64,000 nucleotides of DNA from an uncultured Candidatus Saccharibacteria bacterium. Its GTDB lineage: Bacteria > Patescibacteriota > Minisyncoccia > Phycocordibacterales > UBA2100. The position numbers and the translations under genes are program-made. Of the stretch, positions 1 through 64,000 are shown piece by piece. The stretch spans positions 79,499 to 143,498 of the forward strand of contig CAYYEX010000003.1 of NCBI GenBank assembly GCA_964471165.1. Direction: 5' to 3'. Under the pieces are notes generated by a model that saw nothing but the letters and a program-made list of their open reading frames with translations, was not told the origin of the DNA and did no database searches. Positions within the stretch are counted from its first letter, which is position 1. Each line of letters starts with the position of its first letter.

Positions 1-2
1 GA

Positions 3-233
3 GGCCTCTCGTTCCTCCCGCGGTTCGACCACGTATACCGACTCGCGCCATACGAAACGATTACGCGAAAACGCTTTGAGGAACTCACAGCCGCATTCCC
101 CGCTGTTGATTATTCGAAACTGCTCACATACGAACATACTGATGAAACTGAACAGAAGAAGGAGCTCGCCTGCGTTGGTGGTGTGTGCGATATCGACATG
201 GTGATACCATCCGACGCTCACATAAATGCCTAA
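3..233 (+). CDS. 3' end of an upstream gene, 5'-truncated by the window edge (ends ...ELACVGGVCDIDMVIPSDAHINA*)
   Basis: Frame-3 reading is open from the window start and ends at TAA 231-233, overlapping the next start. The translation looks protein-like. The family was not recognised. Confidence 0.35.
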   Translation, partial: GLSFLPRFDHVYRLAPYETITRKRFEELTAAFPAVDYSKLLTYEHTDETEQKKELACVGGVCDIDMVIPSDAHINA

Positions 234-234
234 T

Positions 235-789
235 ATGCTCTATACACGCAAAGGAGACACGGGAACGTCTGGACTTTACGGGACAAAGGAACGACTTCCG
301 AAAGATAGTCCGGTCTACGAAGCGCTCGGCACACTCGATGAGCTCAATTCATGGCTGGGCTACTGCAGAGCACACACGCTCGCACGAGATCAAACCGAGG
401 GGACGGTTGAGTGTGTTCTGTTTACGATACAGGAATGTCTTTTTATTGTGCAAGCCGAGGTGGCGGGTGCGGCGAAACGCATTTCTCAAGCGCACGTTGA
501 CGATCTCGAGCGCATTACAGCAGTGCTCGAAATGCGTATTGAAAATCCACACGCATTCGTAGTCCCCGGTTCCACTGAGCTATCCGGTATGCTCGACTAT
601 GCGCGCTCGGTCAGTCGTAGAGCAGAGCGAACCGTTGTAGCACTCGCGAGCGAGCGAGCGATTTCGCACACGACAAAAGCATATCTCAATCGCCTCTCAA
701 GCCTCCTCTACGCGACCGCTCGATACGTTGCCACCCGAGCAGAAATACAAGAAGTGGCGCCAACCTATACCGGCGCGGTATACAAGTAA
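235..789 (+). CDS. ATP:cob(I)alamin adenosyltransferase, PduO type
   Basis: The N-terminus reads MLYTRKGDTGTSGLYGTKERL, the hallmark PduO/MMAB motif (YTRxGDxGxTSL). Length of about 185 aa fits. An alternative ATG lies at 226. Confidence 0.85.
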   Translation: MLYTRKGDTGTSGLYGTKERLPKDSPVYEALGTLDELNSWLGYCRAHTLARDQTEGTVECVLFTIQECLFIVQAEVAGAAKRISQAHVDDLERITAVLEMRIENPHAFVVPGSTELSGMLDYARSVSRRAERTVVALASERAISHTTKAYLNRLSSLLYATARYVATRAEIQEVAPTYTGAVYK

Positions 790-792
790 TAT

Positions 793-1218
793 ATGAAAAC
801 AATTCGCTCACTGCAGATTTTTGGAGTTCTCGTGATTGTGTTTGGTCTTGTTATTTTCTATGCCGAACGGCCTGCGGGGCCCCTGGAAAATACTGTGCAG
901 GAGAACGTCACGACCGGCACGGCCACCGTGATGATTGAGGGCCTCTATCAAAACAAGTCGATTACGTTGTCCGGCCGCGAATCTCTCCTTGCTATATTGC
1001 GCTCACTCGATGCAACGGACCCGTCACTGCAGCTGGTAACGAAGGAGTACTCCGGGCTCGGTACACTCGTTGAAAGCATGCACGGCATTCGCAACGGAAC
1101 GGATAACAAGTACTGGCAATATACAGTGAACGGCATTATGCCGCAGGTGGGTGCGGACGCGTATATACCCGTACCAGGCGAGGTTATCGAGTGGCGCTTT
1201 TCGGAATCCAAACAATAA
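793..1218 (+). CDS. DUF4430-like (transcobalamin beta-domain-like) secreted or membrane-anchored protein
   Basis: N-terminal TM/signal segment. The C-terminal pattern ...NKYWQYTVNGIMPQVGADAYIPVPGEVIEWRF matches the DUF4430 consensus (yW.y.vNG..ga...l.dGD.I.W.y) as I remember it. Lies 3 nt downstream of the adenosyltransferase gene. Confidence 0.5.
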   Translation: MKTIRSLQIFGVLVIVFGLVIFYAERPAGPLENTVQENVTTGTATVMIEGLYQNKSITLSGRESLLAILRSLDATDPSLQLVTKEYSGLGTLVESMHGIRNGTDNKYWQYTVNGIMPQVGADAYIPVPGEVIEWRFSESKQ

Positions 1219-1220
1219 AT

Positions 1221-1757
1221 ATGATTGCACGAGTTGCTACAATTGTCGGACTAGTCTGCGTGGGCGTTGTCGGACGACTTGTGCCGCACCTGCCGAATGC
1301 TACACCTATCGCCGCAATCACCGTCACTGCGGGACGATACGTGGGGCCAACGGGGGCAATTGTTATCCCACTCGTCTCGATGTTGCTTTCGGATATCGTA
1401 ATCGGATTCTACGACTGGCGGATTCTCCTGTCTGTCTACTTCTCGATTGCATGCATGGGGCTGCTTAGTATTGTCACGCGACACTCACGCAGCGCCATAG
1501 CGACCAGCGTCGTTATTATGGGGTCTTCACTCCTGTTTTTTGTGATTACAAATGCGGCGGTTTGGGCGTTTTCCCCGTGGTTTGAAAAAAGCCTCTCCGG
1601 TCTCCTGTATTCGTACGAACTCGGTCTCCCCTTCCTTCGGAGCATGATGCTCGGCGATTTGGTGTACACGCCACTTCTGCTTGGAGCGGCCGAATGTATT
1701 GCGTTTCTTGCCGTTCTTGCGCGGCACCGCCAGATACGACCAGCATATACCACGTAG
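1221..1757 (+). CDS. small polytopic membrane protein, possibly an ECF-type substrate-capture (S) component
   Basis: About 178 aa with 5-6 hydrophobic helices. Starts 2 nt after the DUF4430-like gene. The longest ORF begins at 1191 but would overlap the upstream stop. Function is inferred from context only. Confidence 0.45.
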   Translation: MIARVATIVGLVCVGVVGRLVPHLPNATPIAAITVTAGRYVGPTGAIVIPLVSMLLSDIVIGFYDWRILLSVYFSIACMGLLSIVTRHSRSAIATSVVIMGSSLLFFVITNAAVWAFSPWFEKSLSGLLYSYELGLPFLRSMMLGDLVYTPLLLGAAECIAFLAVLARHRQIRPAYTT

Positions 1758-1813
1758 AAACACGAAATGTAAAAAGGCTGAAAAATATATAATATCTGCT
1801 AAACTACGCCGCA

Positions 1814-1835
1814 TTGCGGGATCGTCTAATGGTAG
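1814..1835 (+). repeat. 22-nt direct repeat (ttgcgggatcgtctaatggtag), a copy of the 5' end of tRNA-Gln. The second copy lies at 2130-2151 inside the tRNA gene.
   Basis: Exact 22/22 match seen in the sequence. The two copies flank the GIY-YIG ORF. The first copy is followed by two short hairpins (gtcgcc-tccac-ggcgac and ccgcc-tca-ggcgg). Confidence 0.8.
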
Positions 1836-1875
1836 TCGCCTCCACGGCGACCCGCCTCAGGCGGGGACGTAGATT

Positions 1876-2121
1876 ATGTATTACGCATACGTGCTGAAGA
1901 GTGAAAAGAATGGTCGACGCTACGTTGGCTCCACCGATGACTTGAAACGACGTTTGAAGGAACATAACTCGGGAGTCGGCGGAATGTACACGAAAAACAA
2001 TCGACCCTTCACACTGATTTACTACGAGGCATATATTTCGTATGATTTGGCTCGTAAAGCTGAAAGGTTTTATAAGTCAGGTATAGGCAGAGAGATATTG
2101 AAAGGAAAGACCGGTGAGTGA
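1876..2121 (+). CDS. GIY-YIG nuclease family protein (UPF0213/YhbQ-like, 81 aa)
   Basis: YYAYVLKSEKNGRRYVGSTDDLKRRLKEHN is a canonical GIY-YIG motif with conserved R and E. Confidence 0.75.
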   Translation: MYYAYVLKSEKNGRRYVGSTDDLKRRLKEHNSGVGGMYTKNNRPFTLIYYEAYISYDLARKAERFYKSGIGREILKGKTGE

Positions 2122-2130
2122 AGAAATTAT

Positions 2131-2201
2131 TGCGGGATCGTCTAATGGTAGGACTACTCCCTCTGGAGGAGTGTATCTTGGTTCGAGTCCAAGTCCCGCA
2201 G
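2131..2201 (+). tRNA. tRNA-Gln (anticodon CTG)
   Basis: Hand-folded cloverleaf. The acceptor stem tgcggga pairs with tcccgca. D-arm is gtct/ggac. The anticodon stem actcc/ggagt has loop ctCTGga. T-arm is cttgg-ttcgagt-ccaag. Discriminator is G. CCA is not encoded. Confidence 0.8.
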
Positions 2202-2249
2202 CACGAACGAAATGAGCCCAGCACATGAGTGAGTGCTGCGGGACTTGGA
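2187..2249 (+). other. 17-bp perfect inverted repeat (tccaagtcccgcagcac ... gtgctgcgggacttgga, 29-nt loop). It pairs the tRNA-Gln T-arm/3' acceptor strand with downstream sequence.
   Basis: Seen in the sequence. This pairing would compete with the tRNA fold. It could be a processing or attenuation structure. Confidence 0.6.
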
Positions 2250-2380
2250 GGAAAGGGGTCGGGAAAACATTTGTTTTCCCGTGGAGGAAGGCTTGGGAAA
2301 ACACCACAGGAGTGCTTCATGTTTCTAAGGCGGAGTACCGCTAAGAAACATTGGTCGCCTTGGGTTTCCCAGGTGTCCTT

Positions 2381-2395
2381 GTCCCGCAGCACGAA
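2381..2395 (+). repeat. second copy of the tRNA-Gln 3' end (gtcccgcagcacgaa); the first copy is at 2193-2207
   Basis: 15/15 direct repeat located 188 nt downstream of the tRNA. The intervening segment contains several hairpins, for example gggaaaac-attt-gttttccc. Confidence 0.7.
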
Positions 2396-2402
2396 TGAAA
2401 GA

Positions 2403-2425
2403 GCCGCCCTTGTAGGCGGCTTTTT
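2403..2425. terminator. rho-independent terminator hairpin gccgccc-ttgta-ggcggc followed by TTTTT. It is possibly bidirectional, also serving the minus-strand gene ending at 2441.
   Basis: GC stem plus T-tract on the plus strand. The reverse complement is followed by a T-rich stretch. Confidence 0.6.
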
Positions 2426-2440
2426 CAATCAATATGTGAA

Positions 2441-2986
2441 CTACTTGGCTCCTGGAATATCCTCATCGCTCGTTGGAATCTTTTTGAGGGTCTGTACTTG
2501 CTCTTCCTGGTAGGCGGCAATTTTCCACCCATCTTCCGTAGGGATAAGCAACGCCACAAACGGCACCGTGTCTGCGCTTTCCCCTACCGCCTCTTCGCTC
2601 GTCACAAGAATCACTTCACCTGTCATGAGGCGGCCTGCGCCTTGCGCCCTTGTGGTCGCTACACCAAGTCGTGCCGGCCATGGGCTCGATGTGAGTCGAC
2701 CCGGCGCGTGCTCGGGGTTCGCTTTCCAATCGCTGAGCAACTCAGCTGTTACATATGCACTGTAATTTTCTTCGATTGCCTTCGCTACAGCGGCTTTCTC
2801 GCCAATGAGCGACACGTTCTTGAGCTTACCCCCGAATGCTTCGAGTACCGCCTTGGCCCCTGTGTCCGCCCGAGATGCGCGTGCAGCAGGTCCGTAGTAC
2901 AGCCCCAGGAAGCTCGCGGCGATAATAGCGATAATAATGAGTGCAATGGAAATCCAGCGAGTGTTTTGAGTCATGCGGGCCATCAT
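2441..2986 (-). CDS. hypothetical N-terminally membrane-anchored protein (181 aa)
   Basis: The ORF has a single N-terminal hydrophobic helix (WISIALIIIAIIAASFLGLYY). No recognisable family. Confidence 0.5.
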   Translation of the reverse strand: MMARMTQNTRWISIALIIIAIIAASFLGLYYGPAARASRADTGAKAVLEAFGGKLKNVSLIGEKAAVAKAIEENYSAYVTAELLSDWKANPEHAPGRLTSSPWPARLGVATTRAQGAGRLMTGEVILVTSEEAVGESADTVPFVALLIPTEDGWKIAAYQEEQVQTLKKIPTSDEDIPGAK

Positions 2987-3029
2987 ATCCCGTTGACCGG
3001 CAAATTCAATCTTTTATTTCATCTATACT

Positions 3030-3962
3030 TCACTCCTCCTTCACGGGGCATGTTCTGCGATCGCGTCCGAGCGACACTTTCGATTCGTGTACGGCAAACA
3101 CACCCTGCTCGTTAAACGTTACCCGCACCGTGAGCCCTGTTGATACTGCCTCGTTCCAATACTGGTCGAATATAAAGTTCCCGAGCGAATAGTAGATATG
3201 TTTGCCCTTATAGATTTCAGACGCCTGGATGACGTGCGGATGTGCGCCTATCACGAGCTCCGCCCCCGCATCAATAAATTTGTGCGCCAGCGAGATTTCG
3301 CGCTCGGTAGCGGGTTTGTATTCGTCGCCCCAATGAGCGAACACCACGGGGATGCGTTTCTTCTCACGCGCATCGGTAATTTGATTGATAGCGAGCAGTG
3401 GTGTCGAGCCCTCGTCGAACTCGTTGTACCCAATGAGTGTCAGTGGCACGCCATTGCTTTCGACTTCGGAAACGGAATATCCACCCGGTTCTCCGAAATA
3501 ACCCACCTTTGCTGCCTCGAGCGCGCGCACTGTAGAGTCCACTCCTTCCTCTCCAAAGTTATAAATATGATTGTTTCCAAGCGAAACTACGCGCACATTC
3601 TGTCGGTGCAAAAGCGGCGCAACATACTCGGGAAATGTGAAAACAAAATTGTCGTGAGAGCCGACTGCGGAGCCAACACTTTTAGATGGATAGGGTGTAA
3701 TTGGCCCCTCAAGATTCCCCACTGTTAAATCAGCAGCTGCCAATTCTGTGCTTATGCACGAAAAAATGAAGTCGGAACCGTAGGATTGCATCGCTACACG
3801 AATTGAACGATCAAACATCATATCGCCTATGAAAAGCACTTCTGTTGTTGGCGCAGCTGCTCGTGCTGGGGCTGCGATATATGAAATCTCCTGAACGAGC
3901 ATGCCGTAGAAGCCTGCCAATATTCCGGCAGTAATCGTCACGAGCTCTTGGAAGCGCTCCAT
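3030..3962 (-). CDS. CapA-family metallophosphoesterase (poly-gamma-glutamate capsule biosynthesis CapA-like)
   Basis: Motifs LGNNHI, GAHPHV, YSLGNF and HWGDEY are typical of the CapA/PGA_cap family. N-terminal TM anchor. Confidence 0.8.
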   Translation of the reverse strand: MERFQELVTITAGILAGFYGMLVQEISYIAAPARAAAPTTEVLFIGDMMFDRSIRVAMQSYGSDFIFSCISTELAAADLTVGNLEGPITPYPSKSVGSAVGSHDNFVFTFPEYVAPLLHRQNVRVVSLGNNHIYNFGEEGVDSTVRALEAAKVGYFGEPGGYSVSEVESNGVPLTLIGYNEFDEGSTPLLAINQITDAREKKRIPVVFAHWGDEYKPATEREISLAHKFIDAGAELVIGAHPHVIQASEIYKGKHIYYSLGNFIFDQYWNEAVSTGLTVRVTFNEQGVFAVHESKVSLGRDRRTCPVKEE

Positions 3963-3980
3963 TGTGAGTAAGTATATCGC

Positions 3981-4694
3981 TTAGCGTTTCTCAATGTGCG
4001 CAATAATGGCCTGATGGTCGGATACTCCGTCTTGCAGACGAACAGCGGTCACTTCGTAGCCTCGCGTTGAAAACAGTCCGTCGACCACGTACGGCAACGG
4101 CCCGGCACGGTGAAGTAGCGGGTCGATGGTGGTCGTGTATTCAACCGGAATGTTGTCTGTATAGCGTGCAGCGATTCGAGAAAACACATCACCACCGCGG
4201 GGTGCATTAAAATCGCCGCACAGTACAAACTCCCCAGCAGCCGAGAGCACATCCAACATGGCGGGGAGGTCGCGTTGCTGTTCTGCGTTCGTGCCGCCGT
4301 TTGGTGCCCAAGTAAAATGAGTCGTGATAACACGGAATGTTATTCCATCATGCTCCACGTCGCACGAAAGTAACGCGAGGTGTTGAAGTCGAAGAGCTCG
4401 GGTTGTTCGTGCGTCGGTCTCATTTCCGAGATAGTAGTTCTTGGAGGTGGCTGAAATTGTGCGTGAAAAAATACCGACGCCAACTATTGATATATCATCG
4501 GTGTGTCCCGTTTCTTTCGGGTGCAGTCCAAACGGAGCAAACTCACAATTCATTACGAGAGCTTGCTTGAACTGTTCAATATCGTCTTCTTTGAGCTCCT
4601 GCAGACACACCGCGTCGGGGCGAACGCTCTGTAGAAACGGAATAACCCTATCAAGATGCTTCGAGCGCTCAATGTTGAGCGAAACGAGCTTCAT
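3981..4694 (-). CDS. endonuclease/exonuclease/phosphatase (EEP) family protein
   Basis: N-terminal LNIER...CLQEL and C-terminal GDFNAPRGG...SDHQAI are EEP catalytic motifs. Confidence 0.8.
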   Translation of the reverse strand: MKLVSLNIERSKHLDRVIPFLQSVRPDAVCLQELKEDDIEQFKQALVMNCEFAPFGLHPKETGHTDDISIVGVGIFSRTISATSKNYYLGNETDARTTRALRLQHLALLSCDVEHDGITFRVITTHFTWAPNGGTNAEQQRDLPAMLDVLSAAGEFVLCGDFNAPRGGDVFSRIAARYTDNIPVEYTTTIDPLLHRAGPLPYVVDGLFSTRGYEVTAVRLQDGVSDHQAIIAHIEKR

Positions 4695-4703
4695 ATTGTC
4701 ATG

Positions 4704-6371
4704 CTATTTTTCGCCACTCCTCTCGAGAGACGCCTTCAAAAAAGCAGTAAAGAGCGGGTGCGGTGAGAGCGGTCGAGCCTTCAGCTCAGGATGTGCCTGA
4801 GTACCGAGCATAAACGGATGCACACTCACTGGCAGTTCTGCAATCTCCATCAAATGACCATCAGGCGAACGTCCGGAGAATACAAGCCCTGCGCCCTCGA
4901 GCTGTTCAACATAGTCGGGATTCACTTCGTAGCGGTGGCGGTGGCGTTCTGAGATTGACGTTGCACCGTAGGCGTCTGCGGCAATTGTGCCCGCAACCAA
5001 ATCACATTCGTAGCCACCAAGACGCATCGAGCCGCCGTAGTCTTTGCGCGCCAACTTTTCAATTTGTTCGGGCAAGATAGCAATGATTGGATGCGGCGTG
5101 TCTTTGTTAATTTCCGTTGTGTTTGCGTCTTTGAGACCGACAACGTTCCGTGCATATTCAACGGTCATCAGCTGCATGCCGTAGCACAAACCGAAGTACG
5201 GCACCTTATTCTCGCGACAGAATTGAATGGCGTTAATTTTGCCCTCGATACCCGTTTCGCCAAATCCTCCAGGAACGATGATACCGTCATAGCCCGAGAG
5301 CTCAGAAACTTTTGCGGGGTCGGTCTGGTAGGTCTTGGCATTGAGCCAATCAATCTTTGCCTTTACACCTAAATGCGCCGCGGAGTATTTAATCGCTTCG
5401 ATAACAGAGAGGTATGCGTCGGAAAGAACGAAGTCCCCTGTATCAAAATACTTTCCAACAATGCCAATCTTCACAACCTTGGAGCCGTTGTGCATGCGCG
5501 CGGAGAGATTTTTCCACTCCGACAAGTCGGACTCTTGTTTCGCTTCTATATTCAGCTCTCGCAAAATAATGTCGGAGAGTCCATCGGCTTCAAAGTTGAG
5601 CGGCACGTCGTAAATAGAATCAACGTCTGGGGCCGAAATAATGTGTGCCGCTGGGACTGAGCACGAAATCGAAAGTTTTTCTTTGCGCTTCTGATCGAGT
5701 GGCATGTTTGCGCGCGCAATCAAAATATCGGGCTGCACACCATATGAGTTCAGTTGCCGAATCGCGTTCTGGGTCGGTTTGGTTTTCATCTCCCCGATTG
5801 TGCCTGGTACTGGCATGTAGGAGACCATTGCAAAAAGCACATCGCCGTAGTGGCGCAGGTGCATCACGCGGGCCGCGTCTATAAAGAGAGCATTTTGAAA
5901 GTCTCCGATGGTGCCCCCGATTTCAACAACTGTTACATCTGACTTTGCGAGCTCTGCCGCTTTTTCAAAGCGCTGAATGATTTCGTCGCGCACGTGCGGC
6001 ACGGCTTCGACGCATTTTCCGCCGTAACCCAAGTTGCGCTCGCGCTCGATGACATCTTTATAAATCATTCCGGAGGTCATGTAGTCTTCCGGGCCCAAGT
6101 CGCGTCCCAAGAATCGTTCGTAGTTACCCATGTCCTGGTCTGTTTCCAAGCCACTCTCAAGTACGAACACTTCCCCGTGCTCTGTTGGGTTCATGGTGCC
6201 CGCATCAACATTGAGATACGGATCTATTTTTACGAGATTGACGGAGAGCCCGCGGGCAGCGAGAATTTTTCCAATTGAAGCAGTAGTAATTCCCTTGCCG
6301 ACGCCGGACATTACTCCGCCCACGACGAAAATATACTTATGCCCTGCGTGCGCACGCTGCATGGGGTCCAC
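4704..6371 (-). CDS. pyrG: CTP synthase
   Basis: 555 aa. N-terminal KYIFVVGGVMSGVGKGITTASIG synthetase motif plus a C-terminal glutamine amidotransferase domain (GLCYGMQL, HPE). Confidence 0.95.
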   Translation of the reverse strand: MDPMQRAHAGHKYIFVVGGVMSGVGKGITTASIGKILAARGLSVNLVKIDPYLNVDAGTMNPTEHGEVFVLESGLETDQDMGNYERFLGRDLGPEDYMTSGMIYKDVIERERNLGYGGKCVEAVPHVRDEIIQRFEKAAELAKSDVTVVEIGGTIGDFQNALFIDAARVMHLRHYGDVLFAMVSYMPVPGTIGEMKTKPTQNAIRQLNSYGVQPDILIARANMPLDQKRKEKLSISCSVPAAHIISAPDVDSIYDVPLNFEADGLSDIILRELNIEAKQESDLSEWKNLSARMHNGSKVVKIGIVGKYFDTGDFVLSDAYLSVIEAIKYSAAHLGVKAKIDWLNAKTYQTDPAKVSELSGYDGIIVPGGFGETGIEGKINAIQFCRENKVPYFGLCYGMQLMTVEYARNVVGLKDANTTEINKDTPHPIIAILPEQIEKLARKDYGGSMRLGGYECDLVAGTIAADAYGATSISERHRHRYEVNPDYVEQLEGAGLVFSGRSPDGHLMEIAELPVSVHPFMLGTQAHPELKARPLSPHPLFTAFLKASLERSGEK

Positions 6372-6551
6372 TCTAACATACGAAGCGGCAGTACCTGCAG
6401 TTTAAGTCTGGGGGAAAGCCACAAATCGGAGACTGCCTGTACTGGATGCAGTTCGAGGCACGGGAAAGCGGCGCCTGAGCCGTACTGAGCAGTACGGTGA
6501 GGGCGACCGCAGGGTTCTCGTAAAGAAGAAATGCGCCAGTACAGGCAGTCG
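6372..6551 (-). promoter_or_regulatory. structured 180-nt pyrG leader / ftsX-pyrG intergenic region with nested inverted repeats
   Basis: A perfect 15-nt inverted repeat (gactgcctgtactgg at 6431-6445 and ccagtacaggcagtc at 6536-6550) brackets an 18-nt hairpin ccgtactg-ag-cagtacgg at 6480-6497. A further hairpin gcagtacctgcag lies at 6388-6400. Confidence 0.4.
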
Positions 6552-7481
6552 TTACATCTTCAAGTAGCGGCGGACTGCAAGGAAGCTGGACAGTGCTCCG
6601 ATTGCGGTCCCTGCGCCTAGCAGGCTCACAAACATGACCGGGAAGAACTCATTGTAGTACGTAAATACGTTAAAGGAGCCCAAGAAGCGCTCCGAGCCAG
6701 GCCCAAGCCAGAGCGTTACGGGATAGAGAATAGCTATCACAATTACGGTTGAAACGATGCCGTAGAGGATGCCGGTTATCATGAATGGTCCACGGACATA
6801 CCAGTGCCCTGCCCCAACGAGATTCATGACCCCTATCTCGTCTCGCGCGGTGTAGATTGCCAAGCGAATGGTGGTAAACGCGCTCAGGAACGACGAAATG
6901 GCAAGGATGATGGTGATTGCTATACCCATCTTTTGCGATGTCTGGATGATGTTGGTTAAGCGGTCGATTGCTGCCTTGTTCTGGAAAAAGTTCACTTTGT
7001 CGATAAATGTGGCTGAGCCAGTTTGACCCGCAGCCTGATCCTCAAGGTATTTTGCGATTGATTCGTATTGCGAAGTTTCCTTGGCGCGGATTTCGATTGA
7101 GGCCCCGAGCGGGTTGTCGCCAAGCTCCTCGAGTGCCTGGAGGGTAAGCTGGTCGTTCTTGTGTCGCTCCTTGAACTCATTGAGTGCATCTTCGCGGCTC
7201 ACGTATTTCACTGATGCGACCTCTGGAAGCGCCTTGAGGGAGTTCTGTACTGTAGAAATCTGGTCAAGTGATGCGCTCGGTGTAAAGTACACGGTCACGT
7301 CTACCTTGTTGGTGAGCTGCTGAAGCGTGGAATCGAGCGCAGCCAGCGAAATCATCAACACCGCAAAGATTGCCAGTGTGATGGTGAGGTTGAGTATCGC
7401 TGAAAGCGAAATGAATCCATTGCGAACAAATCCGGTTATGCCGTACCGGGTCACTCGTTTCATGCTGAGCCAAAGAGCCAT
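6552..7481 (-). CDS. ftsX: cell division permease FtsX
   Basis: 309 aa with the FtsX topology: an N-terminal TM, a large extracytoplasmic loop and three C-terminal TMs. Lies directly downstream of ftsE. Confidence 0.85.
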   Translation of the reverse strand: MALWLSMKRVTRYGITGFVRNGFISLSAILNLTITLAIFAVLMISLAALDSTLQQLTNKVDVTVYFTPSASLDQISTVQNSLKALPEVASVKYVSREDALNEFKERHKNDQLTLQALEELGDNPLGASIEIRAKETSQYESIAKYLEDQAAGQTGSATFIDKVNFFQNKAAIDRLTNIIQTSQKMGIAITIILAISSFLSAFTTIRLAIYTARDEIGVMNLVGAGHWYVRGPFMITGILYGIVSTVIVIAILYPVTLWLGPGSERFLGSFNVFTYYNEFFPVMFVSLLGAGTAIGALSSFLAVRRYLKM

Positions 7482-7489
7482 AAGAATTT

Positions 7490-7517
7490 AGGTTATAGGT
7501 TATAGGTTATAGGTGGT
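7490..7517. repeat. heptamer microsatellite (AGGTTAT) x3.5 immediately upstream of the ftsX start
   Basis: Reads aggttataggttataggttataggtggt in the sequence. Confidence 0.8.
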
Positions 7518-7578
7518 AGTACACGCATAGAATATTTTGAATCGGACTATTCCCTATCACCTATTCGCTGTAACCTCA

Positions 7579-8310
7579 TCATAATACGTATTTACCCTGC
7601 TTATCGTCTCGCACGACTCTTCCCTGATCCATCGTAACTACGCGGCGACCAACCGAGTCCACGATTGATTTATTGTGTGTAGTAAGCAGCACCGTAGTAC
7701 CAAGGTCGTTGATTTTTTTCAAAATCTCCACAACGTCGTGTGCATTGATTGGGTCGAGGTTGCCTGTTGGTTCATCAGCAATCAATACATCCGGCTGATT
7801 GACGATTGCACGTGCAATCGCGATACGCTGCTGTTCTCCACCAGAGAGCTCGTGCGGGAAGTTCCAGATTTTGTCTGCAAGTCCTACGAGGTCGAGCACG
7901 TGTGGAACGTCGGCCTGAATGTCTTCGTCGGACTTTCCTGCAACCTCAAGTGCGAATGCAATATTTTCGTATACGTTTTTTGTCGGCAACAAACGAAAAT
8001 CCTGGAAAATGGTGCCTATGTTGCGACGCATGCGTAGGAGTTCTTTATCGGAGAGTTCGGTAATCGGTTTGGAGCCAAAATAAACTGCGCCCTCGGTCGG
8101 AAACACTTCTGCAAAGAGCATTTTGAGTAGCGTCGTCTTCCCGGCCCCTGAATGACCCACAATAGATACAAACTCCCCCGGTTCAATACCGAGCGTAACG
8201 TCTGCGACCGCCGGGGCGACGCCCGTAGCGTATATTTTGGTCACTTTGTCGAAATAGATCATGGGAAATTGCATTACCGTAATGCGCACTCGCGCGGCCG
8301 TCTCGGACAA
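7579..8310 (-). CDS. ftsE: cell division ATP-binding protein FtsE
   Basis: Walker A GHSGAGKTT, ABC signature LSGGEQQR and Walker B LIADEPT. The true start may be the internal ATG at 8262 (MIYFDKVTKIY). Confidence 0.85.
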   Translation of the reverse strand: MSETAARVRITVMQFPMIYFDKVTKIYATGVAPAVADVTLGIEPGEFVSIVGHSGAGKTTLLKMLFAEVFPTEGAVYFGSKPITELSDKELLRMRRNIGTIFQDFRLLPTKNVYENIAFALEVAGKSDEDIQADVPHVLDLVGLADKIWNFPHELSGGEQQRIAIARAIVNQPDVLIADEPTGNLDPINAHDVVEILKKINDLGTTVLLTTHNKSIVDSVGRRVVTMDQGRVVRDDKQGKYVL

Positions 8311-8391
8311 TCCAGAGAAACCGAAGAAACTGTCGAATCATTATACCTGAGCCACGAGGCTCTCCAAACCGCGGCTTAACACAGCCGAGCA

Positions 8392-9276
8392 TTACTCCGT
8401 AAGCTTCTTTTCCTCGTCGATGAAGGACTGGATGTCTCCTTCGAGGACTTTTTCCACATCTCTGCGTTCGTGTTCGGTACGGTGGTCCTTCACGAGCTGG
8501 TACGGATGAAGCACGTATGAGCGAATTTGGCTGCCCCATTCGATTTTTGTTGTTGCCGCAACCGAGAGCCCGCGTGATTCTGCGATTTGCGCATCTTCCC
8601 GCAGCTTAAAGAGCTTGCCGCGCAACAATTCGATTGCTTTTTCGCGATTCTGAGCCTGGGAGCGCTCGCTCGTTACTTGGACAGCGAGCCCTGTTGGGAT
8701 ATGCGTCATGCGAACGGCGGTATCACGTTTGTTCACGTTTTGCCCGCCCGGACCACCTGAGCGCGCAACAGATACGTCGAGCTCTTTATCCGGAATCTGC
8801 AGCTCTCCCGCATCTGGGAGCCGTGGCAGTACTTCGACGAGTGAAAACGATGTTTGTCGCTTACCTGCGGAGTTAAACGGCGACATGCGAACCAACCGGT
8901 GCACGCCTGCCTCATGCTTGAGCGTGCCATAGGCGCCGGCGCCTACTACCTCAAACGAAATACTCCGATAGCCGCCCATCGTGTTTGCATTTGATGAGAG
9001 CGCGAGCACTTTCCAGCCCTTCGATGAGACGAATTTCGTATACATTTCATACAGGATGCGAGAAAAATCTTCGGCGTCGTCTCCTCCCGCTCCGGAGACA
9101 ATGGTGACGAGCGCATCTGACTTGTCGTATGCCCCTTTGCCCTCAAGTTTTGCCTTAAGCTCCTGGTACTCTTTGAGCACCTCTTGTGCGTGGTCTTTGT
9201 TCGACCAAAAATCGGCCGCCCCCATCAACGTTTCGATTTCTGCGATACGCGCCTGTATTGCTTCTTTACCTTCCAT
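8392..9276 (-). CDS. prfB: peptide chain release factor 2 (short form, no programmed frameshift)
   Basis: GGQ motif (SGGPGGQNVNK) and the RF2-specific SPF motif. An in-frame TGA lies about 69 nt upstream of the ATG, and a promoter motif abuts the start, so no frameshifted N-terminal extension is present. Confidence 0.9.
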   Translation of the reverse strand: MEGKEAIQARIAEIETLMGAADFWSNKDHAQEVLKEYQELKAKLEGKGAYDKSDALVTIVSGAGGDDAEDFSRILYEMYTKFVSSKGWKVLALSSNANTMGGYRSISFEVVGAGAYGTLKHEAGVHRLVRMSPFNSAGKRQTSFSLVEVLPRLPDAGELQIPDKELDVSVARSGGPGGQNVNKRDTAVRMTHIPTGLAVQVTSERSQAQNREKAIELLRGKLFKLREDAQIAESRGLSVAATTKIEWGSQIRSYVLHPYQLVKDHRTEHERRDVEKVLEGDIQSFIDEEKKLTE

Positions 9277-9283
9277 CCCGGCA

Positions 9284-9300
9284 GTATACCCCGTGAGATA
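9284..9300 (-). promoter_or_regulatory. copy of the 17-nt motif TATCTCACGGGGTATAC, oriented toward prfB. It ends 7 nt before the ATG.
   Basis: Exact motif on the minus strand. One of seven copies in the window. Confidence 0.5.
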
Positions 9301-9338
9301 TTTTGTGAATCTATCGCAACGAATCGAAAGATTGTGTT

Positions 9339-9355
9339 TATCTCACGGGGTATAC
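9339..9355 (+). promoter_or_regulatory. copy of the 17-nt motif TATCTCACGGGGTATAC, oriented toward the tRNA-Thr genes. Divergent from the prfB copy.
   Basis: Exact motif 64 nt upstream of tRNA-Thr(CGT). Confidence 0.5.
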
Positions 9356-9418
9356 AGTCGCATTGATTGAAAAAGCGAGCGGAATAGCGTATTCTCTCTC
9401 TGTTTCGTCTCAGTTTTC

Positions 9419-9494
9419 GCCACCTTAGCTCAGTTGGTAGAGCATCCCCTTCGTAAGGGGAGGGTCCCCGGTTCAAATCCGGGAGGTGGCTCCA
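9419..9494 (+). tRNA. tRNA-Thr (anticodon CGT), CCA encoded
   Basis: Acceptor stem gccacct pairs with aggtggc. Anticodon stem cccc/gggg with loop ttCGTaa. T-loop is ggttcaaatcc. The 3' end reads tCCA. Confidence 0.8.
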
Positions 9495-9549
9495 GGTTGT
9501 ACGCAAAAAATTTTTGTGTGGGCCTCTGTGTGTCGATGGTTTAGTTGGT

Positions 9550-9567
9550 GTAGTGCCGATGTAGCTC
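9550..9567 (+). repeat. 18-nt direct repeat gtagtgccgatgtagctc. This is a copy of the leader plus first 13 nt of tRNA-Thr(GGT); the second copy is at 9663-9680.
   Basis: Exact 18/18 match lying 113 nt upstream of the real tRNA 5' end. The intervening sequence contains the hairpin ctccgg-tgtaa-ccggag. Confidence 0.8.
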
Positions 9568-9667
9568 CCAGCTTCGCTCGTATGTGCTCGAGCTTCGCAG
9601 GACAAGCAGTAGGACTTTTCACTACCGCTTGCACTTCGAAGCTCCGGTGTAACCGGAGCGTAGTAGT

Positions 9668-9743
9668 GCCGATGTAGCTCAGTTGGTAGAGCACGTCCTT
9701 GGTAAGGACGAGGTCTCCGGTTCAATCCCGGACATCGGCTCCA
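9668..9743 (+). tRNA. tRNA-Thr (anticodon GGT), CCA encoded
   Basis: Acceptor stem gccgatg pairs with catcggc. Anticodon stem cgtcc/ggacg with loop ttGGTaa. T-arm is ctccggttcaatcccggac. The 3' end reads tCCA. Confidence 0.8.
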
Positions 9744-9747
9744 GGTT

Positions 9748-10407
9748 TTAGACGATGTGGTAGTCGCGCAGAGATTCGATTGTTGCTGTCAGCGACTCTT
9801 CTGTCAGCGACTCCGGAGTGATTGAGAGTCCCGCGAAGAGTTTCTGTTCAATTTCTACAAGAAATCCGCAATTCTTTTCGAACCGCTCGTCGTTTTCTCC
9901 ATAGTCTGAACGGGCGCGTGCCTTATAGCGCGCGTGGCCCTCGCACAAACGCGTTTCCATTGCAGTTATTCCGTAGGGTGCCGTGCGCTGGTCGGCGTAC
10001 TCGAGTATTTGTAGTTCGGTTGAACCTTCGCGCAGCACAGTCTCAGCCTTCGAAAAGCCCATCGCCTCAATAAGTCCGATAACCCTGTCTGACGCTCCAA
10101 TCTCCTTTGCTATCGCCGAGGTTGCCGTGTGCTCATCAAGGCCGTAGCGCTCCCCACAGTCTTTTTTTACCTCTTGCCAGTACTCAATACCTTTCTCTCC
10201 ATAAAATTCTGGCGGGAATTGCGAAAAGTCGGCTTTCATAATGTTGCCCATGTCATGAAGCAGTCCTGCACGGGTAACCGTGTCAGCATCTGCCTTCAGC
10301 TCACTCGCCATAGCGCGAGCGAGGGCGGCAACCCGCATTTGATGCTGCCGAAGGTTGGGCATAATTCTGTATTTTTCGTACGCCTGCCATGCTGTCATAC
10401 AGGGCAT
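9748..10407 (-). CDS. HD-domain phosphohydrolase
   Basis: H...LLHDMG motif (the HD signature) in a 219-aa protein. Confidence 0.6.
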   Translation of the reverse strand: MPCMTAWQAYEKYRIMPNLRQHQMRVAALARAMASELKADADTVTRAGLLHDMGNIMKADFSQFPPEFYGEKGIEYWQEVKKDCGERYGLDEHTATSAIAKEIGASDRVIGLIEAMGFSKAETVLREGSTELQILEYADQRTAPYGITAMETRLCEGHARYKARARSDYGENDERFEKNCGFLVEIEQKLFAGLSITPESLTEESLTATIESLRDYHIV

Positions 10408-10443
10408 GGTAACAGGGTAATTCTCAAAACCAATAGGAGGTTA

Positions 10444-10459
10444 CACCCCACGAGATAAA
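10444..10459 (-). promoter_or_regulatory. degenerate inverted copy of the 17-nt motif (minus strand TTTATCTCGTGGGGTGT) upstream of the HD-domain gene
   Basis: Matches the motif at roughly 14/17 positions. Divergent from the exact copy at 10493-10509. Confidence 0.35.
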
Positions 10460-10492
10460 CACCCCCGTCGTTCCGCATCATCTATTGCAGCC

Positions 10493-10509
10493 TATCTCAC
10501 GGGGTATAC
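10493..10509 (+). promoter_or_regulatory. copy of the 17-nt motif TATCTCACGGGGTATAC. It ends 7 nt before the ATG of the iron-permease-family gene.
   Basis: Exact motif. The TATACT element occupies a -10-like position for a near-leaderless transcript. Confidence 0.5.
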
Positions 10510-10516
10510 TAGTGGC

Positions 10517-10891
10517 ATGCATGAAATCTTTCGTCGAATTGCCCAAGAAGCAAGTCGCGCCATGGGAGCACCGTGGGCCTTTGCGCTCGCGTGTTTTATA
10601 ACACTCTTATGGGCACTCTCTGGACCATACTTCGGGTATTCCGACACCTGGCAGTTGGTAATTAACACCGCAACAACCGTACTCACCTTCCTTGCGGTCT
10701 TTCTCATTCAAAACACACAGAACCGCGATGCGCATGCCATACACTTGAAACTCGACGAGCTCATCAAAGCGCAGACCGAGGCACGCAACCAACTCATCGA
10801 TGTTGAAGACCTCTCCGATGAGCAGCTCGAAGTCCTCCAAAAGGAGTTTGTTCAATTCCGAGATGACTCAAACGCAGCCGAGCTCAAGTAG
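10517..10891 (+). CDS. low-affinity iron permease family protein (PF04120-like small 2-TM protein)
   Basis: SDTWQLVINTATTVLTFLAVFLIQNTQNRD...HLKLDELIKA closely matches the bacterial Fet4-like family signature as I remember it. Confidence 0.7.
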   Translation: MHEIFRRIAQEASRAMGAPWAFALACFITLLWALSGPYFGYSDTWQLVINTATTVLTFLAVFLIQNTQNRDAHAIHLKLDELIKAQTEARNQLIDVEDLSDEQLEVLQKEFVQFRDDSNAAELK

Positions 10892-10902
10892 CGCTTCAAC
10901 AA

Positions 10903-11433
10903 CTACTTGGTGAGTTCGTTTATCTTTGCCTCCACTTCCGAGATATTCATCGGTCCGTGTTGGTGGTAGAACACCTCGCCTCGGTCGTTGATAAACAACG
11001 TCTCAGGCATCGCATAGCCCTCAATAGATTTATAGAACGCATCGTCAGGATCAAGGAGGAACAGCATACTCTCTCCCACGGCGAGTGCGTCGGTAAACGG
11101 TTTTGCAACCTGCACCGACTCGGCACGATTTGGTGCCAAAATCTGGATGCGGTCTCCGTATTTCTTCTTCAGCGTGGTCAGATTGTTTATTTCGTCTGCG
11201 CAGTACGTGCACCACGTTGCCCACGAATGCACAACGAGAATTTCGCGTTTAAATTGCGATAGTCGCACGTCGGCACCGCTGTAGTCTTTCAGCACAAGTT
11301 CGTATTCTTGTGTGAAGTTCGTAATGCCGGAGCGCGGATGATAGCGCCAGTAGAAAAGTCCGAGCGCAATCAGCACAATGGCAGCGGCAGCAAGCGCGAT
11401 ACGTGTGGCTCGTGACTGTGGCATTACTCGCAT
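10903..11433 (-). CDS. TlpA/redoxin-family thiol-disulfide oxidoreductase, membrane-anchored
   Basis: N-terminal TM. Thioredoxin-fold CxxC motif in SWATWCTYCADE. Confidence 0.75.
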   Translation of the reverse strand: MRVMPQSRATRIALAAAAIVLIALGLFYWRYHPRSGITNFTQEYELVLKDYSGADVRLSQFKREILVVHSWATWCTYCADEINNLTTLKKKYGDRIQILAPNRAESVQVAKPFTDALAVGESMLFLLDPDDAFYKSIEGYAMPETLFINDRGEVFYHQHGPMNISEVEAKINELTK

Positions 11434-11434
11434 A

Positions 11435-13162
11435 TTAACCCGTCCAGTTGAAGAGGAGAATCGAGAAGTCGGCCAAGTTTACCGTATTGTCCTCGTTGAT
11501 ATCGGCATCGGGGTCATCCTCGTTCCAATGCGTGAGCAAAATCGAGAAGTCGACCAAGTTTACTTTTCCGTCTTTATTGATGTCGGAGCGATTGTCGTTA
11601 TCGACCTGTCGCGATGGAGCCTCCCCCACTCCCACGTACACAGGCGCGCTGTATTCACTCGAGGCAGATGGGGTAACTGTTTTTACTTTAATATCATACG
11701 TGCCACGTTTTAAATCTTTTGCGGGGATTGTAAACTCCCAGACTCCACCAGTGCCTGCAGCATTCTCTAGTGAGGTAGACGCTGTGTACTCCTTCGCTAC
11801 CCCCGCTGTGCCACTTGCCGGCACATCGCGAACAATGAGGTGAACGATGGTTCCCGGCACTCCAACGCCGGAGACACGCACACTCTCGGCCAGAGCAACC
11901 GATTCGGAATCGGGCGAAATCGTTGGTGAAAGCAGAACTCCGGTAATACCGTTTACCGTACCGGCATTCAACGTGAGCGTCGAAGAAAAACGTGACGACT
12001 TTCGTGCTCTTGCGTCAGTTGCAAAACTCACGAACGAATAGGTGCCTCGCTCAAGCGCTGAAATTGTTGTGCTAAATGCGCCGCTGCTTCCCGCAAGCAC
12101 GTTGGCCTGCTGCGTGCCGTCTTTCAATATTGTTACCGAGCTGTTTGCTGGTGCAAATCCGGAAATCTTTACCGTTGACTGGAACAGCAGTGAGCTGCCG
12201 CCCGCAAATGAGCCCGCTCCTCCAGAACCACCTGCCCCACCCGCTCCCGTAGACGCAACCCCCGGCGTATTGCCATCCGATGTCGTAACCGTTGGCGTGG
12301 TTGCGAGTGAAAACGTGTGCACGTAGTCGCTCTGTGCTGTTGCTCCGAATGTGTCGCGACAACGGATGTAGTACGAATAGGTTCCCCCGTCAGCGAGGCC
12401 GCTCACAACGCCGTAATGGAGTTGCTGGCCAACCGCTGAAAACGTGTTTGGCATTGATGCATACGTGATTCCAGAGGATGTGGCGTATTTGCAGGTCGCC
12501 ATAACATTTGTTTGAAATGAGAGCTCAACCATGGCGCTTCCAGCCGGAATTGTTCCTGTCGGGAGCGCATTTAATACCTGTGGCGCATTATCGGTGACGA
12601 CAGTCGTAAGCGTAATCGGGGTCACAACCACAAACATTGCTTTGGCGTCGTCGATTGGGGTTGCGCCGTTTGCCGTGTTCACACGAACGCGGTACGAACC
12701 AGGGAGCGCTGGGTTGACGGGCGATACATCTCCAACAACTTGGTGAGTCGCATTCGTGCCAAGAATAACGCGCACTGATTCATTTGCTGCAATGCCACTA
12801 CCCGATGAAAGCGCAATCGTGATTGAACCCGAGGCACCGCTTACAACCGTGACGCCGTCTTCGCTCGCACTCGGTAACGCTGCAAGGTTGTGTTCCGCAT
12901 ACGGTCCGCCGTTGGAGACTGCAACATCAACGTCGGTAAAATCAAATCCTCCGGGAATACTGAAGGCATCTTCGGGAGTAATGGTAATCGTTCCCGATGC
13001 GGGCACTGCGTTTCTGACCGTGAACGTAACAATATGGTTCGCGGCACTCGAAGGCACAGAAGTTGAAATGAGATCCGAAATCGGTGACATGTATCCCGCC
13101 TGTACAGTATGCAAAGCAATGAGCGGTAGCACGAACGTTATTACAACAAGAAAGCGCCGCAT
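11435..13162 (-). CDS. secreted Ig-like/beta-sandwich repeat protein with a C-terminal type-I dockerin domain
   Basis: Signal peptide MRRFLVVITFVLPLIALHTVQA. The ORF extends to 13429, but the start was chosen at 13162 just after the upstream stop. The C-terminal tandem DINKDGKVNLVDFSILL ... DINEDNTVNLADFSILLFNWTG forms canonical dockerin Ca-binding repeats. Confidence 0.7.
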   Translation of the reverse strand: MRRFLVVITFVLPLIALHTVQAGYMSPISDLISTSVPSSAANHIVTFTVRNAVPASGTITITPEDAFSIPGGFDFTDVDVAVSNGGPYAEHNLAALPSASEDGVTVVSGASGSITIALSSGSGIAANESVRVILGTNATHQVVGDVSPVNPALPGSYRVRVNTANGATPIDDAKAMFVVVTPITLTTVVTDNAPQVLNALPTGTIPAGSAMVELSFQTNVMATCKYATSSGITYASMPNTFSAVGQQLHYGVVSGLADGGTYSYYIRCRDTFGATAQSDYVHTFSLATTPTVTTSDGNTPGVASTGAGGAGGSGGAGSFAGGSSLLFQSTVKISGFAPANSSVTILKDGTQQANVLAGSSGAFSTTISALERGTYSFVSFATDARARKSSRFSSTLTLNAGTVNGITGVLLSPTISPDSESVALAESVRVSGVGVPGTIVHLIVRDVPASGTAGVAKEYTASTSLENAAGTGGVWEFTIPAKDLKRGTYDIKVKTVTPSASSEYSAPVYVGVGEAPSRQVDNDNRSDINKDGKVNLVDFSILLTHWNEDDPDADINEDNTVNLADFSILLFNWTG

Positions 13163-13163
13163 A

Positions 13164-14009
13164 CTATAAATCTTTGACGCAGCGGAATCCGGCAGCCTCG
13201 CCTGCGAATGACGAAGGCACCGTAATGTTGATTGCGTATTGTCCTGCATCGGCCTGACTATTCCAGTAGCCGCCGCGCAAAATACCGCGCGTGTCGGTTG
13301 GGTCGAGCCAGAAATAATCGTTGAAAAACGATTCATCGGGAGTGTCGTGGTTAGTCGCAACCGGTGTGCCGTCTCCATCGATTCCCGTAATGTATCCCTC
13401 TTCAGGAAGCTTTTTTCCTTTGAACTCACCGTCGGTCACTGTTTCTTGCATCCACTCCCACGCGTTTCCAATCATGTCATACGCGCCCGACGGCGACACA
13501 CAATCTTTTCGTACGCCTGTTTTGTCCACCGCACCGCTGCCACGCAGACCCACGTTGCAGCTATCACTGGTGAGCGTTTCGCTGTCGGGCGTACCGAGCG
13601 CAGCTTTGTACCACTCAGATGCGCTCGGGAGCCGCTTGCCTGCACGCGCGCACGCATATTCCGCCTGGTCACGCGAAATGTTTCTCCACGGAGACTTTTT
13701 TGCAACGCTCGTCGGCTTACATGCCGAGATGGCAAGGTTATCGCTCGTTTGTGCTTTACTCGCAGGGTCTAGCGATGGACAGGAATCATTGGCAGATGCT
13801 TCATACGCGTCGATGCAGAAACCACCCCCGGTAGTGCCCACAAACGCCATTCCACTCGGGCATCTGCTCGCTTGCCCAGCAACTGCACTAAACGCCGCGC
13901 CGAGCATGGAGTTCTGCGGGGTGTCGCGATTATCAAATGCATTCAAACCGACTGTCGTGAATACGACCGTGCATACTGTCACAACGATCCATCGCAGGAG
14001 CGCTTTCAT
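13164..14009 (-). CDS. formylglycine-generating enzyme (FGE/SUMF1) family protein, secreted
   Basis: GNAWEW, RGGYWNS and GFRCV motifs of the FGE-sulfatase domain. N-terminal signal or anchor. Confidence 0.75.
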   Translation of the reverse strand: MKALLRWIVVTVCTVVFTTVGLNAFDNRDTPQNSMLGAAFSAVAGQASRCPSGMAFVGTTGGGFCIDAYEASANDSCPSLDPASKAQTSDNLAISACKPTSVAKKSPWRNISRDQAEYACARAGKRLPSASEWYKAALGTPDSETLTSDSCNVGLRGSGAVDKTGVRKDCVSPSGAYDMIGNAWEWMQETVTDGEFKGKKLPEEGYITGIDGDGTPVATNHDTPDESFFNDYFWLDPTDTRGILRGGYWNSQADAGQYAINITVPSSFAGEAAGFRCVKDL

Positions 14010-14040
14010 TCACTCTAGTATAACGTGGCCGATGGATATG

Positions 14041-14445
14041 CTACGCAATCATCCGACGTCCGCGTCGGAAATCCATATAGTAGTTTGCGGCAACAAGAAC
14101 GAGCACAAGGATGCTGACGCAAAAACTTGCGGCCGCCAATGTGCGCGTACTGGTGAGCGACCCGCCCGAGATAGCTGCCACAGTTGCTTCGCGCGCATCA
14201 AGATCTGCCTGTTTTTGTGCGAGCTGCTCTGCTGCAGTGTTATACGGATTTGCCGGCACTCCAGCTGTCATGCCAATAACTGCGCTTCCCGCCATAGAGG
14301 CAGCGGTGTTTACCAGGACCTTCGGCGAGTCAATTGATGTGGCATACATAAACAGCGCAAGGGCAATCACAATCGCTGTGCGTCGAATCACCTCTTTTTC
14401 GTGTGAGACTGTATTTGGGCGCTTCTTCATGCATGTATTATGCAA
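14041..14445 (-). CDS. small 2-TM membrane protein
   Basis: ORF with two hydrophobic helices. Overlaps the upstream gene by 8 nt, so it is likely co-transcribed. Confidence 0.45.
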   Translation of the reverse strand: MHNTCMKKRPNTVSHEKEVIRRTAIVIALALFMYATSIDSPKVLVNTAASMAGSAVIGMTAGVPANPYNTAAEQLAQKQADLDAREATVAAISGGSLTSTRTLAAASFCVSILVLVLVAANYYMDFRRGRRMIA

Positions 14446-15511
14446 ACATCAGGAACAAAAGTACGAGGAACATGATGGCGAGGAACAAGAGCGCAAGGGC
14501 TATGATGAGCAGCTTTGGAACCGGCGACTGATTGCGACGCGCATATAAATCTCCCCCACCGCGTCCCCCGCTCATTTCGCGGAGCTTACGCGAGATATAC
14601 ATACGCACGAGCATATAGAGCACCAGGAGTGCCGCGAAGAGTGTGCCGAGCACGGTGAGAATAGGCTTGAGTGGAAGCACCCAGAAACTCGTCGCAGCGG
14701 ATACGGTTTTTCGACCATCTTCGCCGTAAACCATGCTCACAACTGCCTGGTATCTGCCAAATGCAACTCCGTCGTATTCCCACGTTTCAGTAAATGTTTT
14801 ATCGGTTGCCGGGAACACACCCGCCCCTATATCGTTTACTTTGACAACGCCGACTTTCGAACCCCGCATGTCAGTAATTTCTATAAGACCGTGCGGTCGT
14901 AGCAGAACATTACCGAGGTTGGCTATTCGCGTCTGTATATCTACCTGCGCTGCCGAACCATACACAATGTGCCCCGTTGAAAATTCGCGCAGCTGGGCGT
15001 CCTCAACCGCGTCGCCTGCAATGCGTAGATTGATGATTGAGCCAATTTTCAGACCGATTGCAGCCCCGTTCTCTCGCTGCTTCGGCGGTCGTGCGTCCAA
15101 AAAGACGCCGCCAAAGTGCGCACCCGGAGACGCGTCATTCGGCACACGAATGGTAAATGGAACACTTCGCGCTTCGTTGGGCCCGAGTGTAATCTGCGCA
15201 TCCGGCAATTCAATCCACGAACTTAATTCATATGGCGTAATTTCTGTTTCCTCGGAAAAGATTGGCAGGCCCGCATCAGTGAGGCCTGAAATATCTTGTG
15301 CAGTGAGATAGAACGTCTTTTCGCTACTGGAAATATTCGTGACACGAATCGTAAAGTTATAGACTTCGCCAGGATCCGCACGGTCTTCAATAACAGCCGG
15401 CTTGATTTCGATACCTTCTGATAATTGTGCAAATGCAGCGTTTGCCCCTATCAGTAATGTAAGGACGATGACAGATATGCCTACAAGCTGGTTTCGCAGT
15501 GTTGCGTTCAT
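14438..15511 (-). CDS. cell-surface protein with DUF916/CscA-like architecture (signal peptide, ~270-aa ectodomain, TM, cytoplasmic tail)
   Basis: Paralogous to the 17015, 18352 and 36775 proteins. Shared blocks include VPNDASPGAHFGGV, LREFSTGHIVY, NLGNVLLRPHGLIEITDMRGS and GRYQAVVSMVYGEDGRKTVSAATSFWVLP. The family assignment is by architecture and memory, not by search. Confidence 0.55.
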   Translation of the reverse strand: MNATLRNQLVGISVIVLTLLIGANAAFAQLSEGIEIKPAVIEDRADPGEVYNFTIRVTNISSSEKTFYLTAQDISGLTDAGLPIFSEETEITPYELSSWIELPDAQITLGPNEARSVPFTIRVPNDASPGAHFGGVFLDARPPKQRENGAAIGLKIGSIINLRIAGDAVEDAQLREFSTGHIVYGSAAQVDIQTRIANLGNVLLRPHGLIEITDMRGSKVGVVKVNDIGAGVFPATDKTFTETWEYDGVAFGRYQAVVSMVYGEDGRKTVSAATSFWVLPLKPILTVLGTLFAALLVLYMLVRMYISRKLREMSGGRGGGDLYARRNQSPVPKLLIIALALLFLAIMFLVLLFLMFA

Positions 15512-15559
15512 GGTTGCTGATCGAAAAAAGATTATGTGATTACTCTACCACGGCCCCTG

Positions 15560-15597
15560 CATGCAACATCCCCGCTACACTGCGGGGATGTTGCATG
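15560..15597. other. perfect 16-bp hairpin (catgcaacatccccgc-tacact-gcggggatgttgcatg) in the intergenic region between two surface-protein genes
   Basis: Seen in the sequence. Lies between the stop at 15618 and the next start at 15511. It may be a terminator or attenuator without a clear T-tract, or an operator. Confidence 0.6.
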
Positions 15598-15617
15598 AAA
15601 ACAAGACTTTTTCGAGC

Positions 15618-16763
15618 TTAGAAGATAGGTGTTGCGACGTAGGTCAGTGTGTTGGTGTAATCAGAACCTGCTTCCTGCAGCGTTCCGATTTCCAATTTGT
15701 ACGCTACAGTCGTCGAGCCTACACCGGCGGTTACGCCATCAGCTGGAGCGTTGTGATACATCACTTGGCGAGGCACGTTGAATTCACCAGAGAAGAGCTG
15801 TGTGCCGAACTCATCGCCACCTGATAGCACTGCGTCGTCACTCGTGAGGCCGAGGTGTCCATACGTGGCTTCTGTACCAAGTGTATTGAGTGGAGATGTC
15901 CAGGCGGTGGGCGTGCTATTAGCACCATCCTTGAAGGTGTCGATATCAGCACCCGTTGATGAGAGGAGGTTTGTGTCTTCGACAACAGTCACCGAGTAAC
16001 CGAAGGCAGCGTTTGTGACTACGTTCAACCGTTGACCGAGCACTTTTGGCGCACCGGCCGTCAGCGTACCGAAGGCCAGATACGTCGATGAGGAGAATCC
16101 GGTCAGTGTTTCGCCGTTTACAACAGACGATGTAGCCATGCCGGTAATCGAGAATGTGAATGTTGTGTCCACCGAAGCGGTTACAACCACATCGTCGATG
16201 GCAACAACACGCGTTTCGCCGAAGTCGCTGTTACCGCTGTTTGTCATCGTGATGCGGTACGAGCCAGCCGTAATAGGATTGGTGATAATTGGCGTTGAGG
16301 TACCGATAACAAGTGTCTTTGCTCCCGAGGTAACAGTGTCACCCGCGCAGACCGTGAAGGAAAATCCTTCCGAGCCACCGGTGTAATTTTGCGAGAATGT
16401 GACTTCGTCTGACCCACCACCGCATGTGGTAACGAGCGTCATGCCCGTAGTTTGAATCTGCGTCGTGGTTGCTGATGGACCAATCATTGAGAAGTTGCTT
16501 CCTGCAGGATCGAGCACAAATGCCATCACGCTCCCTGCTGGAGATGATGATGCTGTTGTGAAGCGCACAACGTGCTTCGTTGCGACGCCGAGATCGGAAT
16601 CCGACAGCGTGTCGCTGATGCTCGTCACCTGTGCGGCGTCTGCCCTATGCATAAGCAAGGGTGCGCCCGTGGCCCACAGCAAGGTTGCGATGATGAGAAC
16701 CATTGCAAGGGGCGACGAGAGGACCGACGCAGCCGGATGCTTAACTTGTTCGAATAGGTTCAT
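15618..16763 (-). CDS. secreted surface protein (381 aa), partner of the DUF916-like anchor. C-terminal tail ...TLTYVATPIF.
   Basis: Signal peptide, a Thr/Ser/Gly-rich beta-rich composition, and a conserved C-terminal block shared with the 19704-21041 protein (YK[LV]E...Y.[VI].TP[IV]F). Confidence 0.55.
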   Translation of the reverse strand: MNLFEQVKHPAASVLSSPLAMVLIIATLLWATGAPLLMHRADAAQVTSISDTLSDSDLGVATKHVVRFTTASSSPAGSVMAFVLDPAGSNFSMIGPSATTTQIQTTGMTLVTTCGGGSDEVTFSQNYTGGSEGFSFTVCAGDTVTSGAKTLVIGTSTPIITNPITAGSYRITMTNSGNSDFGETRVVAIDDVVVTASVDTTFTFSITGMATSSVVNGETLTGFSSSTYLAFGTLTAGAPKVLGQRLNVVTNAAFGYSVTVVEDTNLLSSTGADIDTFKDGANSTPTAWTSPLNTLGTEATYGHLGLTSDDAVLSGGDEFGTQLFSGEFNVPRQVMYHNAPADGVTAGVGSTTVAYKLEIGTLQEAGSDYTNTLTYVATPIF

Positions 16764-17014
16764 ATAAATAGAACTTTTTTGGCTTCTTTAATAAGCGTGT
16801 TAATTGCGCGAATGTGTCTGCACCCTAGAGAGAAAATACGCGTCCACCTGCTATCGCTCGACCGAAGCAGCTAAAAACGTACGGGGCCTGATAAACTCGC
16901 ATGTGTAAAGTATACGGCATCCTGTTGACAAAGAAGTTGATATCAAGCCAAACCATGTGGATAACGGCCTAAAAACGTGGATTTCTGGGTGGATAACACT
17001 GTGGAGAGCGTGTT

Positions 17015-18355
17015 CTACTGCTGCTCGCGTGGAACATCCGGCCCCATTTGCTCCTGTTGCGGGAGTTCTTTTATCTCGAAACTGCGCGCTGGCACAAGCA
17101 CAGTCGCGAAATAGAGCCATATTCCCGCAATAGATGCGGCAGAAATTACCAGAAACACAAAGAAAAGCTTGTATTTGCGCACAAAGCCCCCAAATGTAAG
17201 TGGTGCGCGATACGTCGGTGTCTCAAGCGGCATATCTATGTGCTTCGCTGATGCGATGCTTCTCAAATCAACAACCCCCTCCTTGATTGGCTGCACCAGC
17301 GCCCGCAACGACGGCATGTGTTCAACGGGTTCTTGTACCTGCCTGTCGGGCACATCAAGATGCTCTGGAATACCCCGATACATGCGCTCAAGCGCAAGTG
17401 CTCGCCGAATGTAGCGGCGGATAAACCAAGTCATGAGAAAGCCAATGAAGAGAATGATTCCGAGAGTAATCGCAGCAGGAACCATCGGGATTACCCAAAA
17501 ATAGGTGGTGGCAGATGTGCTTTGCTTGCCATCATCTCCGTATCCGAGTGTCACGATTGCGCTGTAGCGACCAATGTCGAGCAGATTCTGTTCTCCGCTC
17601 CAGGAAAACTCGAACTTCCGGACGGACCGTGGCAGCACATTGCCAAAGTTACTGTTTTCGTTGATAAGCACCTGTCCGCGCTCCTTACCCCACATGTTAT
17701 AGAGCGTGATTGAACCCTGCGGACGCAGGTGCGTGTTGCCAGTGTTTTCAAAACGAAGCGCGAATTTTGCTTCGGGACGCTGATAGAGCGAGCTATCAGT
17801 TGTGAACTCTCGAATGCGTCCACTCTCTATTATTTCGCCCCTAATACGCACAAATAATAGAGAGGTGACGAAACTCGATACTTTCATATGCGAGCCCGCT
17901 TCGGAATCACTCCCCTTGTACGGACCGACCATTATCGCAGCGTAGTGGCCGCCGGGATCGGCATTCTCCGGAACCTGCACAGTGAATTCAACCTGTGCAC
18001 TTTCTCCCGCTTGAATGGTTATCGGCTCCTTTGATATCGCAATCCATGCACCGAGTGAATCGGTGCGCTTGGGCTCATTCGTAAATGACTCGATGAGTGG
18101 CACAAATTTACCCTGACCACTTTCGCCCTGCGATTCAAAATCAACCACCTGTGCACCATAGGTGACAGCATATGAATTGTTATTGACGACCCGAATGTTG
18201 CTCGTCCACGACTCCCCAGGGCCAACGGTGAGTTGAAAAAGTGGCGGCGTGATTGTGACGGAGAGCGATTCTTGAGCCGACGCCGAGAGCGGCGAAATAA
18301 GCAGTGCTCCAATCATGAGCGCAGCGAGTGACGCGCGCCGCAATGCGAACGTCAT
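17015..18355 (-). CDS. DUF916/CscA-like membrane-anchored surface protein (446 aa) with an extended cytoplasmic tail containing a second TM
   Basis: Paralog of 14438-15511, with shared blocks VPENADPGGHY, IREFTTDSSLY, NTGNTHLRPQGSITLYNMWGK and GRYSAIVTLGYGDDGKQSTSATTYFWVIP. Confidence 0.55.
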   Translation of the reverse strand: MTFALRRASLAALMIGALLISPLSASAQESLSVTITPPLFQLTVGPGESWTSNIRVVNNNSYAVTYGAQVVDFESQGESGQGKFVPLIESFTNEPKRTDSLGAWIAISKEPITIQAGESAQVEFTVQVPENADPGGHYAAIMVGPYKGSDSEAGSHMKVSSFVTSLLFVRIRGEIIESGRIREFTTDSSLYQRPEAKFALRFENTGNTHLRPQGSITLYNMWGKERGQVLINENSNFGNVLPRSVRKFEFSWSGEQNLLDIGRYSAIVTLGYGDDGKQSTSATTYFWVIPMVPAAITLGIILFIGFLMTWFIRRYIRRALALERMYRGIPEHLDVPDRQVQEPVEHMPSLRALVQPIKEGVVDLRSIASAKHIDMPLETPTYRAPLTFGGFVRKYKLFFVFLVISAASIAGIWLYFATVLVPARSFEIKELPQQEQMGPDVPREQQ

Positions 18356-19671
18356 AGTCCGTTTTTGAGGTTGATGACATGTCCAACGTTTCGTTTCTGC
18401 GCCACCTGTGGTTGTGAAGACGTGAGGTCGATGGTGCGCGGGGCCTGCTCGCGCTGCGCGGGAGCTTGCTGCACCTCGTGCACCGCTACCTCGGCTTGCG
18501 TCGCGACATGCGCTGACTCTGGCACAGGCACAGGCACAGCTTCAACAACTGCTGCAGATGCTACTACTTCTGTGCGCTTCTCACGCTTGAAGCGAGCAAA
18601 GAAGCCTTTTTTTACAGGTTTCGGTTGCTCGGGCATGATTGCCGTAAACTTTTTTGGTGCGGCTGCGGGGGTGAGTACCATCCCAACAGGGGCCGGCATA
18701 ACTCCCGCTCCCGCTCCCGCAAGAGCAAATCGCTGCATATGACGGTGTTCAAGCCATCGATGGAAATAGAGAGCCGAAACAATAATCGCAATCACACTCA
18801 CCACAAAAATCGCCGCGAGTTGCTGCCACGGGATAATCCAGAAGAAAACTGTGTCTTGCAACGAACCGCTTTGATTGTTGCCGTAGTCAATATTGAGAAA
18901 CGCCTTGAACTTACCGAAACCCTGCGCAGAACTCCAAGCGCTCGCTAACTGCGCTGCTTGTTCAGGCGTAAACGACTTTCCGTCCGGGTTCACGGGAACC
19001 GAGGCCACTTCCCTGCCTTTGCGGTCGTAGATACGGATTTCTCCCTTTGGCATCAAACTCTGATTGCCTATATTCTCGAGTTGGTAGTTAAATAACACGT
19101 CGTCACCAGAAAAGAAGAAACTGTCGGTGACGAACTTGTTGAGTTGCATAGACTCCTTTATCTCTGCCTGTACATCGGTGTTCACCGTAACAACCCCCAG
19201 CGGGCTTCTGGCTTGCGCCTCTGCCAGTGTGGAACCTTCGTAGAACGAGATATCTGCATGGTAGGTGCCCGGAAGTGCATTGAGACTGACGCGCACTACA
19301 AACGGAATCTCACGCGTCTCGCCCGGTTTCAACTCAACAACGCCGCGTGAGATTTCTATCCAGTTGGCCAGAGAGTCTTTTTTATCATCGGCCCCGAGTG
19401 CTGATACGAACTCTTCTTGCCCTTCCTGAGGCGTCACATCGTTGACGGTTGTGTATAGATTGAGTTTCCGCTGCGTCGTATTGGTAACAGTTATGGCTTC
19501 TTTGAGAATGTCGCGAGCCTTTGCTTTTTCGTCAACGACGACAGGTACAACCGTGAGGTCCGCAGTTGAATCGGCGCGCGCGATAAACGGATAGGAAATA
19601 GCAATGACGGCGAGCACAAACAGAGGAAGAATTGCAAAACGCTGCGTCATATGTGCATGTAGGGACAGCAT
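18352..19671 (-). CDS. DUF916/CscA-like membrane-anchored surface protein (439 aa) with an Ala/Pro/Val-rich cytoplasmic tail
   Basis: Same architecture and motif blocks (LENIGNQSLMPKGEIRIYDRKG ... FFWIIP). A 4-nt overlap with the downstream paralog indicates an operon. Confidence 0.55.
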   Translation of the reverse strand: MLSLHAHMTQRFAILPLFVLAVIAISYPFIARADSTADLTVVPVVVDEKAKARDILKEAITVTNTTQRKLNLYTTVNDVTPQEGQEEFVSALGADDKKDSLANWIEISRGVVELKPGETREIPFVVRVSLNALPGTYHADISFYEGSTLAEAQARSPLGVVTVNTDVQAEIKESMQLNKFVTDSFFFSGDDVLFNYQLENIGNQSLMPKGEIRIYDRKGREVASVPVNPDGKSFTPEQAAQLASAWSSAQGFGKFKAFLNIDYGNNQSGSLQDTVFFWIIPWQQLAAIFVVSVIAIIVSALYFHRWLEHRHMQRFALAGAGAGVMPAPVGMVLTPAAAPKKFTAIMPEQPKPVKKGFFARFKREKRTEVVASAAVVEAVPVPVPESAHVATQAEVAVHEVQQAPAQREQAPRTIDLTSSQPQVAQKRNVGHVINLKNGL

Positions 19672-19703
19672 AACAAGGAAATGTGATGGAATTTATACAC
19701 AGT

Positions 19704-21041
19704 TTAAAAAACGGGGGTTACGATATACACGATTGCTCCCTGATATGCGCCTGCATCCTGCGAATCTCGCACTTCGACTTTATAAATAATATCGGTACTC
19801 GAGGCAGACGTCGGGCCGGAGCCATATGCGACTTCCGTCGGACTCGAAGTAAAGCGCGCGAACGAATCATCTGCCGCGAAACGAATCGAACCACCTTCAA
19901 GCACGTCTTCTCCTGTGTGGTATCCGTAACAACCGGTCGATGTGGCCGAGCACGCACTCGTCCATCCCGCCGGCGAATCGTTCGTAGAGAGTACCGGTGG
20001 AATCTCACGTGCACTCGGGCTGAGCAAGCCCTGGCGCTGATAGGTATAGATTTTGTATCCGTTGTCGGCGTTCGTGGTGACGGTGAGCCGGTGCGCCCCG
20101 ATACGGGGTGTACCCAGTCCAAGCGCTCCAAAACTCACACTTGTTGGCTGCGTGGTGATATCGGTGGTCACACCTTCTGTACTCGCCCCGGATGAGATAC
20201 CTCCAATCGAGAACGAGATTGTGCCACCATCAACCACCAAACTGGGGTACGTCTCACCCGTGTTCAGCGGGACGGGAACATTTGTCACCTTATCGACAAG
20301 GCGGAAGTAATAGACGGTGCTCTCGAGCGCATCTGTTTGTTTAATCGTAAAGTCGAACTCTTTGCGTGTACTGCCAAAAAAGAAGAATGGCGACGTTGTG
20401 GTGCCAGATTTATTATATGAACCACATCCATTGCCCACACTACCCGAACACGCCTGCGGATCAGAAAGCGTTATCTCGGCAATAACGCCGTTGTCCGCGC
20501 CCCCGCCAGGTGCGTAACACCAAACCACCAATGCGCTGCATTCACCATTTTCACCGACGAACACTTCCCCGACCGAGAAGTCGGACGATGTGGAATATTG
20601 CAGACGAAACTTTATATTCGAGTAATCGGGGCCAAGGTTGTTAACAGTGATGCGAAGTTTAAATGGATCGTCGTATGGAATCGCTGACGGGGCAACGTTT
20701 TCCCCTGCATACGGAACGAGAGGCGTTGCTTGAGGCGCATCGTCGTACCAGCGCCAATTTTGCGATGCGAATGGACTGACGTCGGCAGGATACAGGTATC
20801 CGCCTGCGAGTGAGAAACTCGTACTTGTGGATTCACCATCTCCGTTTGGGTCCATTGAACCGAATGCCGTGAAGCTTGAGGTTGTGGAATACCCGCCCAT
20901 CTGTGTGAATCCATTATCGTTCATACGAAAACCGCTACTCGTCAATTCGTCGGCGAGAACGGATGCGGCGGATACCGCAATTATCAAAAACGCACACCCC
21001 GCGCCGAGTATTTTGTTCCTTGCTGTGTGCGAGCGTGTCAT
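19704..21041 (-). CDS. secreted surface protein (445 aa), paralog of the 15618 protein. C-terminal tail ...AIVYIVTPVF.
   Basis: Signal peptide and a conserved C-terminal block (IIYKVEVRDSQDAGAYQGAIVYIVTPVF). Lies upstream of two DUF916-like genes. Confidence 0.55.
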   Translation of the reverse strand: MTRSHTARNKILGAGCAFLIIAVSAASVLADELTSSGFRMNDNGFTQMGGYSTTSSFTAFGSMDPNGDGESTSTSFSLAGGYLYPADVSPFASQNWRWYDDAPQATPLVPYAGENVAPSAIPYDDPFKLRITVNNLGPDYSNIKFRLQYSTSSDFSVGEVFVGENGECSALVVWCYAPGGGADNGVIAEITLSDPQACSGSVGNGCGSYNKSGTTTSPFFFFGSTRKEFDFTIKQTDALESTVYYFRLVDKVTNVPVPLNTGETYPSLVVDGGTISFSIGGISSGASTEGVTTDITTQPTSVSFGALGLGTPRIGAHRLTVTTNADNGYKIYTYQRQGLLSPSAREIPPVLSTNDSPAGWTSACSATSTGCYGYHTGEDVLEGGSIRFAADDSFARFTSSPTEVAYGSGPTSASSTDIIYKVEVRDSQDAGAYQGAIVYIVTPVF

Positions 21042-21043
21042 GG

Positions 21044-21550
21044 CTATTCTCCGGTGCTCGTAATCGGGCCGACTTCGATAATCCTATCGATTGACGGTCG
21101 ATAGATTATTGCTTTCTGCGAAATCATGTACATGAGCACCTTGTCACCGAGTTGCGCGTTTCTGAAAAACGCCTGACCTTCAAGGGCGTGCAGGTCTGTC
21201 ACTGTTGCAAGGGCGGGTGTTTCGCTCTCCGGCAGGAGCATGTGCTCCCCCACGTCGGCAACAAGAGCGCGGACTTCGCGCTCCGTGCCACCAAAGAAAT
21301 AACCCCATAGGTGGGTTATGCCGTAGCCCAGCAGAATTAAAACAACAATTGCAACAACTCCCGCGGCAAGCGTCATAACTGCGCGCTCACGGTTGCGTTT
21401 TGGCGCTGAGCGCGCCCGAGGCACCTCTACCGATTCTGCTTCGCGAGCACGCATATCACTCATCCGCGCTGGTGCGGGTGTTGGTTGCATCGTCTTGCGA
21501 AGGTCGATGGTCATACTATTGTTTCGACCCCTGTATCGACTGAACGACAC
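21044..21550 (-). CDS. small membrane-anchored protein (168 aa)
   Basis: Single TM (VVAIVVLILLGYGITHLWGYFFG). The ectodomain is weakly similar to the adjacent 21516 protein. Confidence 0.4.
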   Translation of the reverse strand: MSFSRYRGRNNSMTIDLRKTMQPTPAPARMSDMRAREAESVEVPRARSAPKRNRERAVMTLAAGVVAIVVLILLGYGITHLWGYFFGGTEREVRALVADVGEHMLLPESETPALATVTDLHALEGQAFFRNAQLGDKVLMYMISQKAIIYRPSIDRIIEVGPITSTGE

Positions 21551-21917
21551 GAGAGGTGTCTTTCATGTTCTCCCAAAACGTTATTGATTCTTTGCGAATA
21601 TATATGGTGTCTTCCGGTCCGTGGAGTTCGCCACCAAGTTTTACGAGATTGAGATTGGACTGCGTAAGTTCGCTCGCCTCTTTGAGGTAATAAACATCGC
21701 TGAGTGTTACGTAGTCGCCGCTTGTGTCAGAAAGCCTACCGAAATACACCTGTCCGCTCTGCAAAAATACTGCCTGATACTTTTCTGCCGATGCAGCAGG
21801 AAACGCAGCCCGGGATTGAAGCGGGCCAATGTAGCTCGTATAGAGCCAGATAGCGACAATAGCGATGAGCGCGTACGTTATTCCCTTAATGAGGCTCTTG
21901 AGAATGAGGTCAATCAT
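21516..21917 (-). CDS. small membrane-anchored protein (133 aa)
   Basis: N-terminal TM. The ORF overlaps the downstream gene. Confidence 0.4.
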   Translation of the reverse strand: MIDLILKSLIKGITYALIAIVAIWLYTSYIGPLQSRAAFPAASAEKYQAVFLQSGQVYFGRLSDTSGDYVTLSDVYYLKEASELTQSNLNLVKLGGELHGPEDTIYIRKESITFWENMKDTSRVVQSIQGSKQ

Positions 21918-21920
21918 ATG

Positions 21921-22817
21921 TTAATTGCTTCTATTAATAGACACTTCTGTTAGTGACGTAACAGGTCGCCAGGACCCTCGTTCACCCTGCTCGCCTATCA
22001 ATAGATAGTACGTGCCATTCTGCACACTCGCAGGCAAATCATCTATTGCATAGTCATACGAACCACTCTCACAGGTATATGCACGATTAAGGATGTACGA
22101 AGCAGGGTCGGTGTCGTAATCAGTTTGATTTTTATAGAGGAGCACAACGTAGTATGCGTCGCTGCATGTTCCCGAAACGTTCACTACTTTTTTCGCGGGA
22201 TCAATCGTTGTTGTTACCGATTCAGTGGAATCACCGAGCTTGCGCTTCGTCGGGAGTGTATTTCCGGAGAGACTCATCACAAACGCAGGCTCAATCTCGG
22301 CATTCAATTGCGCATTCGTGCGCACGTCTTCCTTTGCTGTCTGTATACCAGTGGCAACAATGGTAAGGTCACTCTGTGCTGCAACAGGAATCTCATCAGG
22401 CGCGAGCCCCGCAGGCTCCTCCTCAATCACAATGACATCCGGTATCGATTCCTCGGTCGTCGTTGCCGCCTCAACAGGAATGGTCGTTGCTTCACTCGGG
22501 AGGTCAATCTCGGGATTCGCAGCCTCCTCGAGCAACTCTGCGCTCGCGGTCACTTGCGTGCTGCTTGCTGTCTCCTGCACCACCTCTACAACTGAATCAG
22601 GTTGCGACACCACCGCATCGGGTTCGGTAGGGGTTGATTCCTCTACAACAGTCTCGAGCGGAGTCGCTGGCGCCACTTCTGTCACCTGAGTCACCTCCTC
22701 TGTCACCTGAGTCACCTCCGCTGCAACTGGCTCAACCGGGACGTCTGTTGTTTGCGCAGATGCCGCTGGGGCCACGAGAAGCACAAGTGCACAAAGCAGA
22801 GCGAGAATCTTTTTCAT
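21921..22817 (-). CDS. secreted acidic low-complexity protein with EVTQVT repeats and a Cys-containing C-terminal globular domain
   Basis: Signal peptide MKKILALLCALVLLVAPAASA chosen as the start (the ORF extends to 22916). Repeats such as AEVTQVTEEVTQVTEV. The C-terminal domain has four Cys. Confidence 0.5.
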   Translation of the reverse strand: MKKILALLCALVLLVAPAASAQTTDVPVEPVAAEVTQVTEEVTQVTEVAPATPLETVVEESTPTEPDAVVSQPDSVVEVVQETASSTQVTASAELLEEAANPEIDLPSEATTIPVEAATTTEESIPDVIVIEEEPAGLAPDEIPVAAQSDLTIVATGIQTAKEDVRTNAQLNAEIEPAFVMSLSGNTLPTKRKLGDSTESVTTTIDPAKKVVNVSGTCSDAYYVVLLYKNQTDYDTDPASYILNRAYTCESGSYDYAIDDLPASVQNGTYYLLIGEQGERGSWRPVTSLTEVSINRSN

Positions 22818-22866
22818 AGAAGTGTTATTCGTTGATGTATTTATAAAGGTGTTCATATTTTTTTGG

Positions 22867-25800
22867 TTATCTATCCGTCTCGATATATATTCTGTTAACT
22901 CCGATTTGCGCGGCATTCACGAGGGTGTTGGACGCGTTGCTCATACACGCGTGCGCGACCAACATTTGTGTATTTGCCGGCAGGTCGGTATTCACACTAC
23001 CCTCTTGTAACTTGAGTCCGGTGTTGATGTCGTCGAGCTGCCAATACACAACAGTATCGTTCGGCTTTGCAAAAATATAGAACGCGTATCCTTGATTCGA
23101 TGCGAGTGCTGGTTGATTCGATATCGGCGAAACGCTCGCAAGGCCAGTCGCGTCGTTCGTAATGAACGAAATCGAGGTGGAGCCAGAATTGACCGCAAAG
23201 CCAATCGTACTCGTTCGGATGGTCGGATCAGATGTGCAGAGTGCAGTCGTGCTCGTGGAGAAGCCTACGAACAGTCGGTCGTTTGCAGTCCATGTATCGG
23301 TACCGACGCGCGCCGCGAAGAAGAAGCCTCCCTGCCCTGTACTTGCTCCACGGAAGAACATCGCCTCGGTTCGGGTGCCGACCTGTTGGTTGAGTGTAGT
23401 TACAACACTCGCGAAACGAGAACGACGCTGATTCGTGTAGAAGTTTGTTGTAGTTGGTAACACAATTGCGGCTGTACCAAGGTTTGCGCCAACAGTGCCC
23501 GTCCATACTCCAGCAGCGGCACCGGGATTGAAGTATGTGAGGTTATTCTGCCAAATTGCAGACTGGAATGGAGTATCGACACCGGAGGGCCCCATCCATT
23601 TGGGAACCACACGATTTGCAATTGCCTTTGCGTAAATATCGAGCCCAGAAGTAGGGGTGGCTTGGTCCGTTGTTGTGGCAAGATTCAACACACCAGTATT
23701 CCCCACCGAGAAGAGTGTTTCACCTGTACTGGATGAGATGGTGAATATGTCAGTTGCTTGATTTGCAGCTGCGGTGAGTGCCAGGCGATTAGCGGAAAGA
23801 CTCCAGTTGAAATTCGAGGTCGCGGTGAATGAGCCGTCGACGTTGCGGAATTGCACATCACCCGTAGAACTTGCTGCTTGACCCCCGCAGGTTACCCACG
23901 AACCGTTGTAGCAACGGAACGCCGCTGTATTACTGTTGTAATACATTGCACCGTTCACACCGCTCGATGGGTCGCCCGGTGTATTTTTGGTATCGAGCAC
24001 GAGCCATGTCGGTGTACCACCACCAGTTCCAAGGGTGACTCGGTTATTGATTGTATCGATGCCGAGCACTTGCGGAGTTGATGTGCTACCAAATGTGAGG
24101 CCTGCAGTCGACGAGAAGTTGGATTGGAGCACAAGCGCGTTGGTCGATGTGGACTGAATGGTGCGTGCATAGAATTGTGTTGCTTCCATGAGACTCGACG
24201 ACGCATTGCCAAACTGCTGCAAGCCGCTCCAGACGTTGGGATTTGAAAGGTTGAGCGATATACCAACTGCGCCACTGCCGGGAGAAACAGTGAGTGTTGT
24301 GTTCGTTGCGGTAAGCGAGTTGACGGTGCACACGCCATTGATTGCATAGCATCCGCTCTCCATATTAAATCCTGCCGCACTCGAGGTGGAGGTGAGACGA
24401 ATTGAAAGCGCCTGCAAATTGCCATTCGCCTGCACATTTCCTGAGAATGTTGACGTCGAATTCGTTCCCGTAACATTTATAAATCCTTGGATGGTTGACG
24501 TGCCGGCTACGTCGCCCTGAATCGTGGTTGTTGCGGTAGTTCCGGCAGAGAGCGAGCTTGCACCAACGTCGGTCGCGGCGAGCGACGCAGCGAGCACATT
24601 TGCAAACGTTGAAGCGCCGGTTGCCTGCACATCTATCAGATTGAGTTTTGTGTACATAGTGGAACCAAGCGTTGAGAAGTTGGCCACGTTTCCGATTGAG
24701 AAGATTGAACCCGGTGCAGATGTGGCGATGCCCATGCGGTTCGAGAAGTATGATTTGCCAAACACTTCGAGCATCGCGTCATCGGTTGTTGTTGCTGAGT
24801 TGCCTACGATTACGGCGTAGTTCGGATCCGATGGATAAATCGCCAAGTCGTCGGTCGTTGTTGAGAAGAATCCACCGCCTCCACCGCCGCCTCCACCGCC
24901 CTGCAAGTCGGCCCCCCATGCTGGCAATCCGCCTGCTATTTTCAACACCGCACCATTGCCGCCCGCAGGTAGTGGAACAAGCGTTGTTCCATTGAGTGCA
25001 TAGAGAATATCGCCCGCCGTATACGACGTATTGCCGGTGCCGCCTCGTGTCTCATCCAATGTTCCGACTGTGTCGCTTATATAAATACCGAGCGTCGTAG
25101 TCGCCACGAGGTCGTAACCACCAAGACCATCACCCACGAGCAATTGTCCCCGTGTTGGCGCGGTCGACGTGCCGGTGCCACCATTTGATATACCGAGCAC
25201 GCCAGTTACGTCATTTGCAAGGTCAACGAGCGCCGCAACAACCGACCCGGCAGTGGCTTTCAAGATGCCGGTCACTTTTCCAAAGGTGAAGCTATTCGAT
25301 GCAACAAGATTCGATGATGATGCGACCCCTGTTGCAGCAAAGTTTGTTGATGTTGCGTTGCCGAACATTGCGTTTGCAAATGTTTGTAGCGCCGTGAAAA
25401 TGTTTGCGGTAAACGATTTTGCAACTGTGGTGGATGCGCCGACGAATTCATTCACACGTGACTCCGTGTAATACAAATTCTGTACTCCTTCGACAAGCGA
25501 GTCGGTTGTTGTAGCCAAGCCAATGGATGATGTTGCAACGAGCACATAGCCACCGGCACCGTCGCCCATCAAGAGCTGTCCGTAGGATGGCCCTGAACTC
25601 AAACCGGTACCACCATTGGTAACTGCCATCGTTCCCTGAAACGGACCGTATTCATACACAACCACGATGCCGCTGGCACCGTTGCCGCCGGCTGCGCCCG
25701 TGGCAGTGTCGGCAAGTGCCGCGCCACCACCGCCAGCTCCGTATGTAGTTGCATTCGAGCCCGCGCTCTGTGTGGCAGTGACAACAACCGAACCACCATC

Positions 25801-28800
25801 ACCACCACCACCCCAGTAGCTTGAACCGCCGACACCGCCGAACGCAGTATTCCCCACTTGAGAGTTACCATCCTGACCGTTTCCGCCTGCAACCTGCACA
25901 TCTCCGGCCGTAGCACTTCCCCCGACGCCTCCGGCAAGTGTTCGCGGACCAGCAACAGTATCAGCGGAAACCGCACCCACGCCGCCACTTCCACCACCCG
26001 CGCGGCCAAGCGCTGGACCAAACGATGAATGACCACCCCCGAGTCCGGTGCCTCCGGCTGCGGCGGTACCTCCTGTGCCGCCCGCACCAACTACGACCTG
26101 CACGGAGGTCGTTGCAGTTAAATCAACGTGCAGAAATGCTGTTGCACCCGCTCCTGCGCCACCAGCCGGCACCTCAACAGTTGTCCCATCGCTGTCCGCT
26201 CCTCCGCCCCCGCCTCCGCCTCCAGTTACTATTACTTGTGCAGATGTTGCGCCGGCAGACGGTGTGTACGTAGTTGTGCCGACAGCACTAAATGTTTGTA
26301 TTGCAATCAGTTCGCCACTACCACCTCCCCCTCCTGGCCCGGAAGAAATACACACGCCATCTATTGAGTAGCATCCGTCAGTAATATCGAAACCGTTTGA
26401 ACCCGTTGATGTAGCGGTTGTTGTAAGCGAGCCAATTGTCGCATTCCCGAACGATGCGGTATTTGCACGCGTTTCGGTTGACGACGAGAACGTGGTGAAC
26501 AATGTTGTCGTTGTTGCGTTCGTTGCCGTTATATTTGCAAAGGCATTCGTGCCCGTGTACGTGTTGTTGGTGTTCGTTTTCGGAAGCGCAACGGTATTCT
26601 CGACGAAGTAGTTTGCCGATGTGGTGGAGAATGCATTTCCTTGATTTTGTCCGAGGAAATACGCAGTTGATGTTGTGGAAAATGCGAGACCAAGTGAGGA
26701 GAAGTGTGAGGCGCTGGTTGTAGAGAAGAAGTTGTTCTGTGTTTTCCAATAGTCGGTCGAGGATGTGGAGAAGAAACTGCTCTGAGTTTTCCAGAAATCA
26801 CTCGAGGTGGTGGAGAAAAAGAATCCTTTGTCCACAAGTCCGAGCGATGATGTCGAAAGACGGGAATTGAACGAACCGAAATCCGACGAGCCCAGGTACC
26901 CGCTTGTGGAGCTATCGGCCTGCTGTACCGAGAGCGTTCCTGCACTGAACTGCACCGGGCCGCTGACGGAAACCCCTTGCACGATACCGCCCGCTCCAGT
27001 GTAGAGCATTGAACTTTGAATTCCCGAGATTGTGAGATTTGTCGTCGAAGCGATAGCGGTTGAGAGCGATGTGGTCGTTGCTCCAGTGGCGGAAATATTT
27101 CCAAATGTATTCACGCCAGTGAAGGTGTTGTTGGTAAATGTTTTTGCAATCGTGCTCGAAGCCCCCACGAACGTATTCACCAAACCATTCGAGTAGTACT
27201 TATTCGTTGCTCCTTCAGCGAGAGCATCCGTGGTCGTGCCCGCAATTACAGAAGCCACGCGCGTTGGTGTGTAGTACTGGTTTGAACCCTCGGCGAGATC
27301 TGACGTGCTCTTTGTTGCGAGCCAGGCATTCGACGATGTGGTTGCCCAACGGAACTGGGTAGAGTCCCAAAACGCCACCGAGGTGCTCGAGAAGAAGTAC
27401 CCATTGTCGTAGGTTGAAAGGTCGTATGCAAATGACGAGGTTGAATGGAAGTTGCGCTGTGTTTTCCAATAATCAGCAGACGAGGTTGAATAGCTCTCCC
27501 CCGGGTTCTGCGAGTTAAAATACGCAGCCGACGTTGTGCTAAACGCAAGACCGGCCGCGGCAAAGCTCGACGCGCTCGTCGAAGAGAAGAAGAAGCCTTT
27601 GTCTATACCATTGAGGTATGTCTGCACGCGCGAATCCTGGTAGTACCTGTTGGTACTACCCTCTGCGATAGCATCGGTTGTTGTGGCAGAAAGTGCGGCT
27701 GCAACACGATTCACCGTAAAATATCTATTCGTTGAACCTTCTGCGAGTGCATCGGTGGTGGTTGCGTACCACTGCGCAAGCCCCATGTATGCCCCGAGGT
27801 CACCAAACGCCACGAGTCCGAGCGAGGAAGTTGATACCTGCGTCCAGGTATTTCCCGGCCCTCCTATTAATAGAGCGTTTTGGGATACGGAGTTGAGGCC
27901 GGTACCGCCGCTTGTACCCGAGAGCGCATTACCGAGACTGAGCGTGCCGATTGTGGCGGAACCCGCTGAAGCGGTGTTGGTGTTGATATTCGTGGTTGAT
28001 GCAGTGCCCGTGTAGAGCGTGGTTGTCGTCGCGTTGGTTGCAGAGACTGTGTTGCCAGTAAATGCCCCAGCAATGAGCGAGCCGATAGTTGCGATGTTCG
28101 AGAACAAGCTCGTGGACGATGCCGTGCCTGTGTACGACGATGTCGTCGTAGCGCCAGTAGCTGTTACATTTTGAAACGAGTTTGTTCCCGTGTATGTGTT
28201 GTTTGTAAACGTTTTTGGAATGGTAGTTGATGCGCCGACGTAATATTCGGCCGATGAAGTGGAGAAACCATTTGCCTGATTCTGTGACAAGAAGTACGAA
28301 GCCGAAGTTGTTGAGAACGCGAGTCCGGCCGATGCGAAATTGGATGCAGACGTGGTGGAGAAGAAAAATCCTTTGTTTACGCCGTTGAGATATGTCTGCA
28401 CGCGTGCGTCAGCGTAGTACTTGTTTATTGCACCTTCTGCAAGCGCATCGGTTGTGGTTGCATACCACTGACTCAGTCCGAACTTCAAATCAAGCGCGTT
28501 CTGTAAATCTGTTTGTGCAGAAAGTGTCCCCGTAATTGAGCCCCAGACTAAGGACCCCGATGAGATTCCGAGCGACGACGTTGCCACCAGGTCGTAGCCG
28601 CCCGCATTATTCCCGACAAGGACTTTTCCATATGTAGGCGCTGTCGAAGTGCCCGTGCCGCCATTTGAAATACCAAGTACTCCGGTTACATCGGAAGCGA
28701 GATTGAGGAGTGACGAGCTCACAACACCTGCCACCGACTTGAGCACGCCTGTTGCTTTCCCAAACGTGAATCCGTTCGAGACAACGAGATTCGACGTGGA

Positions 28801-31335
28801 TGCATTCCCTTGAATCATTACTGAGTTTGTACTGGATGCCAACGACACCGTATTCGTGCTCGTAGAAAGGGTCCAATAGCCACTGTCGCCGCTTGCTCCC
28901 CCGCCGTAGCTCTCGAGCGCGATTGACGCGTCAACAAATTTTGGCATGACGAGCACCGAGATGGTGCCAACTCCCGGACCGCTAAACGATTGCAATGCCT
29001 GGCCAAGCGCGTAGCCCGATTCTGAAAGCTTTACGCCGACACCGGCAACATCGGACGCCGCGATGAGATCGCCAGCATTGATGTCGCCGTTGGCGTCACT
29101 TACCGTGGTGCGAATCACACCCGCGAATCCAATGATGTAGGCGTTGGGCTCTCCCTCAAGGCTACCGTTACCAACGAACGCCGCATTATCTGACACGACA
29201 CCAATGAGCGCTTCGCCGGCAGTCGCCTTGCGGTATTCACCGCTGGAGTTCAACGACACGACGTCGCCAACAGCTGCCGATTCACTCAGCTGCATAAATT
29301 CAGCAAAGTCTGCTGCGCCGGATGTTTGCGTGATACCCGTGCCCGCTGTAGAGAGTCGCAAGCTGCCAACACCTCGACCACCCGTATCTGAACCAGCTCC
29401 TACTCCTGCAAAGTATTCAATAAAGCGCGGGCACGTTGTTCCAGATGTACAGGCAGTCGCGTACGGAGTGCGAATGTTCAGACGCAGCACGTTGTTGCCG
29501 GAAGAGAGCGTGTTGTTGTCGTTAGAGATTGCAAACACAGCAGTTCCTGTTGCACTTGTGGGGCCGGTCGCCTGTCCCATAACAGAGACGCGGTACGAGG
29601 GATTCGCAACACCAATGGAAAGCGGTCCGTTGATGGTAGACGTTGCAGTTGTTGAGGTGGATGTGAACGAGCCAAATGAAGCACTCAACGACGAAAAGAG
29701 ATTAGAAAAGATGGACGTTGAGGTCGCTCCTACCATGGTGATATTCGCAAACGAATTCACGCCGATAAACGAGTTGTTTGCGAATGTTTTTGCGATTGAG
29801 GTGGAGCCCGCAATGAAACTATTCACAAGCGAATCATCGTAGTATCGGTTGATTGAACCCTGTGCGAGTGCATCGGTCGTTGTGCCAGCAATCACTCCCG
29901 CAACACGACTCGGCGTGTAGTAGAGATTCGTTCCCTCGGCGAGATTGCTCGTCGATTTAGTTGCAAGCCATGCATCCGAGCTTGTTGTTGCCCAGCGGAA
30001 CTGTGTGGAGTCCCAGAACGCAACCGACGTGGTGGAGAAAAAGTACCCCTTGTCGTAGGTGGAGAGGTCATATGCCAACGACGATGTTGAATGAAAGTTG
30101 TTTTGACTCTTCCAGTAATCTGCCGATGTTGTGGAGAACGATGAGCCGGGATTCACTGAATTGAAGTATTGAGCTGAAGTTGTGGAGAATGAGTTGGCAA
30201 GATAATACGCACCTTCCCGACCGTCGAGTGTTCCCGTCCAATCACCAGAAGTGTTCAGCGTGAGTACGCCGCCAGAGTTTTGCAGTCCCGCTCCGGCGAG
30301 CGAGGTAAAGTATTCGGTTCCTCCGAGACCAAATACGGTTGTGTTCAATGTTGTAGATGTGGCGTTATCAAACTTCGCTCCATTCTGCACTTCAAACTTC
30401 GCAAGCGATGTCGTCGCGGTTCCGCCAACGAGCACCTGATTCGAAGTCGTGGCAGGGCGAACTCCGCTGTTATTGAAAAACGTCCAGTTACCATCGGCGC
30501 CACCGCCACCCCCGGAAAGATCGGTGCCGCATTCAAACTGGCGCGTTGCAGCATTCCATACAAGCTTGTCGTTTGTGCCTGAGCACGAGGTGAGCCCCGC
30601 GCCCGTAAACGTTCCTCCCACATTGAGGTTGGTCGACGAAGCGTTGGTGAGTGTGGTACTCGCGAGCGTGGCATTTGTTACCGTAATATCCGCAAATGCA
30701 TTCACACCGATGAACGTGTTGTTTGCGTATGTTTTCGCAATTGTGCTCGAGGCGTTTACGTAGGCCGCAGCGGAAGACGTTGAGAACGAATTCGCCAAGT
30801 AGTACGCTCCGTTTCTTCCTCCGAGCGTTGCTGAGTTGATTGCGTAACCGGAGGCGGTTACGCGCTGACGCGGCGAGAGATTCTCAAAGCTCTCAGCGCC
30901 GTCGCCCGGGGCGCAGGTGGCACCAACCTTGGTTGCAACTTCAACATTGAGATACACCGCGTCGTTGTCCTCGAAGTTAAAGTCGAGCGTATCTCCGCCA
31001 GCATTCGTGTCTCCGACACCCGCGTTGAAGATACCGTTGCGTACTGAGACGGTCATCGTTGATGGCGCTGCTGTCGGCCAGAGCTTCGAGCCCGCACCAA
31101 CCGTAACGTTGTCGTAAAGGGCAAACTTTACGCAGTAGTCGGTTCCCGTTCCACCAAGAAGCGTCCCCGAGGAATTCATGAGTCGTCCTTGGTAGTTCAT
31201 GATGCGCGGAACTCCAGTTGCGGCGAGCGCAACGCTCGCGCTCGTGCCAAACACAAACATCACGCATGAAAGAATCGCGATAAGTCGCGTTATTCCTCGA
31301 ATCATGCTTACCCATGATTGCGTCTGTGTGTTCAT
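22867..31335 (-). CDS. giant secreted repetitive surface protein (about 2822 aa) with fibre-like Gly/Ser/Thr/Ala/Asn-rich repeats
   Basis: The signal peptide MNTQTQSWVSMIRGITRLIAILSCVMFVFGTSASVALA was chosen as the start (the ORF extends to 31533). Recurrent units include VLGISNGGTGTSTAPT.G.LLVG..GGYDLVAT and LAEG.N.YYT. An internal super-repeat of about 880 aa occurs twice. A distinct C-terminal ~300-aa domain is present. Confidence 0.7.
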   Translation of the reverse strand: MNTQTQSWVSMIRGITRLIAILSCVMFVFGTSASVALAATGVPRIMNYQGRLMNSSGTLLGGTGTDYCVKFALYDNVTVGAGSKLWPTAAPSTMTVSVRNGIFNAGVGDTNAGGDTLDFNFEDNDAVYLNVEVATKVGATCAPGDGAESFENLSPRQRVTASGYAINSATLGGRNGAYYLANSFSTSSAAAYVNASSTIAKTYANNTFIGVNAFADITVTNATLASTTLTNASSTNLNVGGTFTGAGLTSCSGTNDKLVWNAATRQFECGTDLSGGGGGADGNWTFFNNSGVRPATTSNQVLVGGTATTSLAKFEVQNGAKFDNATSTTLNTTVFGLGGTEYFTSLAGAGLQNSGGVLTLNTSGDWTGTLDGREGAYYLANSFSTTSAQYFNSVNPGSSFSTTSADYWKSQNNFHSTSSLAYDLSTYDKGYFFSTTSVAFWDSTQFRWATTSSDAWLATKSTSNLAEGTNLYYTPSRVAGVIAGTTTDALAQGSINRYYDDSLVNSFIAGSTSIAKTFANNSFIGVNSFANITMVGATSTSIFSNLFSSLSASFGSFTSTSTTATSTINGPLSIGVANPSYRVSVMGQATGPTSATGTAVFAISNDNNTLSSGNNVLRLNIRTPYATACTSGTTCPRFIEYFAGVGAGSDTGGRGVGSLRLSTAGTGITQTSGAADFAEFMQLSESAAVGDVVSLNSSGEYRKATAGEALIGVVSDNAAFVGNGSLEGEPNAYIIGFAGVIRTTVSDANGDINAGDLIAASDVAGVGVKLSESGYALGQALQSFSGPGVGTISVLVMPKFVDASIALESYGGGASGDSGYWTLSTSTNTVSLASSTNSVMIQGNASTSNLVVSNGFTFGKATGVLKSVAGVVSSSLLNLASDVTGVLGISNGGTGTSTAPTYGKVLVGNNAGGYDLVATSSLGISSGSLVWGSITGTLSAQTDLQNALDLKFGLSQWYATTTDALAEGAINKYYADARVQTYLNGVNKGFFFSTTSASNFASAGLAFSTTSASYFLSQNQANGFSTSSAEYYVGASTTIPKTFTNNTYTGTNSFQNVTATGATTTSSYTGTASSTSLFSNIATIGSLIAGAFTGNTVSATNATTTTLYTGTASTTNINTNTASAGSATIGTLSLGNALSGTSGGTGLNSVSQNALLIGGPGNTWTQVSTSSLGLVAFGDLGAYMGLAQWYATTTDALAEGSTNRYFTVNRVAAALSATTTDAIAEGSTNRYYQDSRVQTYLNGIDKGFFFSSTSASSFAAAGLAFSTTSAAYFNSQNPGESYSTSSADYWKTQRNFHSTSSFAYDLSTYDNGYFFSSTSVAFWDSTQFRWATTSSNAWLATKSTSDLAEGSNQYYTPTRVASVIAGTTTDALAEGATNKYYSNGLVNTFVGASSTIAKTFTNNTFTGVNTFGNISATGATTTSLSTAIASTTNLTISGIQSSMLYTGAGGIVQGVSVSGPVQFSAGTLSVQQADSSTSGYLGSSDFGSFNSRLSTSSLGLVDKGFFFSTTSSDFWKTQSSFFSTSSTDYWKTQNNFFSTTSASHFSSLGLAFSTTSTAYFLGQNQGNAFSTTSANYFVENTVALPKTNTNNTYTGTNAFANITATNATTTTLFTTFSSSTETRANTASFGNATIGSLTTTATSTGSNGFDITDGCYSIDGVCISSGPGGGGGSGELIAIQTFSAVGTTTYTPSAGATSAQVIVTGGGGGGGGADSDGTTVEVPAGGAGAGATAFLHVDLTATTSVQVVVGAGGTGGTAAAGGTGLGGGHSSFGPALGRAGGGSGGVGAVSADTVAGPRTLAGGVGGSATAGDVQVAGGNGQDGNSQVGNTAFGGVGGSSYWGGGGDGGSVVVTATQSAGSNATTYGAGGGGAALADTATGAAGGNGASGIVVVYEYGPFQGTMAVTNGGTGLSSGPSYGQLLMGDGAGGYVLVATSSIGLATTTDSLVEGVQNLYYTESRVNEFVGASTTVAKSFTANIFTALQTFANAMFGNATSTNFAATGVASSSNLVASNSFTFGKVTGILKATAGSVVAALVDLANDVTGVLGISNGGTGTSTAPTRGQLLVGDGLGGYDLVATTTLGIYISDTVGTLDETRGGTGNTSYTAGDILYALNGTTLVPLPAGGNGAVLKIAGGLPAWGADLQGGGGGGGGGGFFSTTTDDLAIYPSDPNYAVIVGNSATTTDDAMLEVFGKSYFSNRMGIATSAPGSIFSIGNVANFSTLGSTMYTKLNLIDVQATGASTFANVLAASLAATDVGASSLSAGTTATTTIQGDVAGTSTIQGFINVTGTNSTSTFSGNVQANGNLQALSIRLTSTSSAAGFNMESGCYAINGVCTVNSLTATNTTLTVSPGSGAVGISLNLSNPNVWSGLQQFGNASSSLMEATQFYARTIQSTSTNALVLQSNFSSTAGLTFGSTSTPQVLGIDTINNRVTLGTGGGTPTWLVLDTKNTPGDPSSGVNGAMYYNSNTAAFRCYNGSWVTCGGQAASSTGDVQFRNVDGSFTATSNFNWSLSANRLALTAAANQATDIFTISSSTGETLFSVGNTGVLNLATTTDQATPTSGLDIYAKAIANRVVPKWMGPSGVDTPFQSAIWQNNLTYFNPGAAAGVWTGTVGANLGTAAIVLPTTTNFYTNQRRSRFASVVTTLNQQVGTRTEAMFFRGASTGQGGFFFAARVGTDTWTANDRLFVGFSTSTTALCTSDPTIRTSTIGFAVNSGSTSISFITNDATGLASVSPISNQPALASNQGYAFYIFAKPNDTVVYWQLDDINTGLKLQEGSVNTDLPANTQMLVAHACMSNASNTLVNAAQIGVNRIYIETDR
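26800..30700 (-). repeat. two copies of a ~2.6 kb diverged tandem super-repeat inside the giant gene, about 75% nucleotide identity (approximate bounds)
   Basis: The stretch AFWDSTQFRWATTSS[D/N]AWLATKSTS is encoded at about 29.94-30.01 kb and again at about 27.30-27.37 kb. The flanking protein blocks are colinear. Confidence 0.6.
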
Positions 31336-31342
31336 GATAATT

Positions 31343-31732
31343 TTAGGTTTTTTGTTCGAGACGCTGCATTGCGCGCTGATTGAGTCGCTGGTCGAGCGAC
31401 GTTGAAAAGATGTAAAACACGAGCAGCATGAACGCCACACTGATGACAATGAGGGCAACGGAGAGTCGTTTAACGAGACGCGGCGATTCAATCTCGCGCT
31501 GCAATACCTCGAGCATCGTAGGAGTTCCTGCATTTTTGCCCGTAACCTTGCTCTTCTTGTCCCCCATGTAGCTCTTGAGAGCCTCTTCCGTTGTCATCCA
31601 TGCAACGTTGGCAAACACCTGCTTGCCGGGGAGTTTTCCGCTCCGAATGAGTTGTCCAACATAGTCTGGCGTGTAGCCCGACATCGCTGCCGCTTCTCGA
31701 AGTGAAATGTATTCTGATTTTTTTGACATCAT
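31343..31732 (-). CDS. small HTH-domain protein with a C-terminal TM helix (129 aa), immediately upstream of the giant gene
   Basis: The N-terminal stretch YISLREAAAMSGYTPDYVGQLIRSGKLPGKQV looks like an excisionase/MerR-type helix-turn-helix. The C-terminus has the hydrophobic helix LSVALIVISVAFMLLVFYIF. Confidence 0.5.
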   Translation of the reverse strand: MMSKKSEYISLREAAAMSGYTPDYVGQLIRSGKLPGKQVFANVAWMTTEEALKSYMGDKKSKVTGKNAGTPTMLEVLQREIESPRLVKRLSVALIVISVAFMLLVFYIFSTSLDQRLNQRAMQRLEQKT

Positions 31733-31934
31733 ACGTAAATCTCGGGGGTCGATATTGGCTTAATTTCTCAATCTCGAGGGTCGAGATGCCACTGCCCAAT
31801 TGTATAATCCCTATGTTTTTAGCCTATTTTTCGATGTGGACAACTTTTTATCTAAATCTGACTTTTCAGTGATTCCTGACGACTTGTTTTGCAACTTTTG
31901 GGCACGTATTTTGCTTGTCTGAGGCAGGTTCGCC

Positions 31935-31950
31935 TATACCCCGCGGGATA
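31935..31950 (-). promoter_or_regulatory. variant copy of the motif (minus strand TATCCCGCGGGGTATA) in the divergent promoter region
   Basis: Matches the consensus at 13/16 positions. Confidence 0.35.
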
Positions 31951-31985
31951 CACGTGCCTGAATTTGTCGACCTTTCTAGTCGGGC

Positions 31986-32013
31986 TATCTCATGGGGTAT
32001 ACCCCGTGAGATA
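31986..32013. promoter_or_regulatory. 28-nt near-perfect palindrome TATCTCATGGGGTATACCCCGTGAGATA, two overlapping motif copies sharing the GTATAC core
   Basis: Seen in the sequence. One mismatch between the arms. Lies between divergent genes. Confidence 0.55.
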
Positions 32014-32048
32014 GAAAAATCTGAAATAGTTGGTATATCTAGTCCGGG

Positions 32049-32065
32049 TATCTCATGGGGTATAC
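32049..32065 (+). promoter_or_regulatory. copy of the motif TATCTCATGGGGTATAC followed by the RBS GAGGAGG (32069-32075) and the ATG at 32083
   Basis: The motif ends 17 nt before the start codon. The spacing suits a -10 element plus a short leader. Confidence 0.5.
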
Positions 32066-32082
32066 ACTGAGGAGGCTTCTCC

Positions 32083-32859
32083 ATGGGAAAAAGATTGAAG
32101 ATTGCCCTAACCATCCTGGTACTCTCCGGCTTTGTAGCGGGGGGCTATTTTTTCCTTGAATATCGATTCCAGAGTTCATTCGATGCGAACCTTCGTCGTG
32201 CCTTAAAAGCTGTTCAGAAGCCTCATACGTATGAAGTTGCCGTTGAGACATCTACCGCCCTTTCGGGTCGCTATATCGACGTTTTAGGCCTCTACAGACT
32301 CGATTTTGACGCAGACCGATACGCTTCGTACGCGACAACGACTATCACGAACCCGCAGGAGAAGCCGCCAAATAATCGACAGTCGTTTACACTGCAGAAC
32401 CTCTCAATCGGAGATGATATCTTCGTCAAGATTGAGACAGATAGTCCGCAATTAAAGAAAACCATCCCCCAGAGCCCCCAGTGGCAACACTTTCAGTCCA
32501 CCACTATACCGGAGCAATTCAAGGGTATCGCTATAGATGGCCCCGTACTCGACAGTCTTTCACTCCTCTCAAAGAGAGGTGCCTACCTTTCTCTCGAAGG
32601 CGCGCCTGCAATGCGAGAGTTCGCGAGTAGCACGTTCCGTGTCTACATGTTCAAGCTATCCGGGAAGAACCCCTCATCGGGGGGCGGTACCCTGCAATCT
32701 CTCATGGGGCACATTGGCACCGGCACAGTGTCCATATGGCTGAACGAATCTGATTCCGTGCACTTGATACATATGCAGGGCGAAGGCTACTCATCTACAA
32801 CGACCGTTCTGAGTATAAACATCCCGCTTTACCTCGCGGCACCTCAGATAGAGGAATGA
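32083..32859 (+). CDS. hypothetical N-anchored exported protein (258 aa)
   Basis: Strong RBS and N-terminal TM (IALTILVLSGFVAGGYFF). No family recognised. Confidence 0.55.
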   Translation: MGKRLKIALTILVLSGFVAGGYFFLEYRFQSSFDANLRRALKAVQKPHTYEVAVETSTALSGRYIDVLGLYRLDFDADRYASYATTTITNPQEKPPNNRQSFTLQNLSIGDDIFVKIETDSPQLKKTIPQSPQWQHFQSTTIPEQFKGIAIDGPVLDSLSLLSKRGAYLSLEGAPAMREFASSTFRVYMFKLSGKNPSSGGGTLQSLMGHIGTGTVSIWLNESDSVHLIHMQGEGYSSTTTVLSINIPLYLAAPQIEE

Positions 32860-32874
32860 TGCTAAACTTTTCTC

Positions 32875-33657
32875 ATGTTGAGGAGAATCGCTGATTTTGT
32901 ACACCAAATTGGTATTCTCCATGCGATTGCAGTTCTGGTGCTACTTGTTGCCTCGACAACAGTGCTCATCAACCGTGGTAGCTCAATCGTGACGCTCATG
33001 GCTGGAAGTGCCGCCTCGCTCGGCAATGAAACGGTGCTCTATTTTTCACCACACAGCTCCAGCACGCTGAAGGTCGGAGAAACCACCGACGTTGATATTC
33101 GCATCAACACAAAGACCGCAATTAACACTGTGGGTGCCACCATCAAATTCCCGGAGGACTCGCTTGAAGTCGTTGGTATTAGTAAGGAAGATTCGTTCCT
33201 CGACTTGTGGACTGAGGAAACGACCATCAGGGAAGGTACTGGTGAAGTTCACTTTAGCGGTGGCACCCTTACTCCAGGAGGACTCACTGGTGTCGGTACG
33301 ATTGTTACGCTCACAATAAAAGCAAAAAAATCTGGCTCTGCACAAATCTATTTCAAAGACATGCAAATCTTTGCGGCCGACGGGAAGGGTTCCGAGGTAG
33401 AAAGCGGTAAACGCACATACACCTTTGAGATTCCCGAATCAACGCATCAGCTTGCCGGGGCATCTGGAAACATGAATGAAGAAAAGCTTGCACCGCCCAC
33501 CATCGATTTCAACGGTGATGGCAAAATTAACGTCGTCGATCTCTCGATTATGGCGTTCCAGGTCATCGCACCATATAACGCAAAATTCGACCTTGACCGC
33601 GACGGAGCGAGTTCGCTTGCTGACCTTTCGATATTCTTTACGAGAATGCGTGAGTAA
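32875..33657 (+). CDS. cohesin-like domain protein with a C-terminal dockerin (adaptor scaffoldin-like, 260 aa)
   Basis: N-terminal TM/signal. The central domain VLYFSPHSSSTLKVGETTDVDIRINT...IKFPEDSLEVVGISKEDSFLDLW...TIVTLTIKAKKSGSAQI follows the cohesin beta-sandwich pattern. C-terminal dockerin repeats are IDFNGDGKINVVDLSIM ... FDLDRDGASSLADLSIF. Confidence 0.6.
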   Translation: MLRRIADFVHQIGILHAIAVLVLLVASTTVLINRGSSIVTLMAGSAASLGNETVLYFSPHSSSTLKVGETTDVDIRINTKTAINTVGATIKFPEDSLEVVGISKEDSFLDLWTEETTIREGTGEVHFSGGTLTPGGLTGVGTIVTLTIKAKKSGSAQIYFKDMQIFAADGKGSEVESGKRTYTFEIPESTHQLAGASGNMNEEKLAPPTIDFNGDGKINVVDLSIMAFQVIAPYNAKFDLDRDGASSLADLSIFFTRMRE

Positions 33658-33672
33658 CGCTGCCGATTCGCC

Positions 33673-34668
33673 TTACGGCATCCTGCGTCCGCTATTCAAT
33701 GACTTCGCAAGCGTTTTGCGACTGAACAAATATCCGATAATGCCGCCCACTGCGACGAGCAACAACAAGTATGGCAGCGCGAGGCCAAGCATCGGTGTCA
33801 TCGTTTCAACCGCCGCGGCAAAACCTTGCGGTCGTGCCACGATAACTACTTTGTCTGATGCAAAAGTCTCACTTGCCGAGGAAACTTGTACCCATGCGCG
33901 GTATACACCACGCTCTGCCGGTTCTGCTGCAACATACGTAAATGATCCGGTATTGGTGCTTTGAATCGTACTTTCTTTTGGTGCATCGTCTTCAAACTGC
34001 AAAAACACCGACAGTGCGGAGTTTGGCGACGCGGTTCCCTGCAGTACGATGCGCCCGCCGATTGCGACACGGTCGTCGTACCCCATGATAGCCGGCACCT
34101 GGACTGATACACCTTTGACCTCAGGGGTTGGCGTGAGCTCCGGTTCGGCACTGGTCGCAACTACTGTTTGTAGTTCCGGTGCCGGTGGTGTTTCCCTCGC
34201 CACAATAGTGTAAAGCGCAGAGCGCATACCGGTAATGATATTCGTCGCACGAGCATCGTTGAGCAGCAGCGCACCGGAATCTATGTGCACATCTCCCGGT
34301 AGTACGCTTTTTGCTTTGAACGTGATGGTCACGAGGGCTGCGTCGGAGGCAGCGAATCCCTCACCCGCAGTCCCCGAAAAACGCAACGTCCCACTTTCGT
34401 TTGAGAAGACCACAGGAGTGGGCCAGAGTGAAAGGACTGACCCTTGGGTGGATACGCGTTCAACTGAGAGTGCAGCCGGGTTATACGATATATCCGCCTC
34501 TGCGGCATTGGCTGCTACACCGTCGGTGTTCGCGCGGACCACGACTTCAAACGATTCCCCGATGCCGTATGTGGCGCGTGCAGGTGTGATAAACAAAACA
34601 CCTTCTGCTGCTGCCGAAACCGACGGCAATGCGAGAAGAATAAAGAGCGCCGCAAAACGGTATCTCAT
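33673..34668 (-). CDS. cohesin-like domain protein with a C-terminal TM anchor (331 aa)
   Basis: Signal peptide. The segment GVLFITPARATYGIGESFEVVVRANTDG...ADISYNPAALSVERVSTQGSVLSLW...LVTITFKAKSVLPGDVHI aligns by eye with the cohesin pattern (GDtv.v.v......isYdP..L.v......i....F........v.F..........G.fa.i.fk). A Pro/Thr linker follows, then the C-terminal TM LGLALPYLLLLVAVGGIIGYLF. Confidence 0.6.
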   Translation of the reverse strand: MRYRFAALFILLALPSVSAAAEGVLFITPARATYGIGESFEVVVRANTDGVAANAAEADISYNPAALSVERVSTQGSVLSLWPTPVVFSNESGTLRFSGTAGEGFAASDAALVTITFKAKSVLPGDVHIDSGALLLNDARATNIITGMRSALYTIVARETPPAPELQTVVATSAEPELTPTPEVKGVSVQVPAIMGYDDRVAIGGRIVLQGTASPNSALSVFLQFEDDAPKESTIQSTNTGSFTYVAAEPAERGVYRAWVQVSSASETFASDKVVIVARPQGFAAAVETMTPMLGLALPYLLLLVAVGGIIGYLFSRKTLAKSLNSGRRMP

Positions 34669-35627
34669 GCGCTCGTAGTCTTTTTCAGGCGGTCACGACG
34701 CCACATGAAGAGCCCTATACACAGAAGCCCCCCAATGATAAGTGCGAGGATTGTGTAATTCGTTTCCTTCGGAACGCGCACTGGGGCACTGCCCTCTACG
34801 TATGTGCCGAGTCGCTCGTTGCCGGCCTTATCAATTGCCTTTACCTGCACCCCACCGAGAAGCCGCTGATCGCGCAATTCGTGCGGGCTTGTCACCTGCT
34901 TCCATGCGCCGCGCTCAAAAAGCTCGTAGTGATCGATACCGCTCTGTTTGTCCTGTGTGGCAAAAACTGCGTAATAGTTTCCTGCAAACACGCCGCGCGT
35001 TGATTCCACAGTTACCTGGAACTCATCCGGTGGAATTTTATCGCTCCCGACTTCGGCGAGCCATGGATCGCCACTCGAAAGCGGAGTCGGTGAAATTGAG
35101 TATGTGGCGCTCTGCGCGGTAAGTTTTGCAGGGGTAGCAGCACCGTCGTTGAGGTACACGAGCGACGTCTGAGAAATGGAAACTGCGGCACTTTTTTCGC
35201 TCGCCCCAATAACACTGAATACAATCTTACCGAGTACATTCGAAAGAATCGGGTCACCGGGGATGCGTCCGCAGTATCCACCCGGAATACCTCCCGAGAA
35301 GGTTACGACTCCTTTTTGAGTATCAATAACAGGCTCTTCAACCCACAGACTCAGGATTGAATTGCCTTTGCTGAAATCGACAGCACGCAGCGTCTGTGTG
35401 GGATAGCGAACCTCGACGTGCGCGGCGTTGACACACTCGCCCTGGTTATCAATGCGGATGTCCGCGATGAACGTGTCGGAGAGTCCATACGCCCCCTCTG
35501 TTGGATTCACATACAAAATTGCAGCGCTCGCCGTAAATGGCAACAACAGCACAGAGACAGCAGCATATGTCAGGGTCGCCCGAATGATTCGTGACATATT
35601 GTCAGTATAGCGGTTTTTTATATGCAT
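34665..35627 (-). CDS. cohesin-like domain protein with a C-terminal TM anchor (320 aa)
   Basis: Signal peptide. The segment AILYVNPTEGAYGLSDTFIADIRIDNQGECVNAAHVEVRYPTQTLRAVDFSKGNSILSLW...ILSNVLGKIVFSVIGASEKSAAVSI is cohesin-like. C-terminal TM is ILALIIGGLLCIGLFMW. A 4-nt overlap with the preceding gene. Confidence 0.55.
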   Translation of the reverse strand: MHIKNRYTDNMSRIIRATLTYAAVSVLLLPFTASAAILYVNPTEGAYGLSDTFIADIRIDNQGECVNAAHVEVRYPTQTLRAVDFSKGNSILSLWVEEPVIDTQKGVVTFSGGIPGGYCGRIPGDPILSNVLGKIVFSVIGASEKSAAVSISQTSLVYLNDGAATPAKLTAQSATYSISPTPLSSGDPWLAEVGSDKIPPDEFQVTVESTRGVFAGNYYAVFATQDKQSGIDHYELFERGAWKQVTSPHELRDQRLLGGVQVKAIDKAGNERLGTYVEGSAPVRVPKETNYTILALIIGGLLCIGLFMWRRDRLKKTTSA

Positions 35628-35631
35628 ATGG

Positions 35632-36765
35632 TTAGCCCGTCCAGTTAAAGAGCATTATGGAGAAATCACCCAAATTCACGGTCCCATCGCCGTTGAAATC
35701 GCTCTGAATATCGTCGGTGTTCCATTTCAAGAGAAAGATTGAAAAGTCGACGAGGTTCACCTTGGTGTCACCGTTTAAGTCTGCGGTGCCCGTGTCGGCA
35801 AATGCCCCCTCACCTACGCTAAACGATATCGATTTTCCAAATCCAGATTGAATACCGCCATCTTGTTTAAAATACGCTTTCACCGAATGCAGTCCGTCGG
35901 TGAGGGATTTCGTGTCGACGCGAATTGCCCATGCGCCACTGGCGTCCGCTACTGCATTCAATGTAGTTTTTGTTTCCCCGCCAATCTCACTCGCCACGCT
36001 TGCTTTTGGCACCGTAAATCCAGAAACCGTCAGGGGGTCCCCTTTGGGAACCTGTCGTTCGGAGACCGCTATAGTTGGTGGAAAAAACACGTTTGCAACG
36101 GTGGAAACTGCGCTCTGCGCTACATCGAAAACGATTGAGGTCGTTATCGACTCAACTCCGTTTTGATCCTTTGCGGTAAATCCGAACGTTGCTGTGCCGG
36201 GCGTTATGTCGGTTGAGGAAAATTGAAAATCCGCATTCGTATCCGCAAGCGTCGTCCCCTTTACTTTGCCGTCGAGCAAAATATTTACCGTACTATTCGG
36301 ATATGCTTTGCCGCGCAAAACCACACGCGTCTGTGTTTCGGAAACGATGCCGCCGGGTGCTGCGCCTGGCACAAACGGGGTTGAGCCCACTGTCGGCGAA
36401 CCCGAAACGGTTGAGCCAGCAGGTGCGAGCGTGCGACAAGAAAGTGAACAGAGATCCGTTGATATTGTATTGCCATCGTCACACTGCTCTTCGAATCGAA
36501 CCTGCAGAACCCCATCTCCGCAGTATTCTGCAAATGATTGGCAACCAGAATTGCATTTTCTCTCCGCGGTTGTAGAACCGTAGCCACCCAGGTTCGTGCC
36601 GTCGTCACATACTTCCCCCACGCTCGTAAAGGCGTCACCGCACACGAGTAGCGTCACCGAAGTACTGATGTCATCTGCGGCAACACCCTGAATCATTGCG
36701 GCCAAGAGCATCGCTGACGCGATAATAATACCCGGGATGACGAGAGGTTTGTGTGTCGTTCTCAT
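35632..36765 (-). CDS. secreted protein with myxo-type cysteine-rich repeats (CxxDGxxxxxExCDDGN), an Ig-like domain and a C-terminal dockerin
   Basis: CGDAFTSVGEVCDDGTN and CGDGVLQVRFEEQCDDGNT repeats. C-terminal dockerin ADLNGDTKVNLVDFSIFLLKWNTDDIQSDFNGDGTVNLGDFSIMLFNWTG has the same FNWTG ending as the 11435 protein. Confidence 0.65.
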   Translation of the reverse strand: MRTTHKPLVIPGIIIASAMLLAAMIQGVAADDISTSVTLLVCGDAFTSVGEVCDDGTNLGGYGSTTAERKCNSGCQSFAEYCGDGVLQVRFEEQCDDGNTISTDLCSLSCRTLAPAGSTVSGSPTVGSTPFVPGAAPGGIVSETQTRVVLRGKAYPNSTVNILLDGKVKGTTLADTNADFQFSSTDITPGTATFGFTAKDQNGVESITTSIVFDVAQSAVSTVANVFFPPTIAVSERQVPKGDPLTVSGFTVPKASVASEIGGETKTTLNAVADASGAWAIRVDTKSLTDGLHSVKAYFKQDGGIQSGFGKSISFSVGEGAFADTGTADLNGDTKVNLVDFSIFLLKWNTDDIQSDFNGDGTVNLGDFSIMLFNWTG

Positions 36766-36774
36766 GAGGAGTAA

Positions 36775-37782
36775 CTACCGCACCCGTGAAGGTGGTGACT
36801 GATACCCGTTTCTGCGTGCGCGGGAACGTCTGCGGCGCAGCGCGATAAACATAAAGAGTCCAACCAGTATCAGAACTGGAATCAGTACGACTGCGGCAAC
36901 CTTAAGCTTGTCGCTCGTGGAGAGACCCGAGAACCCATACCCCGTGTAACCCTGCACGGCTCCGATAGTAGCGATACTCAGATTGACTTGATTCTGCTGT
37001 GCAATCTCTTCGTCTTCTCCCTTGTAGATTGTGTATTTAGCAGTGTAACGACCAGGAGCAAGACGCGTGGGCAACTCAGCAAGGATTTCTTTAATTGCAA
37101 ACGGTTCAATACGCTCCATTTTGTTTGTATTGTATGTTGTTTCAAGCAATCGTTCCGCCTCGGCATCGTAAATATCAAATTTAACTTTCGTCGGTCCGAA
37201 CACGGCGTTGCCTGTGTTCTCAACAGTCATAAAGAAACGGATTTTCGCTGGGAAAAACAAGCCCCATTTTCGTCGCCCTTCTTCAAGGTCTGATATTCGG
37301 ATGCGGCGCACAGTGAAATCATAAATCTTGTCGACGACTTTAATGTCAACGTCGATTTGTGCGCCGAGTGCAATCGAGACACCCTGCCCAGGTTGGGCAC
37401 CAGTGGAGGATGTGCGGATGCGGATGGTCCCCTGATGACGCGTGTATTCAGCATCCGCCGGCACAGTCACCGAGATTACAATCGGCACCTGTGTTTCTCC
37501 GGCAGGAAGTATGAACGTCGTTCCCCTGTCCACCGTGAACCACGACTCCACTCCAGGAATATTTAAGCTGAGCTCCGCCTTTTGATCATCGGTCGGATCC
37601 GAACGAACAATTGTAATGCGCTGTTGATACACCGTGCCTCTCGTCAGCCGGTCACTCTGTACATACGGCGGCGTAATACCAAAGCCTGCGCTGGCAATTT
37701 TCGGAGCAGAAAAAAACACAACGAATAGCAGCAGTACCGCAAAAGAGTGCAGTGCTAAGAGCCGCCACGGCAGTGACATCAT
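36775..37782 (-). CDS. DUF916/CscA-like membrane-anchored surface protein (335 aa), fourth paralog
   Basis: Signal peptide, an ectodomain with the block FFMTVENTGNAVFGPTKVKFDIYD...GRYTAKYTIYKGEDEE, a TM (AAVVLIPVLILVGLFMFIAL) and a basic tail. Confidence 0.5.
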   Translation of the reverse strand: MMSLPWRLLALHSFAVLLLFVVFFSAPKIASAGFGITPPYVQSDRLTRGTVYQQRITIVRSDPTDDQKAELSLNIPGVESWFTVDRGTTFILPAGETQVPIVISVTVPADAEYTRHQGTIRIRTSSTGAQPGQGVSIALGAQIDVDIKVVDKIYDFTVRRIRISDLEEGRRKWGLFFPAKIRFFMTVENTGNAVFGPTKVKFDIYDAEAERLLETTYNTNKMERIEPFAIKEILAELPTRLAPGRYTAKYTIYKGEDEEIAQQNQVNLSIATIGAVQGYTGYGFSGLSTSDKLKVAAVVLIPVLILVGLFMFIALRRRRSRARRNGYQSPPSRVR

Positions 37783-37860
37783 GGTCTCAATAGTATCACG
37801 GTCGCCTCCCAGAATGTCCAGCGAATACTGGATATTCGAGCGATTACACTACCCCAACTC

Positions 37861-39702
37861 TTACCAGTTCGACGGGTTGCTCTTTTTTGCCGTAATAGTG
37901 TCCTGACCACTGTAGTTACCAGAGAGCGTGATGGAGACTGGAATTGAGATACCGAAGTAGGCGTTTCTGCTTTGCGGCGAAGATGTCGCTGTGGTTTTCG
38001 GCACATTTATGAGTGCAGTGGTGGGCGTGGTCGACGAGGTAAGGACAGTTGCAGCGGCAAATGTAGAGAACGATGTAGATGCAACTCGCTGGTTGCCAAT
38101 GGCAATCTCGCTTGCCGTGTTAATGCCCCCTGCGTCGCAGCTATCCGGTGCGGTCCAGTTAGTACACATGGTGTCTCCGTAAATGTCTTCGTCGAGACCA
38201 ATGTTGCCGTAGGCAAAGAGTGTTGTCGTCGCGGTAACAGGGTCGTTCTGTTCACCTGGCTGCAACGAACCGAATGCAACCGCAGTTTGTGACACGTCGA
38301 ACGCGAGGAAACTACTAACCTCAACGGCGCCGATAGTCTGTTCGGTGAGCGCGCTCGAAGTCGCACCAATTGAGAGTGCGCCATCGTCTGTTGCACGAAC
38401 CGATGCGAGCCAGTTTTCTGCAGTGAATTGTGTTGTTGCGTCTGTTGGGTCTGCGTTGTACCACATTGCAAACGTACAGGTAACGGTGGCATCTGAGTCG
38501 GAATTGCCACTGCAACTGCCAGCATCCTGAGTACAGGTATAGAACGGTGTAAACAATGTGGAAGAAGCGGTGTAGCAGTTATTTGAGTTGTACTGGCCCG
38601 ACGAGAGGCAGCCCGATTGTGTAATGCCTGAACGATACACATTTATGAAATTGGCAGCTACCTCGTTTGTGGACGATGCGTTCACACAACTATTGTTGTC
38701 TACCACTGTAAACTTAACCTTGAATGGGCCCGACGTAGCGTTTGGTACCGTGAGTGTGAGCACACCGGTCGAGGTGGTGCTTTGATTGTAGTCGATGAGC
38801 GAAATCGTTGCTGCCGTTACCGATGGCGCTACGTTTTGAATCTGGAACACCGAAGCAGAACCCTGGAGTGTGGAGGTTGCAGCGAGGTTATTGTCGTCGA
38901 CGATATATGCAAACGCGTTGTAGAAGCGGTCTTGCTGTGGCACAGCAAACGGCGTGGTGCTCGCCGCGTTACTCGCAGCGAGGGTTGAGGTGGCATACGC
39001 GAGGCCGCCCGTACAGTTGCCGTTCGAGAATCCGGCGGTTCGACAGATTACCAATCGCACCTGGTCCGCTGAGCCGAGTGTATCGTTGTCATAGGAACCA
39101 GATGTCCAGGTAACGCTGCCGCCTGGATTAATTGGTCCGTTGTTTGAAATCGAATAGAACACTGGGATGTGGTTTATCACAAATGGCGAGACAGTAACCC
39201 CTGTTCCCTGTTTGGCAGCAACGTTACAGCGAGCGAGCGTTGCATTATTGTCGCAAATCCAGGCAAACCAGGCATTGCTCTCGTTATCGAACGGGGCAAC
39301 GTTTGTGGTAGTGGTTGCTGCGGTAGCCTGGGCGGCACTTGCAGTAAGCGATGAAACAGCCCACTGGTTAGCGCCGCCACCGTTACACGTTGGTGGTGCG
39401 CTGTTGACCGGCGTAGGTGCACTACCCGTTTTACAAATCAGGAGGTAGTAGCTGTCCCCGCTCGAGTCGGTGCCAGTCCCCACGAATGAAAGAACTGAAC
39501 CGGCGTTTGTTGGGGTTGAGGTTGAGGATTCTGTACTTTCCTCGGCATCAATCGTCCACGACGGCGCTGTATTGAGCACCGTTACTGATGTAGAAACGTC
39601 GTCTGCGCTCGCAACCGGCACGTTTACTTCGTAGAGCGTGACCACGCTCACGAGAACAAAACACGCCACAATCGACGTGAATATCGTTATTTTGCCTTCC
39701 AT
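37861..39702 (-). CDS. secreted surface protein (about 613 aa) sharing a ~450-aa C-terminal module with the >5424-aa giant protein
   Basis: The signal/anchor MEGKITIFTSIVACFVLVSVVTLY was chosen as the start (the ORF extends to 39768). Shared blocks are NNCYTASS...CT...YNADPTDATTQFTAENWLASVRATDDG and, at the C-terminus, RNAYFGISIPVSI. These are compared with NNCYKVPS...YFADPTDSGTTYSAENWLASVRVRDASG and DVYWGIAIPIP in the giant. Confidence 0.6.
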   Translation of the reverse strand: MEGKITIFTSIVACFVLVSVVTLYEVNVPVASADDVSTSVTVLNTAPSWTIDAEESTESSTSTPTNAGSVLSFVGTGTDSSGDSYYLLICKTGSAPTPVNSAPPTCNGGGANQWAVSSLTASAAQATAATTTTNVAPFDNESNAWFAWICDNNATLARCNVAAKQGTGVTVSPFVINHIPVFYSISNNGPINPGGSVTWTSGSYDNDTLGSADQVRLVICRTAGFSNGNCTGGLAYATSTLAASNAASTTPFAVPQQDRFYNAFAYIVDDNNLAATSTLQGSASVFQIQNVAPSVTAATISLIDYNQSTTSTGVLTLTVPNATSGPFKVKFTVVDNNSCVNASSTNEVAANFINVYRSGITQSGCLSSGQYNSNNCYTASSTLFTPFYTCTQDAGSCSGNSDSDATVTCTFAMWYNADPTDATTQFTAENWLASVRATDDGALSIGATSSALTEQTIGAVEVSSFLAFDVSQTAVAFGSLQPGEQNDPVTATTTLFAYGNIGLDEDIYGDTMCTNWTAPDSCDAGGINTASEIAIGNQRVASTSFSTFAAATVLTSSTTPTTALINVPKTTATSSPQSRNAYFGISIPVSITLSGNYSGQDTITAKKSNPSNW

Positions 39703-39870
39703 AGAGCGCGTGCGCTTCAGGAATACCGAGAAAGCCTTACTGTGCCTCCGAGAAAGATGTTCGGACATACCTTATGGCAAATCGTACCACTCCTCTCCTT
39801 GAATACGTGGATATGATGTGGATAAGTGCTGTTTTTTTGGCTTCGGACCTCACTTTTTTCCGACTGTGGA

Positions 39871-41079
39871 TTACTTATAGCGAATTGCGTCGAGTGGATT
39901 GATTTTTGCTGCTCGTCGGGCTGGAAAGAGCCCCGTAATGAACCCCACAATACCCGAAAACGAACAGATAAAGAGGAGAAACCAAAGCGGATATTTGAAC
40001 AAACTGACGGACTCTCCCCCGAATTTACTCGCGGCGACGGAGAGAAGTCCATTGAAAAACATCCCGATGCCTCCACCAATGAGGATGCCCACGACACCAC
40101 CCAAAAGGCCCACGATAACCGCCTCCGCCACGAAGAGGATAACGATGTCGGCGGAAGATGCGCCAATCGTACGCATAACGCCGATTTCGGCAGTGCGCTC
40201 AAGGAGTGTAACGGTCATGGTGTTGAACATGCCGATTGCGGAAACGGTCAGCGCGATGCCCCCGAACACAGCGAGTACCGCTTGAATACCTTGGAAGATT
40301 TTGTTTGCTTGTTCGACGGTCTTGGAGAGCGCCGTCACTGTGAATCCTTTCGCGATAATCGCGTCCTGCACTTCAGTGAGCGCCTTGCTATCGATTACTC
40401 GCACTTGTACACGGTCGAAGTACGGGATCCTGAAGTTGGATTCAAATTCATCGAGCGTGATAGCTGCAGCAAGGTTCCCCGCGTCAGACGTAACGCCCTT
40501 AATCTTGTACTGCTTCGGAAGCGTGACCTCTGTCACCTGGTCAGTCCCCTCATTGGGCACGAACACCCGGAACGTGAGCGTCTTGCCGAGAACCTCTTCC
40601 GGTTTTTCGACACCGAAAAGCTTGAGCATTGCGCTTGAGATGACGACGGCGTTGCGATCTTCCGCCGCATCGTCGTTAGTGAACAAGTCCCCAGCAGCAG
40701 CCTGTGTACCGGTGTACAGGAAGTACGACGGCGCGAGGCCCTGAATATTTGCGTTGCCGGTGAGCCCTTCATATGTCACGAGTGTCGGAAACGTGACGAC
40801 TCCAGAAACGTCTTTTACTGCCTCCATCGCCGCGAACGACTCAACCGTCGCTTTATCAAGTACCACTATTTTTGACGCTGGAAACGTTACATTCAATGAC
40901 AGCAAGGAGTCGCCGAGTACGATTTTGTCGAGAATAATACTTTGCAATCCGAAGCCCAGTCCCACGAGCGCGACAACCGCTCCAGTTCCCACACCCATGC
41001 CTAAAATCGTCAACCACGTACGAGACGGGTTCGTTTTGAACATACGAGTGGAGAGCATTGCAATATCGCCTATCTGCAT
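39871..41079 (-). CDS. ABC transporter permease, FtsX/MacB/LolCE family
   Basis: Four-TM FtsX-like topology with a large extracytoplasmic domain. C-terminal ...LFPARRAAKINPLDAIRYK. Abuts the ATPase gene. Confidence 0.7.
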   Translation of the reverse strand: MQIGDIAMLSTRMFKTNPSRTWLTILGMGVGTGAVVALVGLGFGLQSIILDKIVLGDSLLSLNVTFPASKIVVLDKATVESFAAMEAVKDVSGVVTFPTLVTYEGLTGNANIQGLAPSYFLYTGTQAAAGDLFTNDDAAEDRNAVVISSAMLKLFGVEKPEEVLGKTLTFRVFVPNEGTDQVTEVTLPKQYKIKGVTSDAGNLAAAITLDEFESNFRIPYFDRVQVRVIDSKALTEVQDAIIAKGFTVTALSKTVEQANKIFQGIQAVLAVFGGIALTVSAIGMFNTMTVTLLERTAEIGVMRTIGASSADIVILFVAEAVIVGLLGGVVGILIGGGIGMFFNGLLSVAASKFGGESVSLFKYPLWFLLFICSFSGIVGFITGLFPARRAAKINPLDAIRYK

Positions 41080-41080
41080 A

Positions 41081-42427
41081 TCATGTGTGACCTCCCTCGA
41101 GCTCGTTGGGAAGAATTATGTAACCACCCTGCGCAATCAACTTTTCCATGTGTACACCTATCATATATGCAACACGCTCCTCAATTTCGGCTCCACCGAG
41201 CTTTTTTTCGAGCAACAATCGCTCCGCAAATTGATCAGCATCAGTGATACCTCCCACACGATCAGCTACGCACTCTCGTAGTGTTTGATGCTGTTCCTGC
41301 GTGAGGTGGAATCCGACCTCCTCGTTCAAATAGGTGAGCAAACGCTCGACGAACTTCTGTTGGTGCATAAACGCATTGTCATTGCTCACCTCCTGACGGA
41401 AACGCTGCACATCGATAGAGTAGCGGATGAGACTAAATATTCGTCGCGACATTTCTGCGACCTCTTCCGGACGAATCCCGACGCCTCCATTGTGGAATGG
41501 CTTCGCTAAGTACTCAGAAAACATCTGTTCATTCATCGTGCCCTTGAGCACATACAGGATTCCCTTCTCGAGTCGCTCCAGCTGTGAGAAGCCGATAGAC
41601 TGCGTGACAAAATTCACCACACTCTTCACCTTGAGCTCCACTGGTTCGGCATACGGATACATGCGCGCGAGCTGCTCAATCTCGGTTACGATATTTTCAC
41701 CCGGCTTCACGTGCATAATCTGATCTTTCTCAGGATTCACGACGATGCGACGCAATCGTCCATCGCGCATGTAGAACACGCGGTGCGCATACGGCAGATA
41801 CTTCGCGTCGTGAGTCACGAGAATAACCGTTTTACGGTCCTTTTCGTTAATTTCTTTAAACGAATCCATCACGTGTTCGGCAGAAATTGAGTCAAGGTTA
41901 CCAACCGGCTCGTCGGCCAAAAGAATTTCTGGGTCGTTGATGAGCGCGCGCGCAACAGCCACACGCTGTTGCTGACCGCCAGACATGAGTGCCGGCAATT
42001 TGTTTTCCACGCGCTCCGGCACACCGAATCTGCGCAGCAACTTCGCGGCCCGCGCCCAACGTTCTTTCTGCTCGATTCCGAGAAAGAGCATTGGAAGCGC
42101 CACGTTGTCGAGCACATTCAATGACGCTATGAGGTTGAATTGCTGGTACACGATGCCAATCGTGGTTTGCTGGTAGCGATTGAGTTCCGCAGGCGTGTAC
42201 GCATAAATGTCTTCATTCTGGACAAGCATTTTACCGTCAGATGGCGGCACTCCGCCGAGCATCGTGTAGAGCAGCGTGGATTTGCCACAGCCGGAGGGCC
42301 CGAACAGAATGATGTACTCGCGCGGATAGATTTCTATATTGATGTCTTGGAGCGCTTTAAATTCATTCACTTGACCCTTGTTGTAGGTGATGTGCATGCC
42401 CTCCGTTCTGATAGATGTTTTTGCCAT
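41081..42427 (-). CDS. ABC transporter ATP-binding protein (MacB-like) with a ~220-aa C-terminal extension of unknown function
   Basis: Walker A GPSGCGKST, signature LSGGQQQRVAVARAL and Walker B LLADEPVGNLD. About 220 further residues follow that lack recognisable motifs. Confidence 0.75.
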   Translation of the reverse strand: MAKTSIRTEGMHITYNKGQVNEFKALQDINIEIYPREYIILFGPSGCGKSTLLYTMLGGVPPSDGKMLVQNEDIYAYTPAELNRYQQTTIGIVYQQFNLIASLNVLDNVALPMLFLGIEQKERWARAAKLLRRFGVPERVENKLPALMSGGQQQRVAVARALINDPEILLADEPVGNLDSISAEHVMDSFKEINEKDRKTVILVTHDAKYLPYAHRVFYMRDGRLRRIVVNPEKDQIMHVKPGENIVTEIEQLARMYPYAEPVELKVKSVVNFVTQSIGFSQLERLEKGILYVLKGTMNEQMFSEYLAKPFHNGGVGIRPEEVAEMSRRIFSLIRYSIDVQRFRQEVSNDNAFMHQQKFVERLLTYLNEEVGFHLTQEQHQTLRECVADRVGGITDADQFAERLLLEKKLGGAEIEERVAYMIGVHMEKLIAQGGYIILPNELEGGHT

Positions 42428-42428
42428 A

Positions 42429-43868
42429 CTATTTGCCGATGTTTTCCACCCAACCGAATGTGCCCTGGAAGTTCTGGAGAATGATGTCGATGATGCTCTT
42501 TTCCTTAATTGGTGTGATAAGCACGAAGTCTTCAGAACGCGATTCGTTCTGCCCCTCGTCGTTACAGATTACCCAGAACTGGTACACCGTCGCCGGAGTA
42601 AAGCCGACAATCACCTGCGTGTGTGCCGTGAGCGGATTTGTCTCTTTGAGCGTGAACTCAGCCCCATCGCTCCCTGTACCAGTCGAAAGCCCCTGCGAAT
42701 AGAACACTTGGCAGGTAGCAGGCTCGTCGGTCTCCCACGCAATGATGGTTTGGATTTTCACATCTTCCCCCGGAAAGAGTGTCGATTCGTTCTTCACCTT
42801 GGTGATTGCCGGAGCAATCACGTCACGGATTGTGATGAATTGAAACGGCTGACTCTCTGCATTGTCTCCGTCTTGGTTGGTGGTTCGCACTATTGCGGAA
42901 TAGCGCGTACCGAACTCCAAATCTGCAAGCAGCACGTTCTGCTGGGCCGCAAATACCGAGGAGCCCGCAACTTTTGTGAGCTTCGTGCGCGTGTTGGTGT
43001 ATTCCACAATTCCGCGGGCGAGTACTCCCCCCGTATCCCATGAGATTACGGCCGACTTTTCTTGGATGCGGGAGACTTTCACATTTCGCACCGAAGGCAA
43101 AATGGACTTCGTTTTGAAGGTGTCGTCCTCGCTTTCCCCCGTCAGCCCAGTGGAATCATCGGATACCACCTTGAAGTGGTACGTGGTTGACGGATCAAGT
43201 CCGATGACGTCAACAACGTGACGCGAAACTGCTTCGTTCGGGTCACCCTGCGCAATTGTGTAATCACTCGTACCGCCATTGAAATCACTCTCTGGCGCAA
43301 GATACACCATCGAGCTTGATTCACGATCCGTCGTCCACACGATAGTTGCAGTTGTCTGGTCAACAGTAACGCGAGGCAACCCCAGGATAGTCGGTGGCTT
43401 CAGGATGTCCCCCGCCGTTTCTTTGACCTGTTCGTTAATCTCGAGAATTGCCTCGGGCTCAGTGATTTTTTTGATGTCTTTAATGATTCGCTCCTTGATT
43501 TTCACCTGGTCGTCCTTGGTCGTAAAAACAAACCCAGCGGTCGTATTTTTGTTGCCATCTGCATCTGTTGAAACGACCCGGAAATGGTAGGTGGTGGCGG
43601 GCTCAAGGTTGTCGATAGTGAGCGAATGATCCTTCTTATCGAAGGCGCTATCGCGCACGGTACCGAAGCGTTCGTCGAGACCGAAGTTTATCGTGGCATC
43701 GGTATTTTTGTCGGTCGACCACGTGACTGTAGCCGAATCAGATTTTATGTCTGTTATCTTAACAGCTGAGATTTCCGCTGCGTACACACGCAACCCGAGC
43801 AATATCACAAAGGCGCCCACGATAACGATGCTTATGGTGCGCGTTCGCTCTTGAGAAAATGGATTCAT
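42429..43868 (-). CDS. membrane-anchored protein with three or four fibronectin type III-like domains
   Basis: Start chosen at MNPFSQERTRTISIVIVGAFVILLGL, the N-terminal TM. Repeated ATVTWSTD...TTYHFRVVS and TTYHFKVVS patterns are typical of Fn3 or purple-acid-phosphatase N-terminal-like domains. Confidence 0.55.
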   Translation of the reverse strand: MNPFSQERTRTISIVIVGAFVILLGLRVYAAEISAVKITDIKSDSATVTWSTDKNTDATINFGLDERFGTVRDSAFDKKDHSLTIDNLEPATTYHFRVVSTDADGNKNTTAGFVFTTKDDQVKIKERIIKDIKKITEPEAILEINEQVKETAGDILKPPTILGLPRVTVDQTTATIVWTTDRESSSMVYLAPESDFNGGTSDYTIAQGDPNEAVSRHVVDVIGLDPSTTYHFKVVSDDSTGLTGESEDDTFKTKSILPSVRNVKVSRIQEKSAVISWDTGGVLARGIVEYTNTRTKLTKVAGSSVFAAQQNVLLADLEFGTRYSAIVRTTNQDGDNAESQPFQFITIRDVIAPAITKVKNESTLFPGEDVKIQTIIAWETDEPATCQVFYSQGLSTGTGSDGAEFTLKETNPLTAHTQVIVGFTPATVYQFWVICNDEGQNESRSEDFVLITPIKEKSIIDIILQNFQGTFGWVENIGK

Positions 43869-43942
43869 AACAAAAAACAGTGCGCGTGGCACTGTTTAGT
43901 GTATCATCCGTCGGCTTCGATTTTTTTAAAGCTGCGGAAAAA

Positions 43943-44266
43943 TCAGGAGCGATGTGCGTTCCTGCGCATCCAAATCAAGATAAAAAATACTCCAAGAACG
44001 ATAATGGTGATTGCCAGCGGACTATAGAAGTAAAACGTGGATGGTCTGGTGCACGAAAGGTAGTCGGCGGTATTTCCATCACAAAATTTATCCGCCTGGA
44101 AACTTAAGAACCCGATGAGCGTCAGCGCGACGCCAACAAACAATCCCATATCGCGCGCGATCGTGGAGAGTGCGCGTGAGACAAAATCAAACAAAGAGTC
44201 TACTGCACGCATAAAACTGCCCGACTTCGGGGCTCGTTCGTGTCCATGCTCGTAGTGATCCTCCAT
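43943..44266 (-). CDS. small 2-TM membrane protein
   Basis: ORF with two hydrophobic helices. Confidence 0.4.
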   Translation of the reverse strand: MEDHYEHGHERAPKSGSFMRAVDSLFDFVSRALSTIARDMGLFVGVALTLIGFLSFQADKFCDGNTADYLSCTRPSTFYFYSPLAITIIVLGVFFILIWMRRNAHRS

Positions 44267-44374
44267 ACTGTCGTGCCATTGTACTCTATAGATTCTCCCT
44301 TGCCATCATCGTTTTCCCCTAACACATACCGCCGCAATCAGCGGCGGTAGCGGTGTCTCATATCGAACGCTATC

Positions 44375-46930
44375 TTATCGGATTAATATAAGTCTTGGGG
44401 CAAGTGCGCTGTTCCCCGCATCAGCCGCGCCCTCCCTTGAGTAGAATTCGACACCCCCCGCCTGCGCTTCGCTTGTTTTCTTAATTAACCACTGGAATGA
44501 GTTATTCAGCACATCCTGCGTTACATCCCATTCCATTTCACCGGTTTGATTGTTCAGTATCGTCACGGAAGGTGCTGTAGCTGCTGCGAACGTTCCCCCG
44601 TTCCACTGTGTTGAGCAGTCATCATTTTGGTTCTGTATGAGGATATCTGTTGCACAGTTCCAAGTCGCACCTTCTCCAGTACCGCGTGTGGATTGATTAT
44701 TTGGCAAGCCACTATCTTTGCCGTTGCCCTCAGCGAAACCCTCCGTAAGACGATGGGCATCAATTGTGCGACCAGACGCTCCCCAGCCAGTACCATTCTC
44801 GGCGATTGTAAGCACAAGTTTTGCAGATGTAAGGCCGCCGTGCGAATTAATATAGTTTGTTATAGCAGCATAATCGAATGCGACGAGTGAGCGATTATGT
44901 CCCGATGTTTGTACGAACAAATGTGGATTTGCGCCTTCGTTTCGGTTCTGCGCCCCTTCTCGCAAAAAGCTGTCCGCGATTGTGGTCAGTTCGAGTGGAG
45001 GAATTGGTATCCCGCTAATATAAATCCAGATATCAATTGATGTTGTGCGTATCGGATTGCCGTTGTCTGTGGCACTAAGGACAAACTTAACAGCAGCAGG
45101 TGTAGACGTTGGCGTCCACGAGAACTCGCCCGCTTGTGCGTCAAATGTCGCACCGTACGGTAACCCAGATGCAGACAGGGTTACGGCATCACCGTCAGGG
45201 TCGGTAGCTGAAACGGTGAATTGCAGGGGTGAGTTGAGGTTCACAGCCTGAACCTCGTAATACCCGTCGAATGTTGGTGCGCGATTTGTATTATTCACCG
45301 TAATCGAGATTGACTGACTCGACGAGGCTACAGGTGATCCATTGTCTGTCGCAACGAATGTAACGCTCGGGTACGTGCCTGCCTGTTCATACGTAGGTGT
45401 CCAGGAAAAAGTCCCCGTTTGTGAATCAAATGACGCGCCGCTCGGCAAATTGTTCGCGGACAAAGTGATGATATCCCCTTGATCAGAATCAGTCGCAGAA
45501 ACGGTGAATGTGAGCGTCTGATTTTCACCCACAGTCCTATTTCCGATTGGTGTGAGAACTGGTGCGTGATTTGGCGTAACGAACAATGGATTTGGCGTTA
45601 TAAACACGTCCTGCTCTGCATTTGTATCGCCCTGCACAACATTTGAAGCACTCGAATCAAAAACAATGTACTGTCCGTCATCACTCAGCGCGACAGTAAT
45701 ACCGCCGCCCGCCTGCGAGCCGTCGGCAGCAACACTTACGCGTACCGTAGATCCATTACTCATGTCATGGACGAACGTGTCGAAAACTCCGTTCGTGTCG
45801 CCTGTCACAAAATGTTCGTAAGCTGAACTGAATGCGACGTAACGGCCGTCAGCACTCATGGACAAATTACTCCTGTCTGCGTTTCCCTGACTGCCGTCTG
45901 AGGCGACATCTACGCGAGTCGTGACGCCCGTCATCATGTCATGGACAAATACATCTTCGCCGGCAATATCACCCGCGGCATTCGTGTCGTTTGGGACAAG
46001 ATTGGAAGCAAAGGATGCAAATGCCACATAGCGCCCGTCTGCACTGATAGCTATTCTGGCCTTCCCATCTGATGAGGAATTTCCTTGGCTTCCATCTGAC
46101 GCAACACTAGCGAGGCTGGTTGAACCGGTTACCAGGTCGTGAACAAACGTGTCAGCAGCTCCATTTGTGTCGCCTGGCACGAGGCTGGAGTCTGTAGAGA
46201 TAAATACGACGTACCGCCCGTCTGAGCTTATTGTCGGGGTTATTACAACGCCGCCATTTCCCTGACTGCCGTCAGAGGCAACATCGACCCGAATCGTGGT
46301 ACCTGTTAACCGGTCATGAACAAATGCGTCAGGAGCTCCATTTGTATCCCCTGCAACAAGATTGGAAGCGCTTGATATAAATACAACATAACGACCATTT
46401 GCGCTTATTGTTCCCCCGCTAGAGTTCGCATTTCCTTGGCTGCCGTCAGACGCAACGCTCACGCGGGATGTGGTACCTGTCACCGTATCATGCAGAAACA
46501 CATCACTCTGCGCGTTAGAATCGCCTGCTACAAGATTTGATGCGCTTGAAACAAATGCGACGTAACGACCATCTGCGCTTATCGTGGCAACTTGTGAGTC
46601 CCCGTTTGCCTGAGTGCCGTCGGACGCCACATTGACTCGTGATGTAATACCATTCAACCTGTCGTGAACGAAAATATCCGTCCCAACAGCACTTGAAGCG
46701 TTATTCGTATCGCCCGGTACGAGATTGTCCGCACGGGATTCAAATGCCACGTATCGAGCATCTGCACTAATCGAGCCGCGCGTGGATACTGAATTCCCTT
46801 GAGTCCCGTCAGACGCAACACTTACAAGTTGCGGAAATGTGTCTGCGAATACAGGCAATGCAAGTAACAGGGATAAAGCAACTACTCCCAAAACAGTGCC
46901 CGTACCGCGAGCTGTTGAAATTGTGTGCAT
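44375..46930 (-). CDS. secreted PD40/TolB-like beta-propeller repeat protein with two cadherin-like or He_PIG-like Ig domains and a C-terminal globular domain
   Basis: Signal MHTISTARGTGTVLGVVALSLLLALPVFA chosen as the start. About eight copies of SVASDGSQGN..S....ISADGRYVAF.S.ASNLV.GDTNG..DVFVHD..TG.T.RV. Then two HAPVLTPIGNRTV...ATDSDQGD... units. Confidence 0.6.
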   Translation of the reverse strand: MHTISTARGTGTVLGVVALSLLLALPVFADTFPQLVSVASDGTQGNSVSTRGSISADARYVAFESRADNLVPGDTNNASSAVGTDIFVHDRLNGITSRVNVASDGTQANGDSQVATISADGRYVAFVSSASNLVAGDSNAQSDVFLHDTVTGTTSRVSVASDGSQGNANSSGGTISANGRYVVFISSASNLVAGDTNGAPDAFVHDRLTGTTIRVDVASDGSQGNGGVVITPTISSDGRYVVFISTDSSLVPGDTNGAADTFVHDLVTGSTSLASVASDGSQGNSSSDGKARIAISADGRYVAFASFASNLVPNDTNAAGDIAGEDVFVHDMMTGVTTRVDVASDGSQGNADRSNLSMSADGRYVAFSSAYEHFVTGDTNGVFDTFVHDMSNGSTVRVSVAADGSQAGGGITVALSDDGQYIVFDSSASNVVQGDTNAEQDVFITPNPLFVTPNHAPVLTPIGNRTVGENQTLTFTVSATDSDQGDIITLSANNLPSGASFDSQTGTFSWTPTYEQAGTYPSVTFVATDNGSPVASSSQSISITVNNTNRAPTFDGYYEVQAVNLNSPLQFTVSATDPDGDAVTLSASGLPYGATFDAQAGEFSWTPTSTPAAVKFVLSATDNGNPIRTTSIDIWIYISGIPIPPLELTTIADSFLREGAQNRNEGANPHLFVQTSGHNRSLVAFDYAAITNYINSHGGLTSAKLVLTIAENGTGWGASGRTIDAHRLTEGFAEGNGKDSGLPNNQSTRGTGEGATWNCATDILIQNQNDDCSTQWNGGTFAAATAPSVTILNNQTGEMEWDVTQDVLNNSFQWLIKKTSEAQAGGVEFYSREGAADAGNSALAPRLILIR

Positions 46931-46996
46931 AGAGGTAAACAAATGATCGTAATGCGAATCATTGTAACAAACATTCAATTGAATATTTGTTCTTGT

Positions 46997-47683
46997 TTAC
47001 TGCAAGCCCATGTCTTTCGCCAGGAGCGTCATCGTTTCAGTGTTCTTTTCCAGCTCCTTGTATAGATTGGAGCGCTTGTTGAACTGCTCCTCGAGCTGCG
47101 GGATGAGGTCGTTGAGATATTGCTTGTGCGCATCTGTCACTTCTCCCCCATCATCAATGATGCGCTCAAACACTTCGTTGGTGTAGTAATCGGCACGATA
47201 GGACAATCCGCGGATATCAGCTATAACCTCGGCCTGTTTTTTGGCAATGGACACGAGCTCTCGCATCTCAGAGCGGTGGCGGAAAATCCCGAAAGAATGT
47301 GCGCGCTTATCGAGATTGTTCCGATGTGACTCAACCGCGTCTCCTTGTGTTTTTATCTCATCGATTTGCGCTTCTATATCGTTGAGGTGTGCAATTCCCT
47401 GTCGCGCTTTCTCAAGCCGCTCGGAGGTACTCATATCCACCTGAAGCACCTGCGCGAGTAACATGTCCACCTGCTGACGAATCGGATTTGCTTCGGCTCC
47501 CGGCTTGAATGCTGCAACAGCAAAACTTTGCTGTGCGGGCATGAATACCGCATATTCTTTCTCAAATTGTTCTTCGCTCCAGAGTGCATACACGCCGAGA
47601 GCGCCCAATACAAACACCGCCGCAAGTGTGATACGTGCAATCGTGCGGAGTGTACTTTTTGGTTTTCGAATTCTTGTGGTCAT
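46997..47683 (-). CDS. hypothetical N-anchored coiled-coil protein (228 aa)
   Basis: N-terminal TM (IARITLAAVFVLGALGVYALW). The rest is rich in E/K/Q/L and predicted helical. Confidence 0.45.
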   Translation of the reverse strand: MTTRIRKPKSTLRTIARITLAAVFVLGALGVYALWSEEQFEKEYAVFMPAQQSFAVAAFKPGAEANPIRQQVDMLLAQVLQVDMSTSERLEKARQGIAHLNDIEAQIDEIKTQGDAVESHRNNLDKRAHSFGIFRHRSEMRELVSIAKKQAEVIADIRGLSYRADYYTNEVFERIIDDGGEVTDAHKQYLNDLIPQLEEQFNKRSNLYKELEKNTETMTLLAKDMGLQ

Positions 47684-47716
47684 AGAATAGTGCGGATTGC
47701 TACAAACAAATCATCA

Positions 47717-50700
47717 TCACGGCGCGGCAGCCTCAAAGTAATTGGTGCCGGACTGCACGCCAGTCCCCGTCGGAATCGGAATCGCGATACCCCAGTAGAC
47801 GTCACTGCTCGTCGGCGTAGACGAGGCCGTTACCTTTGGAATACTCAGGCCCGCGTTCGTTGATGCGCCAGTGAGGAATGCACAAACCGAGCAGGCTGAA
47901 TACGTAAATGTACTTGTAGAGTACTGCTGACTACCGACCGGTATCGAGCCAAGCGCCGTCCCCGAGAGTCGAATATCTGTCGGAACGTTTCCGGTATTGA
48001 GTACCGTGGTCGTAGCGACACGAGAGCCCGTGTCGGAGCCTGGCGTCATGCCAGGAACGGCGTCGTCATCGTATGTAATAGAGGTGCTCACCGATAGTCC
48101 GCGCACCGTGAGCATCTCCGCACCACTTGATGTGGCAGACCCATAGAGACCCGAGGCATCTCGTACACGCACACTTGCAAGCCAGTTTTCAGCACTATAC
48201 GTAGTGCCCGAATCGGTTGGGTCTGCGAAATACTGCACCAACGCCGAGCACGTGAGTGTGCACGAATTACCAGAACATAGGGTGAGCGAGCACGACGGAA
48301 CCTTGTAGCAGTTGTTGTCGTTGCCTGTGCACGAGGAGCCGACACCGGAGCGGAATATTGATGACGACGCCGCCAAGATGTCGGTGTATCCGTTGAGGTC
48401 GGTTACGGTACCAGTTGCAGATATTGTGGTTGTGGTGCCTTCGGTGAGCGGGATTCCGGAGATTGTTTGGCTCAGCGGCCAATTGAAGTTTGTGATAGAC
48501 GGTGAGTGAGCAATTACCACTTCGGCAACGTGGTCGTAACTATCGAGGCTACCCGGGAACGCCAGTGATGGGCGCGATGTGCGGAAACAGTATGCACTTG
48601 CGATCGCATTTGTGGTGAGCTGGAAATTATATTCGACTTCGGTCGCATAGTTTGTTCCGACATTGTTCGAGGACGAATCATTCGATGGATCCTCGACCGC
48701 CTTGCCTTGGACAAAGCTCATGTTTGCCGGACGGGAGAGCAAGTCTGAAATTGCGGCCTGGTCGGCAAATTGCGAAGACGTGGTCATACATGCCGCTTTG
48801 CCGTTACATCCAGAAGAAGTTTTCGGTACATCCTCGTAGTCATTGTATGAAACAGATTCGCAGTTTAACGAATTACCCTTCGGCGCAAATTGCAGACGCA
48901 GCTGCTCGCTCGTGAGTGCAGAGCCGGTATTTTGCACGGTGAAGCGCACACGTAGGTTCTGCCCCGTCTGCATACCATTGAGCACAGTGTCTTCCGCTGC
49001 AGCCCAAGTCGCGCCTCCACTCGTTTGTTCACCGCCGAAGAGATACGTCGGTGCCGCAGCAACATACGGACGGGCCGAATAGAAGTCCCAGCCTCCGTGC
49101 TGGTACCAGAAGCCGAAGCCCATACCACCTGTTGTGTACGCAGAACTTGTGCCGCTGACGGTTGCGAACACCGCACCCGCGCTGTTGTAGACCGTTACAT
49201 TGATCGCGTTGCCAGCGCTCAGCCAGTCAATCTTCACCTCATACCAACCAGTCGTAAACGTTACTGTTGTAGACGCAATCAACGTACCGCTACCGTCGTT
49301 CGATGTTGCATCTTTCACGAGTGCCACCTTTTCAGTCGGGTACTGATCGAGACAGACCGCATAGTTCGAACCGGAACCCTGTACCGCAAAGAACGTACAC
49401 GGCTCATCTTCCCAATCGATATCCATGTACTGGAAGAAGCGAATCGTACTGTCGCGCGGAATCAGCGAGCCAGCGCGGTAGACACCACCAGCGGTTGTCT
49501 TTGAACTTCTCTGATCGGGGTCAGGCGGTTGTCTCGCAGCAAGTCCATAGGTGTAATTGTGCTGGAAGCCCGCATTTGTACCAAAATACACATTCGGAGT
49601 GTCCGCGTTCGTATATTCCGTAATGTTATTGTCCTCGAAGTCGTCGAAGAATGTGAAGGTGTTTGATCCGTCACCACCGTCCGATACCCCTGAGTTCCCA
49701 TAGTACATATAGACAACAGCAGAACCGTTTGCGGGAATTGACGAAAGTCGCACCCAGACGGTCGACGATGCAGAGGCGATCGATTTCTCTATATAGTATG
49801 GGATGGTTGTTGTGCCGGTTGAGTCGGTGAAACGCAAGTCTTCGAAGTCACTCTGCATATCAGAATCGTAATCAACGACGATCTGCACTGCCTGATTTGT
49901 GAGTGTGCTTGCTGTAGAATTTGAGATCGCAATTCTCTTTCGCTTCGTCCACGACGCGTTGTACCATTCGCTGTCCGGCACGCCAACGCCACCGTCGTCT
50001 GCACGCCATCGGTAATGGCCCTGGTTCACGAACAGACACGCGCTGTCGCTCCATCGTACTGAGCCGCACGAGTCTCCCCCGTCGCTGTCGTAGCTTTCTC
50101 CGGCGAAGTTTCCATTGTGGTTGAGGAACGTCCACGCGCTGATTGGACTCCCCGTGCGCACAACGTTGAAGCCACTCGATATACCGGTTGTCGTTGCAAA
50201 CGAAACGTAGTTAATTTGCTTACTTGCGTTGGCATCTATTACCGAGCCGGCAAGCGTAATCATCGCGCCGCCGGTTACACCGAGCTGGATGTCGCCGTAA
50301 TCGAGCGAGGTGATGCTCGGAGTCCCCGAGAAGTTTAGACCGCTCGGGTCGGTATTTCGGATTTGGTAGTGTGATGCGTTGAGCGTGCCGCCCGTTACAG
50401 AGAACGCAAAGCGTCCGGCCCCTTGATTCTGAATCGTAGTCGTGGCGGTTGATCCCAAGATTTCGAGTGTGCCGCCGGAGAGCGTAACCGATGAAGAGGA
50501 TGCTATTTTTACATTCACCCTGCGAGATAAGCCTCCGAGCAACGTTCCGTCGAAGTCGTATGCGTAATTCCAGTAATCCGTGCCCGTGGAGTGAACAAAC
50601 GCACCCCAGATATAGAGATCGCCGTCGACTGACGTGCCATCGATTGCCGCGTTGTCCTGCGAATACAAAGAGCCCGTACTGTTGACCGTCGTTGTCGCAG

Positions 50701-53700
50701 CGGTTGAATTCCACATGCGCACATGTGTGCTTGTCCCAACAGAGAGCGTCCCGTATACGTCACTGCCTGCAGACTTTGTATTAATAGAGTAACTCGTTCC
50801 GGAGTAAAGCGAGAGCGTGGTTGTTGCCCATGTGGTTGCGGCACCACCCACGCCATTGGTGAATACGCCGCCAACCGCAAGTGTTTTTCCGTTTGCGAGC
50901 GTGAACGATGCTGCTGCACTAATAGTGGTGTCTACAGTTGAAGTCGCATTTTGCGAAATAGTCCAACCGCCGGTTGCACTATTAAATATGAGGGATGCAA
51001 AACTTGAACTGCCCGTGTCCACAGTCTTCCCTGTTGTTGTTGCGTTCAATGTAACGGTGCCACTACCCGCAGTAAATCCGCCACCCGCCGTATTCCAGGA
51101 ACCCCCGACCGTAAATACTCCAGTCGGCAATGTGGTAGTGCCGTTCAAAATCGTAAAGTCGCGCGTCGCTGTTGCATTTGTGTCTGAGAACGTCCAGCCT
51201 CCGCCGACACCGTCGACGAGCACATTGTAGAGCGACGAGCCCCCGGTCCGTATCAACTTACCGGTAGCGTTTGCAGTGAGCTTGAGTGTTCCGGTGCCAA
51301 CTGTGAGCGTGCCAAAATTCTGGATTGAACCACCGACTGTAAGCTGTGTTGTGGGTGCAGTCACTGTTCCAGTTGTTACGGTGAAATTGTTTGACGATGT
51401 TGCGGTCGAATCTACGAACGACCACGTGCCGCCTGAACCATTGAAGTCGATGTTATAGAGTGAGCTGCCGTTCACACGCACGCTCTTGCCAGAGGCGGTC
51501 GAATTCAGAAGCACCGTACCGTTGTTGTGCTGGAAGATGCCGCCCGTGTTTTGGAACGAGCCGCCGATTGTCGTAGTTGCACTCGGCATCGTTACTGTGC
51601 CTGTTGTAATCGTGAAGTCGTTGAGCGCAGTCATTGTACTGCTGCCGAAAGCCCAGTTGCCGCCGATTCCATTAAAGACAACGTTGTACAAACTAGAGGT
51701 ATTGAGCGTAATTGTTTTTCCGGTGGTCGTTGCGGTCATGGTGAACGTGGAGAGCGCGCTCGTGAGTGTGGCTCCACTGTCTATTAATAGAGAGCCGCCG
51801 ATTGAGTGCGCTTGTGCGCCAGATGCAGTGAAGGTTGCCCCCGGGAATACTTCGAGCGTACCGTCCCACGCAGTTCCCGAGCCCCCGCTGGTAAGCGTGA
51901 CGTTACCTGCCGGCGCAAAAGTCTTGTTTGTAAACACGATGAGTTTGATGTTCGGCTCGACTACGAGCGTGTTTGTGCCGGCAATCGTTGCATTGAACGG
52001 AATATCGCTATCCTGGTCGGAGTCGTATTGCGTCATCGCTGCGATCGTTATTGGGTTTACATCTTCGTGACGAACAATCACGCGATTCTCGTAGAGATGC
52101 ATGTTGGAAATACTGCTAATCGGATCAACAGAGACGTTCGCAGCACGTCGCCCACCAGCAGTGTCGAGGAATACAGTAATAGTGTCCCCTGGATTGAACG
52201 CAACACCCGGGATTGAATAGAGGCCAGTCGACGAATTGCACGAAGATGTGTAGCTCCCGGCTCCCTGAATCTTCAGTCGTACAACTTGAGTGGAGTTATC
52301 GCAGACGGTACTCACGGTTGTTCCTTCGTCGGAATACACATTGCCCTCGATTGTGATGTTGGACGCGCTGTCATCCCATCGGAGGTAGCCCGGATCACCC
52401 GCTGGATCAGAGTCGAGTGCCTCGCCGTCGAAGTCGCCGTAGTGCAGATTGAATTTCCATGATGAAACCGAACTCCCGGTCGCAAGCACGTTGAATCCTG
52501 ACCCCACTGCGGTGGAGAAATTGTTTCGTGCGAAAATCTTGAGCGGATTTGCGTCAATAACTGAGCTGGCAACCGTAATCATCGTGCCACCGTTCACATT
52601 CAGGAGATAGTCACCGTCGGAAAGCGAGGTGATGGTCGGCGCTCCCGAGAAACTAAGTCCGTTCGTGTCGGTATCGCGCAACTGATAGTACTGCGCATTG
52701 AATGTGCCACCTGTGACCGTGAACGCATAGCGACCCGCCCCTTGATTGGCAATGGTTGTCGTGGCGGTACTCGTGCCTGCGATATCGAGTCCTCCACCTG
52801 AGAATGTGAGCGAACTTGATGTTGCAATGCGCACACTCACCGCGCGCGGTGTTGAAGTACTCAGCGACGTGCCGTCGAAGTCGGTTACATAGCTCCAGTA
52901 GTCATTGCCAGAGGAGCGCGTGTAGGCTCCCCAGATGTAGAGGCTGCCATCAACTCCTGCGTGGTCCTGCGAGTAGAGCGAACCAGTGGAGTTTACGGTC
53001 GTTGTCGCAGCCGAAGAGTTCCACATGCGCACACGGGTGGAAGCATCAACAAGCAGTGTTCCGTATGTGTCTCCCGTGCTCGAACGTGTGTTGAGTGAGT
53101 AACTTGTACCCGAGTAGAGCGAGAGCGTCGACGTTGCCCACGTTGTCGCAGAATCAGTAACCGAGTTGGTGAACGTGCCACCGACCGCGAGTGTTCTGTT
53201 CGGTGAGAGCGTGAACGCACTTGCGTTGGTAATCGACATGTCGTTTGTCGACGTAGCGTTTTGTGAGATCGTCCATCCGCCGCCTATACCGTTAAACACA
53301 AGTCGGTAGAACGAAGATGCCCCTGGATCTATCGTTTCTCCGGTGTCAGTCGAGTTAAAGTTTACGTCGCCGTTTGAATGCGTAAACGCACCCGCGTTAC
53401 TCCAACTGCCGCCAACATTGAACACGTTCACGTTCGAGGCGGTCACTATACTCGACGCCCCGATTGCTACGTTGCCGCTCACTGTGACCGTCGGATCGTT
53501 CGTGTTTATATCTACGGATACCGGATTCGCGCCACCGATATTCAATGCGGTTGCAGAGAGCGACCCTCCGCGAAGTGTGTACACCGGTGTACCCGCAGTT
53601 GCAGGAGTGAAATAGAGTGCCGCGTAGGACGTATCGGCAATCGTTGTGGCAGCGCTCGAGGTAAAGAAGAACGGCGCAGTCTGTGCATTGAATGTACCGT

Positions 53701-56700
53701 TCACGATAAACGGTGTGTTTGCGCCGGTGAGTACCCAATTCGTGGAACTCGCGTTGAGCGTCTGTCCGGTTGCAATAATGAGCGCGTTGGAAACAGTCGT
53801 GGAACCGACACCCGTTTTGGATGTGGTATCTGTGGTGCCCGAGCCAAATACAAGACTGTTGAAACTCCACGGCGAAACACTGCCGAAGACGCCCGTTGCT
53901 GAGAGTTGTACGGTACCGCCAGTCATCGCGATTGTACCCGCGCCGGTCATGCTTCCCGCAGAAACATGAAGGTCTCCCGTGCCAGATAGCGTACCCGCAC
54001 TTATCGTAAACGTGTTGCTTGCAGTGGTCGTGGCCGTACTCACAAGCGACCATCCGCCGCCTACTCCGTTAAAGATGAGGTCGTAGAATGAAATCGGAAT
54101 GCTGGAATAGATGACCTTGCCAGACGTGGTCGCGGTAAATGTGAACGTTGAGTTCGCCGTCGTAAACGTGGCACCCGAAGCAACAGCAAGTCCGCCGCCG
54201 ATGCCGTGTGTCTCGGTACCGGTTGCGACGAATGCCGAGCTTGTGGCAAGCATGAGTCTGCCGTCACGTGCATCACCTGAGCCACCGCTTGTAAGCGTTA
54301 CGTTTCCCCCCGGTGTAAATGTTTTTCCTGCCCACACGTAGAGTTCGGTGTTTGGACTCAGTGTAAATGTTGCCGGTGGTGTGCTCGTGGCGGCGGCAAA
54401 CGGAATGTCGGAGTCCTGTGTATTTGTGAACACAGCAACCTGCTCAATCGTAATCGGCGAGGTGTCCTCATGGCGGACAATGACCGCATTTTCATACAAA
54501 TCAAAGTTTGCAATGTCGGTCGTTGGAGTGCGCGAAATGGTAACCGCTCGCCTGCCGCCGTTTGTGTCGAGAAACGCAGTGAGCACGACTTCGCCGGCGA
54601 TTGCGACGCCCGCAATTGAATACGCTCCCGTACCTGCGTTGCACGAACCAGTATATGAGGTCACACCGTTTACAACCACACGTACCGACTGTGTCGAGCC
54701 GTCACATGGTGGATTTCCGATTGCAGTGGCGCCATTGTCCGAGTACACCCGACCGGCGACTGTGATGGTGAGATTCGAGTCATCCCATCGGATGAATCCG
54801 GGATTTCCACCTGGATCGATATCAAAACTTTCACCCGCATAATTTCCATAGTGATTACGGAACCACCAATACGAACTCGGTGTTCCCGTTTCGGTAATGT
54901 TGAATCCTGTGGTGATGCCGGTCGAGGTTGCAAAACTTGCACGTTGAATCTGCAGCGCAGCGTTTGCATCGACTACGGTACTTGCAATCGTGAGCATTGT
55001 GCCTCCGTTTGAACTCAAGACGTAATCGCCGTCGGCAAGTGAAGTCACGGACACTGAGCCTGATATATTGAGACCGTTTGCATCGGTGTTTCGTACACGA
55101 TAGTACTGCGCGTTGATGGTGCCGCCTGCAACATTCAATGCATATGCGCCTGCTCCCTGATTCGAGACGGTGCTCGATGCGGTTGCGGAGCCGATGAATT
55201 GCAGGAGTCCCCCATTGAACGTGAGTGTCGAGGACGAGGCGACTTTTACATTGACCGCGCGTGCGGAACCGCCGAGCGGCGTACCGTCGAAGTCGTTTCC
55301 GTAGGTCCAGAATTCGGTACCAGCACCGCGCGTGTAGTCGCCGTAGATATAGAGGTCTCCATCGACGCCCGCATTGTCTTGTGAATACAGTGAGCTCCCT
55401 GATCCGACCACCGCAATCGTCGTCGAGGAATTCCACATACTTACCTTTGTGCTCGTAGAGAGCACCAGTGTCGCGTACGAATCCCCCGCATTCGTTTTTG
55501 TATTAATAGAGTACGTACCGCCCGAATACAACGTGAGCGTAGTGCCAGTCCATGTCGTGCTCGCCGGTGCAAGCGAGTTCGTGAACGTGCCTCCCACGCC
55601 GAGCGCGAAACCGCTCGTGAGCACAAATGATGCCGCATTGTTGAGAATAAAGTTATTTGTTGACGTTGCGCTCTGCGAGATGGTCCAGCCACCGGTGGCG
55701 CTGTCGAAGAGCGTGTTATAGAACGAAGATGCGCCCGGTTGAATGGTGTATCCCGACCCTGCGGCATTGAATCGCACGGAGCCGTTGTTGTGCATAAAGG
55801 CACCACCCGCATTCGTCCATGAGCCACCAACCGCAAAGGTTCCGGATGGAAGCGTGGGCGTACCGCTTTCAAAGCGGACACTACCGGTTGACGTTGCAGA
55901 AGCATCGTTAAAGGTCCACGTGCCGCCGGAGCCGGAAAACGTAAGGTTGAATGTATCGGAGCCGGAGAACTGCAGTACCTGCGCGTTCGTTGCAGTGAGT
56001 TTTAGTGTGCCGTTGTTATGCGCAAACGAACCGCCAGTTTTTATGAATGAGCCTCCAACCACGAGTGTTCCTGTTGGGAATGTCACCGCACCCTGCGTGA
56101 TGCGCATTGTTCTGGATGACGTGGCGTTCGCGCTACCAAACGACCACGCTCCAGTGCCTGAGAATGTGAGGTCGTAGAAACTCGAGGCGCCGGGAGTTAC
56201 CGATTTACCGGCGGACGCAGCGTTAAACAGAACGACTCCATTGTTGTGCTGGAACGTACCAGCACTTGTTGTAAACGAGCCCGTAACCGTCGTGGTGGAA
56301 GAAGGAAGCGTAACTGTTCCCGCAGTGAGCGTGAGGTCGTTGCCGGCAGTAACAGGACCGGTGAATGCCCAGTTTCCTCCAGTACCGTTGAAGACAATAT
56401 TGTAGAAACTTGAAGAGCCCGGCGTGATTGTCTTTCCCGTTGTCGTTGCCGTAAACGAAACCGTTCCATTCTGTGCAAGAAATGAGTTGTTATTTGTGAA
56501 ATTGCCCAGAATCTCGAGCGCGTAGTTACTGTTTACGTTGAACGTGTCGTCAGCGCCGATTGTAAGATTGGTAACTTTTGCGGCCGCACCGAGAAGTACG
56601 GTTTTCGCAGTTCCGTCAATGGTTGTGGTACCGAGGTCCTGTTTTGCAACCGTATTATCCGTCCATGTCGAAGACGACGTCCCGTCGAATGTTGTCGTTG

Positions 56701-59700
56701 CACTCCCCTTTGCAAACACGCCGGAGGCACCGAAGGTAAGATTTCCACCAATAGTTACCTGCTGGGAGCCAGGCGAGAGCGTGCCGAAATTGACCGTGAG
56801 CGTGCCGTCGACATCTAAGAGACTCGAAAGTGTCCACGTGGCCGCGCCAGAGCTTTGCCCGAACGTTACGTTATTAAATGTTGCGAGTGTTGCCCCCGTT
56901 GAGTCGATTGATTGGCTCGACGTTGTTGCGGTGAAAATGATGGTCGATGCATCTTTATTGAAGGTGGCGTTGTTGTCCCACGAGCCCGAGAACGAGAGCG
57001 TGTTGCCGTCGGCGGTAAGCGTCCCGTTGTTTTCCAATCCGTACGCGGCTACGTTTCCGCTCGAAGCGCTGTCAGGACGGAATATGTTGGAGGCCTTAAC
57101 CCAAATTTCGATGTCGTTACAGGAGCCCGATGAACTCAAGCAAGTCGCAAGGTCGTTCCCCGCATCAACATCATAGAAAATATCTTCGTCAGCCGAAACC
57201 GAATTGTCGTATTGCGATATATTCGTATTCGTTATTGTTTGATTATCGTCGGAACCGAGAGAGAGATGATGTTCGTACATCGTAAGGCCCGTGACGTCTC
57301 CGTTGCCATCGTATTTGGTGATAGCAACGGCTTCGTTTGCTTCCGCTGCCCCGTCCACAAACACTGTTACGATGTCGTCTTCGAACACAGTAACGTTTGC
57401 AATGGTGAAGCTACCGCCAGAAATCGTAGCGGTCTTACCTGCCTGGACAACGCCGTTGACTGCAACGGCAACGATGCCGCTCGTAACGTTCGTTGACTGG
57501 TCGTACTGCTGAACAGTCCCGGAAACATTAATTCCTTGTGCCCAGGTGAGAGTCCAGTCGTTGAGTGTCGGGCAGTTACCGGAAACACAGGCGAGATCTG
57601 CTTTCATGCGAATGGTGCTGTAGGTGAGCCGGTTCACATTCGAAATATCTATCGGGGACGTGGTCGTGCCGGTCGAGTTGCCTGGAATAACGGCATCCGG
57701 AATCAGGGCCCACGAACTTGTTGATGTGAAGTATTCGACGTGGAGGCGCACTGTGCTCGAACCAGGTGTGGTTTTACTGAATGAAATGGCACCCCATTTC
57801 GGACCACTGCCATTACCAAAAACAATCGACGACGACTCAACAGTACCCGCCACGAACGCCGGGTAGCGTCGGGCCACGATATCGATTGGAATTGTTGGCG
57901 GTACGACTGTCGTTATGGAGTTTGTCTCTATCACCTGCTTGGTCGACCAGGTTGTCCCGTTCCAAAAACTGAATTCGTATTCAGTATCTGCATCGTCATA
58001 AACCAAAACCAGGATGAGCCCGTCCCCGGTACGTGCGGTTCGCACTTCTGCTGAGTCGAACATCGTGTTCATGACTGCCGGCGCCGTGGTTGCGCTTCCG
58101 TTCCAGGACTCGTACTCGATTTGTGTAGTATCAGAGTGAACCATCATCGTGTACCCGTCACGAGAACCCGCCGTCTCGTATTCACACGAGACGGGTCTGC
58201 CGTTGACGCTGTTTCCCAGTGCCTCGACTTCCGTAGTTCCACTCCACGATGAGCCTGTCCATGTCGCGTATCCAATATCGGAATCAGCATCGACGTAACA
58301 GAGCGTCATACGATCGGTTCCTACATCACGCGTAATACGACCGTCTTCGAAATCGTTTCCGGTTGCAACCGTTGAGGTTGCGGCCCACGCACTTCCGTTC
58401 CATGAGCTCCAGACAAAACTATTGAGTGTTCCGTTGGAGACCGCAATAACCGCCTGTCCGCCACTCTCCTCATATTCTGCGGCTATGCCCTCGTTGGCCA
58501 CCGTGGCCTGCGCACCCGGGCGCAAAGTATTTCCCCATGCTGAACCACTCCACACCTGCGCTTCATAGTCGACTGTGCCCGTGGTCGTGTCTCGCACAAT
58601 TAGTATGATTTCGTCCGACGTCGGGTCGGATATGAGCTTCACCCATTCGCAATTTGTTGAAACGCCCAACGTGATTGTAGAGGTCGCAGTCCAACTCGAA
58701 CCGTTCCATACGCGATATGTTGCCTCGGTTCCGTAACACGCCACCACGAGCGCATCCCCTGATGATGTTTCGTACGCAACATCAAATCCCCGCTGTGTTG
58801 GGTCGGAAACTGCAGTGTTCATGCGCGCAATATTTCCTGCTGTGTCCGTCACACCATCAATCACTTGTGCATCAACAACACCCGTTGAACCTTCGGTTGC
58901 AATGATGTATTCATCTCGCGTTGGGGCTGCCGCTGTTTCCTCGAAACGAATCGTGTCTCCAACAGACACTCCCGAAAGTTCACTTCCCCACACAAGTCCG
59001 TTCCAGAATCGGAAGCGCGGCACCTGTACTGTTAGCTCCGAATACACCATGAGTGCTTCTTTAATTGTGGTCGTGATTTGTGCCTTACCCGCACTCGTTT
59101 CAATGTCGGTGAGCGTGTTCGAAAGAAATTGTTCGTTTGTTGTTTGGAACCACGTTGATACGTTCACAGAAGTGTCGATAGTAAAGCTGCGCAAATCCGA
59201 CCACACCGACCACACATTGCCGCCTGCAGGGTCAATGGCGCGAACTTTCCACCAGTAGGTTGTTCCATCTGTGAGCGCATCGGCTGCTTGGAGTTTGAAA
59301 TTGATGAGATTGTTCTGGGTAAACGGAGATGTGTCCGACGAGGACGCACTGTTGGTGAAGCCCGCGTCTAGACTCGAGCGACGAGTGGTTGAAGCAGTAA
59401 AGTCCTGTGTGGTAGAAATCGTAACCTCGTATACGAGGTCGTCACTCTGTGGGTCGGTTGATTTGAACGTGAAAGTCGGCGTTGTTGTGGCTGTTTTTTC
59501 GTTGTCGAAGAGTGCTGTGACGGACGGCTGTTCAACCGCAAACCCCCATTGAATGGTCCAGTCAAGCAGGTGCGGCGTGAGGCCACTGTTTGTCATGTTG
59601 GCGCGCACCCGAATCTGGTTATAAATTGTCGGGCTCACGGAAAGGAGTGACACCGGAGACGTGTCGTACCCGACCGCGTTACCGGACAGGTCAGAATCCG

Positions 59701-62700
59701 GAATGAGTTCCCACGCAGCGCCGTCGTAGTATTCGATGTGATAGTGAATATCGCTCGATGTCTCGGTGTCCGTAAACGAGAGCTCGCCCCACGCGTTGCC
59801 GGTTGCCTTCCAATCAAAGTCGATGAGCGAACTCGAGGTGGTACCGGTCGTAAACGGCGGCGTAATGATGACATCGTTGGTCGATGTAGCTTCCGTATCT
59901 TCGTGGTCGTCGGATGCAAATTGGTAGAGCGTCGTTTGCTTCCACGTAGAAATAGTGACGGATGTATCGACTGTAAAACTCTGAATGTTCGACCATGGAC
60001 TCCATTCCGTTGATTTATTTCTGTCTTTTCCGCGGGCACGCCAGTAGTACGTGGTCCCGTTTGACAGTGCAGTGGTCGGCACAAAGCGCGTCGATTGCCC
60101 AGGTGTAAAAGGGTCCTTATCCGACGGAGTGGTGAGGTTAGTAAACTCGTCGAGGTTTGTTTGCGAATCACGGTCAATATTCACTGAACCAAATGCAGAA
60201 TCGTCATCGATTTGTATCTGGTAGGTAATGTCGTCGGACTCCGGGTCTTCGGACACAAATTGGAACCACGGGGTGGTCGACGCGAGTGACTCGTTGTTAA
60301 ATGGAGCCTCAAGAGTGGGAGCCCCTGGCGCAGAGTCTGTAATGAGACTTGGATAAAAATCGTATTCGCTCAGTGCAACGCCCGAGTCAGTAACAACACG
60401 GAAGCAGTAGTTTGTATTTCCACTCGCATTATGCTGAATCGCCCAGTCCCATTCACCTTCATTGCCTACTGAAACCGAGGTCGGGTTTGCAGCCGAATCG
60501 TTCGTTTCCTCGTAGCTTTCATTTGAGTCACTGACTAATAGCAATGTCGTCGGTACTGTTGCACCGTCGGAGAGTGACGCGTTATCATATCCTCGCCATG
60601 CGGCTGTGGTGGAACCTACCGCACCGACATCCTGCCAAGTCATAGACGCACTACACGTAGCCCCGGCGGCATATTGCAGCTTGAGTCGGAGGTCTCCAAC
60701 TGAGAGGGTCACGTTTTCATTCAGCACACCCATGCGTAATCGCAAAACGTCATTTGGAGATGGTGAATAAATCACCGGTATGGGTGAATCTTCTGCCAAA
60801 TCAGTACCACCCGAAGGCCATGCGTCGGTTGGTGTGAGCGACGTCGCATGATTTGCGTACCACCTGAAATGCGTTTGGGTGAGGTATGGCTGACGTTCCC
60901 ACGAAACAGACCAATCATCGATTTGTGGCGCGCTCGTGTTTGAGGTGCTAAACGAGGCGCGCAAACAAATGCGATTGTATGTCGATGTCGAAAGCGCGGA
61001 GATATTCATCGGCGACGAAGTGGCATCGAACCCGACGGAGTTCCCCGGCAGCGTGCCGTCGGGCACCAGCGTGGTGCAGCCGCTGCCGCCATCGTAGAGC
61101 ACCTGCACCACCACATCGGTGCCCGAGGGCTCCGTTGTGTGCCAGAGAATCTCGCCCCACGTCAGTTGGCTTGGCACGAGGTCAAAGTCGATAATACTGC
61201 TCGTCATGGTCCCGGAAGACGACTCGAACACTTGCGCCGCCATATCGATTGGCTGATAGAACGGCGTGGTTGTAGCGGAGGGCGTTGACTCAAGCGCCGT
61301 TGCTGTTGACCACGAGGTTCCATTCCAATCTGAGAAGTCGTAGCGCGAATTCACATCGTCGTGGAAGAATGCCAAAATTCCGCCCGCTGCAGTTCGCACA
61401 GAACTCACCGTCCACGAGTCTTGTACAGTGCTGATTGTTGCCTCCGCTGCCCACGACGTCCCATTCCAATATTGATAGCGAGCAGCGGTAGTATCAGAGT
61501 ATGAAAGCATCACGTAGCCATCGCGACCCGCAGTAGTTTCGTACTGACAATCCACCGCGCGCCCGGTATTCGCGTTGCCTACCGTATCGCGCTCATCGCC
61601 CGCCGCAGTAAATGCATCCCATGCATTTCCATCCCATACGAGGGTGCCTATGTCGGCATCTTGATCGATGTAACAGAGGGACATGGCATCCGAGCCAACA
61701 TCACGTCGGAGCCGTCCCCACTCGAAATCGTCACCGAGTGCTTGGGTTTGTGTAATACCCCATGATGTGCCATTCCACGAACTCCACACAAATCCGCTCG
61801 TAATCCCGTTGGATACTGCGATAATCGCTTGGTCACCTGATTCCTCGTATTCCACGGCGATTCCCTCGTGGGCGACATCAGACATTGAGCCCAGTGTCTT
61901 TACGTTCCCCCACGCACTGCCGTCCCACACTTGTGCTTCGTATATGGAACCAGTATCACGCTCAACGAGAATAATTTCATCGGAAAGCGGGTCGGCGGCA
62001 AGCTGAATGTATTCGCAGTTATTAGCGCTCGTGATGTTCACGGTTGCAGGAGCGCTCCATGACGAACCGTTCCACACTCGATACGATGGGTCGGCATCGC
62101 CGTCGCAATACACCGTCATAATGTCTCCGGAGACTGTTTCGTAGGCAAGATTAAATCCGCGCCGCTGGTTGTTTGTGACGCCGGTCGTCATTTCTGTAAC
62201 AGTGCCCCATGTGTCGGCAACGCCGTCGAATATTTGTACGTTCACGTCGTTTTGGTTGTCCTGTGTGCCGAGAACGTATTCGTCTCGTGTGGGCGATGCT
62301 TTTGTTATCACCCACTGAACAACGCCGCCGATGGAATTCGCGGAGCTCTCCGAACTCCATGCGGTACCATTCCAGATTCGGTAGCGTGGTGTTTGCACAG
62401 TTCCCTCTCCGTAGGCAACAAGTGCTTCTTCTGACGGAGAAATGGCGAGACGCGCGGCGTCGGAACCGAATGTTTCGGCTCCACTCATTGTATTGGTATC
62501 GAACTGCACATCAGTTGTTTGGAACCATTGCGATGGTTCAGTGCCCGCAAGGTAGGTAAAGCTCGTCGTGGTTGCCCACGCACCGTATGCTGAACCACTT
62601 TCTTTTGCTCGCACTCGCCAGTAGTACGTCGTACCGGAAACAAGCGGAGTCTGAATCGTAAAACGAACTCGTTCGGTTTCATTGAACGGCGAGGTATCTG

Positions 62701-64000
62701 CAGGCGTGGTTAAGTTTTGGAAACAATCAGGTGAGCAACCAGTTTCGACATCGGATGTTCTATCGCCAATCGGAGAAGAGTCGAGATCGGAGTCATCGTC
62801 CCACTGTACTTGGTACAAAATGGTGTCCACTCCATCGGGGTCCGATGCACTGAATTCGAAGACCGGTGTCGATGTACCCATTCGTTCGTTTGCAAACGGG
62901 ATGTCATAGAGCGTCGGCGCACTCGGCGAAGCGCCGCCGGCACGCTTTGCAAATACCGCAGTGCGGTATGGCGGAAGACTCGATGTTGTCGAAAACGCAG
63001 AAATGCTAATCGAGTGCACATGCGCTGCCGTCGATACGTTTGTGCCCGCAACGTTTGCTCGCGAGACCGTGCCACTCGGTCCCAACGAGTTAAATCCTGT
63101 AACATCGGTATGTGTGTGCGTGGAAGCGCCACCGCTGGTGCCGTATGTCGTTGATGCTTTTGCAAAACGATTCGCGAACGGTTCGGTAGAACTTGAAACC
63201 GTGCTCCAACCTGGCGGCGGATCTCCGCTCCACATCGCAATCATGTCGTTGGTTGGTGAGGATGTTGCGGTCAGTTTACCGAAGATAGCTTCCATGTACG
63301 GTGGTTCGTGAGTATCGCTCAGCGTTGTTGTGCTTACCGCGTGTGTGTGGGCAGCAGCAGCAACTGAAATGGCAGTGCCTGGGTTTTGTGCGAGCACGGT
63401 GGAAACGGCTGCGCCCGTTGTGCCAGAGACATCGTGTTTGTGCGTGTTTGAACCACCAGTCGTTCCGACAGTCGACGTACTTTCGCCGCGGATATAGCTT
63501 CCGTTTGGGGCAGTGTAGGCAGTCCAGCCCGAAGGGACCGCTGCATCAAACATTACAATTGCCCCTGCTGGAATGGTTGGTGGCTCTCCCGCTGAGGTGT
63601 ACTGAATGATTGCGAGCTGCCGGTATGCAGGCAAGGAACTCGTTGCGGTAACTGTTGGAGTAAGTGAGTGGGTGTGTGCAACAACCGGTGTCGCTTGGTT
63701 GTTTGCCCCAACTGTTTGTGATGCGGCGGAGGCAGTTACGGCGCCCGTTGCAGTGTGTGCAAATGTGGCCGCGCCACCATTAGTTCCAGCAGTCGATGAG
63801 CCCATGACGAAGCGTTGATAGAAACTGTCGGCGGGCAAGCACGATACGCATGTCCAGCTTGGTGGAATCCACGCTTGGTCCCAATACACCAACATGTTTC
63901 CGACGGCGTCGGAAGCGATTTTCCACTGACGCGGTTCCTCGAACGGTATACCGTCCCCACTCTGCACCTTTGCTGGGCCGAGAAGATACATGTAGGGAGA
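47717..64000 (-). CDS. giant multidomain surface protein, longer than 5424 aa and 5'-truncated (N-terminus beyond the window end)
   Basis: A single uninterrupted minus-strand ORF. It contains tandem phage tail-collar-like repeats (PSGWT...HTH...LPPY), three Fn3-like units, three copies of a ~140-aa domain, two propeller-like segments (EAQVW[DS]GSAWGN), beta-helix-like ~65-aa repeats (FYN..F.G.GG.W.F...GG.F.HNNG), three ~790-aa super-repeats, DUF2341 (RWRADDGG...DLRFTDSTGTTTIPYYIE...VYMYYGN), a LamG-like domain and a C-terminal module shared with the 37861 protein. Confidence 0.8.
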   Translation of the reverse strand, partial: SPYMYLLGPAKVQSGDGIPFEEPRQWKIASDAVGNMLVYWDQAWIPPSWTCVSCLPADSFYQRFVMGSSTAGTNGGAATFAHTATGAVTASAASQTVGANNQATPVVAHTHSLTPTVTATSSLPAYRQLAIIQYTSAGEPPTIPAGAIVMFDAAVPSGWTAYTAPNGSYIRGESTSTVGTTGGSNTHKHDVSGTTGAAVSTVLAQNPGTAISVAAAAHTHAVSTTTLSDTHEPPYMEAIFGKLTATSSPTNDMIAMWSGDPPPGWSTVSSSTEPFANRFAKASTTYGTSGGASTHTHTDVTGFNSLGPSGTVSRANVAGTNVSTAAHVHSISISAFSTTSSLPPYRTAVFAKRAGGASPSAPTLYDIPFANERMGTSTPVFEFSASDPDGVDTILYQVQWDDDSDLDSSPIGDRTSDVETGCSPDCFQNLTTPADTSPFNETERVRFTIQTPLVSGTTYYWRVRAKESGSAYGAWATTTSFTYLAGTEPSQWFQTTDVQFDTNTMSGAETFGSDAARLAISPSEEALVAYGEGTVQTPRYRIWNGTAWSSESSANSIGGVVQWVITKASPTRDEYVLGTQDNQNDVNVQIFDGVADTWGTVTEMTTGVTNNQRRGFNLAYETVSGDIMTVYCDGDADPSYRVWNGSSWSAPATVNITSANNCEYIQLAADPLSDEIILVERDTGSIYEAQVWDGSAWGNVKTLGSMSDVAHEGIAVEYEESGDQAIIAVSNGITSGFVWSSWNGTSWGITQTQALGDDFEWGRLRRDVGSDAMSLCYIDQDADIGTLVWDGNAWDAFTAAGDERDTVGNANTGRAVDCQYETTAGRDGYVMLSYSDTTAARYQYWNGTSWAAEATISTVQDSWTVSSVRTAAGGILAFFHDDVNSRYDFSDWNGTSWSTATALESTPSATTTPFYQPIDMAAQVFESSSGTMTSSIIDFDLVPSQLTWGEILWHTTEPSGTDVVVQVLYDGGSGCTTLVPDGTLPGNSVGFDATSSPMNISALSTSTYNRICLRASFSTSNTSAPQIDDWSVSWERQPYLTQTHFRWYANHATSLTPTDAWPSGGTDLAEDSPIPVIYSPSPNDVLRLRMGVLNENVTLSVGDLRLKLQYAAGATCSASMTWQDVGAVGSTTAAWRGYDNASLSDGATVPTTLLLVSDSNESYEETNDSAANPTSVSVGNEGEWDWAIQHNASGNTNYCFRVVTDSGVALSEYDFYPSLITDSAPGAPTLEAPFNNESLASTTPWFQFVSEDPESDDITYQIQIDDDSAFGSVNIDRDSQTNLDEFTNLTTPSDKDPFTPGQSTRFVPTTALSNGTTYYWRARGKDRNKSTEWSPWSNIQSFTVDTSVTISTWKQTTLYQFASDDHEDTEATSTNDVIITPPFTTGTTSSSLIDFDWKATGNAWGELSFTDTETSSDIHYHIEYYDGAAWELIPDSDLSGNAVGYDTSPVSLLSVSPTIYNQIRVRANMTNSGLTPHLLDWTIQWGFAVEQPSVTALFDNEKTATTTPTFTFKSTDPQSDDLVYEVTISTTQDFTASTTRRSSLDAGFTNSASSSDTSPFTQNNLINFKLQAADALTDGTTYWWKVRAIDPAGGNVWSVWSDLRSFTIDTSVNVSTWFQTTNEQFLSNTLTDIETSAGKAQITTTIKEALMVYSELTVQVPRFRFWNGLVWGSELSGVSVGDTIRFEETAAAPTRDEYIIATEGSTGVVDAQVIDGVTDTAGNIARMNTAVSDPTQRGFDVAYETSSGDALVVACYGTEATYRVWNGSSWTATSTITLGVSTNCEWVKLISDPTSDEIILIVRDTTTGTVDYEAQVWSGSAWGNTLRPGAQATVANEGIAAEYEESGGQAVIAVSNGTLNSFVWSSWNGSAWAATSTVATGNDFEDGRITRDVGTDRMTLCYVDADSDIGYATWTGSSWSGTTEVEALGNSVNGRPVSCEYETAGSRDGYTMMVHSDTTQIEYESWNGSATTAPAVMNTMFDSAEVRTARTGDGLILVLVYDDADTEYEFSFWNGTTWSTKQVIETNSITTVVPPTIPIDIVARRYPAFVAGTVESSSIVFGNGSGPKWGAISFSKTTPGSSTVRLHVEYFTSTSSWALIPDAVIPGNSTGTTTSPIDISNVNRLTYSTIRMKADLACVSGNCPTLNDWTLTWAQGINVSGTVQQYDQSTNVTSGIVAVAVNGVVQAGKTATISGGSFTIANVTVFEDDIVTVFVDGAAEANEAVAITKYDGNGDVTGLTMYEHHLSLGSDDNQTITNTNISQYDNSVSADEDIFYDVDAGNDLATCLSSSGSCNDIEIWVKASNIFRPDSASSGNVAAYGLENNGTLTADGNTLSFSGSWDNNATFNKDASTIIFTATTSSQSIDSTGATLATFNNVTFGQSSGAATWTLSSLLDVDGTLTVNFGTLSPGSQQVTIGGNLTFGASGVFAKGSATTTFDGTSSSTWTDNTVAKQDLGTTTIDGTAKTVLLGAAAKVTNLTIGADDTFNVNSNYALEILGNFTNNNSFLAQNGTVSFTATTTGKTITPGSSSFYNIVFNGTGGNWAFTGPVTAGNDLTLTAGTVTLPSSTTTVTGSFTTSAGTFQHNNGVVLFNAASAGKSVTPGASSFYDLTFSGTGAWSFGSANATSSRTMRITQGAVTFPTGTLVVGGSFIKTGGSFAHNNGTLKLTATNAQVLQFSGSDTFNLTFSGSGGTWTFNDASATSTGSVRFESGTPTLPSGTFAVGGSWTNAGGAFMHNNGSVRFNAAGSGYTIQPGASSFYNTLFDSATGGWTISQSATSTNNFILNNAASFVLTSGFALGVGGTFTNSLAPASTTWTGTTLTLYSGGTYSINTKTNAGDSYATLVLSTSTKVSMWNSSTTIAVVGSGSSLYSQDNAGVDGDLYIYGDYTRGAGTEFWTYGNDFDGTPLGGSARAVNVKVASSSTLTFNGGLLQFIGSATASSTVSNQGAGAYALNVAGGTINAQYYRVRNTDANGLNISGSVSVTSLADGDYVLSSNGGTMLTIASTVVDANAALQIQRASFATSTGITTGFNITETGTPSSYWWFRNHYGNYAGESFDIDPGGNPGFIRWDDSNLTITVAGRVYSDNGATAIGNPPCDGSTQSVRVVVNGVTSYTGSCNAGTGAYSIAGVAIAGEVVLTAFLDTNGGRRAVTISRTPTTDIANFDLYENAVIVRHEDTSPITIEQVAVFTNTQDSDIPFAAATSTPPATFTLSPNTELYVWAGKTFTPGGNVTLTSGGSGDARDGRLMLATSSAFVATGTETHGIGGGLAVASGATFTTANSTFTFTATTSGKVIYSSIPISFYDLIFNGVGGGWSLVSTATTTASNTFTISAGTLSGTGDLHVSAGSMTGAGTIAMTGGTVQLSATGVFGSVSPWSFNSLVFGSGTTDTTSKTGVGSTTVSNALIIATGQTLNASSTNWVLTGANTPFIVNGTFNAQTAPFFFTSSAATTIADTSYAALYFTPATAGTPVYTLRGGSLSATALNIGGANPVSVDINTNDPTVTVSGNVAIGASSIVTASNVNVFNVGGSWSNAGAFTHSNGDVNFNSTDTGETIDPGASSFYRLVFNGIGGGWTISQNATSTNDMSITNASAFTLSPNRTLAVGGTFTNSVTDSATTWATSTLSLYSGTSYSLNTRSSTGDTYGTLLVDASTRVRMWNSSAATTTVNSTGSLYSQDHAGVDGSLYIWGAYTRSSGNDYWSYVTDFDGTSLSTSTPRAVSVRIATSSSLTFSGGGLDIAGTSTATTTIANQGAGRYAFTVTGGTFNAQYYQLRDTDTNGLSFSGAPTITSLSDGDYLLNVNGGTMITVASSVIDANPLKIFARNNFSTAVGSGFNVLATGSSVSSWKFNLHYGDFDGEALDSDPAGDPGYLRWDDSASNITIEGNVYSDEGTTVSTVCDNSTQVVRLKIQGAGSYTSSCNSSTGLYSIPGVAFNPGDTITVFLDTAGGRRAANVSVDPISSISNMHLYENRVIVRHEDVNPITIAAMTQYDSDQDSDIPFNATIAGTNTLVVEPNIKLIVFTNKTFAPAGNVTLTSGGSGTAWDGTLEVFPGATFTASGAQAHSIGGSLLIDSGATLTSALSTFTMTATTTGKTITLNTSSLYNVVFNGIGGNWAFGSSTMTALNDFTITTGTVTMPSATTTIGGSFQNTGGIFQHNNGTVLLNSTASGKSVRVNGSSLYNIDFNGSGGTWSFVDSTATSSNNFTVTTGTVTAPTTQLTVGGSIQNFGTLTVGTGTLKLTANATGKLIRTGGSSLYNVLVDGVGGGWTFSDTNATATRDFTILNGTTTLPTGVFTVGGSWNTAGGGFTAGSGTVTLNATTTGKTVDTGSSSFASLIFNSATGGWTISQNATSTVDTTISAAASFTLANGKTLAVGGVFTNGVGGAATTWATTTLSLYSGTSYSINTKSAGSDVYGTLSVGTSTHVRMWNSTAATTTVNSTGSLYSQDNAAIDGTSVDGDLYIWGAFVHSTGTDYWNYAYDFDGTLLGGLSRRVNVKIASSSSVTLSGGTLEILGSTATTTIQNQGAGRFAFSVTGGTLNASHYQIRNTDPSGLNFSGTPSITSLDYGDIQLGVTGGAMITLAGSVIDANASKQINYVSFATTTGISSGFNVVRTGSPISAWTFLNHNGNFAGESYDSDGGDSCGSVRWSDSACLFVNQGHYRWRADDGGVGVPDSEWYNASWTKRKRIAISNSTASTLTNQAVQIVVDYDSDMQSDFEDLRFTDSTGTTTIPYYIEKSIASASSTVWVRLSSIPANGSAVVYMYYGNSGVSDGGDGSNTFTFFDDFEDNNITEYTNADTPNVYFGTNAGFQHNYTYGLAARQPPDPDQRSSKTTAGGVYRAGSLIPRDSTIRFFQYMDIDWEDEPCTFFAVQGSGSNYAVCLDQYPTEKVALVKDATSNDGSGTLIASTTVTFTTGWYEVKIDWLSAGNAINVTVYNSAGAVFATVSGTSSAYTTGGMGFGFWYQHGGWDFYSARPYVAAAPTYLFGGEQTSGGATWAAAEDTVLNGMQTGQNLRVRFTVQNTGSALTSEQLRLQFAPKGNSLNCESVSYNDYEDVPKTSSGCNGKAACMTTSSQFADQAAISDLLSRPANMSFVQGKAVEDPSNDSSSNNVGTNYATEVEYNFQLTTNAIASAYCFRTSRPSLAFPGSLDSYDHVAEVVIAHSPSITNFNWPLSQTISGIPLTEGTTTTISATGTVTDLNGYTDILAASSSIFRSGVGSSCTGNDNNCYKVPSCSLTLCSGNSCTLTCSALVQYFADPTDSGTTYSAENWLASVRVRDASGLYGSATSSGAEMLTVRGLSVSTSITYDDDAVPGMTPGSDTGSRVATTTVLNTGNVPTDIRLSGTALGSIPVGSQQYSTSTFTYSACSVCAFLTGASTNAGLSIPKVTASSTPTSSDVYWGIAIPIPTGTGVQSGTNYFEAAAP
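49950..57000 (-). repeat. three tandem ~2.36-2.4 kb diverged super-repeats inside the giant gene (approximate bounds)
   Basis: The landmark GGT.NA[QS][YH]Y..R.TD is encoded at about 55.10, 52.69 and 50.37 kb. The protein blocks SLYSG.SYS.NT...MWNS...LYSQD.AGVDG.LYI.G are colinear in each unit. Confidence 0.65.

Follow-up and report, generated by a model that had tools for sequence, protein, structure and literature searches.

A lineage-wide surface-protein gene island of Paceibacteria, probably built around a divergent Pam-type pilus system

The DNA stretch of 64,000 nucleotides analysed here (the window; positions are counted from its first letter) contains a large island of surface-protein genes. 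It probably represents a chromosomal, lineage-wide surface-appendage supercluster of the Paceibacteria (Parcubacteria), arranged in two modules around a divergent Pam-type pilus system. Module A would extend from 10.9 to 22.8 kb, and module B from 32 kb to 64 kb and beyond. Paceibacteria are among the most abundant uncultured bacteria, and their tiny cells are metabolically dependent. A concrete, testable role is thereby offered for about 25 "hypothetical" genes conserved across this group; for single components of the island, more than 1,000 homologues exist. Judged by the Pam precedent and the adhesin-type domains, the overall function is likely attachment to a host cell or surface.

The earlier note had described a co-directional run of surface-protein genes from 11.4 kb to the window end. 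The run is real: between 10.9 kb and a point beyond the window end, the minus strand carries 26 of the 28 island genes, all except 32083-32859 and 32875-33657. Coordinates of island genes given below refer to the minus strand unless marked otherwise. All products except the ABC ATPase (41081-42427) have an N-terminal hydrophobic segment and/or a C-terminal transmembrane (TM) helix, as called by a simple hydropathy scan, not SignalP. The limits had to be shifted, as the effective start is 10903, the redoxin gene preceding position 11435, and the second giant gene overruns the window. No cytoplasmic biosynthetic enzyme gene interrupts the island, as had been stated; the FGE-like and redoxin gene products are extracytoplasmic enzymes. 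The module assignments (cohesin, dockerin, DUF916, FGE, redoxin, MacB, Fn3, PD40 and the giant-protein domains) also hold in profile checks.

The GC content is flat across the island (0.50-0.55), the Pfam scans gave no integrase match, and chromosomal synteny is kept. The reading as a mobile element or prophage was rejected on these grounds; this is not an obvious mobile island.

Pilin-like proteins and putative chaperones of module A

The Pam pilus, described in 2026 for Candidatus Mycosynbacter amalyticus (Saccharimonadia; bioRxiv 10.64898/2026.03.03.709456), is the closest point of reference for module A. The comparison relies on the NCBIfam profiles NF058581 and NF058579 and on the published description of Pam. 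According to this description, a 9-strand N-domain is joined in PamA and PamB through one linker strand to a C-domain; PamC and PamD have a PapD/FimC-like fold and a TM helix at the C-terminus. The PamR-type terminator and anchor is RbmA-like and has a C-terminal TM helix and an extra N-terminal strand (bioRxiv 10.64898/2026.03.03.709456).

P445 (445 aa; 19704..21041) matches NF058581 (CPR_Pam_pilin_C) with an E-value of 3.3e-8 and 33.7 bits, residues 299-445 aligning to positions 3-148 of the 148-position model, which is below the curated NCBI cut-off of 55. The same profile is matched by 35 of the 38 P445-family members (best 8.4e-11, about 40 bits at most, against the cut-off of 55), and NF058579 (PamT) is also matched by 5/38. 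P381 (381 aa; 15618..16763), which has more than 1,000 homologues and no Pfam match, does not itself match NF058581; five of 36 members of its family do so weakly (best 6e-4). The C-domains of P381 and P445 are homologous (BLAST; hhalign 99.8%). By profile comparison, both proteins appear to be remotely homologous to the C-terminal domain of Pam pilins. A P445-type C-domain also terminates a 2,032-aa protein in locus L006, and P445 itself is a candidate tip or minor pilin.

A single-chain AF2 prediction of P381 (pLDDT 82) places nine strands within residues 47-188 (N-domain), a linker strand at 202-208 and the C-domain at 240-379. The predicted protein has the two-domain build of Pam pilins, in which one linker strand connects a beta-sandwich N-domain of nine strands to a truncated Ig-like C-domain. 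In the alignment of the P381 family, the linker and the C-domain are the best-conserved parts, and P381 has a pair of invariant cysteines. Sec-type signal peptides are present on both P381 and P445. PDB sequence searches with the family profiles A1, A2 and A3 matched nothing, and the PDB copy searched holds no Pam structure.

Module A further encodes three membrane-anchored two-Ig proteins. The first (357 aa; 14438..15511) is DUF916/WxLIP- and PapD-like, ends in a TM helix and scores 31.5 bits against the WxLIP_PGBD cut-off of 27.3. Its paralogues by BLAST (446 aa, 17015..18355; 439 aa, 18352..19671) score below that cut-off; the 439-aa protein shows a faint match to a fimbrial chaperone family (E 0.025). 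The two-Ig proteins are predicted to adopt a PapD/FimC/CsuC-like fold and to end in a TM helix. As in Pam, putative membrane-anchored PapD/FimC-like chaperones are encoded in the same operon. The number of three equals that of PamC, PamD and PamR combined. The gene of the 357-aa protein directly follows P381 in 31/42 loci, and this protein is a candidate Pam-type chaperone. It is followed by a conserved small membrane protein (129 aa; 14041..14430), which is hydrophobic around residues 17-30 and 99-117. The recurring order around P381 is P445, two-Ig, two-Ig, P381, two-Ig, small TM protein and dockerin protein; it is kept in loci L004, L006 and L096 and in many metagenome loci.

With Pam, the island shares two-domain secreted pilin-like proteins with a putative linker donor strand, PapD/FimC-like candidate chaperones held in the membrane by a C-terminal TM helix, a single operon without an usher, paired pilin cysteines and a nearby tail-fibre-like gene. 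The tail-fibre-like giant adjoins the module A pilin operon, and such a gene has been noted in pam neighbourhoods (bioRxiv 10.64898/2026.03.03.709456). Three small membrane or secreted proteins (156, 133 and 298 aa; 21044..22817) are conserved between this giant and P445. On the other hand, the homology to Pam is remote and below the curated cut-off, and Pam has been reported mainly in Saccharimonadia and Microgenomatia, whereas the island lineage is Paceibacteria. ATP synthase genes are typical pam neighbours (bioRxiv 10.64898/2026.03.03.709456), but Pfam scans found none within the 64-kb window. The proposed reading would extend the just-described Pam pilus beyond the Saccharimonadia and Microgenomatia.

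Classical chaperone-usher pili (Pap, Fim, Csu) resemble the island in the PapD-like chaperone fold and in an Ig-like pilin domain with a conserved C-terminal aromatic strand. Their assembly proceeds by donor-strand exchange, which would also be the mechanism of the island pilins. The island differs in having neither an outer membrane nor an usher (the usher family was not matched by any ORF in the Pfam scans) and in its TM-tethered chaperones. Its pilins possess an extra N-domain, and their donor strand would be the internal linker instead of an N-terminal extension.

The earlier note had called the anchors and their partners Csc-like. A CPR version of the Firmicute WxL/Csc complex, in which WxLIP (DUF916-DUF3324) anchors hold peptidoglycan-binding partners non-covalently as static adhesin platforms and no filament is formed, is an improbable alternative. 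The WxL/Csc clusters of Lactobacillales and Bacillales (WxLIP = DUF916+DUF3324+TM; PMC1534035, PMC9772566, PMC10599100) share with the island a DUF916-like two-Ig anchor adjoining secreted partners, small and large partners with one common C-terminal domain, and a non-covalent attachment without sortase. One two-Ig protein, the 357-aa protein, exceeds the WxLIP_PGBD cut-off, and in tblastn it matches annotated DUF916 proteins. At the pattern level, the C-terminal strand of the partners, DYTNTLTYVATP, is similar to the second WxL motif, Y..TLTW.L.DAP. The label Csc-like suits only the DUF916-like membrane anchors; the partners are of another kind. They contain no W-x-L motif in their last 220 residues and give no Pfam WxL match even at E<=10. 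Comparisons by hhalign and HMM with six genuine WxL proteins (loci L089 and L091) yielded probabilities below 1%, the true WxL clusters used being those of Enterococcus gilvus pCR1A and a Bacillus tropicus plasmid. WxL membership of the partners was rejected for these reasons. The LPXTG protein, frequent but not obligatory in WxL clusters, is missing as well: no LPXTG-like motif was found near the C-terminus of any island protein, and the Pfam scans gave no sortase match. Since the partners, with their pilin-like two-domain build, show remote matches to the Pam pilin model and none to WxL, Pam is the better match for them than Csc. The two readings are not fully exclusive because WxL clusters may use strand insertion themselves (PMC10599100). 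A Pam-type pilus in the island would place the Pam chaperones together with the DUF916/WxLIP proteins known from WxL clusters of Gram-positive bacteria and so connect two separately described systems.

Module B, the giant proteins and the MacB-type pair

The most conserved island gene encodes a fourth membrane-anchored two-Ig protein (335 aa; 36775..37782), which displays an invariant free N-terminal strand, AGFGITPPYV. Next to it lies the gene for P635 (635 aa; 37861..39768), a conserved, Cys-rich secreted protein that ends in an invariant tryptophan and has no match in Pfam, NCBIfam or PDB. A C-terminal domain of about 235 aa is common to P635 and the second giant protein. Homology of this domain to the Pam-like C-domain was considered, but hhalign (global and local), iterated HMM searches and family-family comparison gave no signal. 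The two share a collinear motif pattern only, a likeness to be regarded as analogy. Because no relation to the Pam C-domain is detectable, module B can be compared to a pilus by analogy only.

Two giant proteins had been claimed, and the domains of both were confirmed in profile checks. Giant 1 (22867..31335; 2,822 aa in the gene call of the source contig) is tail-fibre-like, with matches to Gly_rich_2 (46.7 bits, 5e-12) and Peptidase_G2 (26.9 bits, 4e-6). In relatives, its length ranges from 1,233 to 2,822 aa, or the gene is absent. Giant 2 (47717..64000), whose gene is truncated by the window end but encodes 6,362 aa in the source contig, contains DUF2341 (85.5 bits) and Ig_Rha78A_N (52 bits).

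The genes at 39871..42427 encode a MacB/FtsX-type permease (402 aa; MacB_PCD and FtsX) and an ABC ATPase (448 aa; ABC_tran), which together have the domain content of a MacB-type system. The ATPase is a polypeptide separate from the permease, as in FtsEX and LolCDE. These mechanotransducers and the island pair have in common the MacB periplasmic core, the FtsX permease and the separate ATPase. The island pair differs in that neither a membrane-fusion adaptor nor an outer-membrane exit duct was found in the island, and in that about 220 aa of uncharacterised sequence extend its ATPase at the C-terminus. The genes that follow encode a membrane-anchored protein with three Fn3 domains (487 aa; 42429..43892; Pfam), a small two-TM protein (107 aa; 43943..44266), a PD40 beta-propeller protein with He_PIG (851 aa; 44375..46930; Pfam) and a coiled-coil-like membrane-anchored protein (228 aa; 46997..47683). 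The two-TM and coiled-coil-like proteins were assigned by hydropathy and synteny. The PD40 gene occupies a variable slot, which a Kelch/He_PIG protein fills in locus L008. Its PD40 and He_PIG domains are confirmed, but the gene, listed as an island component in the earlier note, is kept in 0/80 loci and is outside the conserved core.

One point against the Pam-type model is that the 335-aa protein, MacB and ABC are very highly conserved, which might instead reflect an essential role in the envelope. The 335-aa, 635-aa, MacB/ABC and cohesin proteins would then build or maintain a surface layer of wall-reduced cells in an S-layer-like housekeeping role, with the giants as components of this layer. 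Identities among relatives of 60-80% for the 335-aa protein and of up to about 90% for MacB and ABC are unusually high for adhesins, and at least 185 species genomes carry the system. Elsewhere, MacB/FtsX-type transporters act on the envelope, FtsEX (genes at 6552-8262) being an example. P381 and P635 are each preceded by a motif of their own, an indication of structural proteins made in large amounts. However, no S-layer family match was found, and the pilin homology and chaperone-like folds indicate fibres. In addition, the giants differ strongly in length and content among relatives and one slot is variable, a pattern typical of host-interaction genes. An envelope role of this kind is therefore considered unlikely.

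Gene order and the cohesin-dockerin proteins

Synteny and co-occurrence across related genomes had been set beforehand as the test on which the claim of a single system should fall; the components proved to be co-conserved and syntenic, not scattered. The same gene order was found in 80 species-level Paceibacteria genomes and in 80 metagenome loci, at identities as low as about 42%, so that the island is one linked system. Module B, with the 635-aa protein, the 6,362-aa giant and MacB/ABC, is strictly syntenic, its order being kept in the 80 species genomes down to 44% identity. Counted around the 335-aa protein in these genomes, with the loci reaching far enough as denominators, its neighbours include the 635-aa protein (65/65), the DUF4215-dockerin protein (66/66), the cohesin-TM proteins (64/64 and 51/60) and the cohesin-dockerin adaptor (46/53). 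MacB is found in 56/60 loci, ABC in 50/54 and Fn3 in 46/52, and the conserved C-terminal part of giant 2 lies near the 335-aa protein in 35/46. Modules A and B directly adjoin each other in GCA_040959275.1 and in a JGI contig of 43 kb, and in divergent genomes a P381 gene is located inside module B.

A mere neighbourhood of independent surface-protein genes, devoid of functional coupling, might arise from the tendency of small genomes to co-directional packing, and the PD40, FGE and redoxin genes do come and go. This explanation is very improbable, given that about 12 genes retain the same order at 42-50% protein identity, with differing flanks, in candidate groups such as Adler-, Lloyd-, Kaiser- and Sungbacteria, and that module A and B genes are interleaved in some genomes.

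Three island proteins carry dockerins. In the 575-aa protein of module A (11435..13162), a pilin N-domain with its linker strand is joined to Ig (Big) domains, Big_6 among them, and to a dockerin (Dockerin_1, 25.1 bits). A 377-aa protein (35632..36765) combines a Cys-rich repeat (DUF4215) and Ig domains with a dockerin of 22.9 bits, and a 260-aa adaptor with an N-terminal anchor (32875..33657, plus strand) holds a cohesin (28.6 bits) as well as a dockerin (20.5 bits). Relative to the Pfam cut-off of 22.9 bits, these dockerins score above, exactly at and below it, respectively; the duplicated repeat DxNxDGxxxxxD can be read directly in all three. The cohesin cut-off (24.1 bits) is passed by the adaptor and by a 331-aa protein with a C-terminal TM anchor (33673-34668; 35.5 bits). 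A similarly anchored 320-aa protein (34665-35627) is linked to the 331-aa and 260-aa cohesins only by BLAST (about 2e-11). The island thus contains cohesin modules and dockerins with duplicated Ca-binding repeats. A membrane-anchored 258-aa protein (32083..32859, plus strand; hydropathy and synteny) is the conserved partner of the adaptor gene.

A link between these proteins and the pilins is offered by the 575-aa protein. Positions 37-243 of the P381-family HMM align to its residues 16-248 (E 5e-12), and the C-terminal acceptor domain is absent. This architecture recurs in loci L004, L006 and L087. Possession of the pilin N-domain and linker but not the acceptor domain suggests a pilus terminator or base adaptor that plugs into membrane cohesins. 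The fusion of a pilin N-domain to a dockerin appears to be a new finding. A dockerin protein is encoded within 5.5 kb of P381 in 18/29 loci, cohesin-TM genes often directly follow the module A dockerin protein gene, and in many loci both kinds adjoin pilin and chaperone genes. Use of cohesin-dockerin pairs as pilus base anchors, proposed here on the evidence of the fusion protein, would be new. A literature search on cohesin/dockerin or WxL in Parcubacteria or Patescibacteria found nothing relevant.

Cellulosomal and non-cellulosomal cohesin-dockerin pairs likewise comprise type-I-like dockerins with two Ca-binding repeats, cohesins and dual-module adaptors. Those of the island differ in the lack of enzymes and carbohydrate-binding modules (CBMs), in TM-helix anchors instead of SLH domains or sortase, and in the pilin-like fusion. 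A cellulosome-like, polymer-degrading display, in which cohesin scaffolds carry dockerin-bearing enzymes, is hardly credible despite the genuine cohesin and dockerin modules and the adaptor: the three dockerin proteins bear Ig, Cys-rich-repeat and pilin-like domains but no catalytic domain or CBM, and neither dockerin-borne catalytic subunits, a CBM scaffoldin nor a glycoside hydrolase was found in the island.

Proposed assembly, accessory genes and upstream motifs

In the preferred reading as a Pam-type supercluster, P381 and P445 would be exported through Sec, and their incomplete C-terminal Ig-like domains would be held by the three membrane-anchored PapD/WxLIP-like two-Ig chaperones. Polymerisation would occur by donor-strand exchange, each newly added pilin inserting its conserved linker strand into the C-domain of its predecessor. 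The 575-aa dockerin protein would end the fibre and plug it into the membrane-anchored island cohesins. Module B may follow the same logic with unrelated sequences, the 335-aa protein serving as a fourth two-Ig anchor or chaperone. Given their common C-terminal domain, the 635-aa protein may be the small subunit and the 6,362-aa lectin-domain giant the tip adhesin. This module also includes another dockerin protein, the two TM-anchored cohesins and the cohesin-dockerin adaptor, and the MacB-type ABC motor with its Fn3 partner could do mechanical work outside the membrane. No retraction machinery was found in the gene neighbourhood or cryo-ET data of Pam (bioRxiv 10.64898/2026.03.03.709456), which makes the strictly co-conserved MacB-type ABC pair a candidate energy source.

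The earlier note had considered the combination undescribed. For the core this no longer applies, as Pam has been described; the coupling to cohesin-dockerin, MacB and giants is not described there. The Pam preprint reports no assembly ATPase, cohesin or dockerin (bioRxiv 10.64898/2026.03.03.709456), so these parts of the model lack a precedent. Compared with Pam, the island has as unmentioned extras the cohesin-TM anchors, the dockerin proteins (one of them the pilin-N-domain fusion), the MacB-type ABC pair, the Fn3 protein and the second module with its 6,362-aa giant.

A bolder and clearly more doubtful version combines everything into one organelle of donor-strand-exchange fibres fastened by cohesin-dockerin plugs. 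The 575-aa protein would end the Pam-like fibre and the 377-aa protein the second one; both would dock on TM cohesins, with the giant as the tip of the second fibre and MacB supplying mechanical work. The role of the 377-aa protein is based on its mature N-terminal strand, shared with the 635-aa subunit: the two mature N-termini, ADDISTSVTLLV in the 377-aa protein and ADDVSTSVTVLN in P635, are similar. If such an organelle existed, the Firmicute DUF916/WxLIP proteins and the Pam chaperones would form one family, and WxL clusters might likewise work by strand complementation.

The FGE and redoxin genes, like the PD40 gene, are accessory. The TlpA/redoxin-like membrane-anchored thiol-disulfide oxidoreductase (173 aa; 10903..11424; Pfam Redoxin, 52 bits, 6.4e-14) is syntenic in loci L004, L006, L099, L108, L109 and L117; the overall count is 4/26 loci. 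The FGE-sulfatase-fold protein (281 aa; 13164..14009), with an N-terminal TM anchor and a gene present in 9/29 loci, scores 51 bits (2.1e-13) over model positions 86-255 only. A canonical FGE role is not supported: the match is partial, a CxPxR substrate motif is absent from all island proteins, and C/SxPxR with context does not occur in the secreted ones.

Elsewhere in the window, FtsEX genes are located at 6552-8262. The idea of an RF2 frameshift at 8392-9725 was dropped, as the gap contains two tRNA-Thr genes. For the CTP synthase gene, a look-up by exact match gave no result.

Upstream of the giant 1 gene, synteny analysis shows a conserved gene for an HTH protein with a single TM helix (129 aa; 31343..31732; TM 85-103), its HTH_17 match being weak (E 0.0036). 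The adjacent divergent intergenic region (31733..32082) contains three copies of a 17-nt palindromic motif. For the motif TTATCCAC, enrichment across the window is not significant on its own (3 sites versus 1.1 expected); upstream of P635, it is kept in relatives.

Gene content and conservation of the island

The window derives from a 173.5-kb metagenome contig (ENA ERZ27247837), whose relatives are named Parcubacteria or Paceibacteria (Candidatus Pacebacteria, Paceibacterota, Minisyncoccia, Adler-, Lloyd-, Kaiser- and Sungbacteria). Positions 1–10.9 kb carry housekeeping genes for cobalamin adenosyltransferase, CTP synthase, FtsEX, RF2, an HD protein, an iron permease and three tRNAs. The three tRNA genes, at 2131–2202, 9419–9494 and 9668–9743, all read on the plus strand; one is for tRNA-Gln and the other two for tRNA-Thr. 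Two long open reading frames, 2009–2428 and 9225–9725, overlap tRNA genes and are spurious, and a frameshift reading of RF2 was rejected because the tRNA-Thr genes occupy the stretch. A short tandem repeat, (CCTATAA)n, is present in the FtsE–FtsX intergenic spacer (7482–7578).

The island begins at 10,903 and comprises 28 genes, the last of which extends beyond the window and encodes a 6,362-aa giant protein in the source contig. As described in the earlier note, it is almost entirely encoded on the minus strand (26/28) and devoted to exported or membrane proteins: every product except the ABC ATPase has an N- or C-terminal hydrophobic segment. The domain assignments made there also passed profile checks. 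Dockerin was found in three island proteins by profile and sequence reading, and cohesin in three, one of which is assigned through paralogy alone. For DUF916/WxLIP_PGBD, one protein passes the Pfam cut-off, and its two paralogues score below it. FGE-sulfatase, redoxin, MacB_PCD with FtsX, the ABC ATPase, three Fn3 domains and PD40 with He_PIG were likewise confirmed. The first giant carries Peptidase_G2 and Gly_rich_2 domains, the second DUF2341 and Ig_Rha78A_N domains.

Much of the island is internally related. The DUF916-like proteins of 357, 446 and 439 aa are paralogues, with which the 335-aa two-Ig protein groups in profile comparison (hhalign 97.6%). A C-terminal domain of some 180 aa is common to the pilin-like proteins P381 and P445 (381 and 445 aa), and another, of some 235 aa, to the secreted 635-aa protein P635 and the second giant. 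Ig domains and a dockerin link the 575-aa protein with the 377-aa one, and the three cohesin proteins are mutually related.

P381 and the 335-aa protein each have hundreds to more than 1,000 homologues, all devoid of a Pfam domain. A scan for the 335-aa family, with one genome per species, found relatives in 185 genomes, from which 80 loci were fetched. In essentially all sufficiently long loci, down to 44% identity (tblastn map), the second half of the island (module B, 32 to beyond 64 kb) keeps the order giant, 228, 107, Fn3, ABC, MacB, P635, 335, DUF4215-dockerin (the 377-aa protein), two cohesin-TM genes, cohesin-dockerin and 258 (both on the opposite strand), HTH-TM and giant. When a gene was scored only where the locus extends to its expected position around the 335-aa protein, P635 was present in 65/65 loci, DUF4215-dockerin in 66/66, the two cohesin-TM genes in 64/64 and 51/60, MacB in 56/60, the ABC ATPase in 50/54 and the Fn3 protein in 46/52.

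A second order recurs around P381 in the first half (module A, 10.9–22.8 kb): P445, two two-Ig proteins, P381, another two-Ig protein, a small TM protein, an optional FGE, a pilin-like dockerin protein, and either an optional redoxin or a cohesin-TM protein. It was found in a 74%-identical genome, in many metagenome loci and, with different flanks, on a 50%-identical 758-kb contig. Modules A and B adjoin each other in GCA_040959275.1 and, in a divergent relative, on a 43-kb contig. In the most divergent genomes, module B itself contains a P381-type gene, placed between its dockerin and cohesin genes. This alternative arrangement, in which one P381-type pilin gene separates the DUF4215-dockerin from the cohesin-TM genes, was seen in L075, L082, L084, L085, L088, L142, L146–L149 and L161. 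The components are thus co-conserved and syntenic in related genomes, so that they form one system by the test which the earlier note had set, and the island is very probably a conserved supercluster.

Some parts are accessory. The FGE gene occurs in 9/29 loci and the redoxin gene in 4/26, while the first giant ranges from 1,233 to 2,822 aa among relatives or is absent. The PD40/He_PIG gene (44375–46930) has a PD40 counterpart in none of the 80 related loci and sits in a variable slot, where the close relative L008 has a Kelch-propeller/He_PIG protein instead (416–3469). This slot may hold a swappable binding module.

A probable Pam-like pilus core

The Pam pilus is known only from a preprint of 2026 (bioRxiv 10.64898/2026.03.03.709456). 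In its pilins, one linker strand joins an N-domain of nine strands to a truncated Ig-like C-domain, and the latter takes up the linker of the next subunit. Assembly is aided by PapD/FimC-like chaperones with a C-terminal TM helix, and the system has a tip pilin and a membrane-anchored terminator but no usher.

The last 147 residues of P445 match the full NCBIfam model NF058581, "Pam pilus system pilin subunit" (E 3.3e-8), scoring 33.7 bits where the curated cut-off is 55. This model is matched by 35/38 members of the P445 family (best 8.4e-11), five of which also match the PamT model. The P381 C-domain is homologous to that of P445 (hhalign 99.8%), and 5/36 members of its family give weak direct matches to NF058581. 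The AF2 model of P381 (pLDDT 82) shows the strand layout of a Pam pilin; conservation is highest in the linker and C-domain, and the terminus is always ...ATPxF. For the 335-aa protein, the AF2 model (pLDDT 82.5) shows two Ig domains and a long helix at the C-terminus; the invariant N-terminal strand, AGFGITPPYV, finds no place in the monomer, which is how a partner-pairing strand should behave. The island's core is most likely a divergent version of the Pam pilus, which had not been reported from this lineage, and module A probably encodes a donor-strand pilus of this type.

A larger pilin form also exists. In L006 (1159–7257), L106, L111 and L115, a P445-type C-domain forms the end of a much longer protein (about 2,000 aa), the upstream part of which resembles the repeats of the giant. 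This form is comparable to the pair of P635 and the 6,362-aa giant.

The earlier note had called the anchor and partner proteins Csc-like. The anchors do group with DUF916/WxLIP, but the partners are not WxL domains: they have no Pfam WxL match at E ≤ 10 and no W-x-L motif, and profile comparison showed no similarity to six true WxL proteins encoded on Enterococcus and Bacillus plasmids. The island also lacks an LPXTG protein. At the pattern level only, the last strand of the partners, DYTNTLTYVATP, resembles Y..TLTW.L.DAP, which may serve as a lead.

DUF916-like genes were also seen beyond Firmicutes and CPR, on a Deinococcus plasmid (L090, 4969–10571) and a Clavibacter plasmid (L093, 5146–6960). 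They adjoin genes for small secreted beta-rich proteins ending in ...NATLTYTLESS... and ...DYSSTITLSLFE, much like the last strand of the pilins and of WxL. There are hints here of a wider family of DUF916-plus-partner systems.

Proposed fibre anchoring and module B

The P381-family HMM matches residues 16–248 of the 575-aa dockerin protein (E 5e-12), spanning the pilin N-domain and reaching into the linker strand. Ig domains and a dockerin follow, with no acceptor C-domain, an architecture repeated in relatives. Such a protein could give a strand to a neighbour but would have no means of receiving one, as expected of a fibre terminator. Genes of this type lie after those for the pilins and chaperones, often with cohesin-TM genes directly next. 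The 575-aa protein would terminate the fibre, and its dockerin could fasten the fibre base to membrane cohesins; we advance this cohesin–dockerin anchoring tentatively.

A common mature N-terminal strand pattern in the 377-aa dockerin protein and P635 hints at a similar terminator and anchor logic in module B, where the 6,362-aa giant with its P635-type C-domain would be the large lectin-bearing partner. No pilin likeness of this C-domain was demonstrable in the profile comparisons and searches run, and a second fibre with a giant tip is rather doubtful. The ABC ATPase (41081–42427), which relatives retain along with the MacB permease, ends in an extension of some 220 aa that matches no family. 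It may be speculated that the strictly syntenic MacB/ABC/Fn3 trio performs mechanical work on the external face of the membrane, in analogy to FtsEX and LolCDE.

WxL, DUF916, cohesin, dockerin and Paceibacteria are not mentioned in the Pam preprint (bioRxiv 10.64898/2026.03.03.709456), and the tightly linked parts of the island are without precedent in the Pam system. The statement in the earlier note that the combination has not been reported as a single system thus still holds for the combination, whereas for the core it has in part been overtaken.

Putative regulatory signals

The partly palindromic 17-nt motif GTATACCCCRTGAGATA occurs at six sites in the window against 0 expected: 9284–9300(+), 9339–9355(−), 10493–10509(−), 31986–32002(−), 31997–32013(+) and 32049–32065(−). 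Copies precede a tRNA-Thr gene and fall within both divergent intergenic regions, one of which separates the HTH-TM gene from the genes on the cohesin side. The motif is a candidate for an operator or promoter element and may be the "lineage-specific motif" of the earlier note.

The DnaA-box-like sequence TTATCCAC is found on the minus strand at 16957–16964, 16989–16996 and 39818–39825, upstream of P381 and P635, the two putative major subunit genes. Its enrichment within the window is not significant (3 sites vs 1.1 expected). At the same place in related genomes (the MacB–P635 gap, L009–L088), T[AG]TCCAC occurs in 29/63 against about 1 expected.

GC-rich inverted repeats between island genes at 15512–15617 and 44267–44374 (pairs, as listed, CAACATCCCCGC...GCGGGGATGTTG and ACCGCCGC...GCGGCGGT) look like terminators or attenuators and suggest several transcription units inside the island.

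Follow-up and report, generated by a model that had tools for sequence, protein, structure and literature searches.

A putative Pam-like surface fibre locus with predicted WxLIP-family anchors in a Paceibacteria/Minisyncoccia bacterium

The locus described here belongs to a Paceibacteria/Minisyncoccia bacterium (CPR, Parcubacteria-type) and lies in an analysed stretch of 64,000 nucleotides, referred to below as the window. The seven ORFs considered here are all present on the minus strand of the window at the coordinates given, and the five genes of the main cluster were also predicted by an independent gene caller on the source contig. Read along that strand, the main cluster encodes P2, a secreted, putatively pilin-like subunit of 445 aa (19704..21041); A3 and A2, predicted WxLIP-family membrane-anchored proteins with two Ig-like domains, of 439 aa (18352..19671) and 446 aa (17015..18355), whose coding sequences overlap by 4 nt; P1, a further putatively pilin-like secreted subunit of 381 aa (15618..16763); and A1, a predicted WxLIP-family membrane-anchored protein of 357 aa (14438..15511). 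Elsewhere in the window are P3, a secreted Cys-rich protein of 635 aa (37861..39768), and its partner A4, a predicted divergent WxLIP-family paralog of 335 aa (36775..37782). Each anchor or anchor pair comes after the gene for a secreted protein (P2-A3-A2, P1-A1, P3-A4), which confirms the gene order described in an earlier note on this DNA. That note had placed three such modules at 14438-21041; two lie there, and the third, P3-A4, is found at 36775-39768.

The flanking genes, supported by gene calls and synteny, are also on the minus strand. Directly downstream of A1 is a syntenic gene for a small membrane protein of 129 aa (14041..14430). Upstream of P2 are genes for a TM protein of 156 aa (21044-21514), a protein of 133 aa with an N-terminal TM (21516-21917) and a secreted protein of 298 aa (21921-22817). 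Family searches with these three upstream genes (21044..22817) returned no match. A giant tail-fibre-like gene with Peptidase_G2 and Gly_rich_2 adjoins the operon, and surface-protein genes are dense between about 11 and 64 kb of the window, including cohesin, dockerin, FN3 and giant ORFs.

By sequence comparison, A1, A2 and A3 are clear paralogs, with BLASTP identities of 30% for A1/A2 (E 2e-44), 29% for A2/A3 (E 1e-30) and 25% for A1/A3 (E 2e-25). A4 is weakly similar to the other anchors by BLAST (E 0.006) and joins them at the profile level: the anchor profile matches it at E 1e-6 (hmmsearch), and the A4 and A families align with 97% probability over 241 collinear columns (E 9e-11, HHalign). 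These profile matches argue that A4 is a real, distant paralog of A1-A3, and the earlier claim of four paralogous anchors with one architecture is borne out. The conserved blocks that had been ascribed to all four, N.GN...P.G, G[RK][YF].A and FW[VI].P, all occur in A1-A3 and are near-invariant or invariant in an alignment of 69 sequences that takes in A1-A3; A4 carries GRY.A alone. Each of the four anchors combines a signal peptide with two Ig-like domains and, towards the C-terminus, a TM helix (about residues 285-305); every protein, anchor or partner, has an N-terminal hydrophobic segment. There is a second C-terminal TM in A1 and A2. The tail of A4, which has one TM only, is basic, and the cytoplasmic tail of A3 is long and Pro/Ala-rich. 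In A1, Ig-like domain 1 comprises residues 34-164 (DUF916) and domain 2 residues 172-278. The AF2 model of A1 (pLDDT 87) consists of two beta-sandwiches plus TM helices, with helices at 281-314 and 331-356 and hydrophobic TM cores at about 284-302 and 334-352.

On the evidence of profile searches, the anchors A1-A4 are true relatives of the WxLIP (DUF916-DUF3324-TM) family, in agreement with the DUF916/CscA assignment first proposed for them. In the Pfam scan, PF06030 scored 31.5 bits on A1, above its gathering cutoff (27.3), and stayed below that value on A2 (23.7 bits) and A3 (21.4 bits); it matched 69/69 aligned family members at E<=0.01. Compared with Firmicutes WxLIPs (n=7) by HHalign, the A family reached 98.6% probability over 256 columns covering both domains (E 5.6e-16), and the top PDB sequence match of the anchor-family profile was EfmWxLIP1 (E 1e-4). 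A4 gave 55% probability against Firmicutes WxLIP (E 1e-4, HHalign) and no match in the Pfam scan. PF11797 (DUF3324) matched no anchor-family member in the family-wide Pfam scan, and the NCBIfam Pam models matched none of the anchors.

The predicted structure leads to the same family. The PDB fold closest to the A1 model is 9i25_C/9i1y, 'WxLIP from E. faecium' (Foldseek E 2e-13), 9i25 being a WxLIP in complex with a long WxL protein. CfaA follows (E 5e-10), then CsuC, FimC and Caf1M (about 1e-8) and SafB, and the anchors are thus predicted to share a fold with the chaperones of chaperone-usher systems. The A1 model is also similar to RbmA (E 1.4e-8), and a chaperone role and an anchor role are therefore not distinguishable by fold. 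A PapD-type chaperone or usher family had no match in any Pfam scan.

P1 and P2 have about 180 C-terminal residues in common (31% identity, E 3e-16, BLASTP). The C-terminal domains of their ortholog families align at E 2e-32 (HHalign), and the P2-family profile matches P1 at positions 272-445 (E 6e-25). As had been noticed, both end in a conserved tail, TYVATPIF in P1 and VYIVTPVF in P2. In P2 orthologs, the tail residues Y439, I440, P443 and F445 are each at least 90% conserved, and TY[VI]ATP[IVT]F or the close NYIATPTF ends 7/7 complete P1 orthologs listed. The AF2 model of P2 (pLDDT 78) is all-beta, and the protein has three conserved Cys pairs. The C-terminal domain of P2 (residues 299-445, 19707..20147, minus strand) is preceded by a linker strand with alternating hydrophobic residues, SLVVDGGTISFSIGG (residues 267-281, 20199..20243, minus strand), which DSSP resolves in the predicted model into strands 267-270 and 275-281. 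The BLAST and HMM alignments between P1 and P2 start at this strand, and its homolog TTFTFSITG lies in the P1 linker and C-terminal domain (residues 201-381, 15621-16163, minus strand).

A Pam-type domain is the better fit for the C-termini of both partners, as judged from family models. P2 matches NF058581 CPR_Pam_pilin_C over model positions 3-148 of 148 at E 3.3e-8, with a score of 33.7 bits that is below the curated naming cutoff of 55. The same model matches 60/65 P2-family members (best E 8e-11), and the PamT model NF058579 matches 8/65. P1 itself has no NF058581 match, and one of five scanned P1 orthologs does (E 2.6e-4). PamA and PamB were absent from the PDB matches listed in the sequence and fold searches.

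P3 has no similarity to P1 or P2 detectable by BLASTP or profile searches. Its modular C-terminal domain of ~165-180 aa (37864-38406, minus strand) has no match in Pfam or NCBIfam searches. The domain is present in 213 cluster representatives, in proteins of about 90-2150 aa, and sits C-terminally in nearly all representatives listed. An A4 ortholog directly follows the P3 ortholog in 7/7 loci. P3-A4 is best read as a divergent second module whose partner has an undescribed C-terminal domain.

Relatives of P2 were found in 170 species-level Patescibacteria genomes, and the gene-order counts rest on the 80 P2-type loci kept. The anchor gene follows the pilin gene in 73 of these, the order pilin-anchor-anchor occurs in 39, and the exact one-strand order pilin-anchor-anchor-pilin-anchor occurs in 24; the full arrangement recurs across Paceibacteria genomes. 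Even in loci whose P1-type gene has lost the N-terminal domain (L004, L005), an A1 ortholog comes after that gene or what remains of it. The three upstream genes of 156, 133 and 298 aa are syntenic with the P2 ortholog in 27/80, 22/80 and 15/80 loci, respectively.

The nearest described system is the Pam pilus of Candidatus Mycosynbacter amalyticus (CPR, Saccharimonadia), in which PamA, PamB and PamE are pilins, PamT is the tip, PamC and PamD are membrane-anchored chaperones and PamR is the anchor (10.64898/2026.03.03.709456). Pam pilins have two domains, a donated linker strand and paired cysteines, and the proteins behind the Pam pilin C-terminal model were observed as filaments by cryo-EM; the chaperones are FimC/PapD-like with a C-terminal TM helix, and a tail-fibre-like giant gene occurs in pam neighbourhoods (10.64898/2026.03.03.709456). 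The earlier view that no module of this kind has been characterised outside Firmicutes is overtaken by this 2026 preprint. Both systems occur in CPR hosts, lack an usher, have three TM-anchored proteins per operon and adjoin a giant tail-fibre-like gene. In both, pilin genes are interleaved with genes for two-Ig-domain, C-terminal-TM, FimC/PapD-like proteins, PamC, PamD and PamR being compared by description. In contrast, the main Pam lineages named are Saccharimonadia and Microgenomatia (10.64898/2026.03.03.709456), whereas the lineage here is Paceibacteria/Minisyncoccia, where the fibre is a prediction from gene content. Two pilin types only occur in the window, in the order pilin-anchor-anchor-pilin-anchor, with neither a PamT-like single-domain tip pilin nor a recognisable PamR, and the scanned ORFs of the window included no ATP synthase genes. 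Moreover, the anchors here are detectably DUF916/WxLIP, while the preprint makes no mention of DUF916 or WxL (10.64898/2026.03.03.709456) and a link between WxLIP and Pam is absent from the literature that could be searched. The anchors would tie this recently described CPR pilus to the WxL surface clusters of Firmicutes.

Based on these comparisons, the locus from 21041 to 14438 probably encodes a Pam-like surface fibre system that is assembled by chaperone-assisted strand complementation with WxLIP-family chaperones or anchors. P2 and P1 would be Sec-exported subunits and A3, A2 and A1 membrane-tethered proteins with two Ig-like domains. On the outer side of the cytoplasmic membrane, each anchor would bind the subunit that belongs to it and insert a beta-strand into the C-terminal domain of that subunit. 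The next subunit would then replace this strand with its own linker strand, and a thin fibre would polymerise without an usher; the P2 linker is the candidate donor strand, by analogy with the Pam preprint. The fibre base may be fixed in the membrane through one of the three anchors, and P3-A4 may follow the same logic with a different client domain. A point against this reading is a sister clade whose P2-type protein, a giant of 1000-2470 aa, resembles an anchored adhesin more than a repeating pilin.

Chaperone-usher pili of Gram-negative bacteria (Fim, Pap, CFA/I, Csu, Caf1) offer a more distant parallel. The A1 model has their chaperone-like two-Ig-domain fold, and the C-terminal strand of the subunits, with its alternating hydrophobic residues and G.Y.G-type motif, resembles the motif conserved at the C-terminus of chaperone-usher pilins. 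However, the CPR system has neither usher nor outer membrane, its chaperone-like proteins are membrane-tethered rather than soluble, its subunits are two-domain, and the kinship to the anchors is at fold level only.

A rather doubtful alternative is a static surface complex of the WxL type, in which the anchors hold P2, P1 and P3 non-covalently by beta-strand complementation as displayed adhesins or enzymes and no filament forms. In Csc clusters, CscA is the WxLIP (DUF916 PGBD, DUF3324 HBD and TM), CscB and CscC are WxL-domain proteins and CscD is an LPXTG protein (Siezen 2006, PMC1534035; Hassan 2023, PMC10599100). Insertion of a DUF916 strand into the WxL partner is itself a prediction (PMC10599100), and follows the principle by which chaperones complement their subunits with a donor strand. 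The nearest solved structure to A1 is a WxLIP with its client bound, and the anchors are homologous to WxLIPs over both Ig-like domains and resemble them in the layout of signal peptide and C-terminal TM. The partner gene also precedes the anchor gene in Firmicutes, where the clusters examined run small WxL, WxLIP, large WxL, and the modular C-terminal domains of the partners, on proteins from about 200 to >2000 aa, recall small and large WxL proteins. The tail motif AG.Y...[LI].[YW].[LVA]..P is similar to the second of the WxL motifs: QYTTTITYNLTADPF ends one annotated WxL protein, and DYTNTLTYVATPIF ends P1. However, neither Pfam (PF13731) nor a custom 12-sequence WxL HMM detected a WxL domain in P1, P2 or P3, and HHalign gave P values of 0.01-0.1, no better than those of reversed or unrelated controls (down to 0.0016). 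The partners were therefore rejected as WxL proteins, contrary to the earlier suggestion, and no LPXTG protein was found. The WxLIP hallmark segment NQIDKxxxYFDLK is deleted in the CPR anchor family (HHalign alignment), and the host is not a Firmicute. What P1 and P2 retain instead is the linker strand that is donated in Pam pilins, and P2 and its family match a model built on filament-forming proteins.

It is very improbable that the anchors and partners are unrelated Ig-like proteins of the surface or S-layer, neighbours through a surface-protein island, whose DUF916 and Pam matches reflect generic beta-sandwich similarity. The density of surface-protein ORFs in the window would suit such an island, as would weak Pfam matches of the anchors to fn3_5, FixG_C, CARDB and DUF11 and the Foldseek results for the P2 model, which are generic tandem-Ig matches alone. 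Synteny and profile results largely refute it already. The two domains align collinearly with WxLIP far past the control noise, WxLIP is the PDB-wide top match by both fold and sequence, and the strict same-strand pilin-anchor order is kept in dozens of species-level genomes, as is P3-A4 in all seven loci.

The cluster comprises five genes on the minus strand. In coding order they encode P2, a secreted partner protein read as a pilin-like subunit (19704-21041, 445 aa), the membrane-anchored two-Ig-domain proteins A3 (18352-19671, 439 aa) and A2 (17015-18355, 446 aa), a second pilin-like partner, P1 (15618-16763, 381 aa), and a third anchor, A1 (14438-15511, 357 aa). A further pair on the same strand, the secreted protein P3 (37861-39768, 635 aa) and then the anchor A4 (36775-37782, 335 aa), lies ~16 kb away, upstream in the coding direction. 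All seven ORFs named in an earlier note on this DNA are present on that strand, and an independent gene caller gave the same calls for the five cluster genes on the 173.5-kb metagenome contig (ENA ERZ27247837) of which the window is an identical part. That note placed three partner-anchor modules at 14438-21041; the modules exist, but just two lie inside this interval. A scan for promoters and terminators returned sites no more numerous than in shuffled sequence. The source organism is a CPR bacterium of the Paceibacteria/Parcubacteria type, because its close relatives carry the names Minisyncoccia, Candidatus Pacebacteria, Kaiserbacteria and Adlerbacteria.

The anchors belong to the WxLIP family, have a chaperone fold and are tethered to the membrane. 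The paralogy of A1, A2 and A3 is borne out by BLASTP (25-30% identity, E 2e-25 to 2e-44). A4 is barely visible to the other anchors by BLAST (E 0.006) and is recovered at E 1e-6 by the profile of the A family, which comprises A1-A3 and their relatives. HHalign of the A4 family (50 sequences) against the A family (69 sequences) gave 97% probability and E 9e-11 over 241 collinear columns. The sequence blocks listed earlier for these proteins, N.GN...P.G, GRY.A and FWV.P, occur in A1-A3 and are invariant or nearly so across the A family. The proposed architecture likewise holds for all four anchors, each of which starts with a hydrophobic signal segment and has ~250-270 ectodomain residues ahead of a TM helix. 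These helices fall at ~residues 285-305 in A1-A4, and A1 and A2 have an additional TM at the C-terminus.

The DUF916 identity suggested for the anchors is upheld by A1, which scores 31.5 bits on PF06030 (WxLIP_PGBD, formerly DUF916) against a gathering cutoff of 27.3; A2 (23.7 bits) and A3 (21.4 bits) fall below it. The model is matched at E<=0.01 by 69/69 aligned A-family members (best 9e-12), and some relatives bear the existing NCBI name 'DUF916 domain-containing protein [Minisyncoccia bacterium]'. The kinship of A4 with WxLIP, the WxL-interacting protein (CscA) of Firmicutes, is detectable at the profile-profile level only. When the CPR A family was compared by HHalign with the WxLIPs of seven Firmicutes WxL clusters, taken from Enterococcus, Lactococcus and Lactiplantibacillus plasmids, the match reached 98.6% probability and E 5.6e-16 over 256 columns spanning both domains. 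It lies far outside noise, since the controls (reversed or unrelated beta-rich profiles) never fell under P = 0.0016. PF11797 (DUF3324) was matched by 0/69 A-family members, though the second Ig-like domain exists and aligns collinearly with WxLIP. The segment NQIDKxxxYFDLK, conserved near the N-terminus of the PGBD in WxLIPs (PMC10599100), is a gap or deletion in the CPR A family in the same alignment.

Fold comparison agrees with the CscA-like nature proposed for the ectodomain. The AlphaFold2 model of A1 (pLDDT 87) contains two beta-sandwiches, 34-164 and 172-278, ahead of the TM helices, and its best Foldseek matches in the PDB are 9i25_C and 9i1y (E 2e-13). Both entries are 'WxLIP from Enterococcus faecium', one of them solved in complex with a long WxL protein, and the alignment to 9i25_C covers ~260 columns. 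The next matches are to pilus chaperones, CfaA (5e-10) and then CsuC, FimC, Caf1M and SafB, in the range 5e-10 to 1e-7. By sequence, the top match of the A-family profile across the PDB is EfmWxLIP1 (E 1e-4).

P1 and P2 carry a linker plus C-terminal domain like that of the pilins in the Pam pilus of the CPR bacterium Ca. Mycosynbacter amalyticus. Their similarity to each other is confined to the last ~180 residues (31% identity, E 3e-16), and HHalign of the two ortholog families gave E 2e-32. P2 matches NF058581 ('CPR_Pam_pilin_C, Pam pilus system pilin subunit') over all 148 model positions at E 3.3e-8, with 33.7 bits, under the naming cutoff of 55. This model is matched by 60/65 P2 relatives (best 8e-11), and the PamT model NF058579 is matched weakly by 8/65; both NCBIfam models derive from the Pam preprint (10.64898/2026.03.03.709456). 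As judged from sequence, the P2 C-terminal domain is homologous to that of Pam pilins, at a level below the curated membership threshold. P1 reaches NF058581 only through its homology to P2, and one P1 ortholog matches the model directly (2.6e-4). By sequence, neither the two partners nor the P2-family profile found anything in the PDB, and PamA/PamB (25PZ/25QA) were absent among the matches listed in these searches and in the P2 fold search.

The AF2 model of P2 (pLDDT 78) is all-beta: the NTD spans 91-250, strands occupy 267-281 and the C-terminal domain spans 313-443. The model fits the Pam pilin layout of NTD sandwich, linker strand and C-terminal Ig-like domain. The homology between the two partners starts exactly at an alternating-hydrophobic strand, TISFSIGG in P2 and TFTFSITG in P1. 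Three pairs of cysteines are conserved in P2. The partner tail to which the earlier note drew attention is indeed conserved: P2 residues Y439, I440, P443 and F445 are each conserved in at least 90%, and the C-terminal ends of the seven complete P1 orthologs printed all read TY[VI]ATP[IVT]F or the near variant NYIATPTF (7/7).

The further proposal that this tail could be a divergent WxL-type motif fared less well. PF13731 is not matched by P1, P2 or P3 (Pfam, E<=1), and a WxL HMM built from 12 sequences did not find them among 508 window ORFs. HHalign comparison of the partner tail with the WxL domain gave P values of 0.0095-0.14, inside the control range (to 0.0016). Because controls equal these values, WxL homology of the tail is rejected as demonstrated and kept as a motif-level lead. 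Tails of WxL proteins follow AG.Y...[LI].W.L...P, and their likeness to the partner tail is real by eye, as in one annotated WxL protein (QYTTTITYNLTADPF) versus P1 (DYTNTLTYVATPIF). A forced, low-threshold HHalign alignment runs collinearly between the P1 C-terminal domain and WxL, taking in the FG block, G[YW].[VL] and the tail. The WxL protein with the tail QYTTTITYNLTADPF is encoded on a plasmid of Enterococcus sp. CR-Ec1 (L098, 4023-4739), and Tyr replaces Trp in its second 'WxL' motif. A BspA-family protein of the same plasmid cluster has Phe at that position (NITFDLRSAP). Since Tyr and Phe occur there in this cluster, the Trp of the second WxL motif is dispensable even in Firmicutes.

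Genes for pilins and anchors alternate strictly and are conserved together. Taking one genome per species, the scan detected P2 relatives in 170 genomes; the 80 loci that it kept have Patescibacteria-group or unclassified 'bacterium' titles only. An A-type gene directly follows the P2-type gene in 73/80 of these loci. The exact order pilin-anchor-anchor-pilin-anchor on one strand is found in 24/80, and pilin-anchor-anchor in 39/80, most of the latter with a giant first gene or a contig end. Where an A1 ortholog lacks the upstream genes, a P1-type gene still precedes it; the preceding gene encodes a 210-aa single-domain pilin in one locus (L004) and a truncated P1-type remnant with the end TLTYVATPIF in another (L005). 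In 15-27 loci, synteny extends to a membrane protein downstream and to three small genes upstream. Within Paceibacteria, a sister clade has proteins of 1000-2470 aa that end in a region aligning to P2 ~90-445, and two anchor genes still come after them (L038, L043, L045-L052, L054-L061 and others). This arrangement suggests that the sister-clade giants are adhesin-like subunits with the same anchoring or assembly domain. P2 genes 45-71% identical to that of the window are also present in many TPA MAGs, loci L008-L010 among them, under the title 'uncultured Candidatus Saccharibacteria bacterium'. Such titles look like placeholder taxonomy and should not be taken to indicate Saccharimonadia.

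The cluster, known here from genes and predicted models, probably encodes a Pam-like fibre built by strand complementation, with the anchors as chaperones. Each subunit would first be exported by Sec, after which a strand of the cognate anchor would complete its C-terminal domain. The next subunit would then displace the anchor strand with its own linker strand, giving a thin fibre without an usher, and one anchor may keep the base of the fibre. The main rival, a static WxL-type display complex in which the anchors do no more than hold their partners at the surface, is less likely. It is favoured by the WxLIP-WxL co-structure and by the giant variants of P2; the Pam homology of the partners and the linker strand retained in P1 and P2 speak against it. 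That the genes encode generic Ig proteins adjacent by chance is essentially excluded. If the fibre is assembled by strand complementation, the donated strand might not be the linker. Residues 31-88 of P2 (window 20800-20950), its mature N-terminus, are conserved, have low pLDDT and contain repeated S..F motifs (TS..F...FGG..TS.SF...GES.S..F.L..G). Because the donor strands of classical chaperone-usher pilins are such disordered N-terminal extensions, this stretch might by analogy be the donated strand instead. The mature N-terminus of P1, VTSISDTLSDSD (window 16620-16660 region), includes [LV]T.[IV]SDTL[ST]DSD, strongly conserved in P1 orthologs.

For the Pam pilus of the Saccharimonadia parasite Ca. 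Mycosynbacter amalyticus, two pilin structures were obtained by cryo-EM, and usher-free assembly and anchoring were proposed to involve the FimC/PapD-like PamC and PamD (with a C-terminal TM helix) and the RbmA-like TM protein PamR (10.64898/2026.03.03.709456). In M. amalyticus, PamA and PamB rank 2nd and 9th among the proteins by abundance. The system at this locus most probably works like the Pam pilus and is a distant member of the Pam family. A tail-fibre-like giant gene is a typical pam neighbour (10.64898/2026.03.03.709456), and one lies near the operon here too, three genes upstream of P2 (22867-31533, minus strand; 2888 aa as ORF, called as 2822 aa; Peptidase_G2 autoproteolytic and Gly_rich_2). 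The A1 model, with two Ig-like domains, a TM helix and Foldseek matches to FimC and other pilus chaperones, fits the published description of PamC and PamD. One anchor could be PamR-like, because the A1 model also matches RbmA in Foldseek (E 1.4e-8). In contrast to the Pam pilus, P2 lies below the curated NCBIfam threshold, the operon layout differs, the host belongs to Paceibacteria, outside the lineages that the preprint highlights, and neither a single-domain pilin gene nor a recognisable PamT or PamR was found in the window. In NCBIfam, no Pam-related model is matched by the anchors or the small conserved genes. Resemblance to chaperone-usher pili is confined to the fold of A1; in Pfam, neither the cluster proteins nor the neighbours scanned matched an usher or PapD-type chaperone family.

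WxL clusters are defined by at least two WxL-domain (PF13731) proteins (Hassan 2023, PMC10599100), so this published definition excludes the locus, which has none. As in the WxL/Csc clusters of Firmicutes, the anchor is a true WxLIP homolog with a C-terminal TM helix; unlike in those clusters, PF13731 proteins and the NQIDKxxxYFDLK segment are lacking. As for an LPXTG-anchored CscD-type protein, the 16 cluster and neighbour proteins checked have no LPxTG-like motif. It is conceivable, if somewhat doubtful, that CPR Pam pili and Firmicutes WxL (Csc) clusters are two branches of one ancient monoderm strand-complementation system. Equally tentative is the idea that in this system a membrane-anchored two-Ig protein (WxLIP or PamC/D-like) completes and hands over the C-terminal beta-domain of its partners. 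WxLIP would then be a pilus-type chaperone or assembly platform, not a host-binding protein, and the C-terminal domain of Pam pilins would be a divergent homolog of the WxL domain. The AG.Y...[LI].[WY].[LV]..P tail and the FG and G[WY].[LV] blocks, collinear in the forced P1-WxL alignment, are consistent with such divergent homology. The Paceibacteria operon, in which Pam-type subunits stand beside recognisably DUF916 anchors, would bridge the two branches.

CPR bacteria are mostly uncultured epibionts, and host attachment is a central open question in their biology. Paceibacteria (Parcubacteria) form the largest CPR class, across which a related, strongly conserved operon extends; the NCBI Pam models score P2 relatives below their naming cutoffs. 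The function of WxLIP/CscA is still debated. The anchors as bona fide WxLIP/CscA relatives lead to a testable hypothesis of chaperone-like strand complementation in WxL clusters, and to a possible common origin of the usher-free fibre or surface-display systems of monoderm bacteria. It was not until 2026 that a pilus assembled by membrane-tethered chaperones was reported, from Saccharimonadia and Microgenomatia (10.64898/2026.03.03.709456). DUF916 and WxL are mentioned nowhere in that preprint, and no papers linking WxL with CPR or Patescibacteria were found in the literature searched. Therefore, the occurrence of Pam-type subunits beside WxLIP-type anchors appears to be a new observation.

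P3 was rejected as a third Pam-type pilin. Its similarity to P1 or P2 is undetectable, and its C-terminal domain shows no significant match to P1, P2 or WxL even with a 139-sequence profile. A4 follows P3 immediately in 7/7 loci recovered. The P3 C-terminal domain (37864-38406, minus strand; ~165-180 aa) is modular and undescribed, no model being matched in Pfam and NCBIfam scans, and has the consensus ...Y[WF]GI.IP....L[AS]G.YTGQNT.......W. It was detected (E<=1e-3) in 213 cluster representatives, proteins of ~90-2150 aa, and is C-terminal in nearly all among the matches listed.

Other genes for surface proteins flank the cluster. A secreted protein of the FGE-sulfatase-like (formylglycine-generating enzyme) family (13164-14009, minus strand) and a small membrane protein (14041-14430, minus strand) might modify or process the subunits. 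Their genes are syntenic downstream of A1 orthologs, also in genomes without P2-A3-A2. Cohesin/dockerin ORFs are located at 32875-33657 (plus strand) and at 33673-34668, 34665-35627, 11435-13429 and 35632-36765 (all minus strand). Pfam Cohesin is matched by two window ORFs, one also with a sub-threshold Dockerin_1, and a third ORF is a paralog of one of them. A type-I dockerin ends two secreted window proteins, one of which adds a DUF4215 Cys-rich repeat and Big_6. These domain assignments suggest a cohesin-dockerin surface display system adjoining the pilus-like operon. P1 residues 6-178, which include its conserved mature N-terminus, resemble the N-terminal region of the dockerin protein at 11435-13429 (BLAST E 9e-5), and this could be a processing or strand motif common to both. 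A second giant surface ORF (47717-63991, minus strand; 5424 aa) has DUF2341 and Ig_Rha78A_N, and contains domains homologous to the P2 NTD at ~aa 1040-1224 and 4943-5199 (E 5e-8).

Follow-up and report, generated by a model that had tools for sequence, protein, structure and literature searches.

The 64,000-nt stretch of DNA analyzed here (the window) ends inside a very large gene. On the minus strand, a single reading frame runs uninterrupted for 5,427 sense codons from position 64000 to the stop codon at 47717-47719 and is still open at the window edge. As called on its source contig (ENA ERZ27247837, k141_1527275, 173.5 kb), the product has 6,362 amino acids (aa), ~935 aa of which fall beyond the edge; the preliminary description of this DNA, which proposed a single giant open reading frame (ORF) passing the edge, was thus correct. 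Table 1 lists the features, with domain residues numbered along the 5,427-aa window fragment, which ~935 aa precede. The window context is chromosomal, with genes for CTP synthase, FtsE/FtsX, RF2, and tRNAs. The neighbors are of surface type, namely, He_PIG/PD40 and Fn3 proteins, a MacB-type ABC transporter, and cohesin and dockerin proteins. An ORF at 9225..9725, considered as an upstream piece of prfB, was rejected as spurious, since it has no CTTTGAC frameshift motif and runs antisense across two tRNA-Thr genes.

Table 1. Features of the giant gene in the window (residues as in the 5,427-aa fragment)
Feature	Residues (aa)	Position (nt)	Strand	Basis
C-terminal 5,427 aa and stop codon of the 6,362-aa gene		47717..64000	-	Open frame, contig gene call
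Triple-repeat phage-fiber-tip-like module	31-362	62915..63910	-	Self-BLAST, homologue alignment
Repeat R1 of module		63,599-63,904	-	Self-BLAST, homologue alignment
Repeat R2 of module		63,260-63,580	-	Self-BLAST, homologue alignment
Repeat R3 of module		62,927-63,247	-	Self-BLAST, homologue alignment
Fn3/Ig-like unit 1	366-485	62546..62905	-	Pfam Ig_Rha78A_N E 1.5e-4, Pur_ac_phosph_N_ E 7.5e-3 (fragment)
Eight-repeat W-[ND]-G-x-x-W domain 1	516-935	61196..62455	-	Motif spacing, recurrence
Beta-domain copy 1 (~125 aa)	936-1060	60821..61195	-	Self-BLAST, three copies 32-36% identical
"HFRW..." beta-domain	1063-1235	60296..60814	-	Self-BLAST E 1.8e-7 to aa 4994-5177
Partial cassette: Fn3-like unit 2 and beta-domain copy 2	1240-1345 and 1384-1490	59531..60283	-	
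Second full cassette: Fn3-like unit 3, eight-repeat domain 2, beta-domain copy 3		57506..59518	-	
Stalk	~2170-4699	49904..57493	-	jackhmmer units, super-repeat spacing
Super-repeat SR1		54,026-56,350	-	
Super-repeat SR2		51,632-54,025	-	
Super-repeat SR3, truncated to 576 aa		49,904-51,631	-	
DUF2341 (PF10102)	4718-4793	49622..49849	-	E 3.3e-24
Predicted concanavalin-A/legume-lectin-like beta-sandwich	approximately 4795-4990	49031..49618	-	AF2 and Foldseek
Three predicted C-terminal Cys-rich beta-sandwich (Ig-like) domains	~4995-5427	47720..49018	-	AF2, Foldseek

The source is a short-read metagenome assembly and the ORF contains internal repeats, both of which would fit an assembly artifact, either a chimera of shorter repeat genes or an array of repeats that was collapsed or expanded. 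However, the sequence is 100% identical among three independent assemblies; the two others, Logan assemblies of other runs, match over 15.9 kb and 10.7 kb and span all three super-repeats of the stalk. The repeats are also too diverged to be misjoined, with ~65% DNA identity between super-repeats (~65 to 67% over alignable stretches of 255 to 754 nt, 61 to 79% over shorter ones) and a longest exact direct repeat of 17 nt. TRF found nothing. Furthermore, four complete orthologues and a near-complete one (5,515-6,510 aa, with 41-60% identity to window probes) are collinear with it and have the same domain order, with three super-repeats each. The chance of an artifact is close to negligible, and the ORF is a real gene of an ultra-small (Patescibacteria/CPR; Paceibacterota/Kaiserbacteria-like) bacterium. 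Its domain architecture and its conservation are likewise established. One of the orthologues, P0269 (MEX0931679.1) from Paceibacterota, is a direct full-length orthologue deposited as a "DUF2341 domain-containing protein."

The super-repeats had been described as three tandem units of ~790 aa at 50-57 kb, an assembly-collapse hazard, and a likely site of phase or length variation. Three were indeed found, of ~2.3-2.4 kb, spaced 2,310-2,415 nt apart and 50-55% identical in protein sequence, but the third is truncated. The two hazards did not hold up, because of the low DNA identity, the shortness of the exact repeats, and the fixed number of super-repeats in the orthologues: P0297, P0317, P0269, P0349, and P0339 have exactly three super-repeat caps each, and the three assemblies of the window gene are identical. 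The three super-repeats are ancient, and for genome curation, the internal repeats are too diverged to threaten assembly of the gene. Near-identical template and variable repeats of the diversity-generating retroelement (DGR) type were also considered inside the ORF and rejected, every direct repeat being at most 79% identical.

Within the stalk, ~17 significant copies of a 76-aa repeat (G-x-SSFYN-x2-F-x-G-x-GG-x-W-T-F...) are interspersed with cap and Ig-like inserts. The unit spacing determined with jackhmmer is 73-78 aa, and not the 65 aa proposed before. The 76-aa repeat is regular, with about three sub-periods of ~25 aa, which makes a beta-solenoid or beta-helix fold plausible. Neither the 76-aa unit nor the whole super-repeat had a match in Pfam, in NCBIfam, or among PDB sequences.

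Upstream of the stalk lie two and a half cassettes composed of an Fn3-like unit, an eight-repeat domain, and a beta-domain. The expected three Fn3-like units were present, with Pfam matches to Ig_Rha78A_N or Pur_ac_phosph_N at aa ~376-482, ~1248-1343, and 1502-1607. Over the whole protein, Ig_Rha78A_N (PF25788) scored 51.9 bits over two stretches, above the cutoff of 27.4, while single units scanned alone remained below it at 21.8-22.4 bits. The two segments noted earlier for their EAQVW[DS]GSAWGN motif proved to be ~410-aa domains that are 49-52% identical and contain up to eight ~50-aa repeats each. Eight W-[ND]-G-x-x-W motifs, 47-56 aa apart, were found in the first domain, and six W-x-G-x-x-W motifs were found by regular expression in the second. 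This domain, ~400 aa in length, recurs in more than 100 proteins, and two of the three inspected stand-alone homologues of ~550-570 aa (P0187 and P0170) have type IV pilin-like N-termini. It had no match in Pfam, propeller families included, or among PDB sequences. Propeller matches in the homologues P0153, P0188, and P0201 were discarded as evidence, since they lie outside the homologous segment; a propeller-like fold of the eight-repeat domain is plausible. The three domains of a reported ~140 aa were likewise recovered as beta-domains of ~110-130 aa (aa ~930-1060, 1384-1490, and 2047-2165), and the probe for the first copy also matched the orthologues. The "HFRW..." beta-domain is conserved in the orthologues and related to a C-terminal domain (aa 4994-5177). 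The partial cassette has no eight-repeat domain. The second full cassette (Fn3-like unit, aa 1495-1610; eight-repeat domain, aa 1640-2045; beta-domain, aa 2047-2165) is 40-52% identical to the first over ~680 aa.

At the distal end, DUF2341 scored 85.6-86.7 bits against a gathering score of 23.4 bits (E ~3e-24) and was found in 48 of the 49 sequences of an alignment that includes the window protein. It had been placed from 50.02 kb; the domain is there, but this start is off by ~170 nt. For the LamG/concanavalin-like domain reported to follow it, the predicted fold was supported and the Pfam family was not. LamG and Laminin_G_3 (PF02210 and PF13385) were not found in the window fragment at E<=5 and, together with Lectin_legB, gave no match in the window protein or the 49-sequence alignment (LamG and Laminin_G_3 at E<=0.1). 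An AF2 model of aa 4690-5427, with a mean pLDDT of 89.9, matched legume lectins, an alpha-amylase inhibitor, galectin-10, and the TSP-1 C-terminal domain when compared with the PDB by Foldseek. The probability was 1.00 for at least 15 legume-lectin chains, galectin-10, TSP-1, and 1dhk_B, and these matches had E values of 1.6e-4 to 7.6e-4 over ~160-260 aligned columns. In the predicted model, the region at or after DUF2341 thus has a ConA-like lectin/glucanase fold, and the sandwich may include the DUF2341 segment itself. Compared with L-type lectins and the ConA-like fold, LamG included, the predicted fold is alike (Foldseek probability 1.0), but sequence identity is 11-15%. The remaining residues (aa ~4995-5427) are all-beta with high pLDDT in the AF2 model, and their predicted Ig-like string matches integrin legs, alpha-2-macroglobulins, and the large bacterial adhesins 5irb and 6xi3 in Foldseek. 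The cysteines of these domains are conserved in the 49-sequence alignment. Phmmer and hmmsearch of the C-terminal region against the PDB gave nothing significant, and aa ~4995-5427 contain no C-terminal anchor motif.

The anchor is instead suggested by the other end of the orthologues. In six Patescibacteria MAGs, these have a hydrophobic N-terminal segment and carry the triple-repeat module at about aa 935-980; the hydrophobic start was seen in L004-L008, L010, P0269, P0297, and P0317. It resembles a signal-anchor and is followed by a Pro/Glu/Thr-rich linker. Given the 55-77% identity to these orthologues, the N-terminus of the window protein is presumably an anchor of the same kind.

The module itself consists of three ~105-aa repeats in tandem (aa 33-358; 62,927-63,904) with mutual identity of 30-35%. 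Each has a G-x-I-x-x-[FW]...P-S-G-W motif, a GG-x3-HxH motif, a variable loop of ~28 aa, HTH, and (L/P)PY. Motif A of R1 lacks its first histidine, so the window module has 11 of the 12 histidines. The PSGW, HTH, and LPPY repeats of the preliminary description are therefore real, but they are not near the true N-terminus, which lies ~935 aa further upstream. Their assignment as a tail-collar domain was not upheld: Pfam Collar (PF07484, a 57-position HMM with a 24-bit gathering score) did not match the module even at E<=5, nor any of 49 homologues at E<=0.1. Two of the three families named earlier, Collar and LamG, gave no profile match, which for these two is formally the refuting outcome that the preliminary description had named. 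None of 12 module homologues had any precomputed Pfam domain, and neither NCBIfam nor Pfam has a model matching the triple-repeat family. For the window module, no match was found in PHROGs or, by tblastn, in 50,697 phage records.

A profile of the single repeat, however, hit two tail fibers in the PDB, 9qgo (Pvc13, E 5.6e-5) and 9nxk (phage Pa223 gp60, E 7e-4), and the same fragments of both match positions 1-21 of Collar. Positions 1-20 of the repeat profile align to residues 262-281 of Pvc13, and this fragment matches Collar 1-21 with 29.6 bits, so the link to Collar is transitive only. An N-terminal hairpin, G-x-I-x-x-F-x(4-5)-P-x-G-W, may be common to the repeats and bona fide Collar proteins; nothing in the repeats corresponds to the remainder of the model. 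The matched regions of Pvc13 and Pa223 gp60 have been likened to the gp37 tip and to the domains with which short tail fibers bind their hosts (10.1101/2025.06.11.659172; 10.1101/2025.04.20.649488). Distant family members (P0010, P0011, and P0012) match PHROG 5795, "tail protein," and P0011 adjoins SU10-type portal and capsid genes. Judged from these profiles, the module repeats are remotely homologous to phage and PVC fiber tips.

The repeat family has 4,738 cluster representatives. Of 144 representative carriers, 142 have 3, 6, or 9 repeats, which form contiguous blocks of three or six in 139 of them. The linkers between repeats have a median length of 4 aa, and the loop between the HxH motifs has 25-32 aa. 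In 504 units, four histidines are conserved at 89-98% in all three positions of the triplet, there are also position-specific residues, and the paired HxH motifs are conserved in every protomer-equivalent. From the contiguous triplets, the 4-aa linkers, and the 12 conserved histidines, the three repeats probably fold as a "trimer" within one chain (a pseudo-trimer). A monomeric AF2 model of the module, with repeat cores of pLDDT >90, disordered loops, and a pTM of 0.66, gives such packing indirect support, as do the linkers and the triplet rule. Foldseek found no match of this model in the PDB, the outcome to be anticipated if the query is a one-chain pseudo-trimer and the targets are single extended chains.

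The solved relatives (9qgo, 9nxk, T4 gp37, and gp12) are all homotrimers, and trimeric phage fibers can have beta-solenoid-like stalks. The whole protein could then be a phage-like homotrimeric fiber, each repeat forming an intermolecular trimeric node across three chains. We think this unlikely. Such a model does not require a repeat number in multiples of three, and the distinct conserved signatures at the three positions and the constant linkers of ~4 aa speak against it. The module gave the pTM above as a monomer, the Fn3, ConA-like, and Ig-like folds are usually monomeric, and the C-terminal region was modeled with confidence as a single chain. Whether the repeats represent an uncatalogued and widespread family of ~320 aa, in which a trimeric phage fiber tip clamped by His-x-His metal sites has become a single-chain pseudo-trimer, is for us an evenly balanced question. 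If so, a viral binding fold otherwise formed only by trimers could act as a cassette for insertion into giant adhesins that are monomeric, in two ultra-small episymbiont lineages (CPR bacteria and DPANN archaea), and likewise into some phage tail proteins. With the triplet rule, the conversion of a homotrimeric viral fold to a single-chain domain can be tested cleanly, and several thousand unannotated proteins could be given a domain by a family model built from triple repeats.

Tips of the gp37/gp12 type (9nxk, 9qgo, T4 gp37 2xgf, and T4 gp12 1ocy) consist of three identical chains with Collar PF07484 and an HxH "needle." In contrast, the window module has three diverged copies in one chain joined by ~4-aa linkers, lacks the equivalent of Collar positions 22-57 (...LF..iG..yGG...F.LPDLRGR), and lies inside a protein of 6,362 aa rather than at the C-terminus. 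It occupies the membrane-proximal fifth of the chain and not the tip, unlike in phage fibers.

Homology to phage and PVC fiber tips, the phage-encoded family member, and a nearby second giant ORF with a Peptidase_G2 (phage appendage IMC) domain would also be expected of a prophage or contractile-injection-system fiber gene carried on a mobile element. Yet the scanned window ORFs include no gene for a capsid, portal, terminase, sheath, tube, or baseplate, and the locus is flanked by housekeeping genes, with even GC content across the window. Upstream synteny (signal peptidase I, Hsp20, and a cohesin protein) is kept in two among the related MAG loci that were compared, and the orthologues have an N-terminal membrane anchor. 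We consider a mobile-element origin highly improbable.

Taken as a whole, the evidence supports a giant modular extracellular protein, for which a host-attachment fiber would be the most reasonable function. We regard it as fairly likely that the ORF codes for the greater part of a conserved, N-terminally anchored surface fiber of 6,362 aa that attaches to a host and carries a pseudo-trimer module. From N- to C-terminus, this fiber would comprise a signal-anchor and linker, the ~320-aa fiber-tip module, the cassettes, a stalk of ~2,500 aa, and a distal head formed by the DUF2341/ConA-like lectin, with the three Ig-like domains after it. The N-terminus would keep the protein attached while the long stalk projects from the cell. 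Candidate ligand-binding units that could contact the envelope of a host or partner are the lectin-like head, both eight-repeat domains, and the fiber-tip module. In the module, the three repeats would pack around a pseudo-threefold axis, mimicking a trimeric T4 gp37/gp12-type tip in one chain, so that six HxH motifs form two putative His6 metal sites and the three variable ~28-aa loops between the HxH motifs are exposed. Surface exposure, adhesion, metal binding, pseudo-trimer packing, and the propeller and beta-solenoid folds are all inferred here. Three observations speak against this reading: the module's place near the membrane, the histidine missing from R1, and the lack of matches of the window repeats to Collar, PHROGs, and the phage records.

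Right-handed beta-helices are common among glycan-degrading folds, and one report links giant genes of predatory bacteria to cell-wall degradation (10.1101/2023.11.21.568195). The protein might therefore be mainly an enzyme-bearing weapon, such as a beta-helix polysaccharide lyase or hydrolase attacking the host cell wall, instead of a passive adhesin, and searches of Pfam, NCBIfam, and PDB sequences assigned no function to the 76-aa repeat region. The same searches, however, found no catalytic family in the 5,427 aa. Pfam searches of seven fragments at permissive thresholds returned none of the families Collar, LamG, propeller, or beta-helix, and NCBIfam searches of five fragments returned nothing. 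As the stalk consists of regularly arrayed repeats and the recognizable domains are of binding or spacer types, we give the enzymatic alternative little weight and retain the attachment fiber, although a catalytic stalk could escape such searches. Giant surface proteins that are conserved rank among the foremost candidates for the means by which CPR/Patescibacteria recognize and hold their hosts; from this one, three candidate binding units could be separated and expressed, namely, the ConA-like head, the pilin-associated eight-repeat domain, and the fiber-tip module.

Among the giant adhesin-like proteins, a class already known, this one is an ordinary member, but with an uncatalogued module. 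A role in adhesion or host interaction has been put forward for giant Patescibacteria proteins containing FhaB and/or DUF2341 (PMC11809585). The window protein shares with these giants (>4,000 aa) the phylum, size class, DUF2341, the lack of a characterized function, and the proposed role. For those proteins, no full-length homologues were reported and rapid domain shuffling was suggested, whereas the window family is collinear, conserved in at least six MAGs and in five representatives, four of them complete and one nearly so, and has a fixed triple super-repeat. Long repetitive adhesins, such as the 1.5-MDa ice-binding adhesin (5irb) and the large adhesion protein with the repeats of 6xi3, similarly combine an anchor, a repetitive extender, and distal sugar- or protein-binding domains, and they are Foldseek matches of the predicted C-terminal Ig-like string. 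Unlike their Ig/BIg repeats, the window stalk is built from 76-aa, putatively solenoid-like units; no RTX/T1SS signal was detected in the window protein, and its anchoring end would be N-terminal. DUF2341 proteins have also been proposed as pilus-tip adhesins (PMC4858521). Those of type IV pilus loci (PilY1-type and archaeal arCOG03508) resemble the window protein in DUF2341 and in the proposed role as a distal adhesin, and its eight-repeat domain is elsewhere fused to pilin-like N-termini. In contrast to these loci, the scanned window ORFs contained no pilus genes, the orthologue N-terminus is a plain hydrophobic anchor and not a class III (prepilin) signal, and the window protein is about five times larger.

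In the window, the minus-strand frame of the giant gene comprises 5,427 sense codons from 64000 to 47720, is followed by a stop at 47717-47719, and is unclosed at the window edge. The source contig (ENA ERZ27247837 k141_1527275, 173.5 kb) was identified through the exact product of a neighboring 228-aa gene; its call for this ORF is 6,362 aa (19.1 kb for the whole gene), so ~935 residues lie outside the window and a single giant ORF running past the edge, as first described, is confirmed. A mis-assembly is less likely: two further runs assembled in Logan are 100% identical to the window over 15.9 kb and 10.7 kb, and these stretches take in all three super-repeats of the stalk.

The layout of the protein was drawn from self-comparison (see the table). 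The only Pfam matches were the DUF2341 named in the preliminary description and the Fn3-like Ig_Rha78A_N/Pur_ac_phosph_N. The domain after the first cassette is a diverged copy of one near the C terminus (24% identity, E 1.8e-7), without family assignment.

Features of the giant protein and its surroundings (aa, residues of the in-window part counted from 64000 downward; other coordinates, window positions)
Feature	Coordinates	Strand	Basis or remark
Three ~105-aa repeats	aa 33-358	-	self-comparison; 30-35% identical
Two cassettes (Fn3-like unit, ~410-aa domain, ~125-aa beta-domain)	aa 366-1060, 1495-2165	-	40-52% mutual identity
Domain akin to aa 4994-5177 (48470-49018, minus strand)	aa 1063-1235 (60296-60814)	-	self-comparison; starts ...HFRWYAN
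Half cassette	aa 1240-1490	-	self-comparison
Repeat stalk	aa ~2170-4699	-	self-comparison
DUF2341	aa 4718-4793	-	Pfam, E 3e-24
C-terminal end	~630 more residues after DUF2341	-	
Small cohesin-/dockerin-domain proteins, cluster	32875-33657	+	
	33673-34668, 35632-36765, 11435-13429	-	
Second giant ORF, 2,888 aa	22867-31533	-	Pfam Gly_rich_2 (residues 1751-1960 of this ORF), Peptidase_G2 (residues 731-792 of this ORF)
MacB-type ABC exporter pair (ABC_tran ATPase, MacB_PCD/FtsX permease)	39871-42427	-	~5 kb downstream of giant gene, same strand
Four consecutive 357-446-aa ORFs	14438-19671	-	weak WxLIP_PGBD (peptidoglycan-binding) matches in three

The basic unit of the stalk, a candidate beta-solenoid, measures 76 aa, not 65 aa as originally proposed, with ~17 significant copies. 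As had been noted, these units fall into three tandem super-repeats (start-to-start spacing 2,310-2,415 nt); one spans aa 2551-3325, and the third is truncated. The super-repeats had been regarded as an assembly-collapse hazard and a likely site of phase or length variation. Their DNA identity is 65 to 67% over the 255- to 754-nt stretches that could be aligned, exact direct repeats in the giant gene reach 17 nt at most, and TRF found nothing; we therefore rejected both ideas. Repeat number did not vary among orthologues either, with exactly three super-repeat caps in each of four complete and one near-complete sequence.

Orthologues were found in six Patescibacteria MAGs, with 55 to 77% identity over the module formed by the three ~105-aa repeats. 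Each has a hydrophobic segment at its N terminus, then a linker rich in P, E, and T, and the module at about aa 935-980. The window protein is collinear with four complete orthologues (5,625 to 6,510 aa) and one near-complete orthologue (5,515 aa), among them MEX0931679.1 from a Paceibacterota MAG; they differ in length mostly because some have the first cassette and others lack it. A reverse transcriptase gene (RVT_1; L007:2081-3271, plus strand), located ~4 kb upstream of the giant gene's closest orthologue, could belong to a diversity-generating retroelement (DGR) or a group II intron. At the window copy of the giant gene, no reverse transcriptase or DGR-like repeats were seen.

The three repeats had been likened to phage tail-collar domains. 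No match was found to Pfam Collar, and the window repeat sequence had no direct match in PDB, PHROGs, or phage genomes. However, a profile built from 27 single repeats matched two solved structures, the Photorhabdus PVC fibre Pvc13 (9qgo; E 5.6e-5) and Pseudomonas phage Pa223 gp60 (9nxk; E 7e-4). The matched Pvc13 fragment itself matches Pfam Collar, at model positions 1-21 only. In addition, three members of the repeat family matched PHROG 5795 "tail protein," and one of these (P0011) adjoins SU10-type portal and major capsid genes. The resemblance is thus real, and these profile matches point to remote homology with the fibre-tip superfamily rather than Collar membership. That the giant gene is itself a prophage or CIS fibre is less likely. 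The window encodes CTP synthase, FtsE/FtsX, RF2, and three tRNAs and is therefore chromosomal DNA of a bacterium; its GC content is even at ~52%.

We searched the single-repeat profile against 1.84 billion cluster representatives. It matched 4,738 proteins at E<=1e-3, of which 432 reached E<=1e-30. Repeats were counted in 144 of the best 150 matches: 117 carry exactly three, 24 carry six, and 1 carries nine, while two break the triplet rule. Among the 142 carriers that keep the rule, 139 have their repeats in contiguous blocks of three or six. Inter-repeat linkers are short (median 4 aa, range 3 to 7), and the loop that separates the HxH motifs of a repeat (25 to 32 aa) is constant in length and variable in sequence. 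Four histidines are 89 to 98% conserved at each of the three repeat positions. Signature residues differ from position to position, and same-position repeats from different proteins resemble each other more than different positions do. The monomer model of the module reached a pTM of 0.66 although ~30% of its residues are disordered, whereas the C-terminal region, better predicted yet beads-on-a-string, reached 0.50. Multiples of three, short linkers, conserved histidines, positional signatures and likeness, and the module pTM together argue that the three repeats are one obligate unit. We infer that the unit would imitate a trimeric fibre tip within one chain and could provide two His6 metal sites; a homotrimeric fibre is less likely. 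The module is the most novel element of the giant protein. Two copies of it are present in a giant protein with DUF2341 from a DPANN archaeon (MBN2422330.1, Woesearchaeota, 5,808 aa), and it is found as well in a 457-aa protein whose gene, on a phage contig (L011:10001-11374), neighbors SU10-type portal and capsid genes.

A motif search found eight ~50-aa W-[ND]-G-x-x-W repeats in the first ~410-aa domain, a candidate propeller, and six in the second. This eight-repeat domain, for which there is no Pfam model, was found again in >100 proteins. Two of the three stand-alone homologues inspected (~550 to 570 aa) have type IV pilin-like N termini; these two relatives of aa 516-935, P0187 and P0170, start with a prepilin-like sequence (RGFSLVE...), and P0187 also has PF07963. 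These N termini suggest a pilus-associated adhesin domain.

About 70 homologues span the whole C-terminal region, and all those with a named organism are Patescibacteria (Minisyncoccia, Paceibacterota, and Kaiserbacteria). An AF2 model from 49 aligned sequences (mean pLDDT 89.9) was compared with PDB by Foldseek and matched legume lectins, alpha-amylase inhibitor, galectin-10, and the thrombospondin C-terminal domain with a probability of 1.0. A second kind of match was to Ig-like domain strings of integrins, alpha-2-macroglobulins, and large bacterial adhesins. Neither the window nor any of the 49 aligned sequences matched a LamG HMM. Of the LamG/concanavalin-like assignment made earlier, the concanavalin-like part therefore has support at fold level, but membership of the LamG family does not.

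A role as an adhesin domain at pilus tips has been proposed for DUF2341 (PMC4858521), and giant FhaB- and/or DUF2341-containing Patescibacteria proteins have been noted, with proposed roles in adhesion or host interaction (PMC11809585). The giant protein belongs to this known class of giant surface proteins with DUF2341. It is best read as a host-attachment fibre that is anchored by its N terminus and carries several candidate units for ligand binding; an enzymatic weapon is less likely.

Neighbors of the giant gene encode surface-type proteins with He_PIG/PD40, Fn3, cohesin, and dockerin domains and a MacB-type transporter. In two orthologous loci, signal peptidase I and Hsp20 are followed by a cohesin protein immediately upstream of the giant gene (L007:5372-7054 and L008:5388-6863). 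This arrangement and the cohesin/dockerin cluster in the window hint that these CPR genomes encode a system for surface assembly through cohesin and dockerin. Peptidase_G2 is the IMC autoproteolytic domain of phage appendages, and the second giant ORF is thus another surface giant within the same 64 kb that contains a phage-appendage-like element. The four consecutive ORFs may encode a further set of surface proteins; of the three with WxLIP_PGBD matches, one scores above the gathering cut-off and two score below.
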